DNA from: a virus
Taxonomy: Duplodnaviria > Caudoviricetes
Direction: 5' to 3' (one strand)
Length of the DNA: 64,000 nucleotides
Virus record (IMG/VR): IMGVR_UViG_3300029288_000080
Location: 64,001 to 128,000 of that record
Shown here: positions 1-64,000 of the stretch, one piece after another
How positions within the stretch are numbered: position 1 is the stretch's first letter
Layout of the letters: the number at the start of each line of letters is the position of its first letter
The notes under the pieces: model-generated
The model's database searches: none
Seen by the model: only the letters and a program-made list of their open reading frames with translations
What the model was told of the DNA's origin: nothing
Program-made: the position numbers and the translations under genes

Positions 1-43
1 ACTCGGACATCCTGGCGACGACCAGCGGGGCGAAGTTTCGCTC

Positions 44-754
44 GTGGGCCCCAAGGTAGTCTCGACCTACGGGTCCAGTGACCTGGGCTACCAAATCAAG
101 GGTTCTTTCCGGGCTAAGTTTCCGGTTCAGGGTCCAGGGCCCTACTGGTTCGTGGCGAACATTTCTCCTGACGATACCCTGATGTTTCCGGTGATCACGA
201 CTGCTAATGATGGCAACCCCATCCGCGAGGCCCAGGTGAAACAGGTCAAAACTGCCGCCACGGATGTTCCGCACCTTTTTGCCGCGACGGTCAAGCCGCT
301 GGAAAATCTCTACCGCTTCTGGACCGCGGTGCTCAAAGAAGCGAAATCCCACGAGTCGGACTCCAGCACGTCGGTCTGTATTTCCAGCGAGCCCGGCGAG
401 TACTCGATGTTTTCGGCCGACTGGATGGAGCGGGGGCTTCAGCAGACCATCGAGATGTTCCACGGGCTCTTGACCTTGTGGAAAAGCAGCACCGCGGCCG
501 TCAAGGCCATGCCGGTAGCCTATGCGTACTACAACCAGCTCGCGGGGATCCGTGAAGCCGTGGTCGACTTGTCCGAGCATGCCCTGGACCACCAGGTGGG
601 CTTTTTCTGTATTGACCAGCGGGGTGTCCGGGCACTCTTGACCTTGATCACGCAGGCCCGCCGCGACGCCATGGACTTGGCCAAATATTTGCCGTTGAAA
701 ATGGCTCCTCGACGTAAGCAAGCTGCTGTTTCACCGTGGCGCAGGCTTTCCTGA
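44..754 (+). CDS. hypothetical protein (possibly 5'-truncated by the window edge)
   Basis: 236-aa ORF with phage-like codon usage; its stop overlaps the next ATG (TGATG). Confidence 0.6.
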   Translation: MGPKVVSTYGSSDLGYQIKGSFRAKFPVQGPGPYWFVANISPDDTLMFPVITTANDGNPIREAQVKQVKTAATDVPHLFAATVKPLENLYRFWTAVLKEAKSHESDSSTSVCISSEPGEYSMFSADWMERGLQQTIEMFHGLLTLWKSSTAAVKAMPVAYAYYNQLAGIREAVVDLSEHALDHQVGFFCIDQRGVRALLTLITQARRDAMDLAKYLPLKMAPRRKQAAVSPWRRLS

Positions 755-972
755 TGGACCATCCAGTAAATCCCAATGCGGAGTCCAACGCGGCCCTGAT
801 GCTGGCGGCGGTCCGACAAATCATGGCGAGGGTCACGACCGTTGAGGATCAAATATTGGTCCTTAGCACTGATTTAGAACAACATGGGGTAACCTGCGAG
901 CAGTTGCGGGTCGCGATTGAGATGTTGCGACAGGACGTCACGGCCTTGAAGGCGGCGATTCCGCGAGATTAG
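754..972 (+). CDS. small coiled-coil hypothetical protein
   Basis: ATG overlaps the upstream stop; heptad-like LAAVRQIMARVTTVEDQ...LRVAIEMLRQDVTALK. Confidence 0.55.
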   Translation: MDHPVNPNAESNAALMLAAVRQIMARVTTVEDQILVLSTDLEQHGVTCEQLRVAIEMLRQDVTALKAAIPRD

Positions 973-990
973 CACGTTACTTTATAGTGG
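973..990 (+). promoter_or_regulatory. putative phage late promoter motif
   Basis: CACGTTACTTTATAGTGG, 17/18 identical to the copies at 10358 and 44028; a second degenerate copy CACCTTAATCTTTAGTGG lies at 1054-1071. Confidence 0.65.
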
Positions 991-1087
991 TATGGAAATC
1001 CATGGTGATTTCCATGTGGAGCAATCATGGGCCTCTACCAGCAGTCCGCCAAGCACCTTAATCTTTAGTGGGTCTACTATTGTTATC

Positions 1088-2335
1088 ATGCTGATTAAAC
1101 GCGCGCACAAGGTGGAGCTGAGCCCAAACAAGGTGCAGGAACTGGCCCTGGCTAAGTCTGCCGGCGTTGCCCGTTTTGCGTACAACTATGGTCTTGAACT
1201 TCACGCACGGCACTACAAAGAAACCGGAAAACATCTTTCTGCTGTAAGTATGCATAAAATATTATGTGCAGAGAAAAAAGACAAGTTTCCATGGATGTAC
1301 GAGGTGTCAAAATGTGCTCCACAGGAAGCGTTCTACAATGTGGAGGCCGCGTTCATAAATTTTTTCAAAAAGCGAAGTGCACATCCTAAATTTAAGAAAA
1401 AGGGGCGTAGTAAAGATTCTTTCACTCTCGACAATTCTGTTTTCAACACAAAAAGTATTAGAGGCCGAGGCGTACACCTGCCTAAAATAGGCACTGTTCG
1501 GTGTAAAGAAATTCTTAGTATTGAAGGCAGGATTCTGTCCGCCACAGTATCTAAGGATGCAGACCGATGGTTTATCTCAGTTATGCAAGAAGTCGAGATT
1601 GATTTAAGAGAAGAAGACAAACCCAAAGGGAATCCCATTGGGATTGACCTTGGGATTAAAACGCTAGTCACGACGTCCGACGGTGAGGAAAAACAGGAAT
1701 TTGTTCTTCCGTATTATCTGGACACAGAAGAAAAGAAAATAAAGAGAGCACAGAAGAGGCTTTCAAAGAAGGCAAAGAAGTCTAAAAACTGGTTCAAGCA
1801 GGGCATCAGGGTAGCACGACTCTACCGTAAGCTGCGGAACAAGCGTACTGATTTTATTCATAAAACGACGACACAACTGGCAAAAACCAAGTCAGTCATC
1901 GTCATGGAAGACCTTAACGTTAAAGGAATGGTGAAGAATCATTGTTTGGCCAAATCTATTAGCAACGCAGCTTTTGGTGAAATAAAGCGCCAACTTGAGT
2001 ACAAAACTATTTGGTATGGGTCGGAGTTGATCATGGTGTCAAGGTGGTTCCCAAGCAGTAAAATGTGCTCAGCATGCGGCTTCATCAAGAAAGATTTGAG
2101 TTTGAGCGAAAGAACTTGGATCTGCCCTGATTGCCACACCGAGCATGAACGCGATTTTAATGCTGCGACTAATATCTTGGTTGAAGGGCTAAAAATCAAT
2201 ACCGTGAGCCACACGGGAATTAACGCTTGTGGAGATGGGAGTTCATTTGTTGACTCGTCAACAAATCAGCCTGTCGTTGAAACAAGAAGGGGCCAATCCT
2301 CTATTCTTCAAAACAATGGAGGAGTATCCTCATGA
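1088..2335 (+). CDS. tnpB: TnpB-family RNA-guided endonuclease (solo, no tnpA)
   Basis: N-term RAHKVEL..GVARFAYN; RuvC motifs IGIDLGIK, VMEDLNV, RDFNAATN; Zn finger CSACG..CPDC; AT-rich relative to flanks. Likely start is ATG 1088. Confidence 0.93.
   Translation: MLIKRAHKVELSPNKVQELALAKSAGVARFAYNYGLELHARHYKETGKHLSAVSMHKILCAEKKDKFPWMYEVSKCAPQEAFYNVEAAFINFFKKRSAHPKFKKKGRSKDSFTLDNSVFNTKSIRGRGVHLPKIGTVRCKEILSIEGRILSATVSKDADRWFISVMQEVEIDLREEDKPKGNPIGIDLGIKTLVTTSDGEEKQEFVLPYYLDTEEKKIKRAQKRLSKKAKKSKNWFKQGIRVARLYRKLRNKRTDFIHKTTTQLAKTKSVIVMEDLNVKGMVKNHCLAKSISNAAFGEIKRQLEYKTIWYGSELIMVSRWFPSSKMCSACGFIKKDLSLSERTWICPDCHTEHERDFNAATNILVEGLKINTVSHTGINACGDGSSFVDSSTNQPVVETRRGQSSILQNNGGVSS
2200..2315 (+). ncRNA. 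putative omega-RNA scaffold overlapping the tnpB 3' end
   Basis: ACCGTGAGCCACACGGGAATTAACGCTTGTGGAGATGGGAG..hairpin..GTCGTTGAAACAAGAA parallels the 3' end of the second tnpB; boundaries approximate. Confidence 0.6.
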
Positions 2336-2730
2336 GCGGCGATTGGACCCGAGTTTGGGGCGGTGGAAGTAGTTGCGGGGGATCCTGCGACCAATACATC
2401 TGCATCCCGCGGTCCGCTGTGTCCAATCCACCGGAATCCACCACGTCGATCCTGGACGGTCTCCCGACCAACATCACGACCATCGGGGCCGCCATGTCGG
2501 TCTGGATGGAGCGGTTGCGGCGTCGCCTTGACGCCAAGAGTTGTCTCGTGACCGTCACGACCCTCAACACCACGTATGTCGCGACACTGCCCGGCGCGAC
2601 CGTGACCATGACGATCTCTGGCGGATATTTTCCGCTGTCGGTTCAGTACACCCGGGCCCAGTCCACTGGGTCCGCAACCTTTGACAATTTTCCCGCCGCG
2701 CTCGACTGGTTGGTCGCGCGTTTGGCATGA
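2332..2730 (+). CDS. hypothetical protein
   Basis: GGAGGAG RBS; ATGA overlap with the tnpB stop. Confidence 0.65.
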   Translation: MSGDWTRVWGGGSSCGGSCDQYICIPRSAVSNPPESTTSILDGLPTNITTIGAAMSVWMERLRRRLDAKSCLVTVTTLNTTYVATLPGATVTMTISGGYFPLSVQYTRAQSTGSATFDNFPAALDWLVARLA

Positions 2731-2796
2731 CGACCGCGTCTCACCTTTCAACTATACCAACGCGGCGTTCACGATCACATCAGGAGGATTTTGACC

Positions 2797-4308
2797 ATGC
2801 GTAAAGTTCCAGTTGGTAAGAATGTCGCTCGCCGGCCTGTAGCGCCCCAGTCCACCGTGGCTGGCCGCCTCGCAGCTCTCCGGGCCCGTAGCCGTCGGGT
2901 CGCCGAGGGTTTCGAGAAGTTCACCGACGAGCCCGAGGTTGACCCCCGGGACGTGGAGTTCCTCGACGAGGAGCTTCCCGAGGGCGATATGGGTGATCTC
3001 GGTGACCTTGGCGATCTTGGTGACCTGGGCGACCTCGGGGATTTCGAGCCCTTGGATTCTGAGGAAGGCGGCGACGAGGGTGGCTGCGGTTGCCCGGTGG
3101 GCCAGCACTCCGAGTGCGTAGACGACGAGGCCGGTGAGGCTGACGAGAAGGATGACGACAAGGAGGAAAAGGACGACGACAAGGAAGACAAGAAGGAGAA
3201 AAAGGAAAAGGACGACGAGGACAAGGATGACGACAAGGAGGACGACGTGAAGGAAGACAAGAAGGAGAAGGACGCGTTGGTAGAGGAGCGGCTGGCCCGT
3301 TTCAAGGCGATCCAGAAGACCCGTCAGGCCGAGGCCTTCAAGGCTGCCCTGCCGGCCAAGAAGCCCGTTGCTGCCCCGGTCAAGACTGCGGAACCCGTTG
3401 TCCCCGTGGCTGCCCCCGCTCCGATCAAGACGGCCGAACCCGTTGTGGAGCCCGCAGCCGTGGTGGCACCTGCTGCCCCGGAGGCCGAGGAGTCCAAGAT
3501 TTCGTGGAGCCCCCTGGTCACCGAGTCCATCCTGGCGGACCTCAAGGATCCCGAGGTTGACCTGACCCTCAAGTCGGCTTCGTCCAACCCGTACTATGTG
3601 CTCTGGATCAACGAGAAGCCCGTGGGTGAGCTTCATGAGGCCGACCTGGACCTCGACGATGCCGGCAAGGACACGTTCCGGTCGGCCCAGTACGTCAGTG
3701 GCGTCCGGGGCGTGATCCAGCAGTTCGGTGCCGTGGAGGCTCTCCGGGACCTCAAGCTCCGGTACTACGCTGCCAGCACCCAGGAGAACGACGCGATCAA
3801 GCGGGCCAAGACCGAGATCGCCCAGGATGCCGATGCTGCGTTCCGCAAGCGTGTCGCCACCATGGTGAACGATATGTTCTCGACCATGAACCTGGCGTTC
3901 CAGGCGTCGCAGAAAAATTTCATTTTGCAAAACGCCCTCAAGGACGCGGTCGTCGAGAATTTCCGGTCCGCTGGGGTGCCCGAGGGTGTCGCGATCGACC
4001 TGATCGAGGACGCCTTCACGAAGGCGGGGCCCGAGTATTTCAAGGCGATGCTCAACAAGGCCCAGGAGTGGCTGGGCTACGAGCCCGAGGCACTTCGGCA
4101 GATCGAGGCCGAGGTTACCGCCATGCAGTACCGGCATCCCCGTGACCAGTTCGGTAGCCAGATCAACGACGAGATCCCTGCCGTGACGGTTCCCCGGGCC
4201 GCCAACGTGGCCCGGGTGGCCCAGACGGTTGTCGAGGATGACCTCGACACCATGATGGCGGCGGCCCGTCGAGTGGGTCGCGCCACCGTGAATCGTCCCC
4301 GCCAGTAA
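2797..4308 (+). CDS. putative prohead scaffold/core protein
   Basis: AGGAGG RBS; Arg-rich leader, (GDL)n repeat, D/E/K low-complexity tract, helical C-terminus; lies just upstream of the prohead protease. Confidence 0.55.
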   Translation: MRKVPVGKNVARRPVAPQSTVAGRLAALRARSRRVAEGFEKFTDEPEVDPRDVEFLDEELPEGDMGDLGDLGDLGDLGDLGDFEPLDSEEGGDEGGCGCPVGQHSECVDDEAGEADEKDDDKEEKDDDKEDKKEKKEKDDEDKDDDKEDDVKEDKKEKDALVEERLARFKAIQKTRQAEAFKAALPAKKPVAAPVKTAEPVVPVAAPAPIKTAEPVVEPAAVVAPAAPEAEESKISWSPLVTESILADLKDPEVDLTLKSASSNPYYVLWINEKPVGELHEADLDLDDAGKDTFRSAQYVSGVRGVIQQFGAVEALRDLKLRYYAASTQENDAIKRAKTEIAQDADAAFRKRVATMVNDMFSTMNLAFQASQKNFILQNALKDAVVENFRSAGVPEGVAIDLIEDAFTKAGPEYFKAMLNKAQEWLGYEPEALRQIEAEVTAMQYRHPRDQFGSQINDEIPAVTVPRAANVARVAQTVVEDDLDTMMAAARRVGRATVNRPRQ

Positions 4309-4315
4309 GTTCTTT

Positions 4316-4348
4316 GGGGCCGGCAGGTCAAATCTTGCGCCCCCTTTT
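4316..4348 (+). terminator. hairpin + T tract with apical AGGTCAAATCT
   Basis: GGGGCCGGCAGGT-CAA-ATCTTGCGCCCC then TTTT; same core as the hairpin at 6529-6560. Confidence 0.55.
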
Positions 4349-4383
4349 CAGTGCTGCGGAATGTTGTGAAAAAAGGTAAATCT

Positions 4384-4668
4384 ATGAACCGTGTCATTCG
4401 CCACCACGGCCACATTTACAAGAAAAGCACTACTCAGGTTCTAGCCGATGGTCAGCCGCGTGATTTACTGAGCATGGCAGGGGAACACATTTTGCTCGCT
4501 GTGGGCAGTTTAGAGAGGGTCATCAACGGTCAAGAAGACCCCCAGTTTTTCGTGGAAAGTGACTCGTCGGGCAAGACGCTGTTCAGCATGGCAGAGAGAC
4601 TAAAACAAATGCTCCGACTTATTGACAGGATTCACGACAGTATGGACAGCAAAGACTACTCAGATTAA
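4384..4668 (+). CDS. hypothetical protein with N-terminal VIRxxGxxYKK motif
   Basis: AAAGG RBS, ATG 4384. Confidence 0.6.
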   Translation: MNRVIRHHGHIYKKSTTQVLADGQPRDLLSMAGEHILLAVGSLERVINGQEDPQFFVESDSSGKTLFSMAERLKQMLRLIDRIHDSMDSKDYSD

Positions 4669-4709
4669 ACCATACTGAGTTTAGACCTCTTTCAGCATCA
4701 GGAACAGCC

Positions 4710-5486
4710 ATGTCAGCACCGTACAGAATCGTCCAGCAAGGCCCCGGGATCCACGTCGGCGACGTCATGTCGGCCACCCTGGTTGACGGCCGTCCCCTCA
4801 CGATCGAGGGGTACAGGCTTGAGCAGTACCAGCGGTCCGGCAAGACCATTGTGGCCGGTGAGGGACTTAATGCCTGTGCCTGCGGGGCCCTGGAGATTGA
4901 CTGGCTTCCTTTTGCCGCCGAGCAGTACCACTGCAGCCCCGATATCAAGGACTACGTCCTGGTAGAAGTGCCCACGGTAGTTGCCACTTTCCCTAACCGA
5001 AATGGCGATGCTTTCCCCTACGAGGAACTGACCGCGTGGCGCACCATGGCGGGACGCCCTGCGTACAAGACATTCATTGGAAAGCCGGTCCACCAGGACC
5101 ACGACAACCAGGACGACACCAAGGCCAAGGGGGTCATTTTTGACGCGACACTTCGGAAGCATCGTGGTCAGCCCCATGTCGTGATTTTGAAGGGCTTCGA
5201 CCGGTCCAAAGACCAGCGGCTTGCCGAAATGGTCCAGAAAAAAAACCGTGTTGGCCATTCCATGGGGACCCTGGTTGAGGAAACTGAATGTTCCATCCCG
5301 TCGTGTCGCTATCGCGGCGACGGGATCAAAACCTGCCAGTGCATCCGTCAGGGTGCCGGCAAGGGTGAAATCGTCAACGGACACCTTGTTTATGAATTGC
5401 TCCGTCGGTTCACCTTCATAGAGGACTCAAGCGTAGAGGACCAGGCTAATGTTTCAGCCGTGAGCGACCGCATCTGGAATCCATAG
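4710..5486 (+). CDS. prohead (capsid maturation) protease, HK97/herpes-like fold with Cys-rich insert
   Basis: PNRNGDAF, YKTFIGKPVHQDH (His), HSMG (Ser), CSIPSC..CQCI, FIEDSSV..A; position in the head module. Confidence 0.8.
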   Translation: MSAPYRIVQQGPGIHVGDVMSATLVDGRPLTIEGYRLEQYQRSGKTIVAGEGLNACACGALEIDWLPFAAEQYHCSPDIKDYVLVEVPTVVATFPNRNGDAFPYEELTAWRTMAGRPAYKTFIGKPVHQDHDNQDDTKAKGVIFDATLRKHRGQPHVVILKGFDRSKDQRLAEMVQKKNRVGHSMGTLVEETECSIPSCRYRGDGIKTCQCIRQGAGKGEIVNGHLVYELLRRFTFIEDSSVEDQANVSAVSDRIWNP

Positions 5487-5494
5487 AGGGCAAC

Positions 5495-6514
5495 ATGACC
5501 ATTTTCTATATCGACACCGTTGAGGCTCTGGACCGCTGGTTCGGCAAGATCAAGGGATACACCCGCGTGGAAGCCAACAACACCGGTTACTACCAAGAGG
5601 ACATGGAGCCGTCGTTCATCAATGGCGAAGAACTTGTCCAGGCGGTTCTGGACCAGATGCACCCCTATGTCATCCGGGCTTATTCTGAGCCGGAACTCAT
5701 GACTGTCGACGTGGATATGCGGACCCTGCTCTACGACTATATGGTGGGGACTGGTGCCCGCGACGGCGACTACACCGAGCAGGATCTTGAGGCCGAGATG
5801 GAAGACAACGCCCTCGGGATCCTCACGGGCGTAAAGCGCGAAATGGAAATCAGGGTAGACCCATACCAGTACGTTCATGAAGATTTTAATGCTGACCAAG
5901 GCGGCGAAGAAGCGCCTGCCCAGCGACATTCTCACGTAACCCATGGCTCCCAGGAGCCGCGAAAGGAATCTGTCATGACCCAGAGGAACCGTCCCGCACG
6001 CCGCCGTGCCAATGCTGATGTTGCTCGCGCGCAGGCCCGCACCGCCATGAAGCTCCGGATGGAGAACCAGCGGACAGCAGCCGTGAACCGTCTCCGCCGT
6101 CGTCTCGCTGCTGTCCGGGCCGCCAGGGCCGAGCGGGTTGCCGCTGCCCAGCCCGAGGCCCAGGAGACCCGTCGTCCCAGCCGTATCCTCAGGTCTGCTG
6201 CCGAGCGTTCCGTGGCCCGTCGGGACCACGAGGTCACGACCAAGAGCGTGGCCCGCGATGAGGTTCGTCGTCGCATCGCCGCGATCCGCCAGAAGGCCGC
6301 GGCGGCCCGGTTGGCCGCTGGCCAGCAAGATACTCAGCCCGAGGTCAAGCCGGCCGATCGTTTTGCTGCCCTTCGTGAGCGCCTGGCCCAGCGGCGTCGC
6401 ATTGCTGCGATCCGGACCGCCCTGGCCGAGCGTCGTGCTTCGGTAGAACATGACGCTGAAGTGGCCCCTCCGGTCATCCGGGTCAAGGGCGTCAGGTACG
6501 AGAGGATCGACTGA
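5495..6514 (+). CDS. bipartite protein: acidic N-half plus Arg/Ala-rich C-half (likely internal start at 5975)
   Basis: Sharp composition switch; AAGGA RBS before in-frame ATG 5975; RRxAAxR helical repeats. Confidence 0.7.
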   Translation: MTIFYIDTVEALDRWFGKIKGYTRVEANNTGYYQEDMEPSFINGEELVQAVLDQMHPYVIRAYSEPELMTVDVDMRTLLYDYMVGTGARDGDYTEQDLEAEMEDNALGILTGVKREMEIRVDPYQYVHEDFNADQGGEEAPAQRHSHVTHGSQEPRKESVMTQRNRPARRRANADVARAQARTAMKLRMENQRTAAVNRLRRRLAAVRAARAERVAAAQPEAQETRRPSRILRSAAERSVARRDHEVTTKSVARDEVRRRIAAIRQKAAAARLAAGQQDTQPEVKPADRFAALRERLAQRRRIAAIRTALAERRASVEHDAEVAPPVIRVKGVRYERID

Positions 6515-6528
6515 CCAATAGTTTCGTT

Positions 6529-6560
6529 GGTTCCGTGAGGTCAAATCTCGCGGAACCTTT
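6529..6560 (+). terminator. 13-bp hairpin + TTT with apical AGGTCAAATCT
   Basis: GGTTCCGTGAGGT-CAA-ATCTCGCGGAACC-TTT. Confidence 0.65.
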
Positions 6561-6587
6561 CGGCACCATGTGCCCCTCGAGAATAAA

Positions 6588-6857
6588 ATGAAAAATCCTC
6601 GTGTTAGGACCGCGGCAGAACAACGATTCGACCGTGACGCTATTTTCCAGTGGGTCGTGTCGGTCATGACGGCCGCGACCGACGAGTTGGAAAACATTTC
6701 TGTCGCGATCCAGGATATTGACACGAGCGAAAATCCTGCCGACGGCACCGAAATGCGGGCCGTCCTGCAGGAGCGAATCGGTCAGATCGAAACCACGGTG
6801 GACTGGTGCATCGCGAAGATTACGGCGCTGCGTCCGGCCAAGCCCCAGGCCCGCTAA
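6588..6857 (+). CDS. hypothetical (putative internal head) protein
   Basis: Leader MKNPRVRTA followed by an acidic helical body. Confidence 0.6.
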   Translation: MKNPRVRTAAEQRFDRDAIFQWVVSVMTAATDELENISVAIQDIDTSENPADGTEMRAVLQERIGQIETTVDWCIAKITALRPAKPQAR

Positions 6858-6871
6858 CCAAAGGAATCAAG

Positions 6872-7771
6872 ATGAACATCCAGGACAAGTCAGTCATCAA
6901 GGCATTTGCGAATCGTCAGGCCCGCAAGGTTGAGGGCACCAACTTGGTGTCGGCCAACGGCACCCTGCAGTACCGTGGGGTGGTTGTTGCCCGATGGAAT
7001 CGTGGTCGCGTGGAAACAGCACGGAACCGCGTGGAGCCCAGGGTGTTCAGCGTGATCCAGGGGTCACTCCGCAGCGCTACTGTCAAGACTGCCGACGATG
7101 CCGGTGTCGTGGCTCCTCCTGCTGCGGCACCCATGGGTCCTGCTGATGGAATGCCGGGGGCTGGCGCCGCCCCTGTGGCCCCCCGGGGTTCGGTGTCGCC
7201 TGGCCTCAAGGCCGCGATGGGCACGGCCCTGTCGGAAGTATTCGACGAGTTTGGTCCCGAGATCTACAACGGGATCGTCAAGGCCACGACCGCGGCGCTC
7301 AAGACCGCGTTCACGTCAGGGGTCCAGGAAATCCAGACGACCGTCCAGACGGAGTTTGGCGAGAAGGGCGTCGAGCAGGCCCAGCGGTATTTCCGTCGGT
7401 GGCTCCAGGAAATCACCTCGGACGTGTCGCAATACGGGGTCGCCGACATTATCCTGGCGGCCGAGCACACGGCCGCGACCCTCGCGGCCGACTTCCCCGA
7501 GGAGCAAGCCCCGGACGCCGGGGTTGCCGACCTGGCTGCCCAGGAACCCCAGGGTCAGGAGCCCGCCGAGGACTTGATGCCAGTCGAGGAGCTGCCTGAC
7601 CTGGAGGCTGTGGAGCCTGCCGCTGAACCTGCCGCGACCGAAACCCCCGCGGTCCCGGCTGCCCCGCCGGCTGGTGGTGCCCCTGGTCAGCCCGTTGACC
7701 TCCTGGCGCAACCTGTTGCTGCCCTTACGCCTCGTCAAATCGTTCTAAAGCCCCGCGTTACCCGGCGCTAA
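6872..7771 (+). CDS. hypothetical (putative internal head) protein
   Basis: AAGGA RBS; basic N-domain ending VKTA, then an acidic Pro/Ala-rich region. Confidence 0.75.
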   Translation: MNIQDKSVIKAFANRQARKVEGTNLVSANGTLQYRGVVVARWNRGRVETARNRVEPRVFSVIQGSLRSATVKTADDAGVVAPPAAAPMGPADGMPGAGAAPVAPRGSVSPGLKAAMGTALSEVFDEFGPEIYNGIVKATTAALKTAFTSGVQEIQTTVQTEFGEKGVEQAQRYFRRWLQEITSDVSQYGVADIILAAEHTAATLAADFPEEQAPDAGVADLAAQEPQGQEPAEDLMPVEELPDLEAVEPAAEPAATETPAVPAAPPAGGAPGQPVDLLAQPVAALTPRQIVLKPRVTRR

Positions 7772-7787
7772 AAAGGAAACCATCACC

Positions 7788-8624
7788 ATGGCAAACCAAA
7801 ATCGTCGCAATGCTTTCCGTCGTCTCGCCGATGCACCCCCCAGGTTCACCGAGCAGGATGAGTGCAGCCAGTTGGTTCATGACATCGAGGAAGCTGAAGC
7901 CCTTGGAATGGGCCAGGCGGCCAAGCAACTCCGGGATGAACTGGCCAGGATGTGCCCGGACAAGAAGGTGGCGACGAAGGTTGCCAGTATAGACGCACTG
8001 GCTTCTCTTACCCAGAATCTGCTAAGATTCTTGGACACGGATCCAGTTTTAGAGCAAGACTCAGATATTACGAAATATATGCAGCGGGCGTACAAAATGG
8101 GCCACTATGATGGTCAGCAAGTGGGCTATGATGAAGGGTACGCTGCGGCCAAGACATCTGTTTCTTATGCTGCCACCCGCAAGGCCGCAGTCGACCTGAC
8201 CGAACAGGAACTCGCTGTGCTCAATCGCGCGTTCACGGTGCTGCAGACCAAGGGGATCAGTCTGGACGAAGCGGTCCAGCAGTTCGAAGAAAGCAAGAAG
8301 GAAAAGAAGGCGTCGGTTCGCCGTCGTGCCGTTTCGACCAAGTTGACCGATTCCATCGACTGCGAGGACATCTTGGGTGGAACCATTACCCAGGATGGTG
8401 GTTTCTGCGCTGACCTGAACAAGAAGCCTGGCAAGGCTCAGTACATGGAAAAGGCCGCTGCACTTCGTCGCCGTCGTCTGTCCACCGGGATCGCCAAGAA
8501 GGAATCCGACCCGATCGAGTGCGATGACATCCTGGGGGGCGACGTCACGGAAGACAAGGGATTCTGCCAGGCTCTGAAGTCCAAGCCCAAGGTCAAGAAG
8601 TTTCAGATTGACCGAGCAGAGTAG
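7788..8624 (+). CDS. modular protein with two Cys-pair peptide repeats
   Basis: AAGGA RBS; segments separated by RRLA/KVA/RKA/RRRA; two DxIxCxDILGG..GFC units. Confidence 0.8.
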   Translation: MANQNRRNAFRRLADAPPRFTEQDECSQLVHDIEEAEALGMGQAAKQLRDELARMCPDKKVATKVASIDALASLTQNLLRFLDTDPVLEQDSDITKYMQRAYKMGHYDGQQVGYDEGYAAAKTSVSYAATRKAAVDLTEQELAVLNRAFTVLQTKGISLDEAVQQFEESKKEKKASVRRRAVSTKLTDSIDCEDILGGTITQDGGFCADLNKKPGKAQYMEKAAALRRRRLSTGIAKKESDPIECDDILGGDVTEDKGFCQALKSKPKVKKFQIDRAE

Positions 8625-8641
8625 CCAAAAGGAACACTCCA

Positions 8642-9088
8642 ATGCCGACCCCTCTGCTGAGCCCCATGGATAAATTTACGGTCGTGGCGATTCCAGATCA
8701 CATTGACCCTGACCACGCGGAAGTGTGGGAGCAAGAAAACTGGGTTGACCTAATTTGGACCGACGTGACCCTGGACCAGTACAGGATGATTTGTCGTGGA
8801 ATGCTGCCACAGGACGCGACCCATGAACAGCATTTCTTTTTTGCCGCTGACGTACCGGTCCAGGCGTTGATCCGGTGGGTAAAGGGCAAGATTGCCCAGC
8901 AGTCCAGGATGGCCGGGGTTCATCGTCGTGCTGTCTCCACCAAGTTGACCGATTCCATCGACTGTGAGGATATCCTGGGCGGCACCGTCAAGCAGGATGG
9001 TGGCTTCTGCGCCGACCTGAACAAGAAGCCACGTGCGCCCCAGTATATGGAGAAGGCGACGGCGCAACGCCGTCGCATGCCCCGTTAA
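8642..9088 (+). CDS. protein ending in a third copy of the Cys-pair peptide repeat
   Basis: AAGGA RBS; C-terminal RRAVSTKLTDSIDCEDILGG..GGFCADLNKKP. Confidence 0.8.
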   Translation: MPTPLLSPMDKFTVVAIPDHIDPDHAEVWEQENWVDLIWTDVTLDQYRMICRGMLPQDATHEQHFFFAADVPVQALIRWVKGKIAQQSRMAGVHRRAVSTKLTDSIDCEDILGGTVKQDGGFCADLNKKPRAPQYMEKATAQRRRMPR

Positions 9089-9092
9089 CCAG

Positions 9093-9368
9093 ATGTTCCG
9101 CACCGGCTCCGCCATGCTGGACGGGATCCTCTCGACCGTTGCGAAACAGCAGTTGGCCAGCAGGGAAGATCGTGTTGATGAAGCCCGGCAACAGTTTGAC
9201 TCCTGCTCGGTGCGAGAAATGTTGACTGGGATCGCCGACCTTCAGGCCCAGCAGTACCGGGATTTCGACCTCCATTTTGGCAATCAGCCGAAGTCCAATT
9301 TTTCCATGACCATCAGGGCTGCCCTGGCCCAGTGGGCCGCAGACATTACTCGTGATGAATCTCGTTGA
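9093..9368 (+). CDS. hypothetical protein
   Basis: ATG 4 nt after the upstream stop; overlaps the next gene start. Confidence 0.5.
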   Translation: MFRTGSAMLDGILSTVAKQQLASREDRVDEARQQFDSCSVREMLTGIADLQAQQYRDFDLHFGNQPKSNFSMTIRAALAQWAADITRDESR

Positions 9369-9774
9369 TCTCAACCGTGCCGTCGTCGCTGCTGCCCGAC
9401 AGGCCAAGCCGGTCGGTAGGGTTTTGTTCGCTGGGCTCACCAGGATCACGGCCGTCAGGACCGCCGACTGGAAATACCGTCAGTATACCAATCCGTCAGC
9501 CCCGTCGCCCGCCACGGCCCTGGCGTTGCGGCCAGGCGGCGTCATCACGGTGTCGTTGCAGAATCACCCGGCCACCGCGTATATTGACTCGGTCCGCAGG
9601 ATCCAGCATAATGGCCGCCCCACTTTCATTAAACTGGTCCTCATGATCGACACGTCCAAGTTGGCCGTGACGCTTGACCATGAAACCAAGTGTTCCTGCC
9701 TGTACTGCGGAACAGAACCCCGGGATAATTCGCCGTCGTGCAGATCATGCGGCGCGCCCTTGCCGAACTGCTGA
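9352..9774 (+). CDS. hypothetical protein with C-terminal zinc ribbon
   Basis: CLYCG..CRSCGAPL. Confidence 0.65.
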   Translation: MMNLVDLNRAVVAAARQAKPVGRVLFAGLTRITAVRTADWKYRQYTNPSAPSPATALALRPGGVITVSLQNHPATAYIDSVRRIQHNGRPTFIKLVLMIDTSKLAVTLDHETKCSCLYCGTEPRDNSPSCRSCGAPLPNC

Positions 9775-9787
9775 AAAGGAAACCAAA

Positions 9788-10297
9788 ATGATCCGTAGAA
9801 ATCGCCGTGTTGCATCACCAGAGTTCACCAGTTACGAGGAGGCGTGGGCATTTGCTGGCCCCAAGGTCAAGCAGATTGCCGACGACATCGCCGAGCAACT
9901 CCAGATGGTCCAGGAAGCCTTGGCGGCCGAAGGGATCGCTGTCGAGGTTACACCCCCATTTGAAGACCATAGTGACGACTATGGGTTTCTGCTCGGGATA
10001 GCAGTCACGGAACCAGATTCTGCCACCGGAGATCTGAACGACGACCTGACTGTTGACGTGCAAGTTAGCCTACTGGACAGCACCGACGCGTCAGAGCCAA
10101 CCGATCCAGACTGGGGCGTCAATATCAGTGTGAACGTTTCGACCGCAGCTGGCCGAATGTTGGGCGGGTATGCCCCGTATAATTATTCCGATCGAGTCTG
10201 GACCAAGAGCCCTGAGGAGTTGACCAGCAGGATGGATCAGTTTGACGCCAGCGCCGTGGCCGATGCGATCACTGATTTCTACGCTAAAAACGCTTAA
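9788..10297 (+). CDS. acidic protein with basic leader (putative internal head protein)
   Basis: AAGGA RBS; MIRRNRRVA then a highly acidic body. Confidence 0.75.
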   Translation: MIRRNRRVASPEFTSYEEAWAFAGPKVKQIADDIAEQLQMVQEALAAEGIAVEVTPPFEDHSDDYGFLLGIAVTEPDSATGDLNDDLTVDVQVSLLDSTDASEPTDPDWGVNISVNVSTAAGRMLGGYAPYNYSDRVWTKSPEELTSRMDQFDASAVADAITDFYAKNA

Positions 10298-10357
10298 TTC
10301 AACATTTTCTTCTCGCCCGTTCCTCTGCCAGTTTTCCCGCCTGATTAAATCGCCGGT

Positions 10358-10375
10358 CACGTTACTTTATAGTAG
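10358..10375 (+). promoter_or_regulatory. putative phage late promoter
   Basis: CACGTTACTTTATAGTAG, identical to 44028-44045; intergenic and co-oriented with the downstream gene. Confidence 0.75.
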
Positions 10376-10476
10376 CGAATCACCACATCAACCAAACTGC
10401 TGGATCAAGAATTTCGATAAATCGGCGTTAAGCCGGAAAACCATGGCTCATGGGAGCCAGCACAATGGAGGCCAAG

Positions 10477-11304
10477 ATGGCTATTGCTCCTGGTGCTTCT
10501 CAGCGCGGGAAGCTGGATCGTACGCGCAGTCGTTTCACTCGCGTGACCGAATTTCCTCTGGTCACGGGGGTTCCGTTCACTGAGGAAGGTCAGCTCGCCA
10601 TGGCGGTGAACACCGGGACTGGTGTTCATGCAAGCCCGTCGATGGCCGTGGCGGCCAACACTGAGGTTCCGCTCGGCGTGATCCTCAACGGCACCATCAT
10701 GGCGTCGACTTTCACGCATTTCGAGACCGGGACCGTCCCGGCCGCCCTGACCCACCAGCTCAAGTTCAACAACCTGGCGGTGAGTGACCGCTGGACCCCC
10801 CTGGTCGAGGCGTATTGCTACGTGGTGGCCAGCGGGCTGGAAATCCCCGTGACCGCAGCTGCCGCTGCCGCGGGTTCCTGTATGATCAATCAGGCCACCG
10901 GGCTCGTGACCTTCAACGCCCTGCAGACCGGCGGCATCCTTTCCATGGTTGGGGTGGCATTTGCGATTCGCTATCGCTGGAACATGACCGTGATCCAGTC
11001 GTTGTCGTTCTGCAAGTCCAGCCCGATTGGTCGTAGTTCCGAGGGGCTCTACGAGAAGATCATGATCGGGCGCGGCCATGGTTGCCGCTGCTTCACGACC
11101 CACTACGACGCCGACGCCATCTGGACCCTCGGGATGCAGACCGGCGCGACCAACTCGCCGTGCCTCGGGGTTAATGGGCTCTGGTCCACGATCACGAATA
11201 CCACGGGTGGTCCGCTGGCTGGTCCTGGCACGGCTTTCGGGCGCGTCATTTCGCTCCCGAGCGCCAATGACCCGTATGTTGGGTTTGAGTACAACACCCC
11301 GTAG
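10477..11304 (+). CDS. putative head decoration/cement protein, paralogue 1
   Basis: GGAGG RBS; beta-rich; close paralogue of 11475-12281; upstream of the MCP. Confidence 0.6.
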   Translation: MAIAPGASQRGKLDRTRSRFTRVTEFPLVTGVPFTEEGQLAMAVNTGTGVHASPSMAVAANTEVPLGVILNGTIMASTFTHFETGTVPAALTHQLKFNNLAVSDRWTPLVEAYCYVVASGLEIPVTAAAAAAGSCMINQATGLVTFNALQTGGILSMVGVAFAIRYRWNMTVIQSLSFCKSSPIGRSSEGLYEKIMIGRGHGCRCFTTHYDADAIWTLGMQTGATNSPCLGVNGLWSTITNTTGGPLAGPGTAFGRVISLPSANDPYVGFEYNTP

Positions 11305-11356
11305 CCGAGATGCTGATTTTGCGACTACATAGCGCGGCCCCGATTAAATCGTTAGG

Positions 11357-11374
11357 CACGTTATTCTATAGTAG
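11357..11374 (+). promoter_or_regulatory. putative phage late promoter
   Basis: CACGTTATTCTATAGTAG. Confidence 0.75.
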
Positions 11375-11474
11375 CAAATCACCGCATCAACTGATCAGCA
11401 GCATCAACGAAAGTGTCGAGACCAATCTCGACCGAATAATCGGCTCCCTTGAGCCCTAACTTTTGGAGGCCATG

Positions 11475-12281
11475 ATGGCACTTGCACCTGGAGCTTCTCA
11501 GCGCGCGAAGCTGGATCGTACGCGCAGTTACTTCGAGCGGGAGACCGAATACCCGCTCGTCACCGGCGTGAATTTCACCGAGGAAGGTGAAATCGCCATG
11601 GCGGTCAATACCGGGACCGTCGTCCATGCCTCGCCGTCGCTCGGCGCCGCTGTCACGGAGGTTCCGCTCGGCGTGATCCTCAACGGCACGATCGACGCCG
11701 TGACGTTTGCCCACTGGGAGACCGGGACTGTTCCCGCGGGCTTGACCTACACGACCAAGTTCAACAACATCTCGGCTGACCCGTACAACGCGGGTCCCCC
11801 GCAGCTCGCCGACGCCTTCGTCTACAACATCGTGACGGGCGCCGAGATCCCGGTCGTGGCTCCGGCGCCCGGTGCCGGTTCTTGCTCGATTGTCCTGGCC
11901 ACCGGGGTCATCACGTTCAACGCCGATCAGTTGAACGTGCGGTTTGGTATTCGTTACCGTTGGGACATGACGGTCGCGCAGTCCCTGGCGCTTTGCCGCA
12001 TGAGCCCTTACGGGCGTTCGAGCGAGGCTCTCTACGGCAAGATCAACATCGGCCGTGGTCACGGTTGTCGCGTGTTCACCACGCAGTACAACGCCAACTC
12101 TGTATGGACGCTCGGGCTGCAGACTTACCCCACGGGGCCGTTTGACGCGTCGCCGTGCCTCGGGGTCAACGGTCTCTGGTCCACCTGCGCGGACAACAAC
12201 AACGGCACCCCGTTTGGTCGTTGCATCAGCCTTCCGGGCGCCAACGACCCCTACGTCGGGTTCGAGTACAACACCCCGTAA
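11475..12281 (+). CDS. putative head decoration/cement protein, paralogue 2
   Basis: GGAGG RBS; shares KLDRTRS..EVPLGVILNGTI..GRGHGCR..ANDPYVGFEYNTP with paralogue 1; directly before the MCP. Confidence 0.65.
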   Translation: MALAPGASQRAKLDRTRSYFERETEYPLVTGVNFTEEGEIAMAVNTGTVVHASPSLGAAVTEVPLGVILNGTIDAVTFAHWETGTVPAGLTYTTKFNNISADPYNAGPPQLADAFVYNIVTGAEIPVVAPAPGAGSCSIVLATGVITFNADQLNVRFGIRYRWDMTVAQSLALCRMSPYGRSSEALYGKINIGRGHGCRVFTTQYNANSVWTLGLQTYPTGPFDASPCLGVNGLWSTCADNNNGTPFGRCISLPGANDPYVGFEYNTP

Positions 12282-12308
12282 CCGCGGGAAGGAATAAAGG
12301 AGTCTCAA

Positions 12309-13424
12309 ATGTCGATCTACAGTTCCAAGCTTGTTAACCGCCGGGGTGAAGATGTCGCCGAGCAGCCCCGGTACGCAACCCGGTCCAACGGGACCATCGA
12401 GAAGACGGGGTCCGCCCTGACGGACGCCCAGGGCAACTACAACGCCCAGGACCGCAAGGACCTGATCAACGTGATCAAGACCCTGACGGCCCAGATCGAT
12501 TCTGGCGACGTGGTTCGCCAGGCGTCGGTGGACGACCAGGCTGTCGCGAAGCTGATCACCGCCGCGATGTCCCAGAACGACGTCAAGGCCCCGGGGGGCG
12601 CGTTCGAGCGGGTCGGCCAGGTCGTGGCCGATATGGTTTCTGAAACGATGGGCCGCCAGATGTTCACCGACAAGATCCTGGCCCGCAAGGATGCCAAGGA
12701 GGGTCTCGGTGTGGTTCCCCCGGTCGAGATCGACCAGATGGACGTGACCGCGTGGCACCTCGTGTCCAACGGCAACGTGGTCGAGTCGCTCGTTAACCCC
12801 CGGTACGTCTCGGCCCAGGGCTTCTGGATCACGGGCCTCATCTACGTGGAAGAGCAGGACCTGTTCTTCGCGGGTTCCTCGTTCCTGGAGCGCAAGCACC
12901 AGCGGGGTCTCGAGGCCATCGGGGTCCGTGAGGACAACGTCACGAAGTTCCTGTTGGACCAGGCCGCCCCGATCGACAACGACCTCCTGACGTTCGGTAC
13001 CTTTACCCCGACTGCTTTCGGCGCTCTCCGTGATCAGGTTTGGGGCTGGGGCCTCAACCCCACGACCGCCCTGGTGGCCGTGGACCTGCAGCGCGACATC
13101 CTGGCGGACTCCGACTGGCACGATGTGTACAGCCCGGTCGAGCAGCACATCCTGTTCCAGGAGGGCAAGTTCGGCAGCGTGTTCGGTGTGGAAATCTTCA
13201 CCGACGGTTACCGGCTGGACACCCTCCGGGTGCTTGAGCGCGGCGAGGTCTACATGCTCGGCGCCCCCGCGACGCTTGGTGTGAAGATTCCCCTCATTGC
13301 CCTCAATTCGGAGCCCGTCAACCAGCACCTCAATGGAATTCCAAAGAAAGGGTGGTGGTTGTCCCAGTACGAATCCATCGTACTTGCAAACAGCAAGGCT
13401 GTGGCCAAGGGCACCAAGCTGTAA
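12309..13424 (+). CDS. major capsid protein (HK97 fold)
   Basis: 371 aa, AAGGAG RBS, strongly biased codons; GKFGSVFGVEIFTD..LERGEVY..KGWW..ESIVLANSKAVAKG resembles an MCP C-terminus; followed by a hairpin. Confidence 0.8.
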   Translation: MSIYSSKLVNRRGEDVAEQPRYATRSNGTIEKTGSALTDAQGNYNAQDRKDLINVIKTLTAQIDSGDVVRQASVDDQAVAKLITAAMSQNDVKAPGGAFERVGQVVADMVSETMGRQMFTDKILARKDAKEGLGVVPPVEIDQMDVTAWHLVSNGNVVESLVNPRYVSAQGFWITGLIYVEEQDLFFAGSSFLERKHQRGLEAIGVREDNVTKFLLDQAAPIDNDLLTFGTFTPTAFGALRDQVWGWGLNPTTALVAVDLQRDILADSDWHDVYSPVEQHILFQEGKFGSVFGVEIFTDGYRLDTLRVLERGEVYMLGAPATLGVKIPLIALNSEPVNQHLNGIPKKGWWLSQYESIVLANSKAVAKGTKL

Positions 13425-13472
13425 CCACCGATTGAACCTTTCCTAACCCCTACCTGATTTGTTTATTCATCA

Positions 13473-13499
13473 GAAAGGCCGGCTAATACCCGGCCTTTC
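13473..13499 (+). terminator. hairpin after the capsid gene
   Basis: GAAAGGCCGG-7nt-CCGGCCTTTC perfect 10-bp stem. Confidence 0.6.
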
Positions 13500-13542
13500 G
13501 CACGAAAAAACAAGTCTAACGACCCAACCAAAGGATTTCCCA

Positions 13543-14847
13543 ATGCGCAAGATTACGGCCAACTACTGGGGTGAAGAGTATCTCGACGCTGTCCTACACG
13601 AGATGGGCGTCGGTGACGGCGACGAATCCCCCGAGTTGCCCCCGGAGATTGACGTGCCCGACGCAGTCATGCCGGTGGTCCAGAAGCAGTACCAGGAACT
13701 CCTGGCCAACGAAGCCCCGGATCCCAAGTATTTCCTGCAGGGGGTGCAGATCACCGTCGCGGATTATTTCGACGGCAAGGTTGAGCCCTACACTCGCGAG
13801 GCCGACATCATTGCGATCTTGGCCGACGGGTTTGCCACGGAGGAGTTTTTCGGCTGGCGGGGCGGTTCCCCAGACTACAGTTTCTGGACCATGCACCAGC
13901 ACGAAATCGCTGATTTGTCCGCAGCCATCGGGGTTGACCCCGATCAACTGTTTGACGACCTGGGCAAGTTGGCCGTGACGGCAGCAGCGGAAGAGGGTCG
14001 AAAGTTGACCCAGGAGATCCGTGACGCCAAAGCCGAGGTAGACGAAAAAATCGTCAATACCGTGGAAGAAAACTGGACCCAGCCGATCAATAACATCATC
14101 GCGATGTGGACTCGCTATCTGGACCACGAAGTAGAAAATCCCCGCGACGTGACCGTGGATGAACTCGTCGCTATGGTGCCGGATTCCGACGAAATCGGCT
14201 ACGTCCACATGGATTTCATTGACGTGATGGACCAGGTGCTTCCTGGCTTGGCCCGTCAGGTTCTCCTGGCCCCCGATCCCCGCCAGACCGAAATCCCGTT
14301 CCCGAAGCGGCGCGGTCGGCCCCAGAAGCATTTCTACAAGAAGTCGTCGTCGGACCCCACCCTTGTTGACGATTTAGTTTCCGACGTGGTAGACGCGGTC
14401 CACGCCCATACCAAGGGCAAACCAGTCCACGTCGACGAGACCTACACGTTCGTCTACGGGTTGGTGACCTCCATGGTGGAGCAGCTGCCTGACGACCAGG
14501 TCGCCCCCTGGGGTAACCGCGACGACTTGATCGCTAGGGTCACGAACACCGCATATGACGAATGGCGACGTGATCTTGGCCGCGACCTTCACCGCCATGA
14601 ACGACCTTTTGGGCGTGGTGGTTTTGGTCGCGGCGGAAACGCCCGTCGCGCCGCCAGCGACGACGATTTGATCGAGCGGTACCTCGGGACCGAAGGGCCG
14701 GAAGCCTTTGGGTCCATCGAGGAGATCGAGGAATACTTCAAGCCCGAGTCCCTGGATTATATGTTCGGGCCCGAGGGTGGCCACCCCGACGCCAACGAAG
14801 CCCGTGTGGCTGTGACGAGGGCGTGGCAGCAGCGACACGACCAGTAG
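13543..14847 (+). CDS. acidic modular protein (putative internal head protein)
   Basis: AAGGA RBS; acidic blocks separated by basic linkers (KRRGRPQKHFYKKSS; RGGFGRGGNARRAA). Confidence 0.75.
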   Translation: MRKITANYWGEEYLDAVLHEMGVGDGDESPELPPEIDVPDAVMPVVQKQYQELLANEAPDPKYFLQGVQITVADYFDGKVEPYTREADIIAILADGFATEEFFGWRGGSPDYSFWTMHQHEIADLSAAIGVDPDQLFDDLGKLAVTAAAEEGRKLTQEIRDAKAEVDEKIVNTVEENWTQPINNIIAMWTRYLDHEVENPRDVTVDELVAMVPDSDEIGYVHMDFIDVMDQVLPGLARQVLLAPDPRQTEIPFPKRRGRPQKHFYKKSSSDPTLVDDLVSDVVDAVHAHTKGKPVHVDETYTFVYGLVTSMVEQLPDDQVAPWGNRDDLIARVTNTAYDEWRRDLGRDLHRHERPFGRGGFGRGGNARRAASDDDLIERYLGTEGPEAFGSIEEIEEYFKPESLDYMFGPEGGHPDANEARVAVTRAWQQRHDQ

Positions 14848-14854
14848 GTGCAGC

Positions 14855-17800
14855 ATGTCGGTTAATCCTGACAACAGAATCCCCGAGCCTCCATTCACCA
14901 CCGCAGAAGCCGGGATCATCGGTGACACCATCGGGATTATCTGGGATCAAGTGGATTTCTCGGTGGACCAGTTTCTGGCCGGGCTCCAGGTAGAGTTGGA
15001 ACATGGGGCCCGGGATCCCGAGACCGACGTGACCCAGGACGACCCCTACGAAACCGGTAAAATCGCTTGGGCCCACCTGAAAGAAAAGCCTGACTACTAC
15101 GAGGGATTAGCCGCGATGGAAAAAGCCAACGAACCTGCTGCCCAGGCTGCCCCCAAGGACGAAGGCGCTATCCCGATGTCGCCCAACAACATGGTGGCCC
15201 CTATGGATTCGACTACCCAGGCGAAGTCCGCTGAAGTCGAGAAGTCAGCGGTGGTGAAGCGTTGCCGCCCCACTGATTGCCCCGATAAACCTGACGATGA
15301 AAAGCGCTGGTGCCTCTTGACCCACGACGAAAAGAAAGCCTTGAAGTGTGCCCCGACCCGTGAGGAAGCCGTCAAGCAGGAAAAGAACGTCAACTTCTTC
15401 AAGCACCAAGGGACCACCATGGAACCTCGCTACACCATCCTGACCGCCGCGATGATCCTGCGGGAAGCTGCCCAGGGCCGTGACGTTGACGACATGGATC
15501 TCTCGTGGGACTCAGGGGCCATCGGGACCATCACGAAGGAACTGGATTCCGCCGCGATCCGATGGGTCCAGTCGGATGCGTTTCCCAAGGACGACGAAAC
15601 CTTCGAGATGCTGGATCCCGTCACGGATGACCGTGCACTCCCGGCCAAGCCCGACGAGTATTACCCGGTGTTCATCAAGTTCTGCCAGCGGTACGGCTTG
15701 GACGTCGAGGATCTGGAAAAGCGTTGGGGTGGCCGGTCCATTGACCATCGGCTTACCGCCGTGGCCCGCGACTTTGCCCACAAGATCGTGCCACAGTGCA
15801 CCGAACAGTCCAGGGTTTGCCAGGATGTTGGCGGTGCCATGGCGTTCACGTTCGTCTCTCGCATCCCTGGCGTCATCTACATCGCGGCCGAGACGGAAGG
15901 CAAGCAGCAGTTCAACTTCAAGCCTCAGTTAACGAGGCAATACCGCGACGACAAGGCCGCCCCGACCAAGCAGGCTGGGGCCAAGCGTGCTGCCCTGGTT
16001 AAGCGAAATCGTGACCTCCGGGTTGCCGTCCTGGTCAACGTCAAGTCCATGTGGAACCCCAAGTTCGCCGAGGCGTTGCAGCGGAGCCTCACGAACCTGG
16101 GGGACGAGCCCGGCCAGCACCCGCTTGACGAGAATACCCTAGAGGCCCAGATCCCCGACACCGAAGTGGCCCGGGAAGCCCTGAACCTGTACTACACGGT
16201 CTGGGCCGCCACGATGGAAACGCTCTACAACTTCGGCAAGAAGGTCGGGAACGAAAATGTCCTGAACGTCACGACCGCTAGGTTGTCAGCCGCGATCACG
16301 GACCAAGCCTTCGGGGCCAGCAAGTTGATGCCCGAGCCTCCCGCCCAGAATCTCCAGGCGGAGTACAAGCAGTTCATCCAGATGAACAAGTTGACCAAGG
16401 GGTTCGACGTCAACCAGATTGTCCAATGGGCCACCGGGACCGCAGGCAAGACCTACAAGCAATGGGAAAAGGCCCTGACGGACCGGTGGAAGCAGGAGAA
16501 GCCCGCCGATAAGTCCACGGCAACTCCGCCGCCGGTTCCTGGTGGGGCAACCCCTCCTCCGGTTCCCCAGGACGCCCGCAAGCAGAAGCAGGGTGCTGTT
16601 GCGTCAGTGGACACCGATGAAATGGCTTGGGTCAAGGCTGACCTCGATGCCATCCAGCGTGACATCGACACTTTGGGTTTGGAAGGTGCCGCCCGTAAGA
16701 ATCTCGATATCATGACCGCTGCGTTGTCCGAAAATCAGGGTGGCATCAACGAGTACGTGAACAGTTTTTCTCTTGACGGTTTCACGGAAGCGTTTGCCCG
16801 CTGTGGCATGCAAGTTTCCTCCAAGACCAAGGTCAAGACCGCCGCGACCACCCGGGTATATTTTGACGACCTTGGACTTGTTGCGGTCATCAAGGTGACG
16901 CCGGAATCTCAAGCCATCATGGATGAGATGACCCCGCACAGTAAATACGCACTCCTCCTGGGTGACGAGGAACAATTTAATGCGCTCAAAGAAGTAGAAG
17001 CGGTAGTGCGGAAGCAGAAACTGTCGACTCCGCCCCGTGGAGCCAAGGTGCAGCGCAAGGCCATGGACTTGGACGAAACCCGCGCTCTTAAAAATACCAT
17101 GAAAACCCGCATGGCCGACGAGCCCGCAGGTCTGGGCGGCCCGCTGGACCGTGGTGACTTTCACTACATGACTATGGACGACCTTCGGAAAGTCCCGCTC
17201 GACCCAATGGCCGGGGACATTGGTGGCGTCAGTACCGTGACGAATCAGTTGCCCCAAGGTGTCGACGATCCTGACGTTGACCTGGAGATTGTTGACCTGC
17301 TCCTGGGCCTTGGGGCCCAGCATGACCCTGACGATCAGTATACCCTCATGACCCCGGTGGGTCCCCTGTACTGCCGGGTGGGTCACGATGCCCTGTACTG
17401 CCGGTTCCGCGACATCGAGGAAGCCCTTGGGGTTGTGGATTGTGACGCCCATTCGGGCGAGTGGAACCAGTATTACTTTGACGACGAGTCCCCCGAGAAG
17501 TTCGTGGGGCGACTGCGCAAGTTGCTCAACAAGGTCATGGAGCCCCCTGTTCCCATGGTCCAGGTCACGAGTCCCGGGATGGCCGACATGTTGGGGTTCG
17601 ACCAGCCTGGTCCTCTGGACCCTGATCTTGGTGGCCTACCGGATGGCCTGGAAGACTTTTCACAGGTCAGGGGCGCTGGATTCCTCGGGGTCAAGCCCAA
17701 GACCAAGAAGCTCCAGAAGGCCGAGGCCATGGCCGACAAGGCCCTGGTACAGATGCTCCAGGAGTTTGGGGCCCAGCAGAACCTTGACGCTATGTATGAC

Positions 17801-18880
17801 TGGGAACTTGACACCCCGGTGGGCAAACTGGGCTGCACGGTGCGTAATGGTGAGTTGTTCTGCCGGTTCGACAACCCCGAGGCCGCGGCCCTCGTGACCT
17901 CGTGTAATCCGTATTCCGGAAAATGGAATTTCCATTACACCGGCAAGGACCCCATGGTTGCGGTCGTGGAAGCTCGACAGAAAATTTCACGCCTTATGGA
18001 TCAGGTGGGTCAGCAGCGCGAGACCAGCAAGATCCGCAAGTTTGTTGACAAGTGGAAGGGAGCCAAGGTTAAGGTTGCTATTCCGCTGGATCCCGACCAT
18101 GCCTGGGAGCAAAAGATCCAGCAGTCGAGCAAGTCTGGCATGAAGTTTTTCAGCAATGACGACGCCACCTACGTGGTTACGCCCAGGGGCACCTCGTGGA
18201 TCGTTGCGGTCCCGGGTGAACAACTCGAGGAACCCATCCAGATTTCGGCTGTTCCAGAGGACTCGGTCGCGTTGTCCAGCAACCCTGTGCTGGATCGGTT
18301 GCTCACGCGATTTCCCCGGTGGTGCAGGCGCCAAGGGGTTGGCGGTCGCGCAGCGTCGGTCAAGCCCACGGGCATCCTGCACTCCGCTTCCTTGGGGCTC
18401 CAGATTGGGTTCCGTGGGGGTGCAGCCGTGCTGTCCCGGGATGACGGTGCCACCTGGGAGCAGGCCAGCAAGGTCGATTGGGACCAGGTTCAACTTGATT
18501 GCACAGCCCACCGGTGTGAGCAATACCAAGAATGGCCCCAGGAGGTTCGCGCGACGTTCCAGAAACTAAAAACGCGCGTAGGGGCTAGGTTAGAATGGTA
18601 CGAGCCAGGCGAGGGGTGGTATAGCAACGACCGAGGTGCGGAACCAGACGACGTAGATCTACACGACGACGCCCTTATGCCAGCGGCCGAGGCGTTGGCC
18701 GAGTATACACTGCTGGGTGGACTACCTGATGACCCTGCGGGTCAGAGCCGTAAAAAGCACGCTCACGACCGCTACCAACGCCAACTTGACCTTCTCGCAG
18801 AAAACTTTGGTGTGGACCTGCACCGTCGTCATGACCTCCACCAGCGTATCCGCGGGCTGGCCGATCGGTTGACCGCGTGA
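14855..18880 (+). CDS. large multidomain (polyvalent-like) protein with N-terminal DUF5661-like domain
   Basis: ELEHG..TDVT.DDP..T.KIA.AHLKE.PDYY motif; internal duplicated TPVG.L.C.V..L.CRF..SG.WN domain; many K/R-x-A linkers. Confidence 0.8.
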   Translation: MSVNPDNRIPEPPFTTAEAGIIGDTIGIIWDQVDFSVDQFLAGLQVELEHGARDPETDVTQDDPYETGKIAWAHLKEKPDYYEGLAAMEKANEPAAQAAPKDEGAIPMSPNNMVAPMDSTTQAKSAEVEKSAVVKRCRPTDCPDKPDDEKRWCLLTHDEKKALKCAPTREEAVKQEKNVNFFKHQGTTMEPRYTILTAAMILREAAQGRDVDDMDLSWDSGAIGTITKELDSAAIRWVQSDAFPKDDETFEMLDPVTDDRALPAKPDEYYPVFIKFCQRYGLDVEDLEKRWGGRSIDHRLTAVARDFAHKIVPQCTEQSRVCQDVGGAMAFTFVSRIPGVIYIAAETEGKQQFNFKPQLTRQYRDDKAAPTKQAGAKRAALVKRNRDLRVAVLVNVKSMWNPKFAEALQRSLTNLGDEPGQHPLDENTLEAQIPDTEVAREALNLYYTVWAATMETLYNFGKKVGNENVLNVTTARLSAAITDQAFGASKLMPEPPAQNLQAEYKQFIQMNKLTKGFDVNQIVQWATGTAGKTYKQWEKALTDRWKQEKPADKSTATPPPVPGGATPPPVPQDARKQKQGAVASVDTDEMAWVKADLDAIQRDIDTLGLEGAARKNLDIMTAALSENQGGINEYVNSFSLDGFTEAFARCGMQVSSKTKVKTAATTRVYFDDLGLVAVIKVTPESQAIMDEMTPHSKYALLLGDEEQFNALKEVEAVVRKQKLSTPPRGAKVQRKAMDLDETRALKNTMKTRMADEPAGLGGPLDRGDFHYMTMDDLRKVPLDPMAGDIGGVSTVTNQLPQGVDDPDVDLEIVDLLLGLGAQHDPDDQYTLMTPVGPLYCRVGHDALYCRFRDIEEALGVVDCDAHSGEWNQYYFDDESPEKFVGRLRKLLNKVMEPPVPMVQVTSPGMADMLGFDQPGPLDPDLGGLPDGLEDFSQVRGAGFLGVKPKTKKLQKAEAMADKALVQMLQEFGAQQNLDAMYDWELDTPVGKLGCTVRNGELFCRFDNPEAAALVTSCNPYSGKWNFHYTGKDPMVAVVEARQKISRLMDQVGQQRETSKIRKFVDKWKGAKVKVAIPLDPDHAWEQKIQQSSKSGMKFFSNDDATYVVTPRGTSWIVAVPGEQLEEPIQISAVPEDSVALSSNPVLDRLLTRFPRWCRRQGVGGRAASVKPTGILHSASLGLQIGFRGGAAVLSRDDGATWEQASKVDWDQVQLDCTAHRCEQYQEWPQEVRATFQKLKTRVGARLEWYEPGEGWYSNDRGAEPDDVDLHDDALMPAAEALAEYTLLGGLPDDPAGQSRKKHAHDRYQRQLDLLAENFGVDLHRRHDLHQRIRGLADRLTA

Positions 18881-19059
18881 CCCTCGCGCAAGCCATTGCC
18901 CTGGCCTGGGTCCAACGGGCCACTATTGACGAGCGTGACGCCCACGCGGTGGCCACCAGCCTGGTCCAGGAAATCAAGTCGATCAAGCGGGAAATCCGCG
19001 ACGAAATCCGTCGGGCCAGGAAACTGGGGGCGGATCGCTACCAAAAGGAAGTGTTGTGA
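18877..19059 (+). CDS. small hypothetical protein
   Basis: GTGA overlaps at both ends. Confidence 0.55.
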   Translation: MTLAQAIALAWVQRATIDERDAHAVATSLVQEIKSIKREIRDEIRRARKLGADRYQKEVL

Positions 19060-19910
19060 TGCAATCCAAGTCTATGCTTCGAGGAACCCGCAGGGTTGCC
19101 GCGGCCCCCGAGATGCCCATTGAGTTTTTTAACGCGTACGTGGAAGCGGCGCTCTGGAGCACCACCGACAACTCCGACGAGCAAGGTGGTGAACCCCTGG
19201 ACCAGAACTACTCGGTTGACGACATTGCCGACGAGTCGTTGGCCGCGATGGAGCAGGATTGCCAGGCGTTCTGGCAGGCCAACCACGAGGACCTTGGGCA
19301 GTATCGTGACCCGCAGTACAGCGCCGCTGAACTTGGTGGCCATGATTTCTGGCTGACTCGGAATGGCCACGGCGCTGGTTTCTGGGATGGCGATTTGCCC
19401 GATGACGTAGGCAAGCGCCTGACCGAGGCCGCCAAGGCATTTGGAGAGGACGACCTGTATGTCGGGGACGACGGCAAGATCTACAACTCGGCTACGCCGC
19501 ACCAGTACAACGAAGCCCTTGACCAGCAGCCCGAGTGGGTCAGGGGTGCTGGAGTGCGCGGGGATAAGGCAGTAAACCGCTCTAAGAATAAGCGTATCGT
19601 TCAGACTATGGACGACATTAAAACAGCGTTGGTCCAGATTGGCTACACTCATCGGCAACAGGGTATCGCGGACCAGTACCAGCAAGAAGTGTCCGACGTT
19701 GACTCTGAGGTCAAACGGTTAACCACGGTGTTCAAGCAGCATGGACTGGTGGGGTTCCATAATCGGGAGGATGACCCTGCGGTCACGACTTGGCATTTCG
19801 ACAGTGCTGGTGCCCAGCGTGGATTTGGTGCCAAGGTCATGGTTTATAGCGATCAACCCAACCTGGTCCTGGTCAACGTCATGGATTCAAATTCGGTGAG
19901 GTCCTGGTAG
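19059..19910 (+). CDS. two-domain hypothetical protein with LRGTRRVA leader
   Basis: AAGGA RBS; phage-type motif YVEAALWS..GHDFWLTRNGHGAGFWD..LYVGDDG. Confidence 0.8.
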   Translation: MQSKSMLRGTRRVAAAPEMPIEFFNAYVEAALWSTTDNSDEQGGEPLDQNYSVDDIADESLAAMEQDCQAFWQANHEDLGQYRDPQYSAAELGGHDFWLTRNGHGAGFWDGDLPDDVGKRLTEAAKAFGEDDLYVGDDGKIYNSATPHQYNEALDQQPEWVRGAGVRGDKAVNRSKNKRIVQTMDDIKTALVQIGYTHRQQGIADQYQQEVSDVDSEVKRLTTVFKQHGLVGFHNREDDPAVTTWHFDSAGAQRGFGAKVMVYSDQPNLVLVNVMDSNSVRSW

Positions 19911-19913
19911 AAA

Positions 19914-20336
19914 ATGCCCCATTATAATCCACGGGCTGCGATCCACCCGGTGTACCCCAAGGTTGTGCCAGACGAGTTCAACCCCGGATACCACTCGGTC
20001 ATGACCCCTACCCACCATTACCGGAGTGTCCCCCAGGGCGACGTCCCGGTGCTGTTGCAGCATTTGCACGACATCGAAAACTATGACGGGCTTCCTACTG
20101 ATTTTAGGGTCCGGTACACCACGGGGACCGGGAGCAACGCGGCCGGCACCGAGTACGAACAGTGGCCCGGTGAACCCACCGAGGATGCCATCCGGGCCCA
20201 CGTGGGCGACGAGATCGATTGGCCTGGTGGCCGCGCCGAGGTCGTCGGGATTTACCGGGACATCGACGGTGACATTGACCAAGAAGGCAATGTCGCGTGG
20301 GTCACGTTTATCGTGCGGCCTGTGGGCCAGAGGTAG
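19914..20336 (+). CDS. hypothetical protein
   Basis: Tightly packed in the operon. Confidence 0.65.
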   Translation: MPHYNPRAAIHPVYPKVVPDEFNPGYHSVMTPTHHYRSVPQGDVPVLLQHLHDIENYDGLPTDFRVRYTTGTGSNAAGTEYEQWPGEPTEDAIRAHVGDEIDWPGGRAEVVGIYRDIDGDIDQEGNVAWVTFIVRPVGQR

Positions 20337-20339
20337 AAG

Positions 20340-20666
20340 ATGTCCAGGTTCAGGATTGCCCAGCCCGACCCCGACGCGATGCCGCTCCTGCAGGTGGGCG
20401 ACTCAGTCGGGACCCCAGAGGGTCAAGGGATTGTCGTCAATATCGCGCTGCAGATCGCCGACTACCAAGGGGACGTCCAGATCGATCCCCCGGCTATCCT
20501 GATCCAGTTGGAATCAGGGCAAACCCAGCAGTTTTGCCTGTGCGAACTGGACTTTGGGTCGGAAGAAATCAACGAAACGGTCGGGAAGGAATTTTCCCGC
20601 CTTTGGCCCCCGATCGACATGGATGTCCCGGATGCCGCTGTTGTCCTGGCGGCCCGGAAGGAATAG
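20340..20666 (+). CDS. hypothetical acidic protein (SH3/KOW-like beta pattern)
   Basis: GAGG RBS; LQVGDSVGTPEGQGIV. Confidence 0.65.
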   Translation: MSRFRIAQPDPDAMPLLQVGDSVGTPEGQGIVVNIALQIADYQGDVQIDPPAILIQLESGQTQQFCLCELDFGSEEINETVGKEFSRLWPPIDMDVPDAAVVLAARKE

Positions 20667-20668
20667 CG

Positions 20669-21805
20669 ATGCTCCCTGCAGTTGGAACCAAAATCAAGAC
20701 GCTCGAGGGTGTTGACCTCGGTGGTGGTGCTGTGGTCCAGCGGGTGGGTCCTGGTAAGACCACGCTCCTGTTGACCGACCAAAACCGTATCGTGACCTAC
20801 CGGGTGCCCGACGATATCGCGTGGGCCCCAGACGACCAACTTGACGCCACTGGGCTGGACGACACCGTCGTGGACGAGTCAGCTCAGGATTTCGGCCCTG
20901 CTACCAAACGGATCACCCGGCTCCCCAAGCAATGGGGGCCCGCAGACCCGAACCATTTTTCCCCGATGTCCGACGTGACCTGGCGACCCGAACAGTGGGA
21001 CCAGCGGTATCTCCGGCGCTGGTACAGCAAGGAAATCGAAATGCCCAAACAATCGGTTGACTATCTTCGTGGAACCCGCCGGACCGCTATCAAGGACACC
21101 ACCGCGGCCGATTCTCACGCAACCATGGACCTTGTTCAATGGGACCCTGAAGGTGCTGACCAGAAGCCTGCTGAACTGGAAGCTTTGGCCCTACAGTTCC
21201 GCCAGGACCTCGATGCCCTCACGATCGAGTGGCATCCCCAGTTCGGCCGGGGCAACAATGTCAGCCCCTCAGAGTTCATGCTGGTCTGGGGCCCTGACCA
21301 AGAGTTGGCTCCGGGTCAACAAGATGAACTCTGGCGCTTTATGGTCTCGGCCAAGATGTACGATGTCCGCGAGTATCAGGCGTGGAAACGACTGCGTTCC
21401 AGTGACCAGTGGCTCCGGAGTGAGTTGCCCAGGGCAGCCAGGACCGCCGACACCCTGGTGCAGCACCCTGGCCCCATGGAGATCGACGTCGAGGACTGGT
21501 TCGACGACATTGATCCTTGGGTAGACTGGCTGGCCCGCTTTGACTCGTTTGACCGTGCAGTCCAAGTGGCCCACAAGGTCGCGGCAGAAGAGGGAGCAGT
21601 GCTGGCCCGGGATGTCTTCCAGTACGCCCAGAAGGTCGTGCTGGACGCCAGGGACCGCTACCAGGAGGGCACTCTGGACCTGGACCCTGGCCAACTCGTC
21701 AGGCTCAACCAGTACCTTGCGGAGATGCACCTGGACCCCGTGGAAGGCCCTGACGAGACCCGTGGCCAGGACCTTGCTGACATCAGGCAGGTGTGGGGCA
21801 GGTGA
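20669..21805 (+). CDS. modular hypothetical protein; possible internal start at 21041 (LRGTRRTA leader)
   Basis: ATG 20669 follows the upstream stop; AAGGA RBS before in-frame ATG 21041. Confidence 0.7.
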   Translation: MLPAVGTKIKTLEGVDLGGGAVVQRVGPGKTTLLLTDQNRIVTYRVPDDIAWAPDDQLDATGLDDTVVDESAQDFGPATKRITRLPKQWGPADPNHFSPMSDVTWRPEQWDQRYLRRWYSKEIEMPKQSVDYLRGTRRTAIKDTTAADSHATMDLVQWDPEGADQKPAELEALALQFRQDLDALTIEWHPQFGRGNNVSPSEFMLVWGPDQELAPGQQDELWRFMVSAKMYDVREYQAWKRLRSSDQWLRSELPRAARTADTLVQHPGPMEIDVEDWFDDIDPWVDWLARFDSFDRAVQVAHKVAAEEGAVLARDVFQYAQKVVLDARDRYQEGTLDLDPGQLVRLNQYLAEMHLDPVEGPDETRGQDLADIRQVWGR

Positions 21806-23385
21806 TGTCCCAGATGCCCCAGCGAGGACGGGTCTGGCGGCGCCAGGAGGCCCTAGGACAGGGGCGCCAGCCTCGTCCGGAGTCTGGTCGCCTGGTCGCC
21901 CAGCACCTCGTCCTGGTCATCAGGGTGGCCAACGGCGTCGTCCACTACGCCGACTACACTGCCCATATCAAATCGCCCATCAGGGCTGCTTGGCATATGG
22001 ACCTGGACAGGTTCACGGTGTTGTACCAGTTTGACGCCAAGGCAACGAAGAACAGGACAGCCAGGCTGGCTGCTACCCCGGCGGTCCCGGCGGCTGACCC
22101 CGCCAACGTGGTGGACGCCCAAGGGCTCACGACCGACCCCAGGACCATCCCTTACTTGCCCATCGCCGACAAAGTCGTCAAGCAGTACAAAATCATCTCG
22201 ACCACTGGGTACCCTGTCAGGGCGGTAGTTGAAGGCGATGGCGTTGATCTGTTCTACCAGTTGGACCGGATGTCCAGCAAGAGTGCCACGCTTCAATTGG
22301 ATTTCAAGCAAGGGGCCCAGCAGCCCCAGGAAGTTATCTTCACGCTTCAGTGCGCCAAGCCCGAGCCTTTTGTGGCCCCGACGCCCAAGTGCACAATCCC
22401 ACAGTTGCTCACGGCCTTGGCGTCGTTGCAGCACTGTGCCACTAAGCCCAAATCAGCCAAATACACCAAAGACCAGATCGCCAAGGAGACCGCCAAGGCC
22501 CAGGTGGTCGATCTGCTGGTCGGGTTGCTCAACAGCAATCCTGGCCGTTGGGGTGAACTTCCGCAGAAACCCAAAGATCTGGTCGCGTGGCTATCCGAAA
22601 CCCCCGAGTCCATCAAACAGTTCAAAGATCTGATTGGTTTTCTCAAGACCGTGGGAGCGCAACGCTGGGCCGACATTCTGAAGCGGGTGCAGATCCGCCA
22701 GGCAGTCGGGACTCCAGTATTGCCTGCCATCGAGGCGTCGATCCTGCAGGTCATCCGGCATGAATGGAAGGGCGACGTTTCACTGGCCGGCCAATACGGG
22801 GTTGTACAAAACAATGCCGACGGCACCGTCCTGGTCCAGTTGTTTGGTGCCCCATACCCGACGTTTTTCGCCATGACGCCCCAAGGTAAAATTGCCGAAA
22901 TGAATGTGTCGCTGTGCGAGGGGGACTTCGCGACCAAGAACCCCCAAGTGATGCCCAGGCTCATCACGGCCGAGATTTCGCTGTTTGCGGCTCGCAAGGG
23001 AACCGCGGCCCCGGGCAAGAGCCCAGCGGCCCCCACTGACCTCAAGGCCCTGATGCCCCAGTTTGCCGACATGAAGCCCGAACAACTGCGTGCCCTGCTG
23101 GACAAGGGTGTGGTGGTCCAGCAGGACGCCAACAAGAATATGCTGATCCAGGTCAACCGGGGCAAGGACCCTGCCCCGGTGTTCACCCTGCAGGCCCCGA
23201 CCCGAAACGATACCTTGGCCGACCAGCAGGCTGCCCAGGCGGAATTGCAACTGGAGATCGCCCAGGCGGTTGAACAGGCCGGCACCCCCTACTACTTCAT
23301 GGTGCGGCCGACCCAGCAGGGCGAGCTTCGCGTCACGGTCCTGACCCCCGACAACCCTACCCCGATCCACAGTTTCAAACTTTAG
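21805..23385 (+). CDS. hypothetical protein
   Basis: TGATG coupling; 526 codons. Confidence 0.75.
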   Translation: MSQMPQRGRVWRRQEALGQGRQPRPESGRLVAQHLVLVIRVANGVVHYADYTAHIKSPIRAAWHMDLDRFTVLYQFDAKATKNRTARLAATPAVPAADPANVVDAQGLTTDPRTIPYLPIADKVVKQYKIISTTGYPVRAVVEGDGVDLFYQLDRMSSKSATLQLDFKQGAQQPQEVIFTLQCAKPEPFVAPTPKCTIPQLLTALASLQHCATKPKSAKYTKDQIAKETAKAQVVDLLVGLLNSNPGRWGELPQKPKDLVAWLSETPESIKQFKDLIGFLKTVGAQRWADILKRVQIRQAVGTPVLPAIEASILQVIRHEWKGDVSLAGQYGVVQNNADGTVLVQLFGAPYPTFFAMTPQGKIAEMNVSLCEGDFATKNPQVMPRLITAEISLFAARKGTAAPGKSPAAPTDLKALMPQFADMKPEQLRALLDKGVVVQQDANKNMLIQVNRGKDPAPVFTLQAPTRNDTLADQQAAQAELQLEIAQAVEQAGTPYYFMVRPTQQGELRVTVLTPDNPTPIHSFKL

Positions 23386-23418
23386 CGGCTAATCCTGGTG
23401 CTGCTGGCACCAGGCCAT

Positions 23419-23436
23419 CACGTTAATCTATAATGG
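23419..23436 (+). promoter_or_regulatory. putative phage late promoter flanked by hairpins
   Basis: CACGTTAATCTATAATGG; hairpins CCTGGTGC..GCACCAGG upstream and AAATCAGCCC..GGGCTGATTT downstream. Confidence 0.65.
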
Positions 23437-23503
23437 GAAATCAGCCCAGCTGGGCTGATTTTACGCTACAGTTTTGCTCTCCTGACCCATCGAGGAAATC
23501 CCC

Positions 23504-25186
23504 ATGTTGAAGGAAACGGTAATCTCCCGTGATGTCGCGACTGCGGCCCAGACACTTGACCACGATGTCGGCGCTGCAACCTACAGTCTTGCTCCTACGC
23601 TCGCGACCCAAGGATTCTACCTGCGCGCCGCGGCGGGAAGAAACTACGATGCGTATGAAATTACCGCGTCGTTCGCAGGCGGCGACGGAACTGCGGTGTG
23701 CACGGTTAGGCCCTGGTTTTGGGTACCAGCCCATGATCCCACCGGACTGGCCGGCGGCACCTGGATCGCGGGCAAATACATTGAAGGTATTTCGGCCGGG
23801 GCAATCGCGACCGACACGAGAGCACCTGCGCGGCGGCTAAATTCGGTGCCGGTGGCCGCTACGCGCTGCTATCTTCAAGTTGTAGCGATCACGGGTACGG
23901 CCCCGACCAACGTGTACATCACGTGCTATGGCTTGGAAGGCCCGGTCGCAACCGTCGACGCCGACGCTTTGGAAGTGGACATCGAGGGTGGCGACATTGA
24001 AATTGGTGCAGTGGAAATCAAAGACCACACCACCGACGAACGCGGCCATGTCAAAAAGGCCAACGCGGTCGTCGCGGTCGACGACACGGTCCAGATGGTC
24101 CAGATCCAGGGCCCCGATGGTCTTGCTACGCCGTCGGGTGCGTCATCGGCGGTACCAGTTTGGGTTGATCTGGCCCACGCGCCCGTCAGTGCTTTCACGC
24201 AGGCGACGCATAATAGCCCGGCCGATTTTGCCGCTGGGTTCACGAGCAACGTTTCGGTAACGTGCAGCGGGGCACCTTTCGTAATTTCGGATGCGAACTG
24301 CCGGATTGTGTATCTGTTGTACAAACCGGTGGCTGGGATTTGGTCGGCTCCATTGATCAACGGAGCCAATGGCGTGTCAATGACGTCGGCGGCCAACGTC
24401 ATTACCGTAGTGGGTGCTGGGACACCTTTCGCCGCCGGTGACATCTACTGGGTGGGGGTCCAGCAACGTGTTCCTGCTGCTGTCAGTGCGTTTGCGGAAG
24501 CGACTCACGTCTGTCCTTCCGATTTTTCGGCGGCGTTCGCGACCAACGTGACGGTTCTGTGCAGCGGGGCGCCCTTCACAATCGACAGTGCCGATAATCG
24601 CGTCGTATATTTGCTGTACCGGCCGGCGGCTGGAAACTGGTCGGCCCCATTGGTCAATGGGGCCAATGGAGTCTCGCTAACCGCCGCTGCCAATGTCATC
24701 ACGGTCACGGGAGCGGGCACGCCGTTCGCCGCTGGCGATACCTATTGGATCGGGGTCCAGGCACAGGAGAAGGGATTCAGTTCCGCAGGTAACTATAACA
24801 ATGTTACAGAGGTCAGTCCGATCAATTTAGTGCCGATCACCGAGACACTCATAAACTCGACCAATGTGGCGGCAGCCACGGTTCAGCTCCCGAGTGCCAG
24901 TGGCATGTCGATGCTCGGTTTTTCTGGTCTAAGCATTTCCGGCCAGTTGATCGACGTGAGTTCCTTGATCGTCGAGGTCACCGACGACGATTCTGGAACC
25001 CTATGGCACCAGGTCTATTTCTATGATTGCGTCAACAATCTCGTCACCAATATCATCACGGCCACAGGCATCACGGTCAACTTTGCCATCAGCGTCGACA
25101 ACTGCAATTTTCATTCGGTGCGGGTCACGTACGTGACCCCCGACGCAACAAATACCCTGAACGTGCGCTGCCGCAGGATTTATTAA
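23504..25186 (+). CDS. beta-rich virion structural protein with a tandem ~95-aa repeat
   Basis: Two VSAF..ATH..P.DF.A.F..NV.V.CSGAPF..NGANGVS..GAGTPFAAGD.YW.GVQ units. Confidence 0.7.
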   Translation: MLKETVISRDVATAAQTLDHDVGAATYSLAPTLATQGFYLRAAAGRNYDAYEITASFAGGDGTAVCTVRPWFWVPAHDPTGLAGGTWIAGKYIEGISAGAIATDTRAPARRLNSVPVAATRCYLQVVAITGTAPTNVYITCYGLEGPVATVDADALEVDIEGGDIEIGAVEIKDHTTDERGHVKKANAVVAVDDTVQMVQIQGPDGLATPSGASSAVPVWVDLAHAPVSAFTQATHNSPADFAAGFTSNVSVTCSGAPFVISDANCRIVYLLYKPVAGIWSAPLINGANGVSMTSAANVITVVGAGTPFAAGDIYWVGVQQRVPAAVSAFAEATHVCPSDFSAAFATNVTVLCSGAPFTIDSADNRVVYLLYRPAAGNWSAPLVNGANGVSLTAAANVITVTGAGTPFAAGDTYWIGVQAQEKGFSSAGNYNNVTEVSPINLVPITETLINSTNVAAATVQLPSASGMSMLGFSGLSISGQLIDVSSLIVEVTDDDSGTLWHQVYFYDCVNNLVTNIITATGITVNFAISVDNCNFHSVRVTYVTPDATNTLNVRCRRIY

Positions 25187-25198
25187 AGGAGCACCAAG

Positions 25199-25600
25199 AT
25201 GCAATTCTGTCTGTACAAAGATCGTTTTGTTGAGTTTAACCTGGACTTCACCCAGGCGGCCGGCGCCAGCTATGACGCCTGCACGGCTTCAGGCGACGTC
25301 ATGGTGTTGGGCTGCAACGTATACGTTGAAATTCCCGGCGGCGGAGATTTGACCTCAATTTCCGTTCAGAGCACGGCCACGACCCCCATGGTTCTGCTCA
25401 CGGCCGGCGAAGGCATTACCGCGAATCTCCTGGCCCAGAGCCATCCAGCCGCCGCGTGCCAAGCCTGGATTGCGCCCTGGACCCTTCGGTCCGGCCACAA
25501 GATCCAGTACACCATCACGGCGGCAGGGGCAGCCCATACGGGCTCGGGCAAACTCATTGTTCACTGGGCTCCAATCTCTGCCGGAGCAGTGTTGACTTAG
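25199..25600 (+). CDS. small beta-rich structural protein
   Basis: AAGGAG RBS; Ala/Gly/Thr-rich. Confidence 0.65.
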   Translation: MQFCLYKDRFVEFNLDFTQAAGASYDACTASGDVMVLGCNVYVEIPGGGDLTSISVQSTATTPMVLLTAGEGITANLLAQSHPAAACQAWIAPWTLRSGHKIQYTITAAGAAHTGSGKLIVHWAPISAGAVLT

Positions 25601-25602
25601 CC

Positions 25603-26151
25603 ATGCCGATGCTACCTGAAACCGAACTCAAGAAAATTGATCTCGCCGGCACCCAGGGGCTGACCGGCACGGTCGATTCCTTGGCCTATCGGGTCCAAGA
25701 GGTCGAGCACCATTTCCACAGCGCCAACCTGTGCTACGGCAAGGCCGCGGGCGACAACATGCTGCTCGATTCATTGGTGCCGTTTGTTGCCACGGCGGGG
25801 GCCATCGGGGTCTATGGGGTCGAGACCCTGTGCCACGACGGCACCGTCGTGCAGGGCGGCTCTGCCGTCCAGAAAATGGACTTCGGCCGGATCGTTGTGC
25901 TATCCAGCACCGCGGCGGCCGGCGCACTCTACATCCTGCAGTTCCTCCACGGCACCGCTGACATCGGGACCGCCGAGATCGCGACCTCCATGTACTATGT
26001 GGTCCCTGGGGTCGGGATGCAGAAATCGAGCGGCATTGTGATCTCGGTGCCGAGAATGCCGTGCAACCACAAGATTTGGGCCAAGACGAAATGCAGCGCC
26101 GCAGGTGAAACCATTTCATTCCTGTTCGACATCCACGTGTACCCCGGGTAG
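25603..26151 (+). CDS. beta-rich structural protein
   Basis: ATG just after the upstream stop. Confidence 0.65.
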   Translation: MPMLPETELKKIDLAGTQGLTGTVDSLAYRVQEVEHHFHSANLCYGKAAGDNMLLDSLVPFVATAGAIGVYGVETLCHDGTVVQGGSAVQKMDFGRIVVLSSTAAAGALYILQFLHGTADIGTAEIATSMYYVVPGVGMQKSSGIVISVPRMPCNHKIWAKTKCSAAGETISFLFDIHVYPG

Positions 26152-26155
26152 CACC

Positions 26156-26332
26156 ATGGACCTAACTGACCGCATAGTTGACTTCCTGGTGGAAGAGCAC
26201 CGCGACGGTAAGCTGACTCCCGAGCAGGTCGATAAAATAGTGCGGGCGTTCTGTCCTGGAGCGACCACGCGGGATTCCAGTACTGCCACGACGATCAAGA
26301 TGGCCATTATGAAAGACCACGACTGCCCCTAG
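26156..26332 (+). CDS. small hypothetical protein
   Basis: ATG 4 nt after the upstream stop. Confidence 0.45.
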   Translation: MDLTDRIVDFLVEEHRDGKLTPEQVDKIVRAFCPGATTRDSSTATTIKMAIMKDHDCP

Positions 26333-26419
26333 CTCCACGTTGATTTTCTTTTCCTGCCTGACCTGTTAACCTTAATCTTTATTAGGTATCGTTTACTGAG
26401 CCTTGACCCAGGGATGTAG

Positions 26420-27145
26420 ATGCTGAATCCGATTCCATCTGGACCCAAGCGATCTGGTGTGTACCAGATTGTGAACCGCGTGAACCACAAGGTTTATGTC
26501 GGGAGTTCGCACGAAATAAGCTATCGGTGGAAGCAACACCGAAAAGCTTTGGTTTCTGGCACACATCATTGTCGTCATTTACAGCACGCGTGGAACCTAT
26601 ACGGAGCCGACACGTTTGAGTTTGAGGTTGTTGAGCACTGCACAGAGGAACAGTTACTATCCAGGGAGCAAGTCTGGCTCGACGCCGCTGTGGCGCAGGG
26701 CATTGCGTATAATGTCTGCCCGGTAGCGACTTCCCCACTTGGTGTAGTTCGATCTGACGAATTTAAAGAAAAATGCACGACATTATGTTGGGGAACCAAC
26801 GATCCAAGGGCGCGATGCGCTCCCCTGAAACCAGAGCCCTGATGAGTGCCGCGGCAACGGGTCGTGTGGCTTCTCCCGAGACCCTGGCGAAGTTGAGCCG
26901 AGTCCCACAAGGGGATCGTGCCTTCCGAGGAAACCCGAGAGAAGCACCGCGTCAACATGTTGGGTAACAAGCATCGACTCGGACAGAGCCCATCCGAGGA
27001 AACCAAAGTCAAGATGGCAGAAGCTCATCGTGGCAATCAGAACGCCAAGGGCAAGCATTGGAATCTGTCGGAAGGAACCAAGGAGCGAATGAAAGCTGCT
27101 TGGTCCAGACGGAAAGCTAAAGCAGCGGAGACAGTTAATGCGTAA
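26420..27145 (+). pseudogene. GIY-YIG homing endonuclease with NUMOD3 repeats, two frameshifts
   Basis: SGVYQI..VYVGSS..RW.QH; NUMOD3-like SPETRALMS, SEETREKH, SEETKVKMA split across ORFs 26420, 26773 and 26918; shifts in homopolymers near 26772 and 26905. Confidence 0.85.
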
Positions 27146-28430
27146 TCTTAGACCCGCAGAGCTGGCAAGAGGCTTAGTGCTGGAATATCGTACAGAAAAT
27201 CCTGGCGATATTTCTCGTTTGGGAGGTACATCGGCGGGGACTACTAGATGGGATCAAGATAAGGGTGAATATTTTAATGGTACAGACCATTATGTCACAC
27301 TGAAACCAAGCGAACAGATATTTTCGTCGGGGTTCTGGTCTTGTGTGATTGAGTTTACGCCTAATTTTGATTTAGATGAAGGCGTCCAGCGTTCGTGGTT
27401 TATGGATAACAGTACAAATGTTTCGTTTGTTAAAAACAGTGTTGGCAGTTTGATTTTTACGGTCAATACTGCGTCGGTAACTGTAACGCTTGCAAACTAT
27501 AGATCATATTGGAATTCATCCGGAAGAAACGTAATTGCGCTTGCGTACAGAAACAACGCGCAAACTATGTGGCTAAATGGCGTCCAAATCGGAACGGGAG
27601 CCGGTGCCAATGCGTCATATTCACTTTCCACATCATATGCTGTTGGTGCAAGAACCACCGGAACATTCAAGTTCTCCGGTTACATTCATTCCATCAAGTT
27701 CTTCAAACACGCGACAGCCGGAGAATTACTTACAGCCCAGGAAGCTGCTGATTTTTTCACGCGCGCGACCTACCGGTTCCGTGAACATGCAACTTGTATA
27801 CTTCCTTTTTCCGCCGCAACCCATGACGCTACTAATAATCGAACTTTAGACGTTAGTGGGAAAGGTAATCACTTTCGATTTGGCGACGGTTCCCTGGTAA
27901 CAACTTTCCCAACGAAGTTAGCGACCAGGGGATATAGTTTTGATGCGGGTGGTTCTTTGCAGCGTTTGAATGACTTTGGCATCAATGGAAGCGACTTTAC
28001 TGTTTGCATGTTGTACAAAAAAAATACGGATGTAACTGCATATGAATGGTACAACAGAAATATACTTGGTACAACTGGTTTAGGGCAATATTATGCCGCG
28101 GCATCTTATAGAACATTACACAACAACGGGTCCGCGTCAGACATCATTAGTGGCGTATCATATTCAAGCAGCCTTAGATTTTGGACTACAGCTTATGTAG
28201 CATCGACATCCAAGGCAGATATATATCTAAATGCAAAATTTGTGGAACAATCCCCAGCGCTTCAAGTAGCCAACGGGTATGGGTATGGGTTTCTTCTTGG
28301 TAATAGTACTGACCATGCGTCTGGTTTGAATGGTTCCATCTTCTATTTTTCCCTATACCCATTCGCGCTTACGCCACTTCAGATAAAAGCTGAATATCAG
28401 TATGCTGTTTCCGGAATAAACAAGGTATAG
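27138..28430 (+). CDS. LamG/concanavalin-A-like domain virion protein (fibre/appendage)
   Basis: MWLNGVQ..VGAR..FSGYIHSIKFF and DIYLNA..NGSIFYFSLYPFALT LamG-type endings; AT-rich. Confidence 0.75.
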   Translation: MRNLRPAELARGLVLEYRTENPGDISRLGGTSAGTTRWDQDKGEYFNGTDHYVTLKPSEQIFSSGFWSCVIEFTPNFDLDEGVQRSWFMDNSTNVSFVKNSVGSLIFTVNTASVTVTLANYRSYWNSSGRNVIALAYRNNAQTMWLNGVQIGTGAGANASYSLSTSYAVGARTTGTFKFSGYIHSIKFFKHATAGELLTAQEAADFFTRATYRFREHATCILPFSAATHDATNNRTLDVSGKGNHFRFGDGSLVTTFPTKLATRGYSFDAGGSLQRLNDFGINGSDFTVCMLYKKNTDVTAYEWYNRNILGTTGLGQYYAAASYRTLHNNGSASDIISGVSYSSSLRFWTTAYVASTSKADIYLNAKFVEQSPALQVANGYGYGFLLGNSTDHASGLNGSIFYFSLYPFALTPLQIKAEYQYAVSGINKV

Positions 28431-28581
28431 AAATGAATACCCTAATCAAAAGTGTAGGTTTCTTTGGTTCACTACGTTCACGGGTATCTTCGGCCGCCGA
28501 AAAAAATTTTCGGGCGGCTAAGAAAAAGGTAGCAGCATAATGGTCTTGTTGGTGTGTAAAACGATTGTCTGAGGCCGCACC

Positions 28582-29241
28582 ATGGAAACCAGCACCGTCA
28601 AATCCGGCATCTACCAGATTGTCAACAAGGTAAACGGCAAGGTTTATGTCGGGAGTGCCGTTAATATCAACGAACGCTGGTACGAACATAGGCGTACTCT
28701 AAATAAGGGCACGCATGCAAACGTGTACCTTCAGCGCTCTTGGTGTGAACACGGAGCGGATGCTTTTGTGTTTGAAATAGTTGAAATAGTTGCAGATGCG
28801 CAAGATTTAATTGCACGGGAACAATTTTGGTTGGATCGACAGTGTGTGGTAAGCCACGGATACAATATTTGCCGTATTGCTGGGTCCACGCTGGGTAAGG
28901 CACACTCGGAAGAAACAAAAAACAAAATAAGCACTGCGTTAACAGGTAAGTCGCTTCCTTCGGAGACACGCGCCAAGATTAGCGCCGCGAAGAAAGGACA
29001 TAAGTTTGGTCCTATGTCTGAGGAGCATAAAGCACGCATAAGCACATCCAAAAAAGGGAAACCAGTAGCCACCAAAGAACAGCACGCTACACTAGCAAAC
29101 AGATTCATAGAACTGAATAAGGCGCGCATTGGTGTTCCTTTGTCCGAAGAGCACAGGGCTAAGATAAAAAACAGCGTCACTGTTGCGCGAGCACTTCGGT
29201 CGGCGGGGCAAATCCTTACCACCGATAAAAGCGAGGAATGA
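28582..29241 (+). CDS. GIY-YIG homing endonuclease with NUMOD3 repeats
   Basis: SGIYQI..KVYVGSA..ERW.EH; HSEETKNKIS, SETRAKIS, SEEHKARIS. Confidence 0.92.
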   Translation: METSTVKSGIYQIVNKVNGKVYVGSAVNINERWYEHRRTLNKGTHANVYLQRSWCEHGADAFVFEIVEIVADAQDLIAREQFWLDRQCVVSHGYNICRIAGSTLGKAHSEETKNKISTALTGKSLPSETRAKISAAKKGHKFGPMSEEHKARISTSKKGKPVATKEQHATLANRFIELNKARIGVPLSEEHRAKIKNSVTVARALRSAGQILTTDKSEE

Positions 29242-31217
29242 TTATGTCGATCCTTGATGACCTCGTCCGTGCTGGCCAACTTGCGCTCTACTGGGACTTC
29301 CGCTCCGGAACTTTCTTAGACTACAGTGGACACGGTTTCAACGGCACGGTCGGCGGTTCAATGGGTTCGCCGCGCCCCTGGTTGGACGCCAGGCCCAGTG
29401 GATACTGCACGAGCGCTGCGGCACTCCCGGCCGACAATTATTCTGGCTGCATCCTATTGGGTCAGCGCCATTACACTCCAGCGGCGGCCCAGTATTGCAT
29501 CTGGATTGACGCGACCCACTACGCTGTATTTGGAACCGGAGGATTGTTCTCGGTTTATGGTGCCGGTACCATCAGGAACTCGGCCTCGGTCGTAGGGGCC
29601 ACTTGCGTCGGTTGGAATCAGGTGGCCGGAACCACCGGAGCAATTTATCGGGATGGCAGTTTGCTGGGCGCTTTTTCGGGAAACCTGGACGCAGTGTCGT
29701 TGGCGGCTGGAACTAAGTATTTCTTCAACGCCAGTGGTGGCGCTTCGCCCTTGGCCTATGGGATCAAGGCCCTGGTCATTACCTCAACGGTGTTGTCTGC
29801 AACGCAGCATAGTCAATTGGTGGCTGACTTGGCGACACGGGATAGATCTTGGACAACCCGCACACACTCTATTCGGCAGGCTGACTGTAGTGTTGACCCT
29901 AATACCCCCGGTTTAGTTGCCGCTTGGGATACTATTGAAAACGGTATACTGATCGATATTATCGGTGGGAAAAATGGAACCCAAGTCGGTTCACCGGTAT
30001 CAGCAAGTAAACCTTATGGTCGCGCAATTAAATTTGGTTATGAATCTGGGTTTACGTTCAACCCAGCTATGGGGGTTACGGGTCCATTCAGTATTTCATT
30101 TATTGCTGAACCGACTGAATACACAAATGCTGCCAACCATTTTATTATTCATGGGGCTTCTAGTGGTGGGAACCAAATCATTCTATTCAAAAGTGGTTCT
30201 GTATGCAAACTATCCTTTAGCGCTTCTATTGGTGGTACGGTAAGAAGTTTGAACGCAACATCTTATGATTGGTATACTGGACAGTGCAGACACATTGTTT
30301 GCTGCTATGATGGTCAATATCTACGGATTTATCAAAATGGCAATCTTGATGCTACTTCACCTGAATATCTTGGGGCAACCACATTTTTTTCCGGTGCCGG
30401 AACTGGTGTAGTCGGATATAGGTCCGGTGTTTCCGGAAACGATTACACAGGGTGCATAAAAGGTGTACAGGTTTACAATACCGCTAAGACAGCCGAACAG
30501 GTTAGGGGGCTGTACGAAAAATCGGGGCTAAAAGAAATTCAAGAAACATCTTCTTTCGGAGTACCTGTATCAACAGCAAGTAGGGGTGGTATAACCGGTT
30601 CCTATTTAGAAAATACCCGATGGGCTTTCGGTTCTACCACCCCGAGATACACTATCGACGTTGCTTCGATATCAGGGGAAGCCTGCAAGATGCTGGTTTG
30701 CGGGACCGCGGGACCGCTTTACAAACGAACCCCCAGCCAGTTCACAGACCAGCAAGCCGGCTACGGTTCTTGGGAATGGACCTGGATTAAGTCAGCCGCG
30801 GGCAGCATGGACGTCATGGTGGTCGCGAGTGACAAAACCGCCCCCGGGACCGCTGGCAACAACGGCTATTTCGTCCGGGTCGACGCCAACGAAAAAGTCT
30901 GGCTGTACAAAGCGGCTGGCGTGACCCTGACGCCGTTGCTCTCGACCGGCAACGATTATGTTGTCGCGGGAACCGCCTATACGTTCCGGTTGACCAGGAC
31001 ATTTGCGGGTGTGTGGACCCTTTGGATCCGGGGCCTCGCGGCCAGTCCAGGTTGGACCTTGGTTTCCAACGCGGGAGGTGGAACCAATCCCACGGCTGCG
31101 GAGAACACGTATACATCTAGCCTGTATAGCATCATCGACATTGACGCGACCGACCGGGTTTCCGTCGGGGCGCAGTCCGGCAACTATTCGATGGTTTGGC
31201 GACCTTTCGTTTTTTAA
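29238..31217 (+). CDS. LamG-domain virion protein (fibre/appendage)
   Basis: LYWDF..DYSGHGFNGT; HIVCCYDGQYLRIYQNG..YTGCIKGVQVYN. Confidence 0.78.
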   Translation: MIMSILDDLVRAGQLALYWDFRSGTFLDYSGHGFNGTVGGSMGSPRPWLDARPSGYCTSAAALPADNYSGCILLGQRHYTPAAAQYCIWIDATHYAVFGTGGLFSVYGAGTIRNSASVVGATCVGWNQVAGTTGAIYRDGSLLGAFSGNLDAVSLAAGTKYFFNASGGASPLAYGIKALVITSTVLSATQHSQLVADLATRDRSWTTRTHSIRQADCSVDPNTPGLVAAWDTIENGILIDIIGGKNGTQVGSPVSASKPYGRAIKFGYESGFTFNPAMGVTGPFSISFIAEPTEYTNAANHFIIHGASSGGNQIILFKSGSVCKLSFSASIGGTVRSLNATSYDWYTGQCRHIVCCYDGQYLRIYQNGNLDATSPEYLGATTFFSGAGTGVVGYRSGVSGNDYTGCIKGVQVYNTAKTAEQVRGLYEKSGLKEIQETSSFGVPVSTASRGGITGSYLENTRWAFGSTTPRYTIDVASISGEACKMLVCGTAGPLYKRTPSQFTDQQAGYGSWEWTWIKSAAGSMDVMVVASDKTAPGTAGNNGYFVRVDANEKVWLYKAAGVTLTPLLSTGNDYVVAGTAYTFRLTRTFAGVWTLWIRGLAASPGWTLVSNAGGGTNPTAAENTYTSSLYSIIDIDATDRVSVGAQSGNYSMVWRPFVF

Positions 31218-31229
31218 CCAGGAGACCTC

Positions 31230-31985
31230 ATGGCCACCACGGTTTTGAATCTCACGAGTGCTGACCTTATCCTGCCGCTCCCCGTGAACCAACGGGTGCC
31301 GGCCGGTGGGTCACTTTATCTCCCGTACGTCGAATACGATGTCCTGACCAACGATCCTCGGTTCGCCGACATGATCGCCAGGGCGATCATCCGGCTGGAC
31401 AGCCAGGATAACCGCGTCGACACTTTGGAGGTCAAGGCCGAACCTGTAGGCCTGGATTACCTTGAGATTGCCGACTCTGAAGCCGATTGGGCCAAAAAGA
31501 AAGCCACGTTGGCCAGTCTGATTGATATGATCCCCGTGGCCACGATCACGACGCCCGGACTCATGAGTGCCCTGGACAAAACCCATCTTGAGGAGTTACT
31601 CGCCATGCTCGATACCCCTGCGGTTCAAGTTGCCGACTACGCCACCACGACCAGTGATCTGACCCCCACGGTCGTGACCGATGGTTTCCCGCTACCGATC
31701 ACTGGGTTCAAAGAAACGATTGTGTTCGCCGCGACCATCATGGCCGCCGGGGCCGCGACCATCACGGGGATCGTCTGGCTCTGGCAGGCCCTCGCGACCG
31801 TACCGGCGTGGTATCCGCTCCGGTCCATCACGCTGGGCAACGAGGCCGTCGTCGTGGCCGACACTGACCAACTGGTTGGAAGCGTTGCGGAGATCACGTG
31901 GCCCAGGGGAGTCACCAGGGTAACATGGCAGACGATTTCGGAAACCGGGACGCCTTCGGACCGCAACATCACGATCACGGCGTAG
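31230..31985 (+). CDS. putative fibre-associated structural protein
   Basis: AGGAG RBS; ATITTPGLMSALDK resembles a phage fibre repeat motif. Confidence 0.6.
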   Translation: MATTVLNLTSADLILPLPVNQRVPAGGSLYLPYVEYDVLTNDPRFADMIARAIIRLDSQDNRVDTLEVKAEPVGLDYLEIADSEADWAKKKATLASLIDMIPVATITTPGLMSALDKTHLEELLAMLDTPAVQVADYATTTSDLTPTVVTDGFPLPITGFKETIVFAATIMAAGAATITGIVWLWQALATVPAWYPLRSITLGNEAVVVADTDQLVGSVAEITWPRGVTRVTWQTISETGTPSDRNITITA

Positions 31986-31987
31986 CC

Positions 31988-34471
31988 ATGGACATCCGAC
32001 GCAAACAGACCCTGTGGGGCGCGGTGGCTGGCGGGGTCGTGGCGACCACTGTCGCGCTCGTGCTCATCCTTGGCGGTCCGCCCTCGCTGATCCCGCACCG
32101 GGACTCCACGGGTGCCCGCTCCCTCCTTTGGCTCTACGCCCCTCGCGACATGGGCCGCCTCCCCGCCCGTGCCTCGTGGTGTACCCTCGGCCGCTCGGCT
32201 GAGCACTGCTGGCTCATGGACCAACCCAGCGGCACGCTCACCGACACTGGCTCGGCCGCCACCAAGTGGCATATGACCGCCGGGGCGGGTACCCGCCGAA
32301 GCGTGGCAACGGGTGTTCCTGTGGCCACGTCGGCCACTACCTGGGATGCCACGAGCGAGCTTGGCGTGGGCACGGATCAGGTGTCCGGCGCCGGGCTAAG
32401 TCGCGCCACCACCACCACTGACGCGAGCAACGTGCTGTCCGTGTCCTTTGCTTTCTCGGCCCCCCATGCCGGACCTGGATACACCGGTCAACACCTCATC
32501 TATCACCAGGGCACTACCAGTGGATTTGAGGTATACATCACCACATCTGGGTCGTCTGCCACGATCACGGCATATCTGGATGGCGGAGCCCCGACGAAAT
32601 ACCTGAACAGCATCGCCGCTCCTATCAGCGACGGGGCCCCGCATTGTGTTACAGTTGTCATTGACGCGCGAACACTGAACGCTTTCCGGGTATACGTTGA
32701 TGGGCTGGATTACACGCCAGAAGAGCACAATGCAACATCGGTTGTATCGTTCGCGCCAAATGGCACTCCAACGTTCTACTTGTATCGTAACGGGAATGGC
32801 TTGTACTCCCTGGCCGGCGTGGGTGGTAGGGCTCGCTACGATGTCGCCGCTCTCACCTACGACCAGCATCGCTCGATCTGCGGCACCGCGTGGGATGCGC
32901 CAGAGGGAGGAGATACCAAGATCGCTCCAGGCGATGACTACTACGCCCAGACCGTTGCGGCTGCGCGCTGCTACGCATCAAGCGCCACCACCGCGACTTG
33001 CGCGCCCACAGCGGCCCCGTGGTATGCCTGGGACCGCTCTACGTCGAGCACTCGATGGCCGGTAGAGCCCGCCAGAACCAATCGGCTCAAGTGGTCCATG
33101 GGCGCATCGTGCGCCCGCTGGACATGTTCGACGGCCACCATGGCCAACACGGTTTCGCCAGCCGGTACCAACTGGGCAACGGCGATCACCATGGGTGGAG
33201 GATACGCGCAGACCGAGCAGGCGAGCGCGTACACCGCCGCGGCTCCGCTCTATCATCGGGTGTGGATGAAAGCCAGCAGTGGCACCATCGACGCCAGCAA
33301 CGTGGGGGGGGAAGGCCACTGGACCATCGACGGCACCACGCTCGGAGGCGTCTGGACCGAGCTCTACACCGGCCACCCGGCCGTGACTGAGATCCAACCC
33401 TGGAAGGCCACGGGGGCCGGGGCGGTCGTTTACCGCGTGAGCGGAGCCAACGTGTCGATCTGGGGGGCCACGCTCACCGAGGTTGCGGGCCTGTCCGTGA
33501 TCCCCACTGCCGCTGCGGCGCAGTCCACTGCCGCTCCGCGTTGGTCCGTTGACGATATCGCCGATTCGTACTACCCGGCCGGGTCCGCGGTGACGCAGTC
33601 GCTCACCACGCTGTCTGGTACGTGCCTGGCCGAGAGCGGTACAGATATTCTGCTGTCTGGATCCTCGACCTGCACCGGGTATTGGAGCGAGCTCAAGATC
33701 GTGGGCAAGCCAGCCGCGTCGGATGGCACCTACGGCACCAGCGGGCGCGTAGAGCTGTACGTGCTGGCAGGGCAGAGCAACGCGGAGGGACGCGAGGCCA
33801 TCGCCAACCTGGACGCAACACTGCTAGGCGTTCCAGCGGGAGTGGACTACTTCCACAATGCTTCCGCGCAATCAACGACGCTGACCAATTACGCCGATTT
33901 TTCGACCGCGATCTTGTTCGGTACGTATCGGTTTGGCGCCGCGCCCATGCTGGCAAATCGGTTGGCGGCGCAGCGGCCAAAGAAGCGTGTGGTGATCGCC
34001 CATATGGGCCTTGGCGGAACCTCACTCTACGCCGCCTGGCAGCCCTACGACTGGGATGCTGTGCGCGGAGCCGTTATTGGCGAGGCAGCAGGGGTATATC
34101 AGTGGTCCACGGTGACCAGTCGAATCAGATCCGCTATCGGCCGCCGCAAAGCGCGATTCGTCGCCGCATACTGGATGCAGGGCGAGCAGGATTGCCTATC
34201 GGATGTCGCAGCAGCGGACTACGCCACAGGGCTGGCCCTGCTGCAGTCCGCGCTGGCCGCTGAGTATGGAGCGCCAGAGCGATTCGTGATTGCACGGGTA
34301 CGCTGCGAGGCCGGCGACACTGGCCGCGCCGTGGTGCGTGCCGCTCAGGAGTCGTTCCCTTACTGGTTCAATGTGGACGATTTGCCGCTGCTCGACACCG
34401 TCCATTTCAACGAGGCCGGATACTACACACTCGGGATTCGGTTTGCCGGGTACTACAACCCGAACCCGTAG
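31988..34471 (+). CDS. LamG + SGNH (SASA-type) carbohydrate acetylesterase protein with hydrophobic N-terminus
   Basis: LAGQSNA, GLGGT, YWMQGEQD, DTVH SGNH blocks; HCVTVVID..VYVDG LamG; N-terminal AVAGGVVATTVALVLILGG. Confidence 0.8.
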   Translation: MDIRRKQTLWGAVAGGVVATTVALVLILGGPPSLIPHRDSTGARSLLWLYAPRDMGRLPARASWCTLGRSAEHCWLMDQPSGTLTDTGSAATKWHMTAGAGTRRSVATGVPVATSATTWDATSELGVGTDQVSGAGLSRATTTTDASNVLSVSFAFSAPHAGPGYTGQHLIYHQGTTSGFEVYITTSGSSATITAYLDGGAPTKYLNSIAAPISDGAPHCVTVVIDARTLNAFRVYVDGLDYTPEEHNATSVVSFAPNGTPTFYLYRNGNGLYSLAGVGGRARYDVAALTYDQHRSICGTAWDAPEGGDTKIAPGDDYYAQTVAAARCYASSATTATCAPTAAPWYAWDRSTSSTRWPVEPARTNRLKWSMGASCARWTCSTATMANTVSPAGTNWATAITMGGGYAQTEQASAYTAAAPLYHRVWMKASSGTIDASNVGGEGHWTIDGTTLGGVWTELYTGHPAVTEIQPWKATGAGAVVYRVSGANVSIWGATLTEVAGLSVIPTAAAAQSTAAPRWSVDDIADSYYPAGSAVTQSLTTLSGTCLAESGTDILLSGSSTCTGYWSELKIVGKPAASDGTYGTSGRVELYVLAGQSNAEGREAIANLDATLLGVPAGVDYFHNASAQSTTLTNYADFSTAILFGTYRFGAAPMLANRLAAQRPKKRVVIAHMGLGGTSLYAAWQPYDWDAVRGAVIGEAAGVYQWSTVTSRIRSAIGRRKARFVAAYWMQGEQDCLSDVAAADYATGLALLQSALAAEYGAPERFVIARVRCEAGDTGRAVVRAAQESFPYWFNVDDLPLLDTVHFNEAGYYTLGIRFAGYYNPNP

Positions 34472-34542
34472 GAGCATCATGGGACAAACACTTCAGATCA
34501 TCGTTGGGATCCTCTCTCCTGCAGGTCGCCCTGGCCTCGGCC

Positions 34543-34617
34543 GTCGATGCCGGCGACATGGTTTCCATCGGGGCGCAGTCCGGCAACTACGCGATGATCT
34601 GGAAGCCCTGGGTGTAG
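34543..34617 (+). repeat. diverged copy of the 3' end of the 29238-31217 gene
   Basis: Encodes DMVSIGAQSGNYAMIWKPWV* versus DRVSVGAQSGNYSMVWRPFVF* at about 31150-31217. Confidence 0.85.
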
Positions 34618-34619
34618 CG

Positions 34620-34850
34620 ATGGAACCACAAGACAATAATGGTTTCTGGATTGGCTGTTTGGCGTCCGCGTTCAACCAACATTTATCCACCAGGTTTATC
34701 CGGTTGGCCCAACGACCAAGTGGCCCAGTTGCCCCCGTGGATCCACGGCACCTTGACGCCATCATGGTCCGGGCTCAGGCACGGGGTCGATCTGTTCAGC
34801 AATATTTGGCCGAGAGGGCCTGGATTAATTCTCGGCAACTGTACCGCTGA
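34620..34850 (+). CDS. small hypothetical protein
   Basis: ATG 2 nt after the remnant's TAG (MEPQDNNGFW...). Confidence 0.45.
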   Translation: MEPQDNNGFWIGCLASAFNQHLSTRFIRLAQRPSGPVAPVDPRHLDAIMVRAQARGRSVQQYLAERAWINSRQLYR

Positions 34851-35071
34851 CCCCTGCACCATGACTGATTGCGAAACCAACTGGCTGGCTTTCATCTGCA
34901 CCATCTGGGGCGCCATCGTGTACCACTGGATCATTGCGCCGCCCCACGACGAATAACGCCATGTCGTACTGTCCAGATCCAGATGACCGTGGTCGTTTAT
35001 GTGTAGCGGTTTGCTTGCTGGTTTTACTTATTGTCTGGTGGCTCTGGTGTTCAGCACCCACGAGGTAGCAG

Positions 35072-35821
35072 ATGTTCCGCACGGCTATCGCGATCGACGA
35101 TCAACTTGACCAGTTGGTCCAGGCGTTTCAAGAGACCGAACAGACCCCCGGGGACACCCCGGCGATGTGGAACCTGGTCAGCAAGGTCAACGGCCTGGTG
35201 GGGCCTGCTGGGCGTAATCTCCGGCATTTTGTGGAACTGGAAGGCCGGTGGCTGGCTTTTCCGACTTGTCGACGGGCTCGCGGTTTTATCCAGTGGGACC
35301 CAGGAGCAAAAAAATGGCGTCTTCGACAAGGAAGCGGCCGCCTGGTTATGCGCGACCTTGAACCTGCCGTAGCATTTCTGGTCATGGCGGTCGAGTGTGC
35401 CGTGGCCGGGATACCAGAGACCCAGGCCGACCTGTTTCTTGATGCCCTTTATGCCCAAGGGACCGCGAGCCCCGCGGCCAATGAGGTCGTGTTGTTCGAT
35501 CAGGCGTTAGTGTCGATGGAGCAGGTGGGCGACGCTGCCGTGAAGTTGCGGTATTTATGGCTAGACCCTCGGGCGCGCGGCCAGGGGCTTGGCCATCGTG
35601 TCCTGAGTCTAATCGAGCGGTTGGCCGACCAGTATTGCTGCGACGTTTGGCTCATGGCCCAGTCGTTCAGGATTCCGGACCAATATAGCCGCGACCTCGA
35701 CACCGATCCCGGTGAGAATCTCGTCGAGACCGACCAGTTGGTCCGGTTGTACCGGGCCCACGGGTTCCAGGGCCCTGCCCGCCACATGCTCCGAGAGCCT
35801 AGGTGTAGAACCAGGGCTTGA
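35072..35821 (+). CDS. protein with C-terminal GNAT acetyltransferase domain
   Basis: LWLDPRARGQGLG (acetyl-CoA motif A) ... LVRLYRAHGF. Confidence 0.8.
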   Translation: MFRTAIAIDDQLDQLVQAFQETEQTPGDTPAMWNLVSKVNGLVGPAGRNLRHFVELEGRWLAFPTCRRARGFIQWDPGAKKWRLRQGSGRLVMRDLEPAVAFLVMAVECAVAGIPETQADLFLDALYAQGTASPAANEVVLFDQALVSMEQVGDAAVKLRYLWLDPRARGQGLGHRVLSLIERLADQYCCDVWLMAQSFRIPDQYSRDLDTDPGENLVETDQLVRLYRAHGFQGPARHMLREPRCRTRA

Positions 35822-35996
35822 CTTCTCGGTCTTCATCGTTAGATTTTGCTAGCGTAGCGTTTCCTGGAGGCCCTTGGTGATGAACACCACCAAGGGCCTC
35901 GCTATTTTTGGCCCACCTGCCCCTTTCGGTTGAAACCAGTGGGTTTCCCGCATCAATCAGGTAAAACTGTTGTCCGGGGCCAATTTGCTGCTGGCC

Positions 35997-36014
35997 CACG
36001 CTAATCTATAGCAG
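35997..36014 (+). promoter_or_regulatory. putative phage late promoter
   Basis: CACGCTAATCTATAGCAG. Confidence 0.6.
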
Positions 36015-36047
36015 CGAGGCCAATCCTCGGCCCCCAAGGAAACCAAC

Positions 36048-37589
36048 ATGATCTGGACCCCCAAGGTTTATGAAGAAGCCACCGCGGCCCTCCAGGCCAG
36101 CAACTCGGTCACGCGGGTGTGCCAGGACCTCTCGGCCCGGTGGGGCGAACTGATTTCCCCCAAGGCCCTGGACTGTGCGTTCCGGCGCGGCAAACTGAAG
36201 CAGCCGGCCCAATGGCTCAGTGGCCCTGCTGGCCAGCCGGCCGTCCACTGGACCAACAAGGTGGCCAAGCAGTGCGCCCAGGTGATCCGGCGGCACGGCA
36301 CCGTCGTGCAGGCCTGCGAGGAAATCTCTACCCTGTTGGGCCGGACCGTCACGCCCTCGGGGCTCCAGAAGGTATTCTTGTCCGCAGGGCTGAAGCCTCC
36401 CGGCACCTACGTGGACAAGAAGCTCCGCAAGGTGGCGCTGAGCCAGCAGTCAGCCAGGGCTGCCCAGTACAACCACAAGGCAGCGTTCAACGGGGCCGCC
36501 AAGGCCACTGGGCCAGCGGGGCCGGTGTCCAGAGGTGCCGTTGCTGGCCCTGGGCCCAGAGGATACGAACAGACCTACCAGGTTGGGGAGGAAGGGCAGG
36601 ACGAGCGACAAGACAGCCAGTTCAACCAGAAATTTCTTACGCTGGTTCAGAAGCAAATCAGAACGATCAATGAGCTAGCTGACCAGATGGACGTACCGCC
36701 CAAGGTGATCCGGCAGACCATAGCGTCGTTACAACAACAGGGCTATGGGGTAACGCTTGAGCGAGACCAGATTGTTGGTTTTAGTGCGGAGGTTGTCCAT
36801 GAAGTAAAAGACGCTCAGGAACTTACCGCACAACCTGGAACTGACGGCACCTACTGTTTTGGTGCCGTGGCCGACACGCATTTCGGGTCCAAATACTGTG
36901 ATGAGGAAGCATTTGTCCAGTATGTGGAATACGCGTATTCGCTCGGTGTTCGTCACATTTTGCACGCCGGGGACATTTTAACCGGTCTGCTGAACCATCA
37001 TGGCATGAGTTTTGAGGTCAAAACACTTGGCTTTGACAACCAGGTAGAACTTGCTCTGTCGGTTATGCCTCAAAAACCAGGACTATCTTATTTTGGGATT
37101 TGCGGGAATCATGAGCTAAATTCCTGGACAAAGTCAATCTCTATGTCACCGGGGGCCGCTCTGGTTCGGCGGGCACGCGAAATGGGGAGAAACGATATTC
37201 ATCATGTTGGCGACGTCCAGGGTAGGGTAGTGTTCGGCAAGGGTGAACAGTCCATCAAGGTAGAGTTGGCTCACCCGAAGGTGAGCGGTAGCACGTACGC
37301 GATCTCTTATCCGGTGCAAAAGTGGGTTGAACGCATGCCTGGTGGTGCAAAACCGCATATCCTTTTGTCAGGTCATCTCCACCAATTCAGTGTACTTAAC
37401 GTGAGAAACGTTGTCTGCGTGCAGCCCGGCTGCTTCGAGCATTCTACCCCGTACACCCGCGAGATGGGCCTGCACCCTGCTGTTGGGGGTGTAGTCATCT
37501 GGGCCAAGCGGGATGGTCTGAACCTGTGGTTCCGGAACGAGTGGGTTGCGACCCGGACCAAGCCGGTGGACTGGACCCAAATCGAGTGA
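36048..37589 (+). CDS. calcineurin-like metallophosphoesterase with N-terminal HTH-like repeats
   Basis: DTHFG, HAGD, GNHE, LAHP, GHLH motifs; two WT.KV.. repeats and a winged-HTH-like segment. Confidence 0.88.
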   Translation: MIWTPKVYEEATAALQASNSVTRVCQDLSARWGELISPKALDCAFRRGKLKQPAQWLSGPAGQPAVHWTNKVAKQCAQVIRRHGTVVQACEEISTLLGRTVTPSGLQKVFLSAGLKPPGTYVDKKLRKVALSQQSARAAQYNHKAAFNGAAKATGPAGPVSRGAVAGPGPRGYEQTYQVGEEGQDERQDSQFNQKFLTLVQKQIRTINELADQMDVPPKVIRQTIASLQQQGYGVTLERDQIVGFSAEVVHEVKDAQELTAQPGTDGTYCFGAVADTHFGSKYCDEEAFVQYVEYAYSLGVRHILHAGDILTGLLNHHGMSFEVKTLGFDNQVELALSVMPQKPGLSYFGICGNHELNSWTKSISMSPGAALVRRAREMGRNDIHHVGDVQGRVVFGKGEQSIKVELAHPKVSGSTYAISYPVQKWVERMPGGAKPHILLSGHLHQFSVLNVRNVVCVQPGCFEHSTPYTREMGLHPAVGGVVIWAKRDGLNLWFRNEWVATRTKPVDWTQIE

Positions 37590-39458
37590 TCAATCTTCTG
37601 GTGTGACTCTGCTTTTCCTGCTCAATATCGCGCTCATGTAAGGCAAGCTCACGTTAAACTGGTGTGCCAGCATTTTAATCGTGTGCATACCGGCAGCGTA
37701 TAGTCGCCGCGCTTCCTCTACATTCTGGTTGGTCATCTTGCTATTGATTGACTTCTCTCCTCGAGCATCCGTGCCGTGGCGGCGACGATCCAGAGAGTTT
37801 TCGCTGGGAGACCCGTAACATAGATTCTCGATCCTGTTGTCCCCGGGGTTTCCGTTTAGATGTCGCACACAGTATCCTGGCGGGCACGGTTCACCAGAGA
37901 ACGCCAGGGTAACCAGTCTATGGATTTGCCATTGTGTCATGGTACTCTTGCCTACCTCGGGGTTTGGTTTGCACAGCATCACCATGAGCCTGCCCATGTT
38001 GTGCCCTGGTTTCAACACGCGAGTTTTCTGTGTCCTGGTCATGTCGCCGTTCAAGTCTCTGGTGAGCCGGGTTAAACTTCTGACCTGTCCAGCATTACTC
38101 ACCTGATAGTACCCCTCAAATCCAGGTACGTCTAACCACCGTTCCACCTCGTCAGGTTGGTAAGCCCACCGAGCCCACACCGGAGTAAAATCAATCGTGC
38201 AAGGAGGTAGTTTTTCCTTCTTGCCCGGTACAACCGGTGCGTCAGCATCCAGGTAGGCCCAACTGTCTCGCCTGATAATCCTCCCTACCATCTCACGGCA
38301 GATGCCATGTTGGGCCGCGATGGCGGACTGACTCCTGCCTCCTTCCGCATACTGCTCCCGTATTTCTCTCACGGTGTCTTCGGTGATTTTACTCATGCCA
38401 TTACGCTCGCCACCATTATCTGTTCCATGACTTTTACGGTCAACAGAGTTTTCTTCGCGGGTGCCATAGCGTAGGTTGGTTAGGGCGTTATTTTCTGGGT
38501 TGCCATCCAGGTGGCGTATTTCTTGTTTCGGAGGACACGCACCCGTGAAGGCCAGCATCACCAGTACATGGACCAGGTAGTGCTCCCCTCGCCTGGTGGG
38601 TTCCCCGCCACACCCGCCAGCCAAGGACACGAATAAATGCCCAGACGCACTTTTTACTGGGCGCAACAGCACTCCTTGCCGTTTATACGTGCGCGCGTTC
38701 TTCTGAACCAATAGTCGGTCTACGCTCCTCACTCGGCCGAGGTTGGACACCAGATAGGCAGAAAATCCTGGTACCTCTCGCCATTCTTCCCCGGGTAAAT
38801 CTTTTTCATACAGGGTTCGCTTCTGCTGCGGTGTTACTGGTTTTTCGTAAGGTGCCTGTACGTCTGTTCGTTTCCACACCTGATATTTCACGATCCGACG
38901 CACAGTAGATGTGCCCACACCGTATTTTGCGGCCAACTCTGCGAAAGTATACTTGCCGTTTGCGTGTAGTTCGCGCATTTCGTCCACTTGGTCACCAGTC
39001 AACGCCGTCACGCCTGTGCGTGGGCCTCGTGGCCTGACGTCCAATTCTTTTTGCCGTGTGGTGTACTCCTCATGCGTTGCCCAACTTAGGTTTTCCAGGC
39101 TGTTGTTTTCTGCTCTACCATCAAAATGTAGGCATTTTTGTCCGTCTTCTGGTGTCCCAACGAAAGTTGTTAAAACCAAATCCGATACCATTCTACCCTG
39201 CATTTTGCTTCCGTCCATTGGGCACAGCACTACTCTAGCGTGGCCAGACGCACCGTAGGACGGCTTTATGACATGCCCGCGTACATGCCGTTTAAGCCGG
39301 CCATTTCGGAATATTTTACGGTCAAGACTCCTGACCCGTCCCCAGTCCGACACTTGGTATCCAGGGAAACTTGGGACATCCCGCCAGCGTTCTACTGCTT
39401 CGGAAGCACCGGGTTCAAGACCTGCAAACAAATCGTTTTGCTCAGATTCGTGCGTCAT
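37590..39458 (-). CDS. HNH endonuclease with three tandem NUMOD4-HNH-HTH units
   Basis: Three E.W.dVPgF..Y.VS..G.VRS starts and three H..G...N...NL motifs; likely start ATG 39458. Confidence 0.88.
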   Translation of the reverse strand: MTHESEQNDLFAGLEPGASEAVERWRDVPSFPGYQVSDWGRVRSLDRKIFRNGRLKRHVRGHVIKPSYGASGHARVVLCPMDGSKMQGRMVSDLVLTTFVGTPEDGQKCLHFDGRAENNSLENLSWATHEEYTTRQKELDVRPRGPRTGVTALTGDQVDEMRELHANGKYTFAELAAKYGVGTSTVRRIVKYQVWKRTDVQAPYEKPVTPQQKRTLYEKDLPGEEWREVPGFSAYLVSNLGRVRSVDRLLVQKNARTYKRQGVLLRPVKSASGHLFVSLAGGCGGEPTRRGEHYLVHVLVMLAFTGACPPKQEIRHLDGNPENNALTNLRYGTREENSVDRKSHGTDNGGERNGMSKITEDTVREIREQYAEGGRSQSAIAAQHGICREMVGRIIRRDSWAYLDADAPVVPGKKEKLPPCTIDFTPVWARWAYQPDEVERWLDVPGFEGYYQVSNAGQVRSLTRLTRDLNGDMTRTQKTRVLKPGHNMGRLMVMLCKPNPEVGKSTMTQWQIHRLVTLAFSGEPCPPGYCVRHLNGNPGDNRIENLCYGSPSENSLDRRRHGTDARGEKSINSKMTNQNVEEARRLYAAGMHTIKMLAHQFNVSLPYMSAILSRKSRVTPED

Positions 39459-39459
39459 G

Positions 39460-39681
39460 CTACTGGTCCTTTCGGGTTGGCTGCGTAGCCAACCAAGCCA
39501 AAACAGGCCCACGGAGTCCTGGGTCCGGTGCTGCAGCCCCGTGGCGCCAGCGGTTGATGGTAGAGCGGTTGACCCCCAGGGCTGCGGCGACCTCATGGTC
39601 TTGCAGTCCTACCCGAGCGACCTCGGCCACGAAGATCCCGTGGAACTCTTGGGCCCCGTAACGTAAGAACATTTCTGCCAT
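39460..39681 (-). CDS. XRE/Cro-type HTH regulator
   Basis: DHEVAAALGVNRSTINRWRHG. Confidence 0.8.
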   Translation of the reverse strand: MAEMFLRYGAQEFHGIFVAEVARVGLQDHEVAAALGVNRSTINRWRHGAAAPDPGLRGPVLAWLATQPTRKDQ

Positions 39682-39759
39682 GATGGTTCCTGGTGTGCTA
39701 TCTGCACACTATCGTTTTACCTACCAGCACCCCACCCACCAAAATTATTTTTCTTTTCC

Positions 39760-39788
39760 TTGACACCTGCCCACCTGTTCGGTATCCT
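39760..39788 (+). promoter_or_regulatory. sigma70-type promoter
   Basis: TTGACA-17 bp-TATCCT with an AT-rich UP-like tract. Confidence 0.7.
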
Positions 39789-39821
39789 ATGGCCTGTCAC
39801 TAGCCCTAGGAGCCCATACCT

Positions 39822-40733
39822 ATGTCTGAACCCAGTGGCGACCAGCCGGTCGCGCTCCCTGTCGTTCCTGAAGCCGGCCTAACCGTCCTGATGAACCGGT
39901 TCATTGTCTCGCAAGTTCGCCAACGTCTCAGATTCGTTTGGGGCAACGACGCCGGTTGGTCCCGCGAAGACCTCTGCCACGAGTTGCAACGCAAGGCCCT
40001 GGAGGCATCCCGCACCGCGGATGCCAGGGGGTACAGCGAGCGGCACCGCAGCAACTCCATGAGGATCGCGGTCCAGAACTACTGCTCCAACTTGGCCCAA
40101 AGAAATTCAGGGGAAACCCGCGGGAAGCTCCGGAGGACCAGGGTGGCCGACGACTCCCGGGCGGCCTGGTTGGTCGACACCCGGGCCAGCAAGGTGGTCC
40201 CGATCGAGATCTCGCTGAAACAGCAGCACCGTCGAGGCCGGTATGTCCTGGTCCGGACCCAGGACGGCAATCAATGGTACCGGCACCTCTCCCGGATCCA
40301 CGACAGCGAGGCTGACGCCAACCAAGCCTTGGCCCAGTGGCTGCAGCGAGGCCAAGGGCGCCGCAAGGTCGTGATTGACCTGGCCCCGGACCACGATGAC
40401 TTTGGCCTCGTGGCCATCTCGATCGACGCACCCCGCCGGGCCCCCGATGGGGACCAAGACGGTAGTCTCCACGATTCCATCGCGAAGCCCCCGCGGCACC
40501 GGCTAGACATCTCGTTCCAGCAGGTTCACCAACCGCGAGTCCGCCAGTGCCTTGACCTCCTGCTCCACTACCCTGACGACCCGCTGTTCTGCCAGTTTTG
40601 CCGGGCCCGCGGGGAAGACCCCGCTGCCCTGGGGGACGCGACCCTGATGCGCCGCGCCATGGAGTTCTGCGGCACTGACCTCAAGGAAATGCGCGGTGCC
40701 TTGGCCCAGGTGTACCGAGAGATCAAAAAGTGA
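39822..40733 (+). CDS. putative divergent sigma70-family factor
   Basis: REDLCHELQRKALEA..IAVQNYCSNLAQR resembles region 2; ISIDAP..GSLHDSI resembles region 3.2. Confidence 0.45.
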   Translation: MSEPSGDQPVALPVVPEAGLTVLMNRFIVSQVRQRLRFVWGNDAGWSREDLCHELQRKALEASRTADARGYSERHRSNSMRIAVQNYCSNLAQRNSGETRGKLRRTRVADDSRAAWLVDTRASKVVPIEISLKQQHRRGRYVLVRTQDGNQWYRHLSRIHDSEADANQALAQWLQRGQGRRKVVIDLAPDHDDFGLVAISIDAPRRAPDGDQDGSLHDSIAKPPRHRLDISFQQVHQPRVRQCLDLLLHYPDDPLFCQFCRARGEDPAALGDATLMRRAMEFCGTDLKEMRGALAQVYREIKK

Positions 40734-41323
40734 GGTACCTGGTCTATCGGGTAGCCTGCACAAAAGCCAAAGGTCAGGTTCCGGAGGTCCAAGGGATCGG
40801 GACCCTGACGTTTGATATCGTGGAAGGTTCGGGGCGGTCATCGGCCGACCTGGGGTACTGCATCGACACCCCTGGCAACATGGTCGAGTGGTTTGCCCAG
40901 CGGACCGGGGCCCATGGGGACCGATTGATCGGGTGGCACTCGAGAGAAATGCAAGCGGTGCTGTCGGTAGCCCTGATCAATGGGATCGACTTTGGCCATT
41001 ATTTCCAGCGGCACCAACACGTCCTGGGTGAACGGCACCAGCAACTTCACGGATGGCTCCAACAGCACTGTGGGGGCGGTACCTTGGCCCAGCAGTACAG
41101 CGCGCTGAAAATCAAGCCCGCTCCTAACCTCGCCACGCGACTCTCGCTGGACTGCCTTGTTCTGGCGGCCTTGTGGATTAAAATCCAGGTCGTCATGGGG
41201 GTGCTTGACATTCGTGGCCGAGCCAGTACCATGGATCTCGTGGGTTCAGCATTTCGCTGCAGTGACGCTGGCCCCGCTGTGCTGAGACAAGTAGAACGAG
41301 CAAGCAAAATCATCGCGAAATAG
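40730..41323 (+). CDS. hypothetical; possibly an inactivated DnaQ/PolB-exo2-like fold
   Basis: RLIGWH..VL..ALINGI..RH..L..L..DC..L..LW.K....G pattern without the acidic Exo motifs. Confidence 0.4.
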   Translation: MRYLVYRVACTKAKGQVPEVQGIGTLTFDIVEGSGRSSADLGYCIDTPGNMVEWFAQRTGAHGDRLIGWHSREMQAVLSVALINGIDFGHYFQRHQHVLGERHQQLHGWLQQHCGGGTLAQQYSALKIKPAPNLATRLSLDCLVLAALWIKIQVVMGVLDIRGRASTMDLVGSAFRCSDAGPAVLRQVERASKIIAK

Positions 41324-41330
41324 GTGTTGT

Positions 41331-41873
41331 ATGGCCCAGCAGTATTTAGTTGAAATCTCGCCTGGATGCTACGAAGTGGTGGACAAGCGCCCAACCACCA
41401 GGAAGCCACAACTTAATCGCCCTCCACGGCCTTCCAAAGCCGCCGTTCCCCCGTGGCCCTGGCGGTTCTGTCCCGAGGACAATTTGATCCTAGACCAGCA
41501 CGGTGATGTCGTGGCCCGCGATGTTGAAGTCGTCAGTGAGTCCAGGCACAACAACCAAATTCATCTACGGTTTATGAACCATGGATCCCTTTGGGTCGGC
41601 AAGACAATTCGGGGCGGGATCCAAGCGCGACCTTCCAGGATTGCCCCGAGGCCCAGATGTACAAAATGTGGTGCGGAAATTATCCAGACCAACGTTTCGG
41701 AAATTTGCCGTCATTGCCACGACGCCGCCGCAGAAACCCGGCCCAAAGTCCAGTGCACTGGGTGTGGCAAGCCACTCAGCAAGGCGACGTTGTCGGGGTT
41801 GTGTCGGGCCTGCTGGTTGACCCGAGGGGAAACTCGGGAAACCCGCGAGCAGTTCAACCCCTGGCTCAGGTAA
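41331..41873 (+). CDS. protein with two C-terminal zinc ribbons
   Basis: CTKCG..CRHC and CTGCG..CRAC. Confidence 0.7.
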   Translation: MAQQYLVEISPGCYEVVDKRPTTRKPQLNRPPRPSKAAVPPWPWRFCPEDNLILDQHGDVVARDVEVVSESRHNNQIHLRFMNHGSLWVGKTIRGGIQARPSRIAPRPRCTKCGAEIIQTNVSEICRHCHDAAAETRPKVQCTGCGKPLSKATLSGLCRACWLTRGETRETREQFNPWLR

Positions 41874-41912
41874 TTTTCTACTTCGTTCCTTATCTTGGCG
41901 ATTTCCCGCCTG

Positions 41913-41930
41913 TACGTTAATGTTTAGTAG
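41913..41930 (+). promoter_or_regulatory. putative phage late promoter (degenerate)
   Basis: TACGTTAATGTTTAGTAG. Confidence 0.55.
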
Positions 41931-41982
41931 CAATCCAGGTGGGCCATGGTGCCCATTGTCCTTTTCTACCCCGAGGTTTAAA

Positions 41983-42984
41983 ATGCCCTGTAGCAAGTGT
42001 CGTGAGCAGAAGTCTAAGTCCCGCGTAGCCGTCCCGAGCAATCTTGGCACCATGGATGCCCTGTACCAGGAATACGCCGCCCTCATGACCCCGGCGGAGC
42101 CCTGCCGGTCCCCCGAGGCTCTATCAGAGGAATTCAAGCGGCGGGGCCACCAGGACCCTCGGGCCGAGGGTGACCAGTTTCTGGAGGAAATCTTCAGTGA
42201 CGACTGGGCTGCCTGCAAGGTTCAGCAGAAGGCTGCGGCGGTTGAACTTGATGTCAAGACCGCCGGGTTCGATTCGCCCGAATCCATCGTGGACGAGTTG
42301 ATCCTCTGGATCGACAACACCGAGCCGCTGTACCGCCAGAAGCTCCTGTGCTACAAGAATCTGGTCGGCAAGGTTGACCGCAAGGTTTACGACGCCGTCA
42401 AGGCGGTCAAGTTGATGCTGTACTGCGTGGACGCCGCCGCCCAGAGCTACGTCAAGGAATTCGGGACCCCTGAGGACCATCAGGGCGGCACCACTTGGCA
42501 CGACGTGTTTCCCAAGAACATCAGGATCGAAGCCGCCAAGGAGTTGGTTCGCCAGTTTGCCCAGGATATGAAGTCGGGCGAGCAGTACCTGCAGGATTTC
42601 CACGCGAAGAAATACCAGCCGAAGCCCGAGGCCAAGGCTGCGCCCAAGTCCGCAGCCGTGACCAAGCAGGCGGGTGGCCCGGCCGCCCTGGACAACCTGG
42701 AACTGTGGAGTTGGATCGACAGCGAGACCCCGGAGTTTGGCCAGTTCCTCATGCAGTTGCTGGCGTCGGTGCCGGGCGGCGACGAGGCCGAGGGCATGGG
42801 CTATGAGCCATTCCCCTTCTTGGGCTGGCAAGAGTGGTCCATGATCGCCGAAATGATGCAGGCGGTCGAGGGTGCTATGGATGTAGAGTATTTGGTGCAA
42901 AAACTCATGGGTCCTGATCCTGATGACCGCGATGCAGAAATCCCTGAAGTTCCCGCCGAAGACCTCGCTGATAAGTTCAAGTAG
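41983..42984 (+). CDS. modular protein (putative internal head protein)
   Basis: Three blocks separated by SRVA, VKTA and TKQA; the middle block has the phage-type EL.LW.DN..LY.Q..KNL..K..K.YD..KA.KL motif. Confidence 0.75.
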   Translation: MPCSKCREQKSKSRVAVPSNLGTMDALYQEYAALMTPAEPCRSPEALSEEFKRRGHQDPRAEGDQFLEEIFSDDWAACKVQQKAAAVELDVKTAGFDSPESIVDELILWIDNTEPLYRQKLLCYKNLVGKVDRKVYDAVKAVKLMLYCVDAAAQSYVKEFGTPEDHQGGTTWHDVFPKNIRIEAAKELVRQFAQDMKSGEQYLQDFHAKKYQPKPEAKAAPKSAAVTKQAGGPAALDNLELWSWIDSETPEFGQFLMQLLASVPGGDEAEGMGYEPFPFLGWQEWSMIAEMMQAVEGAMDVEYLVQKLMGPDPDDRDAEIPEVPAEDLADKFK

Positions 42985-43000
42985 GCGTTCTTAGCCCAGC

Positions 43001-43996
43001 ATGTCCAACCCGACCCCTCGCCCCACCCCCCAGTTTATCCGGATTGACCCCTTGGCCGAGTCGGCCTTGTCGGGCCTGGGGAACCGTGATGTCACGAGGT
43101 ACTTGGAACTGGCCAAGTTGATTGTCCATCGGTACCTGGAGGAGTGTATCCGCCCTGACGGCCAGTTTCGGCAGTTTTTCGACCGGTTCGCCAATTTCTC
43201 CCACGGCTTCGTGGTCAACCAAAATCTGGACCAAGATCCTGATAAGCGTCATATCCAGATTGCCAGGTTTTTCGAGGACCTCAAGGAATCGCCCGCCCAG
43301 ATTTTCATCCAGACGACTGGCCACGAATATCAGCCGGTCGGGCCCGGCGGCATTACCGATGGCTGGAATACCCGAGATGGTCTCGGCACCCAGGTGGTCC
43401 AGGTCACCGACGTGGTGAAAATCCCGGTGCAAATCACTTGCGCGGCCCTGTCGCAGCAAGAAATCGACGACCTCGCCGCCCTGATGGCCGCGACGTTCGG
43501 ACAGTTTCAGAAATGGACCTGCAACTACATCTTGCGGGCGCAACCGACCGAAACGTCCCGGTCCCAATGGGAACTTCGGCTACCGCCTCGGTACCGCATC
43601 GCCAACATGCGGCACGACAAACTCCACGATGATCCCCGCCAGCAGGTCTGGTCGGTCCAGTGCGACCTGGATTGCGTCCTGGAAAACTCCGTGTTGCTCA
43701 GTTACCGGGCCCGGCCATCAATGCAGTTGGACGAAACCCCCGAGACATTCGAGGTCCAGGTCCCCACGGTTTTGCTGGTCCGACAAAACTTTTCGGTCCC
43801 CTTGAACTACTACCCGCCCCGCTGTGCCATTTATTCCACTGACCCCCGGGTCGCGACGGTTGACCGGGACGAGACTTCCCTTACGATCCGGCCCCGACGG
43901 CCCGGCACCTTCACCCTGATGGCCACGACGGAAGACGGGGATCAACAGGGGTGCCGCATTTTGCTCCAGCAGGTCATCACGGTTCGGGCCCGTTGA
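43001..43996 (+). CDS. putative neck/tail-completion protein with C-terminal Ig-like segment
   Basis: Directly upstream of the sheath; YSTDPRVATVD..PGTFTL Big-2-like end. Confidence 0.5.
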   Translation: MSNPTPRPTPQFIRIDPLAESALSGLGNRDVTRYLELAKLIVHRYLEECIRPDGQFRQFFDRFANFSHGFVVNQNLDQDPDKRHIQIARFFEDLKESPAQIFIQTTGHEYQPVGPGGITDGWNTRDGLGTQVVQVTDVVKIPVQITCAALSQQEIDDLAALMAATFGQFQKWTCNYILRAQPTETSRSQWELRLPPRYRIANMRHDKLHDDPRQQVWSVQCDLDCVLENSVLLSYRARPSMQLDETPETFEVQVPTVLLVRQNFSVPLNYYPPRCAIYSTDPRVATVDRDETSLTIRPRRPGTFTLMATTEDGDQQGCRILLQQVITVRAR

Positions 43997-44027
43997 TTCC
44001 ATAAATCCACCTGGGGCGACATTCCAG

Positions 44028-44045
44028 CACGTTACTTTATAGTAG
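44028..44045 (+). promoter_or_regulatory. putative phage late promoter
   Basis: CACGTTACTTTATAGTAG upstream of the tail sheath. Confidence 0.78.
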
Positions 44046-44127
44046 CGGCACAGATCTGGTGCTGCTGGTGCACTGATCAATTTTTCCGGGCCTTGGCCCC
44101 GTTGCTTTTACTACCAGGAGAATCGTC

Positions 44128-47100
44128 ATGGCGATTGCTGACCTCCGCTTGACCACCAGCCGGTACACTGTGCCCGGTACCATCATTGATTTTGTCCCGC
44201 AGCCCCAGGCCGGGACTCCCCAGGGAACCCCGCGGTATCCCTGTATCGTGGGGCGCGGCCATCGTCTTGCGCGGGAAACGTCCATCCCGCACATCCGGGC
44301 CCGGGTGTACGGCGAGCAACTGGCGTTCTCCACGACTGCCCCGTATGTGGCTTCCTTGGACCACAACGCTGCCCCGGACCAGACCTTGGCTCAACTGTAC
44401 AGCCAGTCAGGCCAGCCGGTTGATGCCGATAAATGGCGGTTTCTCGTGGACGTCGCGACCGGGACCCTGTACAACCGGGTCCAGGTCGACGCCACCGCCT
44501 ACGACCACACCGCCACGTACTACATCGAGTACCAGTCGATCGACCGGGACGTCCAGGACGACCTGCAGTTTGACGATCTTCGCGAAATGCTCCTGGTGGG
44601 TGATTCTGGTGGCCAGAACCAGTACGTGGAATACGAGGATTACCGAGTGGTCACGGGGCTCACGGGCTCGGCCACGGACCCCGATGCCCTGACCCCCGGG
44701 ACTGCCAACACGCACCTGACCGGTACGGTTTCAGCTCTCGTGAAGACCGGGGCCGTGGGCACTGGGCTCGTGACCTTCACGGCCGGCAATAGTTACACCG
44801 GGGCCTACAATCGCCGGTACCGCCTTACGGTCAGTGGTGCAAATCAATTTGACCTGACCATCACGAATCTTTCGGGTGGAAACGCCCAAGTGCCCAATGT
44901 CCCGGCCAACGCGGCCAACGCGTCTACTTTCGTACTCGTGGGTGGCGGCCCTACTTGGACGAGTGTGCAGATTACTGGAAATCCTGCAATCTACACGGTT
45001 ACACCGCTCCCTAACTACGTTGAGGACGACGGACTTCGTTTGACTTTTGACCTCAACGGCGGTGCGTTCGGGGTCACTGACTACTACGAGTGGACCGCGT
45101 ATGCCCCAGGCAAGATCGAGTTCTGTTCGGCCCACGACAACGACAACCAGTACAGCACGGTCAACGATCCGGTGGAACTGGGGATTTTCAGTGCTGACCC
45201 GGCCGTCGCGGCCACCCAGGCATCTGGTGGTGTCGTGACGATCCACTCCGACACCGATTACGTCGGGGATTTCGACCGTAGTTACTTCATCCAGTGCACC
45301 GCACAAGGCGGTGGCCCTGCTCCTGTGGCCCGGACCGCCACGATCTACTGGAACGGCTACGGCGAACTGCCCTACACCAACAGTGGTGTCGTTACCGTCA
45401 CGGAAGGCGGTAATGCCAGTGACGTCCTGCTGGAAAACGGTGTTCATCTCGTTTTCAATTTCGGGACGGCCCACGCGTCCATCGACACGACCAACACGAT
45501 CACGACCCCCGACGCCACCACGTTGTCCAGTGCCATTACCCTGGCCAACATGATCCGGACGCAGTTCAATGCCCACGATTTCGACGCTGGTCCCGTGTGG
45601 CACTTTGGTGGTCCTGGGACTCACCAAATCACGGCTGCGGTCGCGACCGATCTTGCGACTCTCCGGACCCTTTGCCTGGATATCCAGACTAAATACGCGG
45701 CCCACCTGGCCGACCTGACCGAGCATGTCCTGGCCGACACTATCTGGTCGCTGGATTCCGACCTGACTGTTTCGGCAACCTCGACCCTTGCGGCCGTGAT
45801 CGCCTGGGCCAACGACGTCAAGGCCAAGTACAACCGACACCGGCAGGCCAACGGGTTCGCCGGGACGGTCCCGCAGTCCGACACCTGGCGGGTAGACGCC
45901 AAGGCCGCGCGCCGTAACTTCACCGCCAAGGACGACCGCAATGTGACGGTCACGGTCAACACGTTTGTCCCGGCCACGACGTTCCCGATCTCTTACACGT
46001 CGTCAACGCTCGAGGGTGGATCGGGTACCGTGACGATCACGGATTATTCCGACCCCTGGGTGGACCTGCCCGATTCGATCCGCCTGATGGTCCGGAACCT
46101 TTCTACCACCGAAAGCTACACGGCCAACAACACCTTCACGTTCTCGACGGTTTGCTACGACACGGTCGACTGGACTTTGGTGTCGCGTTCGTCCGAGACC
46201 ATCGCGGAAGACGACATCGTGTTGGACACCCTCGGGAACGTCACGGGCACGCCCCTCAACTATTACCTTGACCTCCAGTACACCCCCGAGCAGGTTTTGC
46301 GCGTCAAGCGGGCCGACACCGGCGTGGCGGTATCGTACACCTGGATCACGGGTACCCCATATGTCGCGTTCTTGACGGACCCGGCCACCGACATCACGGT
46401 GGACTACGAGCATCGTGGCGACGAGCCGGATCCTGGGATGTCGTATTACGTGTCGGCCAATCGGCTTCGTGGTCTGGACGAGTACGATACGCCCCGTCGG
46501 TTCCTGTCTCCCGACGAATCCCGTGCAGCCCTTTATCCCGCCACTACCGACAACCACCTCTGGATGGCGTCGGAAATCATGTGGAACGCGGCCCCGTTCG
46601 GCATTTATGTCGTTCAGGCCCGGGCTCTTTCGGGTGATAACCATTTCGTCGCCGCAGACTACAAGCGGGCCATTGACGCCACCGAGGTGACCAGCGAGAT
46701 CAGCGACGTCACGGTGCTGTCTCCGGCTGGCTCCTGGGGGCTCGTCACGGCCTATGCGAAAAACTCTTGCGAGAAGATGAACAGCCCGTTCGAGGCCAAG
46801 GAGCGGTTGCTCTTCTGCGGGGCTCCCGTGGGGACCGCGATTGGCGACGAGTCTACTGCCGACACCCTCGTGTACTACGCGCGGCGTTCTTTGCAGTGCC
46901 CGCCGTCTGGCAAAGCCAAGGGTAACATCATCCTGCTGGGCAATACCACGGCGACCCGTAGTTTCCAACTGGAAGACGGGTCCAGCACGACCGTTACGCT
47001 GGATGGTTCGTTCGTCGCGGCCCACACGGCCGCCCTGGTGGCGTCGTTCCCGAACCCGACCGACACGATTCTGCACCGTGCCTGCGTGGCGTTCGACACG

Positions 47101-47589
47101 ATCGACACCCCCAACGAGAAGGAAGCCCTGCTCCTCGGGACCGCGTCGATCACGTGGCTCGAGGCCCTGGGGACCGGGACTTACCGGTACGCCGAGTCCG
47201 TGACGGTTGATACGACCGAAAAGGCGCTCAACGAGATTTCGGCCCGGACCCAGGCACACTTTGTCGTCCGGTACATCCGAAATCGCATGAATGATGCCAT
47301 GATCGCGTTGGTGCCGCCGAGCCCCCTGGCCGGCGTGGCCCTGCTGGCCGGTTACCTGACTCAGTTGCTCAGTGCCCTGGTGTCGGCCCAGATCATCGCG
47401 CCGTACGGGTCGGAGCAGAATCCTCCGGTCCAGCGGGATGTGTCGTCAGAAGATTACCGAGTCCTGGTTGACGAGACTGACCGGACCCTGTACCACTTCA
47501 AGTTTTTCTTCAACGGGCGCTACCCGATCAAGCGGCTCTTCGGTCTTTACTCGATTGACACGAAGTTCTGGGCTGCTTCGGCGGCGTAA
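44128..47589 (+). CDS. contractile tail sheath protein (enlarged)
   Basis: N-term Y.VPG..I..PCIVGRG; C-term KER..GAP.GT..LDGSFVAAHTAA..EISA..F....YPIKRLFG; precedes the tube gene. Confidence 0.85.
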   Translation: MAIADLRLTTSRYTVPGTIIDFVPQPQAGTPQGTPRYPCIVGRGHRLARETSIPHIRARVYGEQLAFSTTAPYVASLDHNAAPDQTLAQLYSQSGQPVDADKWRFLVDVATGTLYNRVQVDATAYDHTATYYIEYQSIDRDVQDDLQFDDLREMLLVGDSGGQNQYVEYEDYRVVTGLTGSATDPDALTPGTANTHLTGTVSALVKTGAVGTGLVTFTAGNSYTGAYNRRYRLTVSGANQFDLTITNLSGGNAQVPNVPANAANASTFVLVGGGPTWTSVQITGNPAIYTVTPLPNYVEDDGLRLTFDLNGGAFGVTDYYEWTAYAPGKIEFCSAHDNDNQYSTVNDPVELGIFSADPAVAATQASGGVVTIHSDTDYVGDFDRSYFIQCTAQGGGPAPVARTATIYWNGYGELPYTNSGVVTVTEGGNASDVLLENGVHLVFNFGTAHASIDTTNTITTPDATTLSSAITLANMIRTQFNAHDFDAGPVWHFGGPGTHQITAAVATDLATLRTLCLDIQTKYAAHLADLTEHVLADTIWSLDSDLTVSATSTLAAVIAWANDVKAKYNRHRQANGFAGTVPQSDTWRVDAKAARRNFTAKDDRNVTVTVNTFVPATTFPISYTSSTLEGGSGTVTITDYSDPWVDLPDSIRLMVRNLSTTESYTANNTFTFSTVCYDTVDWTLVSRSSETIAEDDIVLDTLGNVTGTPLNYYLDLQYTPEQVLRVKRADTGVAVSYTWITGTPYVAFLTDPATDITVDYEHRGDEPDPGMSYYVSANRLRGLDEYDTPRRFLSPDESRAALYPATTDNHLWMASEIMWNAAPFGIYVVQARALSGDNHFVAADYKRAIDATEVTSEISDVTVLSPAGSWGLVTAYAKNSCEKMNSPFEAKERLLFCGAPVGTAIGDESTADTLVYYARRSLQCPPSGKAKGNIILLGNTTATRSFQLEDGSSTTVTLDGSFVAAHTAALVASFPNPTDTILHRACVAFDTIDTPNEKEALLLGTASITWLEALGTGTYRYAESVTVDTTEKALNEISARTQAHFVVRYIRNRMNDAMIALVPPSPLAGVALLAGYLTQLLSALVSAQIIAPYGSEQNPPVQRDVSSEDYRVLVDETDRTLYHFKFFFNGRYPIKRLFGLYSIDTKFWAASAA

Positions 47590-47605
47590 ACAGGAAACCA
47601 GGATT

Positions 47606-47666
47606 GCCGGCGACAACGATTATTCATAAATTGCTTGTCGGAACTATCGTTGCTCGCCGGCCTTTT
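47606..47666 (+). terminator. long stem-loop + TTTT after the sheath gene
   Basis: GCCGGCGACAACGAT..ATCGTTGCTCGCCGGC-CTTTT. Confidence 0.55.
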
Positions 47667-47670
47667 CACC

Positions 47671-48090
47671 ATGATCCTTGAGTCCAAAGCCCAGTACGAC
47701 GGAGCCAACGACATCGTCCATGTCGTGTCGTGGATCCTGTTGGACGACTCGACTCCCGCGACCCCGGCGCTGTCGAGCGGGACAGTCCAGTTGCTCCAAG
47801 GCAATGAAACTGAGTTCACGCTGGATTTTGACCGCCGGGACGTCATGTTGATCCCCCAGGACGACGGCGTCACCTTCACCGATATTGGCCAGTTCTACTG
47901 CTTCGTGATGCACCCGGCTCAACAGCGAAACTTGACCGCCCGGGTTACCGCTACCCTGGCCGATGGGTCAACAGCCACGGTTGTAATGCCGGTGGAGTAC
48001 AATCGAGAAAACCAACGGGCTGCCACGCTCAATCCAATGATTAGCGGGCGGGAAAATCCGCAGTTTCCCCAGGACCCAAATAAGCCGTAG
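47671..48090 (+). CDS. hypothetical (structural?) protein
   Basis: ORF between sheath and tube. Confidence 0.6.
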   Translation: MILESKAQYDGANDIVHVVSWILLDDSTPATPALSSGTVQLLQGNETEFTLDFDRRDVMLIPQDDGVTFTDIGQFYCFVMHPAQQRNLTARVTATLADGSTATVVMPVEYNRENQRAATLNPMISGRENPQFPQDPNKP

Positions 48091-48102
48091 AAAGACTCCA
48101 CG

Positions 48103-48534
48103 ATGCTGTACCCCATCAGAGCAGATTGGCCCGTAAGTGTCCCGGCTGGTGACGACTACACCTTCACGGTCGAGACTACCGCGTTGGCGAACACCAGGGC
48201 GATCTACCACCCGGTACTCCGGTGCTACAATTTTTCGTCAGGTTCTTTGGACCTGACGATTTCCCACACCCTGGACCTGGGGTCTGGTGATGACCCGCTC
48301 CATAACGGGACCTTCACGATGGTGGTGGTGCAGGACACCATTCCGACCAGTTCTTACCTGGACTACGATTTTGGTGGGATCCATTTGGCCACCGACACGA
48401 CCCTGACGATTTACCACAACGTCACGGTCGCGAACGCCGGGGCTGCAGATCGCATTTTTCACGCGGTACTGTTCGGCGAGGTCGAGACCGCTACCCAGTT
48501 GCCGGCGTCGGCGCCAATCGTCCGGAACGCCTAA
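48103..48534 (+). CDS. hypothetical beta-rich (structural?) protein
   Basis: ORF between sheath and tube. Confidence 0.65.
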   Translation: MLYPIRADWPVSVPAGDDYTFTVETTALANTRAIYHPVLRCYNFSSGSLDLTISHTLDLGSGDDPLHNGTFTMVVVQDTIPTSSYLDYDFGGIHLATDTTLTIYHNVTVANAGAADRIFHAVLFGEVETATQLPASAPIVRNA

Positions 48535-48550
48535 CGCTCAGGAGCTTTAA

Positions 48551-49087
48551 ATGGCACAGAATCTTGATTACACGTTTGCCGCGAATCCTTTCGGCGTCCA
48601 GACCCCGCCGCTTGATTACACCCACCAGCACGCCAATATGACCAAAACGTACCATGGGATCGCCATGGCGTTTAATGGTCGGGTGGTTGGTCGTCTGCAG
48701 TCGTGGAGTACCGCCGGGGCCAAGAAGCGCGGCGCCAAGGCTGTGTACGAACTGAACAACAAGACGTTCGGACGGCCGGTTGACACGATCCCAGGGATTG
48801 CCACGGGCTACGCGATCACGGCCTCGGCCATGGAGATGTGGGGCAGAGAAATTGAATTTGTTGCAGGCTCAACCACGCGATTTGTTGACCTAATCAGCCA
48901 GACGGCTCCCTTTACCGCCGATGAGTTCTGGTACAAGGGGTCAGGGCTCTACGAGACTTGGTCGTACCTGGGTTGCTGGCTCACCGATATGGACCAGGAC
49001 GCCTGGACCGCCGAGGGTGACGCGACCTACAAGAGCAACGTGAACTTCGCCTACACGGCTCGAGTTTACACCAGGCACACAGCCTAA
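48551..49087 (+). CDS. tail tube protein
   Basis: 178 aa, AGGAG RBS; NGRVVGRLQSW..VYEL..PG..YLGCWLTD tube-like pattern. Confidence 0.78.
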   Translation: MAQNLDYTFAANPFGVQTPPLDYTHQHANMTKTYHGIAMAFNGRVVGRLQSWSTAGAKKRGAKAVYELNNKTFGRPVDTIPGIATGYAITASAMEMWGREIEFVAGSTTRFVDLISQTAPFTADEFWYKGSGLYETWSYLGCWLTDMDQDAWTAEGDATYKSNVNFAYTARVYTRHTA

Positions 49088-49132
49088 ATTTTTGCAGATT
49101 TTTTGTTTCTGTTTTGCCATCGTTCGGTAAAA

Positions 49133-49270
49133 CCTGCTACTTTCCTTGTGAACACAGGTGCCCACGGTGAAATTCCTGTTTCAGCGACGGCAGTTTCACC
49201 AACCTCGAAAGATTGGTCAGCGCTCCCATCTCGGCAGGCGTTGATTCGGGTGTAGCCCACCCTATTTGTT
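49133..49270 (-). ncRNA. putative omega-RNA scaffold of the second tnpB
   Basis: Minus strand GGGTGGGCTACACCCGAATCAACGCCTGCCGAGATGGGAG..GTCGCTGAAACAGGAA..GTAGCAGG; CCTGC/GCAGG could form a pseudoknot. Confidence 0.6.
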
Positions 49271-50324
49271 TCAGATTTATGGCAGCGTTGTGATCCCGGT
49301 CGCAGGTGAAACCACACTCAGGACAACAGAACGTCCTGACATTAAGGCCCAGTTTTTCCACCACGTGGCCACATTGGCTGCACCGCTTTGACGAAGGGAA
49401 CCAACGGTCCGCCACCACGACCTTGGTTCCATACAGTGGGGCTTTGTACTCCAGTTGACGCCGCAGTTCGCCCCAACCTTCATCATGGATTGCCCTGGCC
49501 AATTTGTGGTTCTTGACCATGCCCTTCACATACAAATCCTCGATCACGACCGTTTGGTTTTCGCGGCAGATCCGAGTAGTTGTTTTGTGAAGAAAATCGT
49601 TCCTGCTCCAGGCGATTTTGCGGTGAAGCCGGGCCAACGCCATCTGGGCTTTCTTGCTGTTCCTGGATCCCTTCTGTTTACGGCTGAACCGCCGTTGTTT
49701 CCTCTTCAGTTTCTCTTGGGCTTTTCTCAGGGCCTTGGGCCCCTGGATCTGTTCTCCGGTTGACAACGTTGCGGTAGTCTTGATCCCAAGGTCAACCCCG
49801 ATGGTGCCATCCGCTACCCTGGCTCGCTCAGAATGCTCGACATCAATCTGTACAGACAAAAACCAAGCGTCAGCAACACGTTTGACCACCGCCCCCATGA
49901 TCTTGCCGACGAAGCGTAATGGCTCGCGAGTCTTTACCCAGCCCAACACCGGGATCCTGACGCGGGTGCCATCCAGGCTGAATTTATCGTTGGCCATGTA
50001 AAACGAGTCATGTTGACCCTTCCGCTTGAGTTTAGGATACTGTGACACACCTTTATGCAATCTGGTGAATGCGTTTTGCACATTATGAAACGGTTGCGCG
50101 GTGCAGTCACGATGAACGTCATATGTCCATGGAAACTGTTCTCCACGAATGGTATTAAAGCTTGCGCGTAGTTTTCTACCACTGGGTTTTTCACCTGCTT
50201 GATGCAGTCTGGTCCACTCGGCCAGCGCCCAGTTGTAGGTGAAACGGGCCACCCCGCAGGCCCGAGCAAAATATTGCTCCTGCTTGACGGTGGGGACTAA
50301 GCGTATGGAGTGCGCCAAGATCAT
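49137..50324 (-). CDS. tnpB: TnpB-family RNA-guided endonuclease (solo, antisense in the tail operon)
   Basis: IGVDLGIK, VIEDLYV, CSQCG..CPEC, DRDHNAAIN; RuvC D/E/D intact. Confidence 0.93.
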   Translation of the reverse strand: MILAHSIRLVPTVKQEQYFARACGVARFTYNWALAEWTRLHQAGEKPSGRKLRASFNTIRGEQFPWTYDVHRDCTAQPFHNVQNAFTRLHKGVSQYPKLKRKGQHDSFYMANDKFSLDGTRVRIPVLGWVKTREPLRFVGKIMGAVVKRVADAWFLSVQIDVEHSERARVADGTIGVDLGIKTTATLSTGEQIQGPKALRKAQEKLKRKQRRFSRKQKGSRNSKKAQMALARLHRKIAWSRNDFLHKTTTRICRENQTVVIEDLYVKGMVKNHKLARAIHDEGWGELRRQLEYKAPLYGTKVVVADRWFPSSKRCSQCGHVVEKLGLNVRTFCCPECGFTCDRDHNAAINLKQIGWATPESTPAEMGALTNLSRLVKLPSLKQEFHRGHLCSQGK

Positions 50325-50458
50325 GAACTAGTATTTTACCCTTGTCTAAAGATTTAATATTAAAAATAAAAGCAGCGACACAGAGCGGTAAAACACTCTT
50401 GCTGAACCAAGATTTTTCAGTGACCTCTACGGATGTCACAGAAACAGCAGGTGTCGCC

Positions 50459-51286
50459 ATGCCCACGTTTCGCCGGATCGATCAACAAGGTGAACGTGCG
50501 GCCCAGTTGCTCCGCTTGGCCACCCGCCTGATTCTTCGATCCCTTCCATCGCCTTCCAGCACCACGGTCGATAATGTGGTCCGCACCCTGGTGAAAGCCT
50601 ATGGAGTGATGCCGTTGCAACGGATCTCCATGGCCAAGGAAGCGATTGAAAAGGCCCAGGTGACCAGAAGGGCCGAAACCCTCCGGGCAGTCCACGTGAT
50701 GCTCGAGCAGGTCCTCCAGGATCTCGGGCAGTACCGGGTCCAGCCCACCGTGGTGCCACAAGAGCCAGACGTACTGGCCAGTTGGCTCCAGGCCGTTGGG
50801 GACAAGGGTTGGCGTGTCGCCGTCAAGGCCCCGGAGGAACCGGACGACTTGGCCGACGGGTTTGAACTGTCGGCCCAGTACCTTGATTCCATCGTGGTGA
50901 AGGTGTCGGCCCTGCTGGCCCAAGATCAGCAGTATGGAACGGTAGAGTTGCCCTGTATCCTGATGCAGGGCTACGCGATCCCGAAACAGACACTCCAGGA
51001 TTGGTCCGCGGCACCCAAGCGGTTGAACATCACGATCGTGTACGGCCAGTACATTGCGGTCCAGCCGGTCAAGTGTATCGGGGTCCACGCCGATTTATTG
51101 GAAATGCGCGGTGGCGGTTTGGCACTTTCCCGCGTCAACGACATCGCTGCTGTTAGCAACGTCACGGCCGCGGATGTAGTGCCGGCTCCCCGGCGCGTTG
51201 GCAACCATTATTACTGCCCGGTGTTTGACGCCCGTGACGAGCAACGGCGGCATTTCATGCAGTGGCACCCGCTGGTCCAGCGGTAA
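50459..51286 (+). CDS. hypothetical protein
   Basis: AGGTG RBS, ATG 50459; GC-rich coding pattern resumes. Confidence 0.65.
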   Translation: MPTFRRIDQQGERAAQLLRLATRLILRSLPSPSSTTVDNVVRTLVKAYGVMPLQRISMAKEAIEKAQVTRRAETLRAVHVMLEQVLQDLGQYRVQPTVVPQEPDVLASWLQAVGDKGWRVAVKAPEEPDDLADGFELSAQYLDSIVVKVSALLAQDQQYGTVELPCILMQGYAIPKQTLQDWSAAPKRLNITIVYGQYIAVQPVKCIGVHADLLEMRGGGLALSRVNDIAAVSNVTAADVVPAPRRVGNHYYCPVFDARDEQRRHFMQWHPLVQR

Positions 51287-51294
51287 AGGAAACC

Positions 51295-52362
51295 ATGGCT
51301 CAGAAAACTGGTATCAGGCTCCCGATCAATCCGCCGCTCAATAACCCGGCTCCGGTGCCCCAGCAGGACCCGGGGCAACTGGATGAGCGGCGACTCCGGC
51401 AAGTGTCGGTGGCCGACTTGGTTAACCAACACACCCAAGCGACCGGAACCGATTTGTTCGGGCAGTCAAATGACCCGGACCATATCGCTCAGGATTTTCA
51501 ACAGGACGTCGCGGCGATCCAGCCCGACGCCACGACCATCATGGGGGACCCCACTGCTCCGCCGCCCACTGGCCCCGCTGTTACCCCAGGGGTTGCCCCG
51601 GAGCCCAGTGCCCCGGCCCCACAGGATCGTGACGACGCCGCCACCATGCTGAACCTCCTGTCCGACGAGATCGTCCGGGCCAGGCGGGCGGGCAACGAAG
51701 AAATCGCCCAGCAGCTCCACGACGTGTTCATGCGGCTCAACAACGATGCCGCGACGCTACAGCGGGTCCACCGGGTTAAACAGGTCAACCCCGTGTTGGC
51801 CAAGCTCAAGGCCAACCTGGGGCTGGAGAAAATCCAGCCGGTGGAAGTCCCCTGGGCTGAGTTCACTTGGCGGTTTGCCGCGATCCCCGCGGCTCTGGAC
51901 CGTTGGGTCGCCATGATGGCGGCGTCGGTTGGCGTGGACTACTGGTCGGTCTTGAAATTAGCGGCGGGGCTCGTCGCGATCGACAAGGAACCCCTGTGGA
52001 AGGTGTTCAACATTGACCTGTCGGCTGACTACAAAAACGAGAAGGACGGCACTACCACAACGATCCCCCGGTACATCAAGCTCTGTGGTGTCTGCGGGGC
52101 CGACGTGCACCTGGAGGAAATGCTGGACCAGTGTCCTGCTTGTGGAGCCTTGCTGGACCCCTACGACGTGCCCCTTGGCCTCAGGGCCAAGTACGCGGAG
52201 GCAGCATACGGATTTTTCCAGGATTCCTTTGGCCCTTACGAAAATCTACAGGACCTTTTTGTCCTGACCCAGGCGGCGATGCCGGACCGCTATAATCAGC
52301 GGGCCGACCTCTACCCTTTTCTCAGACTGTCGAGGCAGCCGAACGACTCGACCCCCACCTGA
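51295..52362 (+). CDS. tail assembly chaperone (gpG-like) with zinc ribbon
   Basis: Between tube and TMP; CGVC..CPAC; slippery heptamer near the 3' end. Confidence 0.7.
   Translation: MAQKTGIRLPINPPLNNPAPVPQQDPGQLDERRLRQVSVADLVNQHTQATGTDLFGQSNDPDHIAQDFQQDVAAIQPDATTIMGDPTAPPPTGPAVTPGVAPEPSAPAPQDRDDAATMLNLLSDEIVRARRAGNEEIAQQLHDVFMRLNNDAATLQRVHRVKQVNPVLAKLKANLGLEKIQPVEVPWAEFTWRFAAIPAALDRWVAMMAASVGVDYWSVLKLAAGLVAIDKEPLWKVFNIDLSADYKNEKDGTTTTIPRYIKLCGVCGADVHLEEMLDQCPACGALLDPYDVPLGLRAKYAEAAYGFFQDSFGPYENLQDLFVLTQAAMPDRYNQRADLYPFLRLSRQPNDSTPT
52314..52320 (+). other. programmed -1 ribosomal frameshift site C CCT TTT
   Basis: In-frame X XXY YYZ; the -1 frame is open from 52320 into ORF 52389-52814. 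Confidence 0.8.
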
Positions 52363-52814
52363 AAATCTGGCGGCGGGTTTGTGGGCGATTGAGGTTGTCA
52401 CCGCTCAACCCTGAGGCGCAGCAGCTGTACCACAACCACACGGCCTTGATGTGGTGTGATCACCAGATGGCCCAGGACCAGAGCGACGAATTTGACCGGC
52501 TCGGTACCTTGTTGGGGACCCGGTGGACCAAAGACCAGGTCGCCACGATGTTCCAAAAGGGCAAGGGGAAAGCCACGCCCGACACCGTCATGATCCCCCT
52601 GGCCTTCATCGTGCAGCCGGAATTCCAGGAGGCCCTGAAGTCTATCTGGGGCACCTCGCTGCACAAACCCCGGTGGGTCGGGGACACCTCCGAGGTTGTG
52701 GAAGCCTCAACCTTGCCGAAGGAACAGTTCCTGGCCATGACGGCCGCGTCGAGCATCGCGGCCAAGGTCCAGCAGCTCAGGATGCAGCGTAACAACACCC
52801 CTGGCTCAAAATAA
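52320..52814 (+). CDS. tail assembly chaperone frameshift extension (gpT-like)
   Basis: No good independent start or RBS; reachable by -1 shift; directly precedes the TMP. Confidence 0.7.
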   Translation, partial: SQTVEAAERLDPHLKIWRRVCGRLRLSPLNPEAQQLYHNHTALMWCDHQMAQDQSDEFDRLGTLLGTRWTKDQVATMFQKGKGKATPDTVMIPLAFIVQPEFQEALKSIWGTSLHKPRWVGDTSEVVEASTLPKEQFLAMTAASSIAAKVQQLRMQRNNTPGSK

Positions 52815-52826
52815 AGGGTAGACATT

Positions 52827-55628
52827 ATGGCGAACAATCTTCCGGGCGGACCTCCTGTAAGTCCTGGTGGACCTGCTGCCGCGGTTCCAGCGAACCCCCT
52901 GGTCCAGACGCCCACGACCACCGTTCCGGTCAACACCGCAGCAATCAACACCAACACGGCCGCGATCCAACAGAACACCGGGGCGATCAACGAGAACGCC
53001 GATGCCACGGGCCGCTGGACACGACTCCAGGAGGACCAACGCAAGACGTTCCGTGATTTCCTGAAAGAGGAAGTCGAAGGGATGCGCCAGGCTGCCGCGG
53101 CAGCCGGGGATTATCGACGGTACATCTCGGAAGTCACGGGGGCATTTAGCGGGATGGCGGCCAAGATGAAGGAGCAGACCTCCCTCTCGACCATCTACAA
53201 CAATGCCCTGGGTCAACTATCCGAGGGAACCAAGTCCTATACAGCATCCCTCCAAGCCAACACCGGGGCCATCGGGGACGCTACCCAGCAGTCAACGGCG
53301 TTTGTCACGGGGCTCCAGGCCGCCCAGGCGCAGTCACACGAGTTGGCCGCGCGCTACAACATGGACGCCGGGGCAATCGCGAAAGCCGGGGAGACCGCGA
53401 CCCAGATGTTCGCGACTCAGTTGGGGGCCATCGGGGATGTATCGGGAGGGATCAAAAGTCTGCAAAAAGAGTCGGTCATCTTCTCGCGGTTTTTCGGCAC
53501 CGACATGACCGCCGTGATGCAGCACTGGCAGGAGCGCATGGAGCACTCCAACATGACCCTCACGGAGGCCAAGGACGAGACTGCCCTGCTGGCCAAGGTG
53601 GCGGACCAGTATGCAATTTCGCTGGGTAAACTGGGCGACAAAATGCTCCAGACGGCCCAACTGGGTAAAAAAGAATTCCTCGAGATGGCCAAGCAGATCA
53701 ATCAGGAGTTTCGCCTGGGGGTCCCGAATGTCGTGGCCTACACGGCCGCGATGGCCAAGATGTCGTTGGAGGCAGCGAAAAAGGGTTCCACCAAGATCGA
53801 GCAGGCGACGACCAGCCAGGGTCTCTTGAAACTCATGAACGAGATGACGTCCACGGAAGGCCAGTGGGGCGTCATGGCGTTCAACGCGGCACAAAAATCC
53901 TGGCAGCAGTTCAACACGGCCCCCGAGACCATGTCGAAAGAGGCGCGGTCTCGCCTGGAAGGTCGCAGGGGCCAGATTGAGGCGGCGTCGGGTAGCACGG
54001 TCGTGCAGGCCGGGCTCATCACCGAGGCCATGAAGGGTACGTCTGACCTGGCCATCAGCGCTCTCAAGAGCATGAAGGAAAAGGCTGGCGGCGACCAGGT
54101 GGCCCTGACCGCGATGCTGCGGCCCATCGTCGGGTCCATGACGGCCGCTGCGGACATTGCCGAAGGGCTGAACACCGGGTCAATCGAAGAGGTATTTGAG
54201 AAACACAAGGAAGCCCTGATGGGCGAGGCCGAAAAACAAAAGACCGCTACCGAAAAGCTCGTGACTGCTGGGGCCAAGACCAATTCCACGCTGCATTCCA
54301 TGGCCAAGGACATCAACTCAATCTACCACTGGATGATCGGGATGGCGGTCGGAAGCCCAGTCATGACGGCGCTCAGCACTGTAATTGGGGGTGCGGTCAT
54401 GAATAAGGTATTGGGCAGCACCATTGCGGCGCTTGGGCCCAAAATCTTGGCCACAGCGGCACCGACCGCATTGTCTACCGTAGCCCCAGCGGCGTTGTCC
54501 ACCGGGGTGTCAGCTGCTGGCGGTGCTGCGGCCATCAAGACCGCGTTGGCTGGCGGTGCCGCAGCCGCTAAAGCCACTGCGCTCGCAGTGGCGCCGGCAG
54601 TTTTGCCGACTCTCTTGGTAGCTGCGGCAGCCTACAGTGGATACAAATATCTTGGGGCCAAAGACGAAGCTAAAAAACTAAGTAAAGGTGGCCGGAAAGT
54701 CGATACTTGGGACGTACTGGCCAACCAGATCAATAATGTTTTGGGTGGTGGTGGTGGGTGGCACGCCCGTGAATTCGTCTCGTCAATGACGTTCAAGGAA
54801 CTGGCCGCCCAGAAAAAGAAAATAGCGCAGATGGAGAAGGAGATCAAAGATAAGGAAACCAACGGCAAAGCCCTGACCGAGGCAGAAAAACAGGAAATTA
54901 TCCTTAAAAAGCGAAAGTTGGAAGCCGAGAAAGCCAAGATCGCCGCGATCGTGGCCGAGGAGAAAAAGATCAAACCCTTCACCGACAAGGAACTGGCCGA
55001 GCGCCAGCTCGCGGTCATTAAACACGTAGCCGGCCGGGTTGCCTCGGGGGCCAACGTTGGGGGCCGAGGGGCAATGGGCAGCGCGATGCTCGGGATGGCC
55101 GAAGACTCGGCCAGTATGGCCAAGGAGTTGGTCGGGAGTCTGGGCCTGGGGGTTGGCAGCATGGACGCGGGTGAAACCCTCGCGGGATTTTTGCACGGTG
55201 GCTCCCCCGAAGCCGCGGCCTTGATGAAAAAGTTGCAGGCCAAGAGGATTTCTCAGGAGTCATTTGAGTCCGAAGTTGACGATAAGTTGAAGCGGAAGCA
55301 ACTGGAATACGCTGGGGTCGACACCACTGGAATGAACAGGATGAAAATGTACGAGGAGTGGGGTAAAAAGATCACCTATGGGACTTCGGTCACGGGCCTG
55401 ACCCCTGAAATACGAGAAGCAATGTCTCGTGGGTCTGAGAAACGTTATGGGGGCACCGGGATCACCGGGGTGGACCCGTCCAGTGACCTCAGCGAGGTCA
55501 GGAAGAATCCCGACGGATCAGTTGATTTGGTTACGACCATGAAGGTAACGAGCAAACTTTCAGCAGCTGGTGCTGGAATCATCAATGCGGTCGGCGCCTG
55601 GGCCAATAGTGGCGGCGTCGCTGGCTAA
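52827..55628 (+). CDS. tape measure protein
   Basis: 933 aa, helical and Ala-rich, central hydrophobic segments; follows the chaperone pair. Confidence 0.75.
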   Translation: MANNLPGGPPVSPGGPAAAVPANPLVQTPTTTVPVNTAAINTNTAAIQQNTGAINENADATGRWTRLQEDQRKTFRDFLKEEVEGMRQAAAAAGDYRRYISEVTGAFSGMAAKMKEQTSLSTIYNNALGQLSEGTKSYTASLQANTGAIGDATQQSTAFVTGLQAAQAQSHELAARYNMDAGAIAKAGETATQMFATQLGAIGDVSGGIKSLQKESVIFSRFFGTDMTAVMQHWQERMEHSNMTLTEAKDETALLAKVADQYAISLGKLGDKMLQTAQLGKKEFLEMAKQINQEFRLGVPNVVAYTAAMAKMSLEAAKKGSTKIEQATTSQGLLKLMNEMTSTEGQWGVMAFNAAQKSWQQFNTAPETMSKEARSRLEGRRGQIEAASGSTVVQAGLITEAMKGTSDLAISALKSMKEKAGGDQVALTAMLRPIVGSMTAAADIAEGLNTGSIEEVFEKHKEALMGEAEKQKTATEKLVTAGAKTNSTLHSMAKDINSIYHWMIGMAVGSPVMTALSTVIGGAVMNKVLGSTIAALGPKILATAAPTALSTVAPAALSTGVSAAGGAAAIKTALAGGAAAAKATALAVAPAVLPTLLVAAAAYSGYKYLGAKDEAKKLSKGGRKVDTWDVLANQINNVLGGGGGWHAREFVSSMTFKELAAQKKKIAQMEKEIKDKETNGKALTEAEKQEIILKKRKLEAEKAKIAAIVAEEKKIKPFTDKELAERQLAVIKHVAGRVASGANVGGRGAMGSAMLGMAEDSASMAKELVGSLGLGVGSMDAGETLAGFLHGGSPEAAALMKKLQAKRISQESFESEVDDKLKRKQLEYAGVDTTGMNRMKMYEEWGKKITYGTSVTGLTPEIREAMSRGSEKRYGGTGITGVDPSSDLSEVRKNPDGSVDLVTTMKVTSKLSAAGAGIINAVGAWANSGGVAG

Positions 55629-55642
55629 CCAAGGAGATCAAA

Positions 55643-55870
55643 ATGTCCAAGAAGCTTCAACAGTCAATTCAGAGCGGTGTCGTGAAAGTGCGGAACTGCA
55701 CCGCAGGGGTCGTGGCCATCACGATCGCGACTCCAGCGGGCACCCCGGTGGTCCTGCACCTGACCGCCAATACCACGATGGAGTTGGCCCCCAAGCACAC
55801 CACCGCCGAAATGGTCCAGCATGGAAATCTTGGGGACCTGATCAACCGGGGTCACGTCGCGGTGGTCTAA
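55643..55870 (+). CDS. small hypothetical protein
   Basis: AAGGAG RBS. Confidence 0.7.
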   Translation: MSKKLQQSIQSGVVKVRNCTAGVVAITIATPAGTPVVLHLTANTTMELAPKHTTAEMVQHGNLGDLINRGHVAVV

Positions 55871-55872
55871 CG

Positions 55873-56382
55873 ATGGCCTGCTGCTGTATCCATGACGACC
55901 GGGAAGTCGCAGAAGACCTCCTTGTTGTCCACCACGTTGAACCCCAAGGGTTCGGCGGATTGGACGTGCCGGAAAATCGAGTTTTCCTGTGCGATTATTG
56001 CCACGGGGTACTGCACCGAGCTGAACAGAAAATGGCCCATGGGAAACAGGGCCATGCCGTCGACATGGTTCAGCGGTATCTACCGAACCAGCCGGGGCGA
56101 CAGCAACGGATGCTCCGGCTGATCAACATCGCGGTCACGGCCCGGCAAAATCAGCAACACAGCGGCGAGGTCCCCGAGGCCGGTGAAACCGCCGAGACCA
56201 TCGTGATGTCGTTGGAAATACCCCGTTGGCTCCACCACCGGCTCAAAACCTTGGCCCTGGGGAAAATGGGGCTCTACCGCTACTGCGCTACCATCCTGGA
56301 ACACCACGCCAACGCGGCGGTGTCGGGCCGCCCTGTTGATCCTCCTGCCCCTAAATCCATCCAGCTGATCAAGCCTCGCTAA
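55873..56382 (+). CDS. HNH endonuclease with C-terminal RHH-like segment
   Basis: VHHVEP..GG....N...LCDYCH...H; MSLEIPRWLHHRLK. Confidence 0.75.
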   Translation: MACCCIHDDREVAEDLLVVHHVEPQGFGGLDVPENRVFLCDYCHGVLHRAEQKMAHGKQGHAVDMVQRYLPNQPGRQQRMLRLINIAVTARQNQQHSGEVPEAGETAETIVMSLEIPRWLHHRLKTLALGKMGLYRYCATILEHHANAAVSGRPVDPPAPKSIQLIKPR

Positions 56383-56388
56383 CAACGA

Positions 56389-56967
56389 TTAAAGACAAGG
56401 TAGCAACTCTGGGTCAGTCCACGGATTATTTATTTCCGTGACCAGGCGGGTGAGTTCTGCCCGGTACAACTTCAGGTTAGGGGTGACCAAAATGTAGTGG
56501 GGGCCTTGGATCACGGCCCTGACGTTGCAGACGCACGGGCAGGCGTCGGTAGGGTACTCGACATACTCGCATTCAGGCGGGACCACCAAGCCCTTGGACC
56601 GGCAGGCCACAGGGTTCACGACCGACGGGATCAGTTGTTCGCCCGAGCAAACAGAGGTGTACCAGGTATCGGGTACCACCACGACAAAACCGTCGCGATT
56701 AATCCCAGGCCAGCCAACTTCCCCGAGGCACTGCTCCAGCAGGTTGGTCTCGAGATCAACTTCAAACAGAAACTCATCGTCGGCAGGGAGGTCTTCTCGG
56801 ATCACCGAGATGCCGCCCGGTGTCTTCTGAGCCAGAGAATCGTCAGGACGGTAGTGCGTGACGTCCAAAAACAGGTCAAAATTGTAGTGGTCGTTGGGGC
56901 AAGATAGCAAAATCACTATTAAAACCACCATGCCCAAACGCCAAGGTAACCGGGTAGTCCGGGTCAT
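56389..56967 (-). CDS. Cys-rich putative lipoprotein
   Basis: Hydrophobic VVLIVILLS-C lipobox-like segment; GAGGTG RBS. Confidence 0.65.
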   Translation of the reverse strand: MTRTTRLPWRLGMVVLIVILLSCPNDHYNFDLFLDVTHYRPDDSLAQKTPGGISVIREDLPADDEFLFEVDLETNLLEQCLGEVGWPGINRDGFVVVVPDTWYTSVCSGEQLIPSVVNPVACRSKGLVVPPECEYVEYPTDACPCVCNVRAVIQGPHYILVTPNLKLYRAELTRLVTEINNPWTDPELLPCL

Positions 56968-56983
56968 TACAACACCTCACCTT

Positions 56984-57001
56984 CTACTATAGATTAACGC
57001 A
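56984..57001 (-). promoter_or_regulatory. putative phage late promoter (minus strand)
   Basis: Reverse complement TGCGTTAATCTATAGTAG, oriented toward 56967. Confidence 0.65.
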
Positions 57002-57087
57002 AGGTCATTATTTTCACGATCTTGCTTGACGTTGTCGTTCCACGCGGTAAAATGGCTGTAGACCATGATGGTCATGAGGCAAGCATA

Positions 57088-57432
57088 ATGTCCGCTGCTC
57101 CTGGTAATGGTGTCACGACTCTTTCGGTACGGCTTCCCGACGCTGTGCTGGACAAAATTCGCGTCCTGATCGCCGCCCACGGTGAAACCGCCACGTCCTT
57201 TATAGAACGGTCGGTCGGCCGACTGGTCGAGGAGGTCAAGACCGGCAATCTAGATGTCAGGCGACCTCTGAAAGCCTGGTGGGACCGGAGTCACCGGACC
57301 ATGTGGACCGTCCGGATCCCCACGGGACTAAAAAAGGAATCCGAGACCCTAAAGCACCGGATTGCGTCCAGCATGACCAACTGGATCATGCTGGCGGCGA
57401 TCCGTGAGCTGGAGGAGACCCAGGACGAGTAG
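57088..57432 (+). CDS. tandem ribbon-helix-helix DNA-binding protein
   Basis: TLSVRLPDAVLDKI..SFIERSV and WTVRIPTGLKKE..NWIMLAA; TTGACG-16-TAAAAT upstream. Confidence 0.7.
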   Translation: MSAAPGNGVTTLSVRLPDAVLDKIRVLIAAHGETATSFIERSVGRLVEEVKTGNLDVRRPLKAWWDRSHRTMWTVRIPTGLKKESETLKHRIASSMTNWIMLAAIRELEETQDE

Positions 57433-57439
57433 AAAAAGG

Positions 57440-57468
57440 TTGACAAGGTAAACCAACCGAGGTACAAC
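57440..57468 (+). promoter_or_regulatory. sigma70-type promoter
   Basis: TTGACA-17 bp-TACAAC. Confidence 0.55.
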
Positions 57469-57474
57469 ACAGGA

Positions 57475-57663
57475 ATGGCACTGCAGGTTTCACCGGAACA
57501 GCCCAGAACTGTCTGCAGTTGGTGTCGGTGTGTCCTGGACGGTCGCGGGCCTGTTCAACCCGAAGAGGTCGCAACCCTAAGCCACGGGATTTGCCGCCCG
57601 TGCGAAGCAAGATACTTCGGCAATCTACCACAGGAGTCACAAAATGAATCTACAGGATTTTAA
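57475..57663 (+). CDS. small zinc-finger protein
   Basis: VCSWC..SHGICRPC. Confidence 0.7.
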   Translation: MALQVSPEQPRTVCSWCRCVLDGRGPVQPEEVATLSHGICRPCEARYFGNLPQESQNESTGF

Positions 57664-58744
57664 CCGTGATCTTGGCAAGTTGACCGACCGCACCGCTGAC
57701 CCCACCGAGGCGGTCCAGCGGGTGCTCGCGTCATTCGCGGCCGACGCGATGGGCCGCAACCCAGACGTCGACGACGACGGCGAGACCGCAATGGATTTTG
57801 TCAGTTTCATGATGGTGTTGCTTCAGAGCGACGCCGTCATCAATCTCCCGACGTACCGGCGCCGGCGGGTCGCGACCGTCAATCCCGACGAGATCGTGGT
57901 GTCGGCGGCCAACCGGCACGGCCGCGTCCTGGGGCTTACGTCAAACCAGCACGTCTGGTCCATGGGGGTCAACATCAACGACGCCAACGTCATGACCGCC
58001 ACGACCGTTGGGGCATCCAGGACTTTCCTGTTCCAGGACATCACGGGTGAGTGGTACGACGAGTGGAGCGGAATCGACTTCCGGACCGACAACTTCCCCG
58101 AGAAGCTCCGGACCGCGTTCGCGGCCAGTGAGATCAAGTTCACCGAGATGGTGTCGAGAAACCGCGGGGCTGGTGTCTACGGGCGCCGTTTCATCCTGGC
58201 CAAGGCGGCGATCACCCGGCTGGCTGACCGCGACAAATTCCTCAAGGCCGAGGCCAAGCGGTTGGCTCCCCCGGTGGATCCTGCAGCCCCCAAGGCCCCG
58301 TGGTCTGGGCCCAGGAAGGTCGGGACTGGCGAGAAGGTCAAGGTCTGGGCGTTCAACTGCTTCGTGGATACCTCGCTGACCGGCGACTACACCCCGATGG
58401 GGTCGCTCGAGGAGGTCCAGCGGGAACGCCACCGACTCCGCCAGAACATCCAGACCCTCCGGTTTTGCACCAGGGCCACGGAGTTCGGGTTCTGGAAGGA
58501 CCACATCGGTACCACCATCGGGCACGAGGACGCTGATCTGCTCGGTTGGCTCAAGGGCGGCGACCCCACTGCCCTGAAGGTACCGGCTTGGTGTCCGGGC
58601 GAGTGGACCACGGGGGTCAAGGCCCCTGGGGCCAAAACATTCTTCGCAGCTCTGCGGCGTCCCGATGCCCCCACGGTTCGGTGGCGGGCTTGGCGCCAGA
58701 CCGAGGAAGTCGCAGCCCCCATGGACGACAGCACCGGCGAGTAA
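57644..58744 (+). CDS. hypothetical protein
   Basis: AGGAG RBS, 366 aa, strong codon bias. Confidence 0.8.
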   Translation: MNLQDFNRDLGKLTDRTADPTEAVQRVLASFAADAMGRNPDVDDDGETAMDFVSFMMVLLQSDAVINLPTYRRRRVATVNPDEIVVSAANRHGRVLGLTSNQHVWSMGVNINDANVMTATTVGASRTFLFQDITGEWYDEWSGIDFRTDNFPEKLRTAFAASEIKFTEMVSRNRGAGVYGRRFILAKAAITRLADRDKFLKAEAKRLAPPVDPAAPKAPWSGPRKVGTGEKVKVWAFNCFVDTSLTGDYTPMGSLEEVQRERHRLRQNIQTLRFCTRATEFGFWKDHIGTTIGHEDADLLGWLKGGDPTALKVPAWCPGEWTTGVKAPGAKTFFAALRRPDAPTVRWRAWRQTEEVAAPMDDSTGE

Positions 58745-58781
58745 CTCCTAAACCAACACGCAGTCCAGTGAAAGGAAAATC

Positions 58782-59699
58782 ATGACGACCAAGTACCCCA
58801 CCAAGCACGATGTCCGCGAGCACCATGGCAATCTTTACCGTGCGGCCAAGCAATGGCTGGAGCAGCCCGACAGCTGGTCCCCCGACTGGACCGACGACTG
58901 GGTCGCGGCTGCTGCTTTCCTGAACCAGCAGCCCGACGGCCGGATGTTCCATGAGACCCCCTGGACCCCCAAGGGGGTCATGGGGTTGTTCTCCCAATAC
59001 CGGTTTGACGACCATGGTAATGTGGTCCCGACCCCCAGGGCTCCGCGACAGTCCCGCAAGCCCCTGGGGTTCCGGCGGACTGCCACGGGTTACCGTCGGT
59101 ACCTGAAGCCCGGGACCAGTCAGTACCGCAAGGTCATGGCTTCGGTGGTCCAGGCATTCCAGTGCGGTGGCACCGCTGCCGAAGCAGCCAAGATTCTGGA
59201 GACCAGTGACGCCAACCACCTCAAGAACTACCGGCAGGGCCGCCCCTGGACTGCCCCGGTGGTCACGAGCCTGATGTACCGACTGCGTCATGGCAATCCC
59301 GGTCTGCATGATCGCCTGGTCACCGAGATCCCGACCAATGTGGTACATAGGGATCCCAAGACCAAGAAGGAGCAGGTGGTCAACACGACCAAGCTGTTCG
59401 ACACCCTGGCCAAGGAGTTTGCGCCGCCTGATGCACCTGTGATCGACGCGTTCACGACGCCCAAGCAGGAGTTTGCCTTCTACGCACCGTCACCGACGGC
59501 CAAGCAGGAGCCCAGCAAGCCCAAGGGCCGCGTCATGAAAATCCAGATCCGCGAGGCCGGTGACCTTCTCCAAGTGTTCCGGACCCATAGTGGTACCTTG
59601 GTCCTGACGGTCAAGTCCACCGACCAGCCAGGTGCCCTGATGTCCGCGGTCGACCAGTTCTGCCAGGGCCTCGGCGTCACGATCCCTAAGGTGCTGTAG
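58782..59699 (+). CDS. hypothetical, possibly DNA-binding protein
   Basis: AAGGA RBS; AAEAAKILE..RQGRPWTAPVV resembles a recombinase-type DNA-binding segment. Confidence 0.7.
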   Translation: MTTKYPTKHDVREHHGNLYRAAKQWLEQPDSWSPDWTDDWVAAAAFLNQQPDGRMFHETPWTPKGVMGLFSQYRFDDHGNVVPTPRAPRQSRKPLGFRRTATGYRRYLKPGTSQYRKVMASVVQAFQCGGTAAEAAKILETSDANHLKNYRQGRPWTAPVVTSLMYRLRHGNPGLHDRLVTEIPTNVVHRDPKTKKEQVVNTTKLFDTLAKEFAPPDAPVIDAFTTPKQEFAFYAPSPTAKQEPSKPKGRVMKIQIREAGDLLQVFRTHSGTLVLTVKSTDQPGALMSAVDQFCQGLGVTIPKVL

Positions 59700-59815
59700 T
59701 GAAATCTCCTTGGCCCACTTGGCTGTCCAGGACTTCCCAGCGCCTGATCTACGTGCTCTGGGTCATCGTGGTGATCGCTGGAATCGTGATCCTTGTTCTT
59801 CGCGGCACCTGGTAG
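59699..59815 (+). CDS. 38-aa single-pass membrane peptide
   Basis: GTG overlapping the upstream stop; LIYVLWVIVVIAGIVILVL. Confidence 0.55.
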   Translation: MKSPWPTWLSRTSQRLIYVLWVIVVIAGIVILVLRGTW

Positions 59816-59947
59816 CGCTTGCTCACTCCCCAAGACATTGCCCAGCGGATTCAGCAGCATGACCTGAACAGAGCCCGCCGCAAGTCGCGGGGCTTCAGCC
59901 CCGGCGAATAGGCGCGGCTTTTCTTCGGCTTCAGCCAGAAATAGGTC

Positions 59948-59976
59948 TTGACAGCACTGTCTACAGGCACTATAGT
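59948..59976 (+). promoter_or_regulatory. near-consensus sigma70 promoter with an overlapping inverted repeat
   Basis: TTGACA-17 bp-TATAGT; TGTCTACA (59958-65) and TGTAGACA (59976-83). Confidence 0.8.
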
Positions 59977-60021
59977 GTAGACAGGACGGTAGACACAAAG
60001 GAGAAATAAATGAGAACTTTA
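59977..60021 (+). repeat. 45-bp direct repeat, copy 1 (leader + RBS + first codons)
   Basis: GTAGACAGGACGGTAGACACAAAGGAGAAATAAATGAGAACTTTA; 41/45 identical to 60387-60431. Confidence 0.9.
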
Positions 60022-60390
60022 TACGTCGTGCTTGGTTTTGCTGCGCTAACGTTTGTGGGTTGTGGTAAGAGTCCTGAGGCGAGAAGGGAAGAGCTGATTA
60101 GTCTAGTAGAACGTAAGGTCCAGCATGACCTGCCCTATGAAGACCACAGCACCAGAATTGTTCATGCAAAAATTAGCGATCCTTACCTATGTGTCTATGT
60201 AAATGCAGCAGGAGATCCGCTAGCCAGATACGCAAGCAGCTTTGCTCAAGAACAGGACGTATTGGGCGCGGCAAAGCAAGTTGGCCTTACTACGATCGTG
60301 ATCCACAACGGTCTTAGATCTAATGAAATCGACACGGTAACCGGAACGTCTCAGATGCGTACTGATGCTCTACCCAGCGGATGCAAGTAG
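60010..60390 (+). CDS. putative lipoprotein (IS cargo 1)
   Basis: MRTLYVVLGFAALTFVG-C signal/lipobox. Confidence 0.8.
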   Translation: MRTLYVVLGFAALTFVGCGKSPEARREELISLVERKVQHDLPYEDHSTRIVHAKISDPYLCVYVNAAGDPLARYASSFAQEQDVLGAAKQVGLTTIVIHNGLRSNEIDTVTGTSQMRTDALPSGCK

Positions 60391-60431
60391 ACAGGACAGT
60401 AGACATAAAGGAGGAATAAATGAGAACATTA
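60387..60431 (+). repeat. 45-bp direct repeat, copy 2
   Basis: GTAGACAGGACAGTAGACATAAAGGAGGAATAAATGAGAACATTA. Confidence 0.9.
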
Positions 60432-61016
60432 GGTTTTACCTTGTTTTGTCTGTGCTGCCTATCTTGTAAACAGGAGAGTCAATCTGCCGAGAAAGCGGAA
60501 ACTGCTGATGCTGTTGCTCCGACGTGGCAGGAACAAGAAGCACAACGGGATCAGCAAAATCCGCTTGCTTCCGCGGCCTCGATCTACCGTGAGCTAGTTG
60601 ACGCCTACGCGGTGTTGTCTGGCAAGGAAGAGTGCGTGCCCTGCACGCAACTGGTGCAACAGGAGCGTCGTGCTCAGCAAGTTCAACGCGGCGGCACTGA
60701 CGAGCACCGACGCACAGCTTACAGCATCAAGAGTGCGGCCATCAAAGAATGTTGGGGGCATTTTGACGGTTATGAAACCACACGGTTCGATCGCTACCAC
60801 GAGCGCGTAGGGCGTTTTTCACCAGGTCAACACCAGGTTCTTTATCGACTCTTACAGAAGGGTTTGGTGCTATTACGGCCATGTCGAGCTAAATTATGCC
60901 ATTTGGCCAAAGACAATATTAGGCGCGAGGCTGAAGGTAAATGTAATGCACTGGGCGTAGTGCTGCTCGCCGTAGAAAAGGCGCTCAAGCAAGCCGGTGC
61001 ATTCAAAGAGGAATAG
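60420..61016 (+). CDS. putative lipoprotein (IS cargo 2), Cys-rich helical
   Basis: MRTLGFTLFCLCCLS-C signal/lipobox. Confidence 0.78.
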   Translation: MRTLGFTLFCLCCLSCKQESQSAEKAETADAVAPTWQEQEAQRDQQNPLASAASIYRELVDAYAVLSGKEECVPCTQLVQQERRAQQVQRGGTDEHRRTAYSIKSAAIKECWGHFDGYETTRFDRYHERVGRFSPGQHQVLYRLLQKGLVLLRPCRAKLCHLAKDNIRREAEGKCNALGVVLLAVEKALKQAGAFKEE

Positions 61017-61030
61017 GGCCGGTACTCGCC

Positions 61031-61432
61031 ATGGCTAACGCGATGGAATACCAGCGAGACGAGCACCGGGTCCACTTGATCGTGTACCACTTGATCTGGG
61101 TGCCCCGACGCCGTAAAGCCGTGTTGATCGGTGCCGTCGCCCAGGACTGCAAGGCACTGATCGAGCGTAAGTGCGCGGAGCAGGGCTGGACCATCCTGGA
61201 GTTGGCCATTGACCCCGACCACATTCACCTTTTCGTGCGGGCCTGGCCTACCGTGTCGGCCGCCGAGATTATACAGAAGTGCAAGGGGTTGACTAGCCAC
61301 GAGCTTAGAAAGCGACATCCCCAGCTCTTGAAACTGCCGTCACTGTGGACCAGGTCCTACTTTGCCTCCACGGCCGGTAATGTGTCGAGCGAAACCATCC
61401 AACGGTATATCGCGGCTCAGCGTAAATTCTGA
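61031..61432 (+). CDS. tnpA: IS200/IS605 Y1 HUH transposase
   Basis: YHLIWVPRRR, DHIHL (HUH), LWTRSYF, IQRYI..Q (catalytic Tyr). Confidence 0.96.
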   Translation: MANAMEYQRDEHRVHLIVYHLIWVPRRRKAVLIGAVAQDCKALIERKCAEQGWTILELAIDPDHIHLFVRAWPTVSAAEIIQKCKGLTSHELRKRHPQLLKLPSLWTRSYFASTAGNVSSETIQRYIAAQRKF

Positions 61433-62580
61433 TGTTAAAGACCTTCCGCTACCGTCTCTACCCCAGCAAGGCCCAGGCCAAACGCCTGGCCTCGACGCTG
61501 GAGACGTGCCGCCGGGTCTACAACGACTGCTTGGCCGAGCGGAAAGTGGCCTACGAGACCGAAGGCAAGACCATCGGGAAGTTCGAGCAGCTCCGTCACG
61601 TCAAGGAGATCAAAGCGACCAACCCCTATGCCAAAGGAGTCCACAGCCACGTCCTCCAGGTCACGATCTCGGACCTGGATAAAGCGTTCCAAGCATTTTT
61701 CCGTAGGGTCAAGCAGGGCGAAAAGCCCGGCTACCCTAGGTTCAAGGGGCGGGATCGTTTTGACTCGTTCGGGCTGAAAGAACTGGGCAACGGATTTAAG
61801 GTGGACGGCCGACGGCTGAAGATCTCTGGTGTCGGAAGGATCGCGGTCAGGTGGCACCGGGAACTGGAAGGCAAGGTCAAGACTATCCGGTTGGTCCGGG
61901 CCGCGGGCCATTGGTTTGCATGTTTCTCCTGTGAGGTTGCTGTGCAGCCACCGCTGCCCGCGACGGGCAAGAGCGTTGGGCTTGACGTTGGTATCGAGAG
62001 CATCTTGACCACCAGCGATGGCGACAAGGTAGAGAACCCTAGGTGGTACCGTGGCGACCAAGCCAAGCTCAGGGTGGTGCAACGTAGGGTGTCCAGACGA
62101 AAGAAAGGGAGCAGGCGTCGGCGTAAAGCCATCAAGATGCTCCAACGGCACCACGAAAGAACCAAAAATCGGCGAAAGGATTTTTTGGACAAGTTGGCTT
62201 GCACGTTGATCACAACTAACGACGTCATCGCGATCGAAGACTTGCAGGTCACCAATATGGTCAGGAACCACCACCTGGCCAAGAGCATCATGGACGCATC
62301 CTGGGGCTATCTGCGGCAACGACTTGAAGCCAAAGCGGCAGAAGCTGGACGGCAAGTCATCGCGGTACCCCCGGCCTACACGTCCAAATCTTGCTCGGGT
62401 TGTGGCGCTATTTTTGAGGATCTGAAATTAAGCACCAGATGGGTCAAGTGCTGCTGTGGTTTGTCTCTGGACCGCGACCACAACGCTGCCGTCAACATTC
62501 TTAGGAGGGGACACCTCCTTCGGGAGTCAACGTGGGCCGCTCAAGAGCCGTGCGTATCCCGAGAAGCCGCTGGGCTTTAG
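61432..62580 (+). CDS. tnpB: TnpB RNA-guided endonuclease
   Basis: KTFRYRLYP; VGLDVG, IAIEDL, CSGCG..CCCG, DRDHNAAVN. Confidence 0.95.
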   Translation: MLKTFRYRLYPSKAQAKRLASTLETCRRVYNDCLAERKVAYETEGKTIGKFEQLRHVKEIKATNPYAKGVHSHVLQVTISDLDKAFQAFFRRVKQGEKPGYPRFKGRDRFDSFGLKELGNGFKVDGRRLKISGVGRIAVRWHRELEGKVKTIRLVRAAGHWFACFSCEVAVQPPLPATGKSVGLDVGIESILTTSDGDKVENPRWYRGDQAKLRVVQRRVSRRKKGSRRRRKAIKMLQRHHERTKNRRKDFLDKLACTLITTNDVIAIEDLQVTNMVRNHHLAKSIMDASWGYLRQRLEAKAAEAGRQVIAVPPAYTSKSCSGCGAIFEDLKLSTRWVKCCCGLSLDRDHNAAVNILRRGHLLRESTWAAQEPCVSREAAGL

Positions 62581-63003
62581 CCCATGCGGAGTGTCACCGA
62601 GAGTACCAAACCACTATCATGTGGGCGTTGCTTGACGCGGTCGCGGACGCACATCAGTATGCCGATGTCCAGTTGGTCGAGACCCCCTGGACCCTCGTGG
62701 CCGACGTCGTGGCCTACGGAGTTCAAGGTAAATCCCCTGCCCTGACGACAGCGGCAATTCAATGTCTGGAGCAGGGATTCGCCGCCGTGGGCACCAAGGC
62801 CAGTATTTTATACGACTTGGCTGGTGACGGCAGCACCTGTTGTGTCGTGGATCCAGAAGTTCATGACCCCGAAAAGGTCGTGGCCAGGATGAAAGCCCCG
62901 GTGGTCAGGTATCAAGGCCGGATTTTTATTCGCCGTTAGTCCACGAAACTAAAACAGAATCCTGGGGCACGGCAAAATAAATCCATTTTTCTGTAAAAAA
63001 GAG

Positions 63004-63032
63004 TTGACGTTGTCAATCAAATGACCTATATA
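63004..63032 (+). promoter_or_regulatory. sigma70-type promoter
   Basis: TTGACG-17 bp-TATATT with an AT-rich upstream tract. Confidence 0.65.
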
Positions 63033-63089
63033 TTGCTTGTAGGCAGCGACAACCAACGGCCCCAAGGGGCCTGAACCAGGAGAACGAAA

Positions 63090-63902
63090 ATGCCCAGCAA
63101 GAAGATCGATGGTATCACCCGCAACGATTTCTTCTACGTGGAGACCAAGTTCGTCCGGGTGGAGCCCGGGTTCAACGGAAGGATCACCACGACCGACAAC
63201 GGAGTCGCCCCCGACGACGACCTCGCCGACCTGGAGTCGATCCGGGAGCACGGGGTCCTGGTGCCGCTCATGGTGCGGCCCGACCCCGAGGGGATCACCA
63301 AGTACGTGGTGATCGAGGGGCACCGGCGGCTCGCCAAGGTGCTGCTGCTGAACGCGAACGGCTGCGACATCCGGGTGCCCGTCATCGTCGAGCACGTCAA
63401 CGAGCAGGACGCCGCCGCCATGATGGCGATGGCGGGGCTCCAGCGCAAGAACTTCTCGTTCGCCGAGGAGGTCAACATCGTCCGGAAGTTCGCCCGGTGG
63501 GGCCTGTCCCCGGCCGAGACGGCCAAGAAGATCGGGATGCCGGTGGAGTGGGTGCGGCAGCACCTCGCGGTTTCCGCCGCCCCCGAGTCCGTCCTGGCGG
63601 CCGTGGCCTCCGGGGCCATGCCGGCCGACGTGGCGGTCAAGATCGCGAACCTCTCGGCCCGGGATGTCAAGAAGGTCGTGGACGCGGCCCAGAAGGGCCG
63701 GGGCTGCGCCCGCAAGGCCTCAGAGAAGGTGACCGGCAAGGCCGCGCGGCCCGGCAAGAAGGTGGTGGTGTCCATGAAGACCCTGCTGGCCGAGACCAAG
63801 CGGAACCGGAGCCCCCGGGTGAACCGCTGGATCGAGACCTGCCTGGACTTCGCGGCCGGGATGGTCCCGGCCGACGACCTGGCCGACATGCTCCGTCGCT
63901 AG
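63090..63902 (+). CDS. ParB/Srx N-terminal domain protein with HTH
   Basis: LESIREHGVLVPLMV..YVVIEGHRR; PAETAKKIGMPVEWVRQHL. Confidence 0.88.
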   Translation: MPSKKIDGITRNDFFYVETKFVRVEPGFNGRITTTDNGVAPDDDLADLESIREHGVLVPLMVRPDPEGITKYVVIEGHRRLAKVLLLNANGCDIRVPVIVEHVNEQDAAAMMAMAGLQRKNFSFAEEVNIVRKFARWGLSPAETAKKIGMPVEWVRQHLAVSAAPESVLAAVASGAMPADVAVKIANLSARDVKKVVDAAQKGRGCARKASEKVTGKAARPGKKVVVSMKTLLAETKRNRSPRVNRWIETCLDFAAGMVPADDLADMLRR

Positions 63903-64000
63903 TCCTTCCTTTCCGCTGCTTCCCCTTTCGCCTTTTTCTTTCCAAAGACCTCTTGACAAGTATTGCACTGCGCGGTACACAATAGGTATGAAGACTGCTA

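Follow-up and report, generated by a model that had tools for sequence, protein, structure and literature searches.

Basic leaders and hairpin-like tags ending in R/K-x-A: putative loading and release signals on the head proteins of an uncultured phage

Several systems are known in which short peptides direct proteins to the inside of a shell or are removed there by a protease. In T4, the internal proteins, Alt and gp24 carry a CTS, an N-terminal peptide of 10–20 aa that ends at a protease site and is removed by gp21. The site is L/I-x-E, and the cut is after Glu. In phiKZ (gp175) and SPN3US (gp245), a single gp21-like protease acts on many head proteins with variable propeptides and on scaffold-like proteins with multiple sites, the motifs being S/A/G-x-E and A-x-E. 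Herpesvirus assemblins, which have the same fold, cut after Ala. Their R- and M-sites read (V/L/I)-x-A|S and are confined to the scaffold and the protease, the M-site lying shortly upstream of the scaffold's C-terminal anchor. The cargo-loading peptides of encapsulins are also short, conserved and found at either terminus of unrelated proteins, and they engage the interior of an HK97-fold shell, but no protease frees their cargo. The assemblin of PrV ends at Ala225 (PMC4498786), whereas every characterised gp21-type phage protease (those of T4, phiKZ, 201phi2-1 and SPN3US) cuts after Glu (PMC5694885, PMC10052503).

The window analysed here, a stretch of 64,000 nt from the genome of an uncultured 178-kb phage, covers the head module. 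The portal (at genome position 53062) and the terminase are just upstream of it; the protease gene follows at 4710 and that of the major capsid protein (MCP) at 12309. All features described below are on the + strand. The prohead protease (4710..5486) has, by its predicted structure, the T4 gp21/assemblin fold. The AF2 model is good (pLDDT 89, pTM 0.86), and its top three Foldseek matches are gp21 chains of the T4 structure 5JBL (probability 1.0), followed by the HCMV protease (probability about 0.5). The catalytic residues S184 and H131 are invariant among 68 homologues at 29–59% identity. Sequence searches of the protease against the PDB and Pfam gave no match; phrog_18299 places it with PaBG/Lu11-type phages. 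In PaBG, a distant relative, the MCP and several head proteins are processed, the MCP losing about 20%, but the cleavage sites were not given (PMC7412058). The fold and a gene between those of the portal and the MCP are shared with T4. As in phiKZ and SPN3US, a single gp21-like protease would act on many head proteins, the leaders differ in length and scaffold-like proteins hold several sites; the proteases are only distantly related.

Leaders ending in R/K-x-A are present on the head-region proteins of the window, and all the peptides quoted in the preliminary description were found in their places. At 2797, 6588, 7788, 9788, 19059 and 20340 they are short N-terminal peptides on otherwise unrelated head proteins, as in T4, and AGGA-type ribosome sites accompany the start codons at 2797, 7788, 9788, 19059, 20340 and 35072. 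The scaffold-like acidic protein of 503 aa (2797..4308) has a 36-aa basic leader ending in R-R-V-A (nt 2797–2904), where its homologue in one relative (L001) reads R-R-A|L-E-D. It also contains a low-complexity stretch that is very acidic, K-T-A|E-P at two places and, at the C-terminus, a conserved domain. Leaders of 9 aa begin a small acidic protein (6588..6857; ending in V-R-T-A) and an acidic protein of 169 aa (9788..10297; R-R-V-A), and leaders of 14 aa a head protein of 278 aa (7788..8624; R-R-L-A) and a phrog_1915-domain protein (19059..19910; R-R-V-A directly before the domain). The leader of a 108-aa protein (20340..20666) has 7 aa and ends in F-R-I-A. The terminase large subunit also starts with such a leader, M-K-R-R-R-A|I-D-L-D-D. 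Two proteins outside the cluster are weak members of the set: one of 249 aa (35072..35821), which carries a GNAT-like motif close to the C-terminus, starts with M-F-R-T-A, and one of 333 aa (41983..42984) has S-R-V-A at residue 16 and K-T-A, K-S-A and K-Q-A inside.

The motif is also internal. In a head protein of 299 aa (6872..7771), V-K-T-A|D-D is at residue 74, upstream of a conserved domain, and is thus not the short leader that it had been taken for; orthologues have [IVR]-T-A in the corresponding region. Similarly, R-R-T-A|I-K-D (nt 21088), thought earlier to belong to an ORF starting at 21041, is at residue 140 of a 378-aa protein (20669..21805), residues 5–237 of which are homologous to one ORF of L001. 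A second site, A-R-T-A|D, is at residue 260, and orthologues have K-T-A, K-E-A, R-E-A or K-S-A near the first. The motif had been proposed to mark domain junctions within proteins. In the 7788 product, R-R-A|V is followed by a small Cys domain, a second copy of which is in the 8642 ORF, and in a 1341-aa fusion protein (14855..18880) K-S-A|V-V-K, after residue 132 (nt 15250), is at the junction of DUF5661 (residues 1–100) with a Cys domain. The term polyprotein, used in the preliminary description, suits the 14855 product and no other.

Two scaffold-like proteins are particularly rich in [RK][TSV]A sites, with 8 (the 2797 product) and 5. The protease has no such site, nor have the MCP (12309..13424) and its two paralogous neighbours (10477..12281; virion structural proteins of phrog_16710), which are likely shell components. 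The V-R-Q-A suggested earlier as a site in the MCP is there, R-Q-A|S being a candidate site after residue 72, but it is not conserved; Y-N-A at residues 44–46 is. Structure prediction of the MCP, aimed at placing the mature N-terminus, gave a poor model (pLDDT 49), of which the N-terminal 74 residues are the best predicted part, with R-Q-A inside a predicted strand.

The enrichment of the motif at N-termini, another expectation of the preliminary description, depends on how the motif is defined. For plain [RK]xA, the first 40 aa show no enrichment (ratio 0.91). The composite of a basic run, [RK]xA and an acidic run is four times commoner at N-termini than internally (10/6280 vs. 14/35082, p = 3e-4). 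Of the 20 head genes 5 have it as a leader, compared with 5 among the remaining 137 (Fisher p = 0.003). All p-values, here and below, are indicative only since every motif definition was picked after looking at the data. When the junction residue is swapped for residues other than Ala, the N-terminal count of the composite falls to 0–2, except with Val and Arg, and both of these sit inside the same R-R-V-A sites. Ala is, therefore, the specific residue at the charge switch in the phage's own genome. Head proteins contain 35 copies of [RK][TSV]A, and its anagrams average 13.4 there (Poisson 6.5e-7); in non-head proteins the corresponding figures are 77 and 70. Basic residues upstream and acidic ones downstream are found around 11 of the 35 sites but around none of 62 anagram sites (p = 4e-6). 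The enrichment and its coupling to the charge switch are thus confined to packaging and head genes. In relatives, the composite leader is enriched threefold, but substituting Gly, Gln or Thr for Ala gives an equal enrichment, and the specificity for Ala is not confirmed there. An unbiased tripeptide scan of the relatives ranked R-T-A 14th of 4154, a figure confounded by orthologous conservation, the scan being underpowered for the window alone. In a gapped dipeptide scan R.A ranks third; head proteins are acidic in general. PHROGs, consulted for a tail-gene control set, give names to hardly any gene downstream of the head module. A DNA-level element behind the start codons was considered and rejected: the codons vary among the motif copies, and the motif therefore acts at the protein level.

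Comparison with relatives at 40–57% MCP identity shows that the motif is kept in front of the same domains, at the N-terminus in some and at an internal junction in others, and that orthologues without a leader begin at the residue directly after the Ala. At least six relatives encode the two parts of the 14855 fusion as separate genes, the second of which opens with R/K-[TV]-A as a short leader. The DUF5661 proteins of relatives start with M-R-R-T-A|F-T-P-E-E or, leaderless, with M-F-T-P-E-E. The Cys domain, internal in the window and preceded by K-S-A, starts in relatives after R-T-A, K-V-A or L-R-T-A, and in the leaderless L022 with M-T-I-R-D-C. The phrog_1915 domain is internal in L036 and L022, where R-K-T-A or V-K-T-A precedes it, and orthologues of the 20340 product have a hairpin tag (L039), M-R-R-D-A (L006) or no leader. 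These comparisons support the view of the motif as a selected, head-specific junction signal.

What the preliminary description missed is that R/K-x-A is the end of a larger, hairpin-like unit of about 14 residues, P-x-x-I-x-[YV]-x-G-x-x-Y-[RVK]-[LR]-A, with the core consensus P-x-x-I-x-Y-x-G-x-x-Y-R-L-A. A model of this tag found 102 matches at 9 bits or more, against none in reversed or shuffled proteins. Whole records carry 44, 28, 3, 1 and 6 copies, the 44 being in one complete 350-kb relative and the 6 in the genome studied here; a search of the cultured phage PaBG found 0 copies. In one 20-kb head locus, 14 of 14 carriers were unrelated once the tag was masked. The tag had no match in Pfam, nor had the tagged proteins, and the literature searched held no description of it. 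Its final residue is mostly Ala (66/116), after which comes E, A or D; 27% of tags end in Val, and 24% run on as L-A-E. In the window, the tag makes up the N-terminus of a 94-aa protein (4384..4668; tag at nt 4390–4422) and the C-terminus of a 339-aa protein in scaffold position whose C-terminal half is Arg-rich (5495..6514; tag at nt 6467–6505). The latter has R-R-A|S 21 aa before its C-terminus, and more generally C-terminal tags have K-K-A|S, K-T-A|P or R-R-A|S 4–25 aa upstream (in about 6 of 8 families, in addition to the 5495 product). Tags are also internal (41/116), arranged in tandem or located at the extreme C-terminus, and binding would, therefore, belong to the story besides cutting. 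The tag is real and modular under any mechanism.

We prefer the view that leaders and tags serve to load proteins into the prohead interior and to release them there, with the head protease predicted to do the clipping, and give this view a probability of about one half, or slightly less. A protein destined for the head would bear an anchor, usually a short Arg-rich peptide in this phage and usually the hairpin-like peptide in its relatives. The anchor would tether the protein to the core during assembly, perhaps via the extremely acidic scaffold-like protein, the shell interior or the protease. The 4710 protease would then cut after the Ala of the R/K-x-A between anchor and cargo, setting the cargo free, and the scaffold-like proteins with many sites would be chopped up likewise. 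With a C-terminal anchor, the site would be a few residues upstream, as putatively in the 5495 product and as in the herpesvirus M-site. From these patterns we infer cleavage after Ala, Ala as the P1 residue, binding by the anchor, and the fate of the products, which would be packaged or injected. The fuller proposal, in which, throughout a clade of large uncultured phages, a gp21-fold protease with a herpesvirus-like Ala at P1 reads a portable anchor and site that mark about 10 to more than 40 unrelated cargo proteins per genome, including enzyme-like ones far from the head genes, is more tentative, and we consider it possible rather than probable. The likeness to herpesviruses would extend from the fold to the candidate P1 Ala and, at several phage sites, a Ser at P1′ (the residue after the junction Ala is often Ser, Thr or Ala), the K-K-A|S before C-terminal hairpins of relatives being similar as well. 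The differences are that P3 is hydrophobic in herpesviruses and Arg or Lys here, and that the phage motif is on dozens of putative cargo proteins. Compared with a T4 CTS, some leaders are shorter, down to 5 aa, others give way to the hairpin-like unit, and tags can be internal or C-terminal; the conserved element is basic-x-Ala. No portable hairpin tag has been described for phiKZ or SPN3US, and the sequence of encapsulin peptides is unrelated to that of the phage tag, whose binding is only putative. Against the preferred mechanism count the cut after Glu made by all characterised gp21-type phage proteases, the Glu or Asp close behind most of the Ala, the look-alike leader of the terminase, which is no prohead substrate, the 5-residue leaders, which seem short for a binding signal, and the lack of Ala specificity in the relatives' composite test, the tags ending in Val and the unconserved MCP site.

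An unlikely alternative is that leaders and hairpins serve as capsid-targeting propeptides but the protease retains the canonical specificity of gp21, cutting at a Glu or Asp that follows within a few residues, with R/K-x-A as no more than the end of a recognition or binding element. The record of the characterised phage proteases speaks for it, as do the acidic residues that follow nearly every site: Glu or Asp is 1–5 residues past most of the Ala, several sites reading A-A-E, S-P-E, A-P-E or T-A-E, and the L-A-E continuation of the hairpins is like the L-x-E of T4. The spacing from the Ala to the first Glu varies, however, and in L036 there is none before the domain starts. Conserved residues precede the first Glu in the Cys-domain family, so that a cut there would take them away, and leaderless orthologues begin after the Ala, not after a Glu. 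The sequence evidence thus favours Ala as the conserved junction residue.

Slightly less likely still is that motif and hairpin are permanent, uncut modules of binding or assembly, for example a beta-strand "velcro" that joins internal head proteins to each other, to the shell or to DNA. In its favour are the internal and tandem hairpins and those at the extreme C-termini, where cutting would be pointless, and the predicted strand holding R-Q-A, within the best part of the MCP model. Yet orthologues gain and lose leaders with the domain unaltered, the motif is always between anchor and cargo whichever end bears the anchor, sites are dense in scaffold-like proteins and missing from shell proteins, and PaBG does process its head proteins. 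Chance, by which a GC-rich genome would yield many R-x-A and protein N-termini would often be basic, accords with the lack of N-terminal enrichment of plain [RK]xA, the indifference of the relatives' N-termini to the junction residue and the terminase leader, but is very improbable, being largely refuted by the anagram-controlled excess in head proteins only, the charge-switch context with its Ala, the conservation at orthologous junctions and the shuffled controls of the hairpin model.

The earlier interpretation is, then, partly supported, as regards a conserved head-specific junction signal and a protease of the gp21 fold. Should the fuller proposal hold, this would be the first phage protease of the gp21/assemblin superfamily with specificity for Ala, tying phage to herpesvirus maturation sites. 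Anchor and R/K-x-A together would be a simple code for cataloguing the capsid cargo of unculturable phages, so that a packaged, possibly injected proteome could be read straight from sequence, and the tag would be a small natural handle by which to pack foreign proteins in a large phage head.

One tagged protein of the same genome, 26489, encoded outside the window, resembles an ADP-ribosyltransferase and is in this respect reminiscent of Alt of T4.

The source is an uncultured phage, represented by one contig of 177,603 bp (about 70% complete by CheckV estimate) in which the window spans bases 64001-128000. Among cultured phages, the jumbo phages of the PaBG/Lu11/Yoloswag type are closest to it (27-29% identity in the major capsid protein, MCP). 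Gene calls and PHROGs place the head module at window 2797-25186 (+), including the head maturation protease at 4710-5486 (+; phrog_18299, E 5e-49), two paralogous virion structural proteins at 10477 and 11475 (+; phrog_16710) and the MCP at 12309-13424 (+; phrog_2522). The terminase large subunit (48887 in coordinates of the whole contig, G000 or genome) and the portal (genome 53062) lie just upstream of the window. ORFs are named by their window start. TnpB-like or IS605-type genes occur within the phage genome at window 992-2335 and 61031-62580, one of them directly upstream of the head module.

The 4710 protease has no Pfam match and no PDB sequence match. Its family has 776 members in a representative library, with H131 and S184 invariant. 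The predicted structure (pLDDT 89) shows a fold of the gp21/assemblin type, matching the T4 prohead protease gp21 first and the HCMV protease next. Herpesvirus members of the fold cut after Ala, at (V/L/I)-x-A↓S, where the arrow marks the cut (a putative one in the motifs of this phage group). PrV assemblin ends at Ala225 (PMC4498786), and the characterised phage proteases of the gp21 fold all cut after Glu: T4, phiKZ, 201phi2-1 and SPN3US (A-x-E) (PMC5694885, PMC10052503). About 20 of the best 150 protease homologues in the representative library have lengths of 620-1680 aa, and their match is split into two or three stretches, which suggests inteins or large insertions within prohead protease genes.

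The preliminary description had proposed that basic leaders ending in R/K-x-A, common on ORFs around the protease, end at its cut sites. All the peptides quoted there are present in the sequence, and AGGA-type ribosome sites stand at most leader-ORF starts. Two of the leaders had been misplaced: that of "21041" is residue 140 of the 20669-21805 ORF and hence not N-terminal (residues 5-237 of this ORF match one ORF in a relative, L001), and the site in the 6872 ORF is at residue 74, so there is no short leader. The motif is a protein feature, since its codons vary from gene to gene; a DNA element behind it is ruled out on the same ground.

By itself, [RK]xA shows no enrichment within the first 40 residues (ratio 0.91), so the caution voiced earlier, that R-x-A is common in GC-rich proteomes, was apt. 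All motif definitions were set after seeing the data, and with p-values read as strong indications, not tests, a composite pattern (an [RK]xA with a net charge of +3 or more over the 8 preceding residues and -1 or less over the 8 following ones) is four times commoner at N-termini than internally (p=3e-4). By this pattern the leaders are indeed enriched in the head module, at 5/20 genes vs. 5/137 others (p=0.003); the terminase, the portal and the portal's 64-aa neighbour account for three of those five others. The look-alike leader that starts the terminase large subunit, M-K-R-R-R-A, is a weak point for reading the leaders as marks of head cargo. With Ala swapped for another residue, the N-terminal count of 10 drops to 0-2; Val and Arg are exceptions, both being part of the same R-R-V-A sites. 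Applied to relatives, the composite test does not single out Ala. As a composition-proof control, [RK][TSV]A was set against its five anagrams, i.e., the same residue classes in other orders. Head proteins have 35 vs. an anagram mean of 13.4 (Poisson 6.5e-7), and the rest of the genome 77 vs. 70. The basic-to-acidic switch is found at 11/35 motif sites and at none of 62 anagram sites (p=4e-6). The 2797 and 5495 products, the two scaffold-like proteins, are dense in [RK][TSV]A sites (8 and 5, respectively); none occurs in the MCP, the protease or either of the paralogous structural proteins.

Relatives were collected as about 30 loci by MCP-based searches of viral and metagenome collections (MCP identity 33-57%). 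In these relatives R/K-x-A is also the end of a larger element missed at first reading: many head-module ORFs start with a hairpin-like tag of about 14 residues, consensus P-x-x-I-x-[YV]-x-G-x-x-Y-[RVK]-[LR]-A. Searched with a profile built from 30 seeds, the called proteins give 102 matches scoring 9 bits or more; the same proteins reversed or shuffled give none. The 116 non-redundant instances (67 N-terminal, 41 internal, 8 C-terminal) have Pro at position -10 in 79 and Ile or Val at -7 in 101, the Gly and Tyr being fixed by anchoring of the set; at position +3, 66 have Ala and 31 Val, and most carry Glu, Ala or Asp at +4. With the tag masked, 14 tagged proteins of one locus (L008) fall into 14 mutually unrelated families. 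In whole-record searches the tag occurs 44 times in a relative whose 350-kb record is complete, and many of these copies form clusters far from its head genes. A 106-kb fragment has 28 copies, the source genome 6, and the two closest relatives 3 and 1; PaBG has none. Few hairpins occur in the window and the closest relatives, and their place is taken by plain Arg-rich leaders that end in R-[VT]-A. C-terminal tags have K-K-A↓S, K-T-A↓P or K-Q-A↓T 4-25 residues upstream (R-R-A↓S in the 5495 product), and N-terminal tags end in the motif; R/K-x-A thus sits between the tag and its putative cargo at whichever end the tag is.

Four orthologue families were informative. DUF5661 proteins start M-R-R-T-A followed by F-T-P-E-E, or directly M-F-T-P-E-E. 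A small Cys domain starts after R-T-A, L-R-T-A, K-V-A or V-T-A in five relatives and directly, as M-T-I-R-D-C without leader, in a sixth; the window's copy follows K-S-A inside the 1341-aa product of 14855. The motif had been said to mark internal junctions of this product, and the parts are separate genes elsewhere, so the product is a fusion joined at the motif. The phrog_1915 domain directly follows the N-terminal leader R-R-V-A in the window and is internal in L036 and L022, after R-K-T-A and V-K-T-A. The 20340 family begins with F-R-I-A (window), M-R-R-D-A (L006) or a full hairpin tag (L039), and has no leader in L001, L002 and L005. Leaderless orthologues begin at the residue directly after the Ala position. 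Across these families, the motif keeps its place relative to the domain while the surroundings change.

The most likely mechanism, with a probability of about 0.48, is anchoring followed by a cut in R/K-x-A, behind its Ala. A protein would be fixed in the assembling core by its Arg-rich leader or hairpin, which may bind the interior of the shell, the 2797 protein with its extreme acidity, or the protease. After that the protease would cut with Ala as P1 residue, freeing the presumably packaged cargo and dismantling the scaffold-like proteins. What the data show is the motif, where it occurs, how it is conserved and the fold of the protease; binding, cutting, P1 and packaging are inferred from these. 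A cut at a nearby Glu or Asp, with the same signals in use, would agree with the precedent of the characterised proteases and with the acidic residues after the sites, but the spacing to these is variable and conserved residues would be lost, and we consider it unlikely. Uncleaved binding units, a reading that suits hairpins that are also internal, tandem or extreme C-terminal, strike us as rather improbable. Chance would have to produce the excess over anagrams and is very improbable. Anchoring with a cut after Ala would work like T4 capsid targeting sequences with gp21 and like propeptide processing in giant phages; the arrangement of sites in this phage group is reminiscent of herpesvirus scaffolds, and the logic of its tagging of encapsulin cargo peptides. 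What sets the system apart is the motif, the hairpin anchor and the scale of tagging.

The shell proteins may be processed elsewhere. A proposed MCP site after residue 72 did not hold up well, R-x-A being present in only 3 of 12 other aligned MCPs (PaBG, L002, L022). It lies within a predicted strand of the N-terminal mini-domain (poor model), and its position fits the loss of roughly 20% of mass by the PaBG MCP (PMC7412058). Y-N-A at MCP residues 44-46, with N45 invariant, is better conserved and, as a lead only, the better candidate. In the paralogous structural proteins (10477-12281), P-[GN]-A-S is conserved at residues 4-8. Like Y-N-A, it is similar to the herpesvirus x-N-A↓S site, and these two motifs might be where the shell proteins are really matured.

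Several other products merit mention. The terminase large subunit (G000 48887-52621) has 1244 aa, with the terminase match confined to the C-terminal third and endonuclease- and recombinase-like matches in the middle, a pattern suggestive of an intein or inserted domains. The 14855 fusion has two copies of a Cys-rich repeat of about 70 aa (P-V-G-x-L-x-C ... C-R-F ... S-G-x-W-N; window 17300-18100). The 7788 and 8642 products share an almost identical Cys-containing segment of about 45 aa (D-x-I-x-C-x-D-I-L-G-G ... G-F-C; window 8300-8430 and 8960-9088), preceded in both by R-R-A↓V; the 7788 product also has a diverged second copy. The 35072-35821 product starts M-F-R-T-A and has a GNAT-like R-G-Q-G-L-G motif near its C-terminus.

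Hairpin tags start further genes. In the complete 350-kb relative, a cluster of at least 8 small genes on both strands outside the head module (locus L043; 172-184 kb of its record, G001) all have one, as do three consecutive minus-strand genes outside the window at G000 26454-27925 (-). Genome 55626-58034 and 61853-63019 belong with this group. The gene at 26489-27541 encodes a 350-aa protein paralogous (E 1e-18) to the central part of the 802-aa product of 55626. Its Y-H-G-T / G-G-x-Y / Q-V-E pattern and weak PARP-domain matches make tagged products of this type candidate packaged ADP-ribosyltransferases, like T4 Alt. The N-terminal domain of the 802-aa product is ParE/RelE-like.

Follow-up and report, generated by a model that had tools for sequence, protein, structure and literature searches.

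Organization of the locus

The window, a 64,000-nt stretch of the Caudoviricetes virus record IMGVR_UViG_3300029288_000080, contains an IS200/IS605 element of 2734 nt (59864-62597) in which a Y1 TnpA and a TnpB are both intact (Table 1). Approximately 1.06 kb carrying two orphan genes (60010-61016), here ORF1 and ORF2, is situated between the native tnpA promoter and leader of the element and tnpA. The coordinates of the ends, proposed in a first-pass annotation, were all verified against the window sequence.

Table 1. Features of the element and the adjoining phage DNA (window coordinates).
Feature	Position	Strand	Description
5' part of interrupted phage gene	59819-59863	+	Homologous to L004 1188-1233; ends in TGAC
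TGAC target/TAM tetranucleotide	59860-59863	+	In the flank, outside the element; first base of element is 59864
Left end (LE)	59864-59919	+	Guide CAAG and imperfect TnpA-type hairpin; from fold and relatives
LE outer stem	59872-59919	+	Spans guide and hairpin; T-run after stem
LE guide CAAG	59881-59884 (+18..+21)	+	Directly 5' of hairpin
LE imperfect hairpin	59885-59907	+	From fold
Sigma70-type promoter TTGACA-17-TATAGT	59948-59976	+	11/12 consensus matches
Leader with GTAGACA repeats	59958-60009	+	From motif positions; Shine-Dalgarno site after repeats
Cargo gene 1 (ORF1)	60010-60390	+	126-aa predicted lipoprotein; signal peptide and FVGC lipobox
Second GTAGACA leader and Shine-Dalgarno copy	60387-60419	+	Before cargo gene 2; 91% identical repeat of 59977-60021
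Cargo gene 2 (ORF2)	60420-61016	+	198-aa predicted exported or anchored protein; six invariant Cys
tnpA	61031-61432	+	Y1 HUH transposase; Pfam Y1_Tnp 1.7e-34
tnpB	61432-62580	+	RNA-guided nuclease family, 382 aa; Pfam HTH_OrfB_IS605, OrfB_IS605, Cas12f1-like_TNB
OmegaRNA-type scaffold and right end (RE)	62480-62597	+	Consensus structure; conserved RE
RE guide GAAG	62563-62566 (-35..-32)	+	Directly 5' of RE hairpin
RE hairpin	62567-62589	+	From fold
RE terminal TCAC	62594-62597	+	Last bases of element
Predicted omegaRNA guide CGAGAGTACCAAACCA	62598-62613	+	Flank directly 3' of RE; equals target in IS-free allele
3' part of interrupted phage gene	62598-62939	+	89% identical to P0002 of IS-free L004

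The TnpA protein contains both the HUH motif (HIH) and the catalytic tyrosine (IQRY) and aligns with the solved structures 2ec2, 2a6m and 2xm3, its PDB matches including IS608 TnpA; sibling tnpA genes start at an ATG equivalent to window position 61043. In TnpB the RuvC D-E-D residues and the zinc finger are intact, with the DVGI, IEDL and DRDHNAA motifs aligned, and ISDra2 TnpB (8bf8/8exa) matches at E=2.4e-63. Compensatory changes were detected in 25 of the 31 pairs of a scaffold consensus built from 26 relatives, and across copies sequence conservation stops at RE, the flanks being different in each. A search of 59500-63100 against Rfam gave no family match, and among phage GenBank records only Thermus phage TSP4 gave a match, to a tnpB fragment of 74 nt. 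Following the established TnpB mechanism, the 16-nt flank at 62598-62613 would act as the TnpB guide.

Element ends and guide sequences

Terminal inverted repeats are absent; LE and RE instead contain subterminal imperfect palindromes, the stems of which covary across relatives and which fold into hairpins of one design (a 5-bp top stem, one bulge and a 4-bp lower stem). BLAST homology of ~25 relatives ends precisely at 62597, and the right end, ...GAGTGTCAC/ (62597; slashes mark element boundaries), is the stop point of ~30 relatives, whose right ends read GAAG-CCGC-stem-loop-stem-GCGG-AGTGTCAC/ and are followed immediately by differing flanks. On the left, the pattern TGAC/-13..17 nt-CCCGCCG-CAAG-hairpin is common to 11 relatives, with TGAC preceding all 11 as well as the left end of a sister element (L113, see below), and the cargo-less elements L085/86/87 have the same LE layout as the window. 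Other copies in metagenome runs begin to match at 59871/2. The LE outer stem and the T-run following it look like a terminator.

The scheme by which a 4-nt guide 5' of each hairpin pairs with the cleavage site in IS608 (TTAC/AAAG, TCAA/GAAT) reportedly originates with Barabas 2008 and Guynet 2009. It yields the TGAC/CAAG and TCAC/GAAG pairs of the window and is obeyed likewise by the 11 LE and ~30 RE relatives; in two relatives, L048 and L075, guide and cleavage site covary, AAAG being found with TTAC. The ends therefore exceed chance, given that homology stops at 62597 and that ~30 RE and 11 LE relatives concur, and comparison with these relatives upholds both the ends and the guide-to-cleavage rule put forward in the first-pass annotation. 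That annotation had listed a functional left end between 61016 and 61031 among the findings that would count against it, and none was found. The gap between the ORF2 stop and tnpA is only 14-26 nt, and a closer left end was rejected since 60960-61040 folds no better than shuffled sequences. Only one further candidate upstream of tnpA combined a guide with a hairpin, at a distance of 416 nt and within ORF2, and it was also rejected, its GAAG lacking the required TCAC and its hairpin being unlike that of the family. A scan with a loose LE pattern returned GC-rich chance matches, with no real LE among the matches listed.

Cargo genes and their predicted expression

The distance from guide to tnpA is 77-145 nt in relatives (304 nt in one) vs 1162 nt in the window element. 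In L085/86/87, the TnpB proteins of which are 76-80% identical to that of the window, the same LE, promoter and GTAGACAG leader directly adjoin tnpA and the cargo is absent, which locates the cargo insertion after the leader and before the tnpA ATG; L086 measures ~1.69 kb and the siblings in general ~1.7 kb, compared with the 2734 nt of the window element. The promoter region is 82% identical to that of L113 and aligns with the segment ...TATATTGTAGACAG...ATG(tnpA) of L086/L087, and on this alignment it is the counterpart of the tnpA promoter in the cargo-less siblings. The strong promoter and both genes do lie inside the element, as first proposed, but the siblings indicate that the promoter was not imported and represents the native tnpA promoter and leader of the family. 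An inverted copy of GTAGACA is located in the promoter spacer (59958-59965), direct copies begin at 59977 and 59989, and the GTAGACAG motif is also present in the tnpA leader of the siblings. A scan of metagenome and viral contigs for the leader pattern TAGACAYAAAGGAGRAATAAA gave chance matches only. No plus-strand terminator was found from the promoter to 61892, and the cargo genes are predicted to head the tnpA-tnpB operon and to be transcribed with it. Among the listed sequencing runs with the locus there was no RNA run.

The composition of the cargo is foreign: its GC content is 0.48-0.52, while the IS genes have 0.58 and the phage flanks 0.61-0.62. The only homologue of ORF1, P0006 (61% identical), is encoded within a phage lipoprotein array (L116), three neighbours in which end in xGC; the lipobox reads LTFVGC in ORF1 and LALMGC in the homologue. 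ORF2 has two homologues, P0004, which lies inside the sister element (47% identical), and P0007, a stand-alone gene of another phage. Its product has a hydrophobic, signal-like N-terminus, and the sequences CLSC, SAAC and AAWWC constitute no conserved lipobox. Of the two lipoprotein genes originally described, ORF1 has retained that designation on account of its lipobox, whereas ORF2 encodes an exported, cysteine-rich protein of uncertain lipoprotein status. Neither window cargo protein matched Pfam or PHROGs, and P0006 showed only weak N-terminal (signal-peptide) matches in these collections. The ORF1 AF2 model (pLDDT 79) had no convincing fold match; cargo scores in the ESM Atlas (≤0.83) were at noise level, Foldseek gave no PDB match at E≤0.001, and the best VIA-align Z score (7.0) fell inside the stated noise range. 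T2SS pilotin-like lipoproteins appeared weakly in two lists and were not counted as evidence.

The interrupted gene and its IS-free relative

Deletion of 59864-62597 fuses a TTG-initiated ORF from 59819 (15 codons) in frame to 62598-62939, in agreement with the earlier statement that removal restores an in-frame gene, and there is no target duplication. The only IS-free relative of the locus, L004, contains 93 extra in-frame nt exactly at the junction, and on sequence comparison is a syntenic though not base-perfect empty site. An exact search of viral contigs for the joined junction CAGCAGCATGACCGAGAGTACC, the check suggested for empty-site relatives, gave no match. The 93 nt were rejected as a decayed IS end, since 15 of 300 shuffles did as well in local alignment to LE, and 66 of 100 in alignment to the whole IS. 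An IS-free allele of the L004 type would probably not be cut by TnpB, because CGAC replaces TGAC and three mismatches occur in the first 16 target bases. Searches of viral contigs with the product of the interrupted gene and with the L113 left-flank protein returned no relatives. In four runs no contig joined 59863 to 62598, contigs being unable to reveal rare variants; a joint between 59470 and 61486 in metagenome contigs was disregarded, as just 21 nt lay on one side.

A sister element with an empty site

The sister element (L113/114/115) is arranged in the order LE, promoter, ORF2 homologue, tnpA (91.5%), tnpB (TnpB 88% identical) and RE, and is located 3' of TGAC in another phage with flanks unrelated to those of the window. 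Seven contigs contain its base-perfect empty site, GGTGCTTGAC/TTTTTCC (TTGAC/TTTTTCC), with flanks 99.3-100% identical, and filled and empty alleles are found together in one sample. In L113 the insertion thus directly follows the tetranucleotide, the target is not duplicated and the empty site is precise. The cargo-bearing unit from LE to RE has, on this comparison, moved as one after cargo acquisition, since a unit with homologous cargo occupies two unrelated TGAC contexts and in one of them shows a clean polymorphism. The proposal that the element carries its cargo as a unit draws its strongest support from this sister, which has a homologous cargo gene and is base-perfectly absent from seven contigs. 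All filled copies of the sister element have lost the LE inner hairpin, so that copies with cargo may be in decay and not thriving.

Proposed mechanism and alternative explanations

The locus is very probably a complete element of the IS605 group that has turned into a small transposon, with two exported-protein genes inserted between the native LE promoter and leader and tnpA. By extension from the established IS608/ISDra2 mechanism, TnpA would cleave the top strand just after TGAC at LE, where CAAG is the guide, and just after TCAC at RE, where GAAG is the guide; the excised single-stranded circle would then be re-inserted 3' of a different TGAC. Directed by an omegaRNA derived from the tnpB 3' end and RE, TnpB would read the TAM TGAC together with the 16 nt after RE and cleave this site wherever it lacks the IS, whether in a donor after excision or in the genome of a co-infecting phage, following which recombinational repair would copy the element and its cargo back in. 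TnpB homing could in this way act as a gene drive.

Excision of IS608 is said to drop as element length rises, a finding ascribed to Ton-Hoang et al. in 2010, and for that reason the extra 1.06 kb should reduce TnpA-driven mobility. A tentative and rather doubtful extension is that these are natural RNA-guided gene drives with a payload, in which TnpB homing and not TnpA transposition spreads and keeps the envelope-protein cargo, the repeated GTAGACA leader being a site of cassette swap or addition. If so, the sister element without its TnpA-binding LE hairpin, beside perfect IS-free TnpB targets in the same sample, would represent a TnpB-only drive in progress.

Metagenome assemblies are often broken or mis-joined at IS elements, and some contigs do end near this one (L260 and L261 begin ~63 nt after RE), but an assembly chimera joining the IS to unrelated DNA is barely credible here. 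The same insertion is present in contigs of at least four further studies, which bridge LE, the ORF2-tnpA junction and RE with 0 differences, every internal junction being spanned by short contigs from four further runs; the independent assemblies (the IMG/VR contig, JGI L117, Logan L259/L262 and another Logan contig) have identical structures. It is also unlikely that the cargo is stranded, that is, that the LE at 59864 is a relic, tnpA-tnpB-RE an immobile remnant and the two genes an ordinary phage moron in a dead IS that no longer moves by TnpA or TnpB. The missing LE hairpin of the sister would fit such a state, as would the fact that every window-phage contig carries the insertion, with no excision product or IS-free contig found, and decay of such elements does occur, since in L116 the relative of cargo gene 1 lies beside ~40 nt of relic tnpA and IS ends are absent. 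Against this, the LE, RE, tnpA and tnpB of the window are intact and fit the family consensus, and the LE-to-RE unit with homologous cargo is found in two unrelated phage contexts, each 3' of TGAC and one of them a clean insertion polymorphism.

The extra genes might instead serve the element, by regulating transposition or by forming a module for addiction or for exclusion of competing copies, in the manner of the Arc accessory gene. Regulatory accessory genes exist in IS605 elements (bioRxiv 10.64898/2026.09.24.754181), and the genes here are located in the tnpA operon, downstream of the operator-like GTAGACA repeats. However, both proteins have N-terminal export signals, one with a lipobox, and the six invariant cysteines of the ORF2 family are typical of extracytoplasmic proteins, features that make a role in DNA binding or transposition unlikely. 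Family members also occur without an IS, in the L116 lipoprotein array and as a stand-alone gene with its own promoter in L245, and a function for the element itself is very improbable.

Relationship to known elements

IS200/IS605 elements are regarded as minimal transposons limited to tnpA, tnpB and omegaRNA. The window element resembles IS608 (ISHp608) and ISDra2 in its Y1 HUH TnpA and TnpB, its subterminal imperfect hairpins in place of inverted repeats, its guides, its omegaRNA scaffold overlapping the tnpB 3' end and RE, and its insertion 3' of a tetranucleotide with no target duplication (the window empty-site relative having a 93-nt indel). It differs in being phage-resident and in having, from the LE promoter to tnpA, ~1.06 kb with two genes that are not for transposition. 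An insertion sequence has no genes other than those for its own mobility and maintenance, and here two exported-protein genes are present besides; mechanistically the element falls within the IS200/IS605 family, and its gene content makes it a cargo-carrying (transporter) IS or small transposon.

Cargo in such elements is indeed rare, although the initial view that they normally carry only tnpA/tnpB has to accommodate published exceptions. Rare cargo-associated TnpB transposons, mainly of the serine-recombinase branch and encoding HTH proteins, an RNA helicase or a WhiA-like protein, were noted by Altae-Tran et al. 2023 (PMC10691335), and in Arc-encoding IS605 elements Arc regulates the element itself (bioRxiv 10.64898/2026.09.24.754181). 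These cases share the presence of extra genes inside IS200/IS605/IS607-type elements, but the present case combines a Y1-TnpA element with exported envelope proteins, both ends mapped, a sister with an empty site and cargo homologues in two element lineages. IStrons, in which IS605 is fused to a group I intron, e.g., CdISt1 (PMC10690162), likewise have an extra module at the left end, ahead of the transposon genes, that travels with the element; theirs is a self-splicing RNA that neutralizes insertion, whereas that of the window consists of two protein-coding genes on the element promoter. The morons and homing-endonuclease gene islands of T-even phages (reviewed in PMC13565253, which names spread by a linked nuclease "non-restorative homing" for IS605) are similar in placing small accessory genes with their own promoter in phage genomes, and in their possible spread by a linked nuclease, which would cut the allele lacking it in a co-infecting phage. 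Unlike these islands, the window element has an RNA-guided nuclease, discrete transposon ends and a second mobility route via TnpA.

The literature treats IS200/IS605 cargo only as a rare, uncharacterized exception, to which the present case adds base-level ends, cargo-less siblings that mark the insertion point, and a second lineage with homologous cargo and natural polymorphism. A normally cargo-free kind of element can, judging from these comparisons, carry a payload, since the sister copy is present or absent as one clean unit. Whether peel-and-paste transposition can carry payload genes between phages is now directly testable, as is TnpB homing as a drive for linked phage genes, so far theory only (PMC13565253).

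The two orphan exported phage protein families are candidates for phage-host envelope functions, and our guess is that the phage benefits from an action of the cargo at the host envelope, e.g., in superinfection exclusion or receptor masking. The evidence bearing on function consists of the signal peptides and conserved cysteines. One of the two families diverges much faster than the transposon genes.

Ends of the element

The window spans positions 64001-128000 of an IMG/VR viral contig 177.6 kb long, estimated by CheckV to be 70% complete, and the IS200/IS605-type element at 59864-62597 lies in it between a 38-aa ORF on one side and a ParB-like gene on the other. Among solved structures, the TnpA protein matches those of IS608, ISDra2 and archaeal TnpA; its HUH motif and catalytic Tyr are retained, and TnpB matches the solved ISDra2 TnpB (E = 2.4e-63) with aligned D, E and D motifs of the RuvC domain. 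The phage is unusually TnpB-rich, with four TnpB genes containing the TNB zinc-finger domain in its contig.

Features of the element and its surroundings (window coordinates unless indicated)
Feature	Position	Description
Left flank TGAC	59860-59863	
Left guide CAAG	59881-59884	
Left hairpin	59885-59907	
GTAGACA motifs	59958-59995, 60387-60405	four direct copies and one inverted, the latter within the promoter spacer
ORF1 (cargo gene 1)	60010-60390	126 aa; signal peptide, FVGC lipobox
ORF2 (cargo gene 2)	60420-61016	198 aa; hydrophobic N-terminus, six invariant Cys
tnpA	61031-61432	Pfam Y1_Tnp, 1.7e-34
tnpB	61432-62580	HTH_OrfB_IS605, OrfB_IS605, Cas12f1-like_TNB
TNB zinc-finger domains	1973-2176, 49272-49475 (-), 62302-62499, G000:C1:177334-177531	
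ORF at the right-end junction	62532-62939	GTG start; called as 135-aa P0001
Right guide GAAG	62563-62566	
Right hairpin	62567-62589	
Weak hybrid promoter	62591-62620	GTGTCA-18-TATCAT, spans the right-end junction
Terminal TCAC	62594-62597	

The guide and cleavage tetranucleotides proposed in the first-pass annotation are all located where it had placed them. The two hairpins are built to a common design, with 5 bp in the top stem, 4 bp in the lower stem and one bulge, but taken singly they are only a little more stable than shuffles (z = -1.7 and -1.1), and the case for the ends therefore rests on relatives, for which 80 genomic and 28 viral loci, all encoding TnpB relatives, were retrieved. 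In BLAST comparisons with ∼25 of these, homology ends at exactly 62597, and ∼30 right ends conform to the arrangement (A/G)AGAAG-CCGC-stem-loop-stem-bulge-GCGG-AGTGTCAC, immediately after which the flanks all differ. The left ends of 11 relatives consist of a flanking TGAC, 13-17 nt, (A)CCCGCCG, CAAG, the hairpin and TTAGGCGGGTTT. Two more distant relatives (L048 and L075) combine an AAAG guide with a TTAC flank, the pair known from IS608, so guide and cleavage site covary as the annotation had predicted. Other copies, on landfill and groundwater metagenome contigs, start matching at 59871/2 and stop at exactly 62597 within unrelated flanks. No left end closer to tnpA was present when one was sought.

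Three helices are formed by the last 170 nt in an alignment of 26 sequences, and at 25 of their 31 pairs both sides have changed in at least one sequence with pairing kept. Such compensatory changes are the signature of a structured omegaRNA/right end in this alignment, and the overlapping coding frame cannot be the source of pair-preserving double changes.

A single landfill-metagenome contig (run X4) joins 59914 to 62560, and loose ends were seen in the same run before 59872 (...AAGAATGAC CATTCCTGA) and after 62597. The joint may represent a candidate ∼90-nt miniature (PATE-like) derivative, composed of left and right end, in AT-rich DNA.

Position and origin of the cargo

Both cargo genes had been claimed to lie inside the element, and this is borne out by the spacing of guide and tnpA, by the cargo-less siblings and by the lack of a nearer left end. 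The distance from guide to tnpA is 77-145 nt in relatives (304 nt in one) versus 1162 nt in the window. The nearest cargo-less siblings by TnpB identity (L085 and L086, 80%; L087, 76%) align with the window through TGAC, the left end, the promoter and the GTAGACAG leader, and continue directly into tnpA (ATG-GA(C/A)-TA(T/C)-CAG). Homology of the window to them is lost after GTAGACAGGA (∼59986) and regained at ATGGAATACCAG (61043), indicating that an insert of ∼1.06 kb separates tnpA from the element's own leader for this gene. The GC content of the cargo is 0.48-0.52, that of tnpA and tnpB 0.58 and that of the phage flanks 0.61-0.62. The promoter that had been described as the element's own (TTGACA-17-TATAGT, 59948-59976) agrees with consensus at 11 of 12 positions and can be specified as the native tnpA promoter of the family, not an imported one; it is nearer to consensus than the promoters of the siblings.

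The designation of both cargo products as lipoproteins fits ORF1 and is uncertain for ORF2, which lacks a conserved lipobox. The one homologue of ORF1 found (P0006, 61% identical) is encoded on the phage contig L116, where a tRNA and a promoter are followed by four small lipoprotein genes in tandem (MKTF..xGC), P0006 being the second. Behind P0006 lies a relic of ∼40 nt that matches the start of the cargo-type tnpA (window 61038-61074) at 92% identity, and positions 1-2000 of that contig contain no IS ends. A search of 5.8 billion proteins with ORF2 returned a sole homologue, P0004 (47% identical). The third member of this family, P0007, comes from yet another phage, in which it stands alone behind a promoter of its own, and no IS sequence is nearby. 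The contexts of P0006 and P0007 thus identify both cargo families as phage accessory genes captured by IS elements. Each family is seen immediately upstream of tnpA, in different lineages, and in the window a copy of the GTAGACA leader precedes each gene, which suggests that cassettes are gained through recombination at this leader. Family, language-model and fold searches gave no answer as to cargo function.

Elsewhere in the 177-kb genome GTAGACA is scarce, with roughly one copy on each strand for every 10-20 kb. The tnpA leader of the siblings contains a single copy and L113, a contig with a sister element, keeps a window-like arrangement, which appears operator-like.

A sister element with filled and empty alleles

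P0004 belongs to a sister element in another phage (L113, L114 and L115), in which it is encoded directly upstream of tnpA (91.5% aa identity) and tnpB (88%). The sister element occurs in JGI samples within the range 3300063009 to 3300063142. Nucleotide homology to the window begins right after TTGAC and stops at GAGTGTCAC. Seven contigs from seven samples, recovered by an identity look-up of the left-flank protein, have the right-flank gene directly next to it. In the alignment, GGTGCTTGAC is joined to TTTTTCCGATTG in the empty contigs, and in the filled ones the two are separated by CTAGAC...[2334 nt]...GAGTGTCAC. Without its element, L113 is colinear with the empty contigs at 99.3-100% identity and with no gap at the junction, and both alleles occur in sample 3300063078 (L250 empty, L115 filled). 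As judged from these alignments, the sister insertion is of IS605 type and base-perfect, lying 3′ of TGAC without duplication and with the cargo gene inside the unit, and in this lineage the stretch from left to right end, cargo included, moves as one. The identity of ORF2 between the two elements is 47% versus 88-91% for TnpA and TnpB, which suggests that the cargo either diverges fast or is being swapped.

All filled sister copies (L113:4046-4075, also L114, L115 and L252) are without the 27-nt inner left-end hairpin; what remains is the outer stem, with CAAG in its loop, and tnpA and tnpB are still intact. TnpA needs the inner hairpin, and if the sister element is still spreading, descent and recombination/TnpB homing are its sole routes; it should be immobile for TnpA and still open to TnpB homing. 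All seven empty alleles present a perfect TAM and target.

The empty site of the window phage

The sole relative of the interrupted gene, P0002 (89% identical), is encoded on L004, a syntenic 13-kb contig that lacks the IS and both cargo genes. As an empty site it is not base-perfect: left-flank homology extends to position 1233 and right-flank homology resumes at 1326, so that in place of the element L004 carries 93 additional nt, equal to 31 in-frame codons. Comparison of L004 1230-1325 with window 59863/62598 places this indel exactly at the insertion point. It could have arisen either before or after the insertion, and the ends of the element, being set by comparison within the family, are unaffected. 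Derivation of the 93-nt segment from the left end was considered and rejected, the weak resemblance being attributable to chance. At the target, the TGAC of the window is replaced by CGAC in L004, and the 16 nt that TnpB would read differ at three positions; this allele would probably resist cutting. All contigs found of the window phage carry the insertion, which appears fixed in the sampled populations, and its junctions are bridged without differences in independent assemblies and four further studies, so it is not an assembly artefact.

The GTG-start ORF in the right-end region shares its reading frame with the 3′ portion of the interrupted gene and continues into it, and the weak hybrid promoter lies across the right-end junction; expression of the truncated gene may persist.

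Proposed mechanism and comparison with other elements

TnpA cleavage and TnpB-guided cutting are steps of the established IS608/ISDra2 mechanism. By analogy we infer that TnpA would cut the top strand 3′ of TGAC and 3′ of TCAC, the resulting circle being re-inserted 3′ of another TGAC. TnpB with its omegaRNA would read the TAM TGAC and then the 16 nt flanking the right end (predicted TAM and target, NTGAC and CGAGAGTACCAAACCA) and cut IS-free copies of the site, whereupon repair from a filled copy would put the element back. The filled allele would be protected because TCAC, not TGAC, precedes the target. With many genome copies and co-infecting relatives in one cell, cargo could thus be carried into IS-free phage genomes; 'non-restorative homing' has been proposed for such spread in a recent review (PMC13565253).

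Cargo in TnpB transposons has been noted by Altae-Tran et al. 2023 as a rare occurrence (PMC10691335), there mostly in a branch with serine recombinases. The Arc repressor is an accessory gene of some IS605 elements (bioRxiv 10.64898/2026.09.24.754181), and IStrons have an extra intron at the left end (PMC10690162). To these the window element adds a Y1-type example with exported-protein cargo in a phage setting, for which base-level ends, cargo-less siblings, another lineage and a naturally occurring polymorphism are available. In the nearest cargo-less sibling (L086), the IS has a GC content of 0.55 in phage flanks (1-3400 and 5200-9143) of 0.37-0.41, and the IS lineage therefore moves between phages of very different composition.
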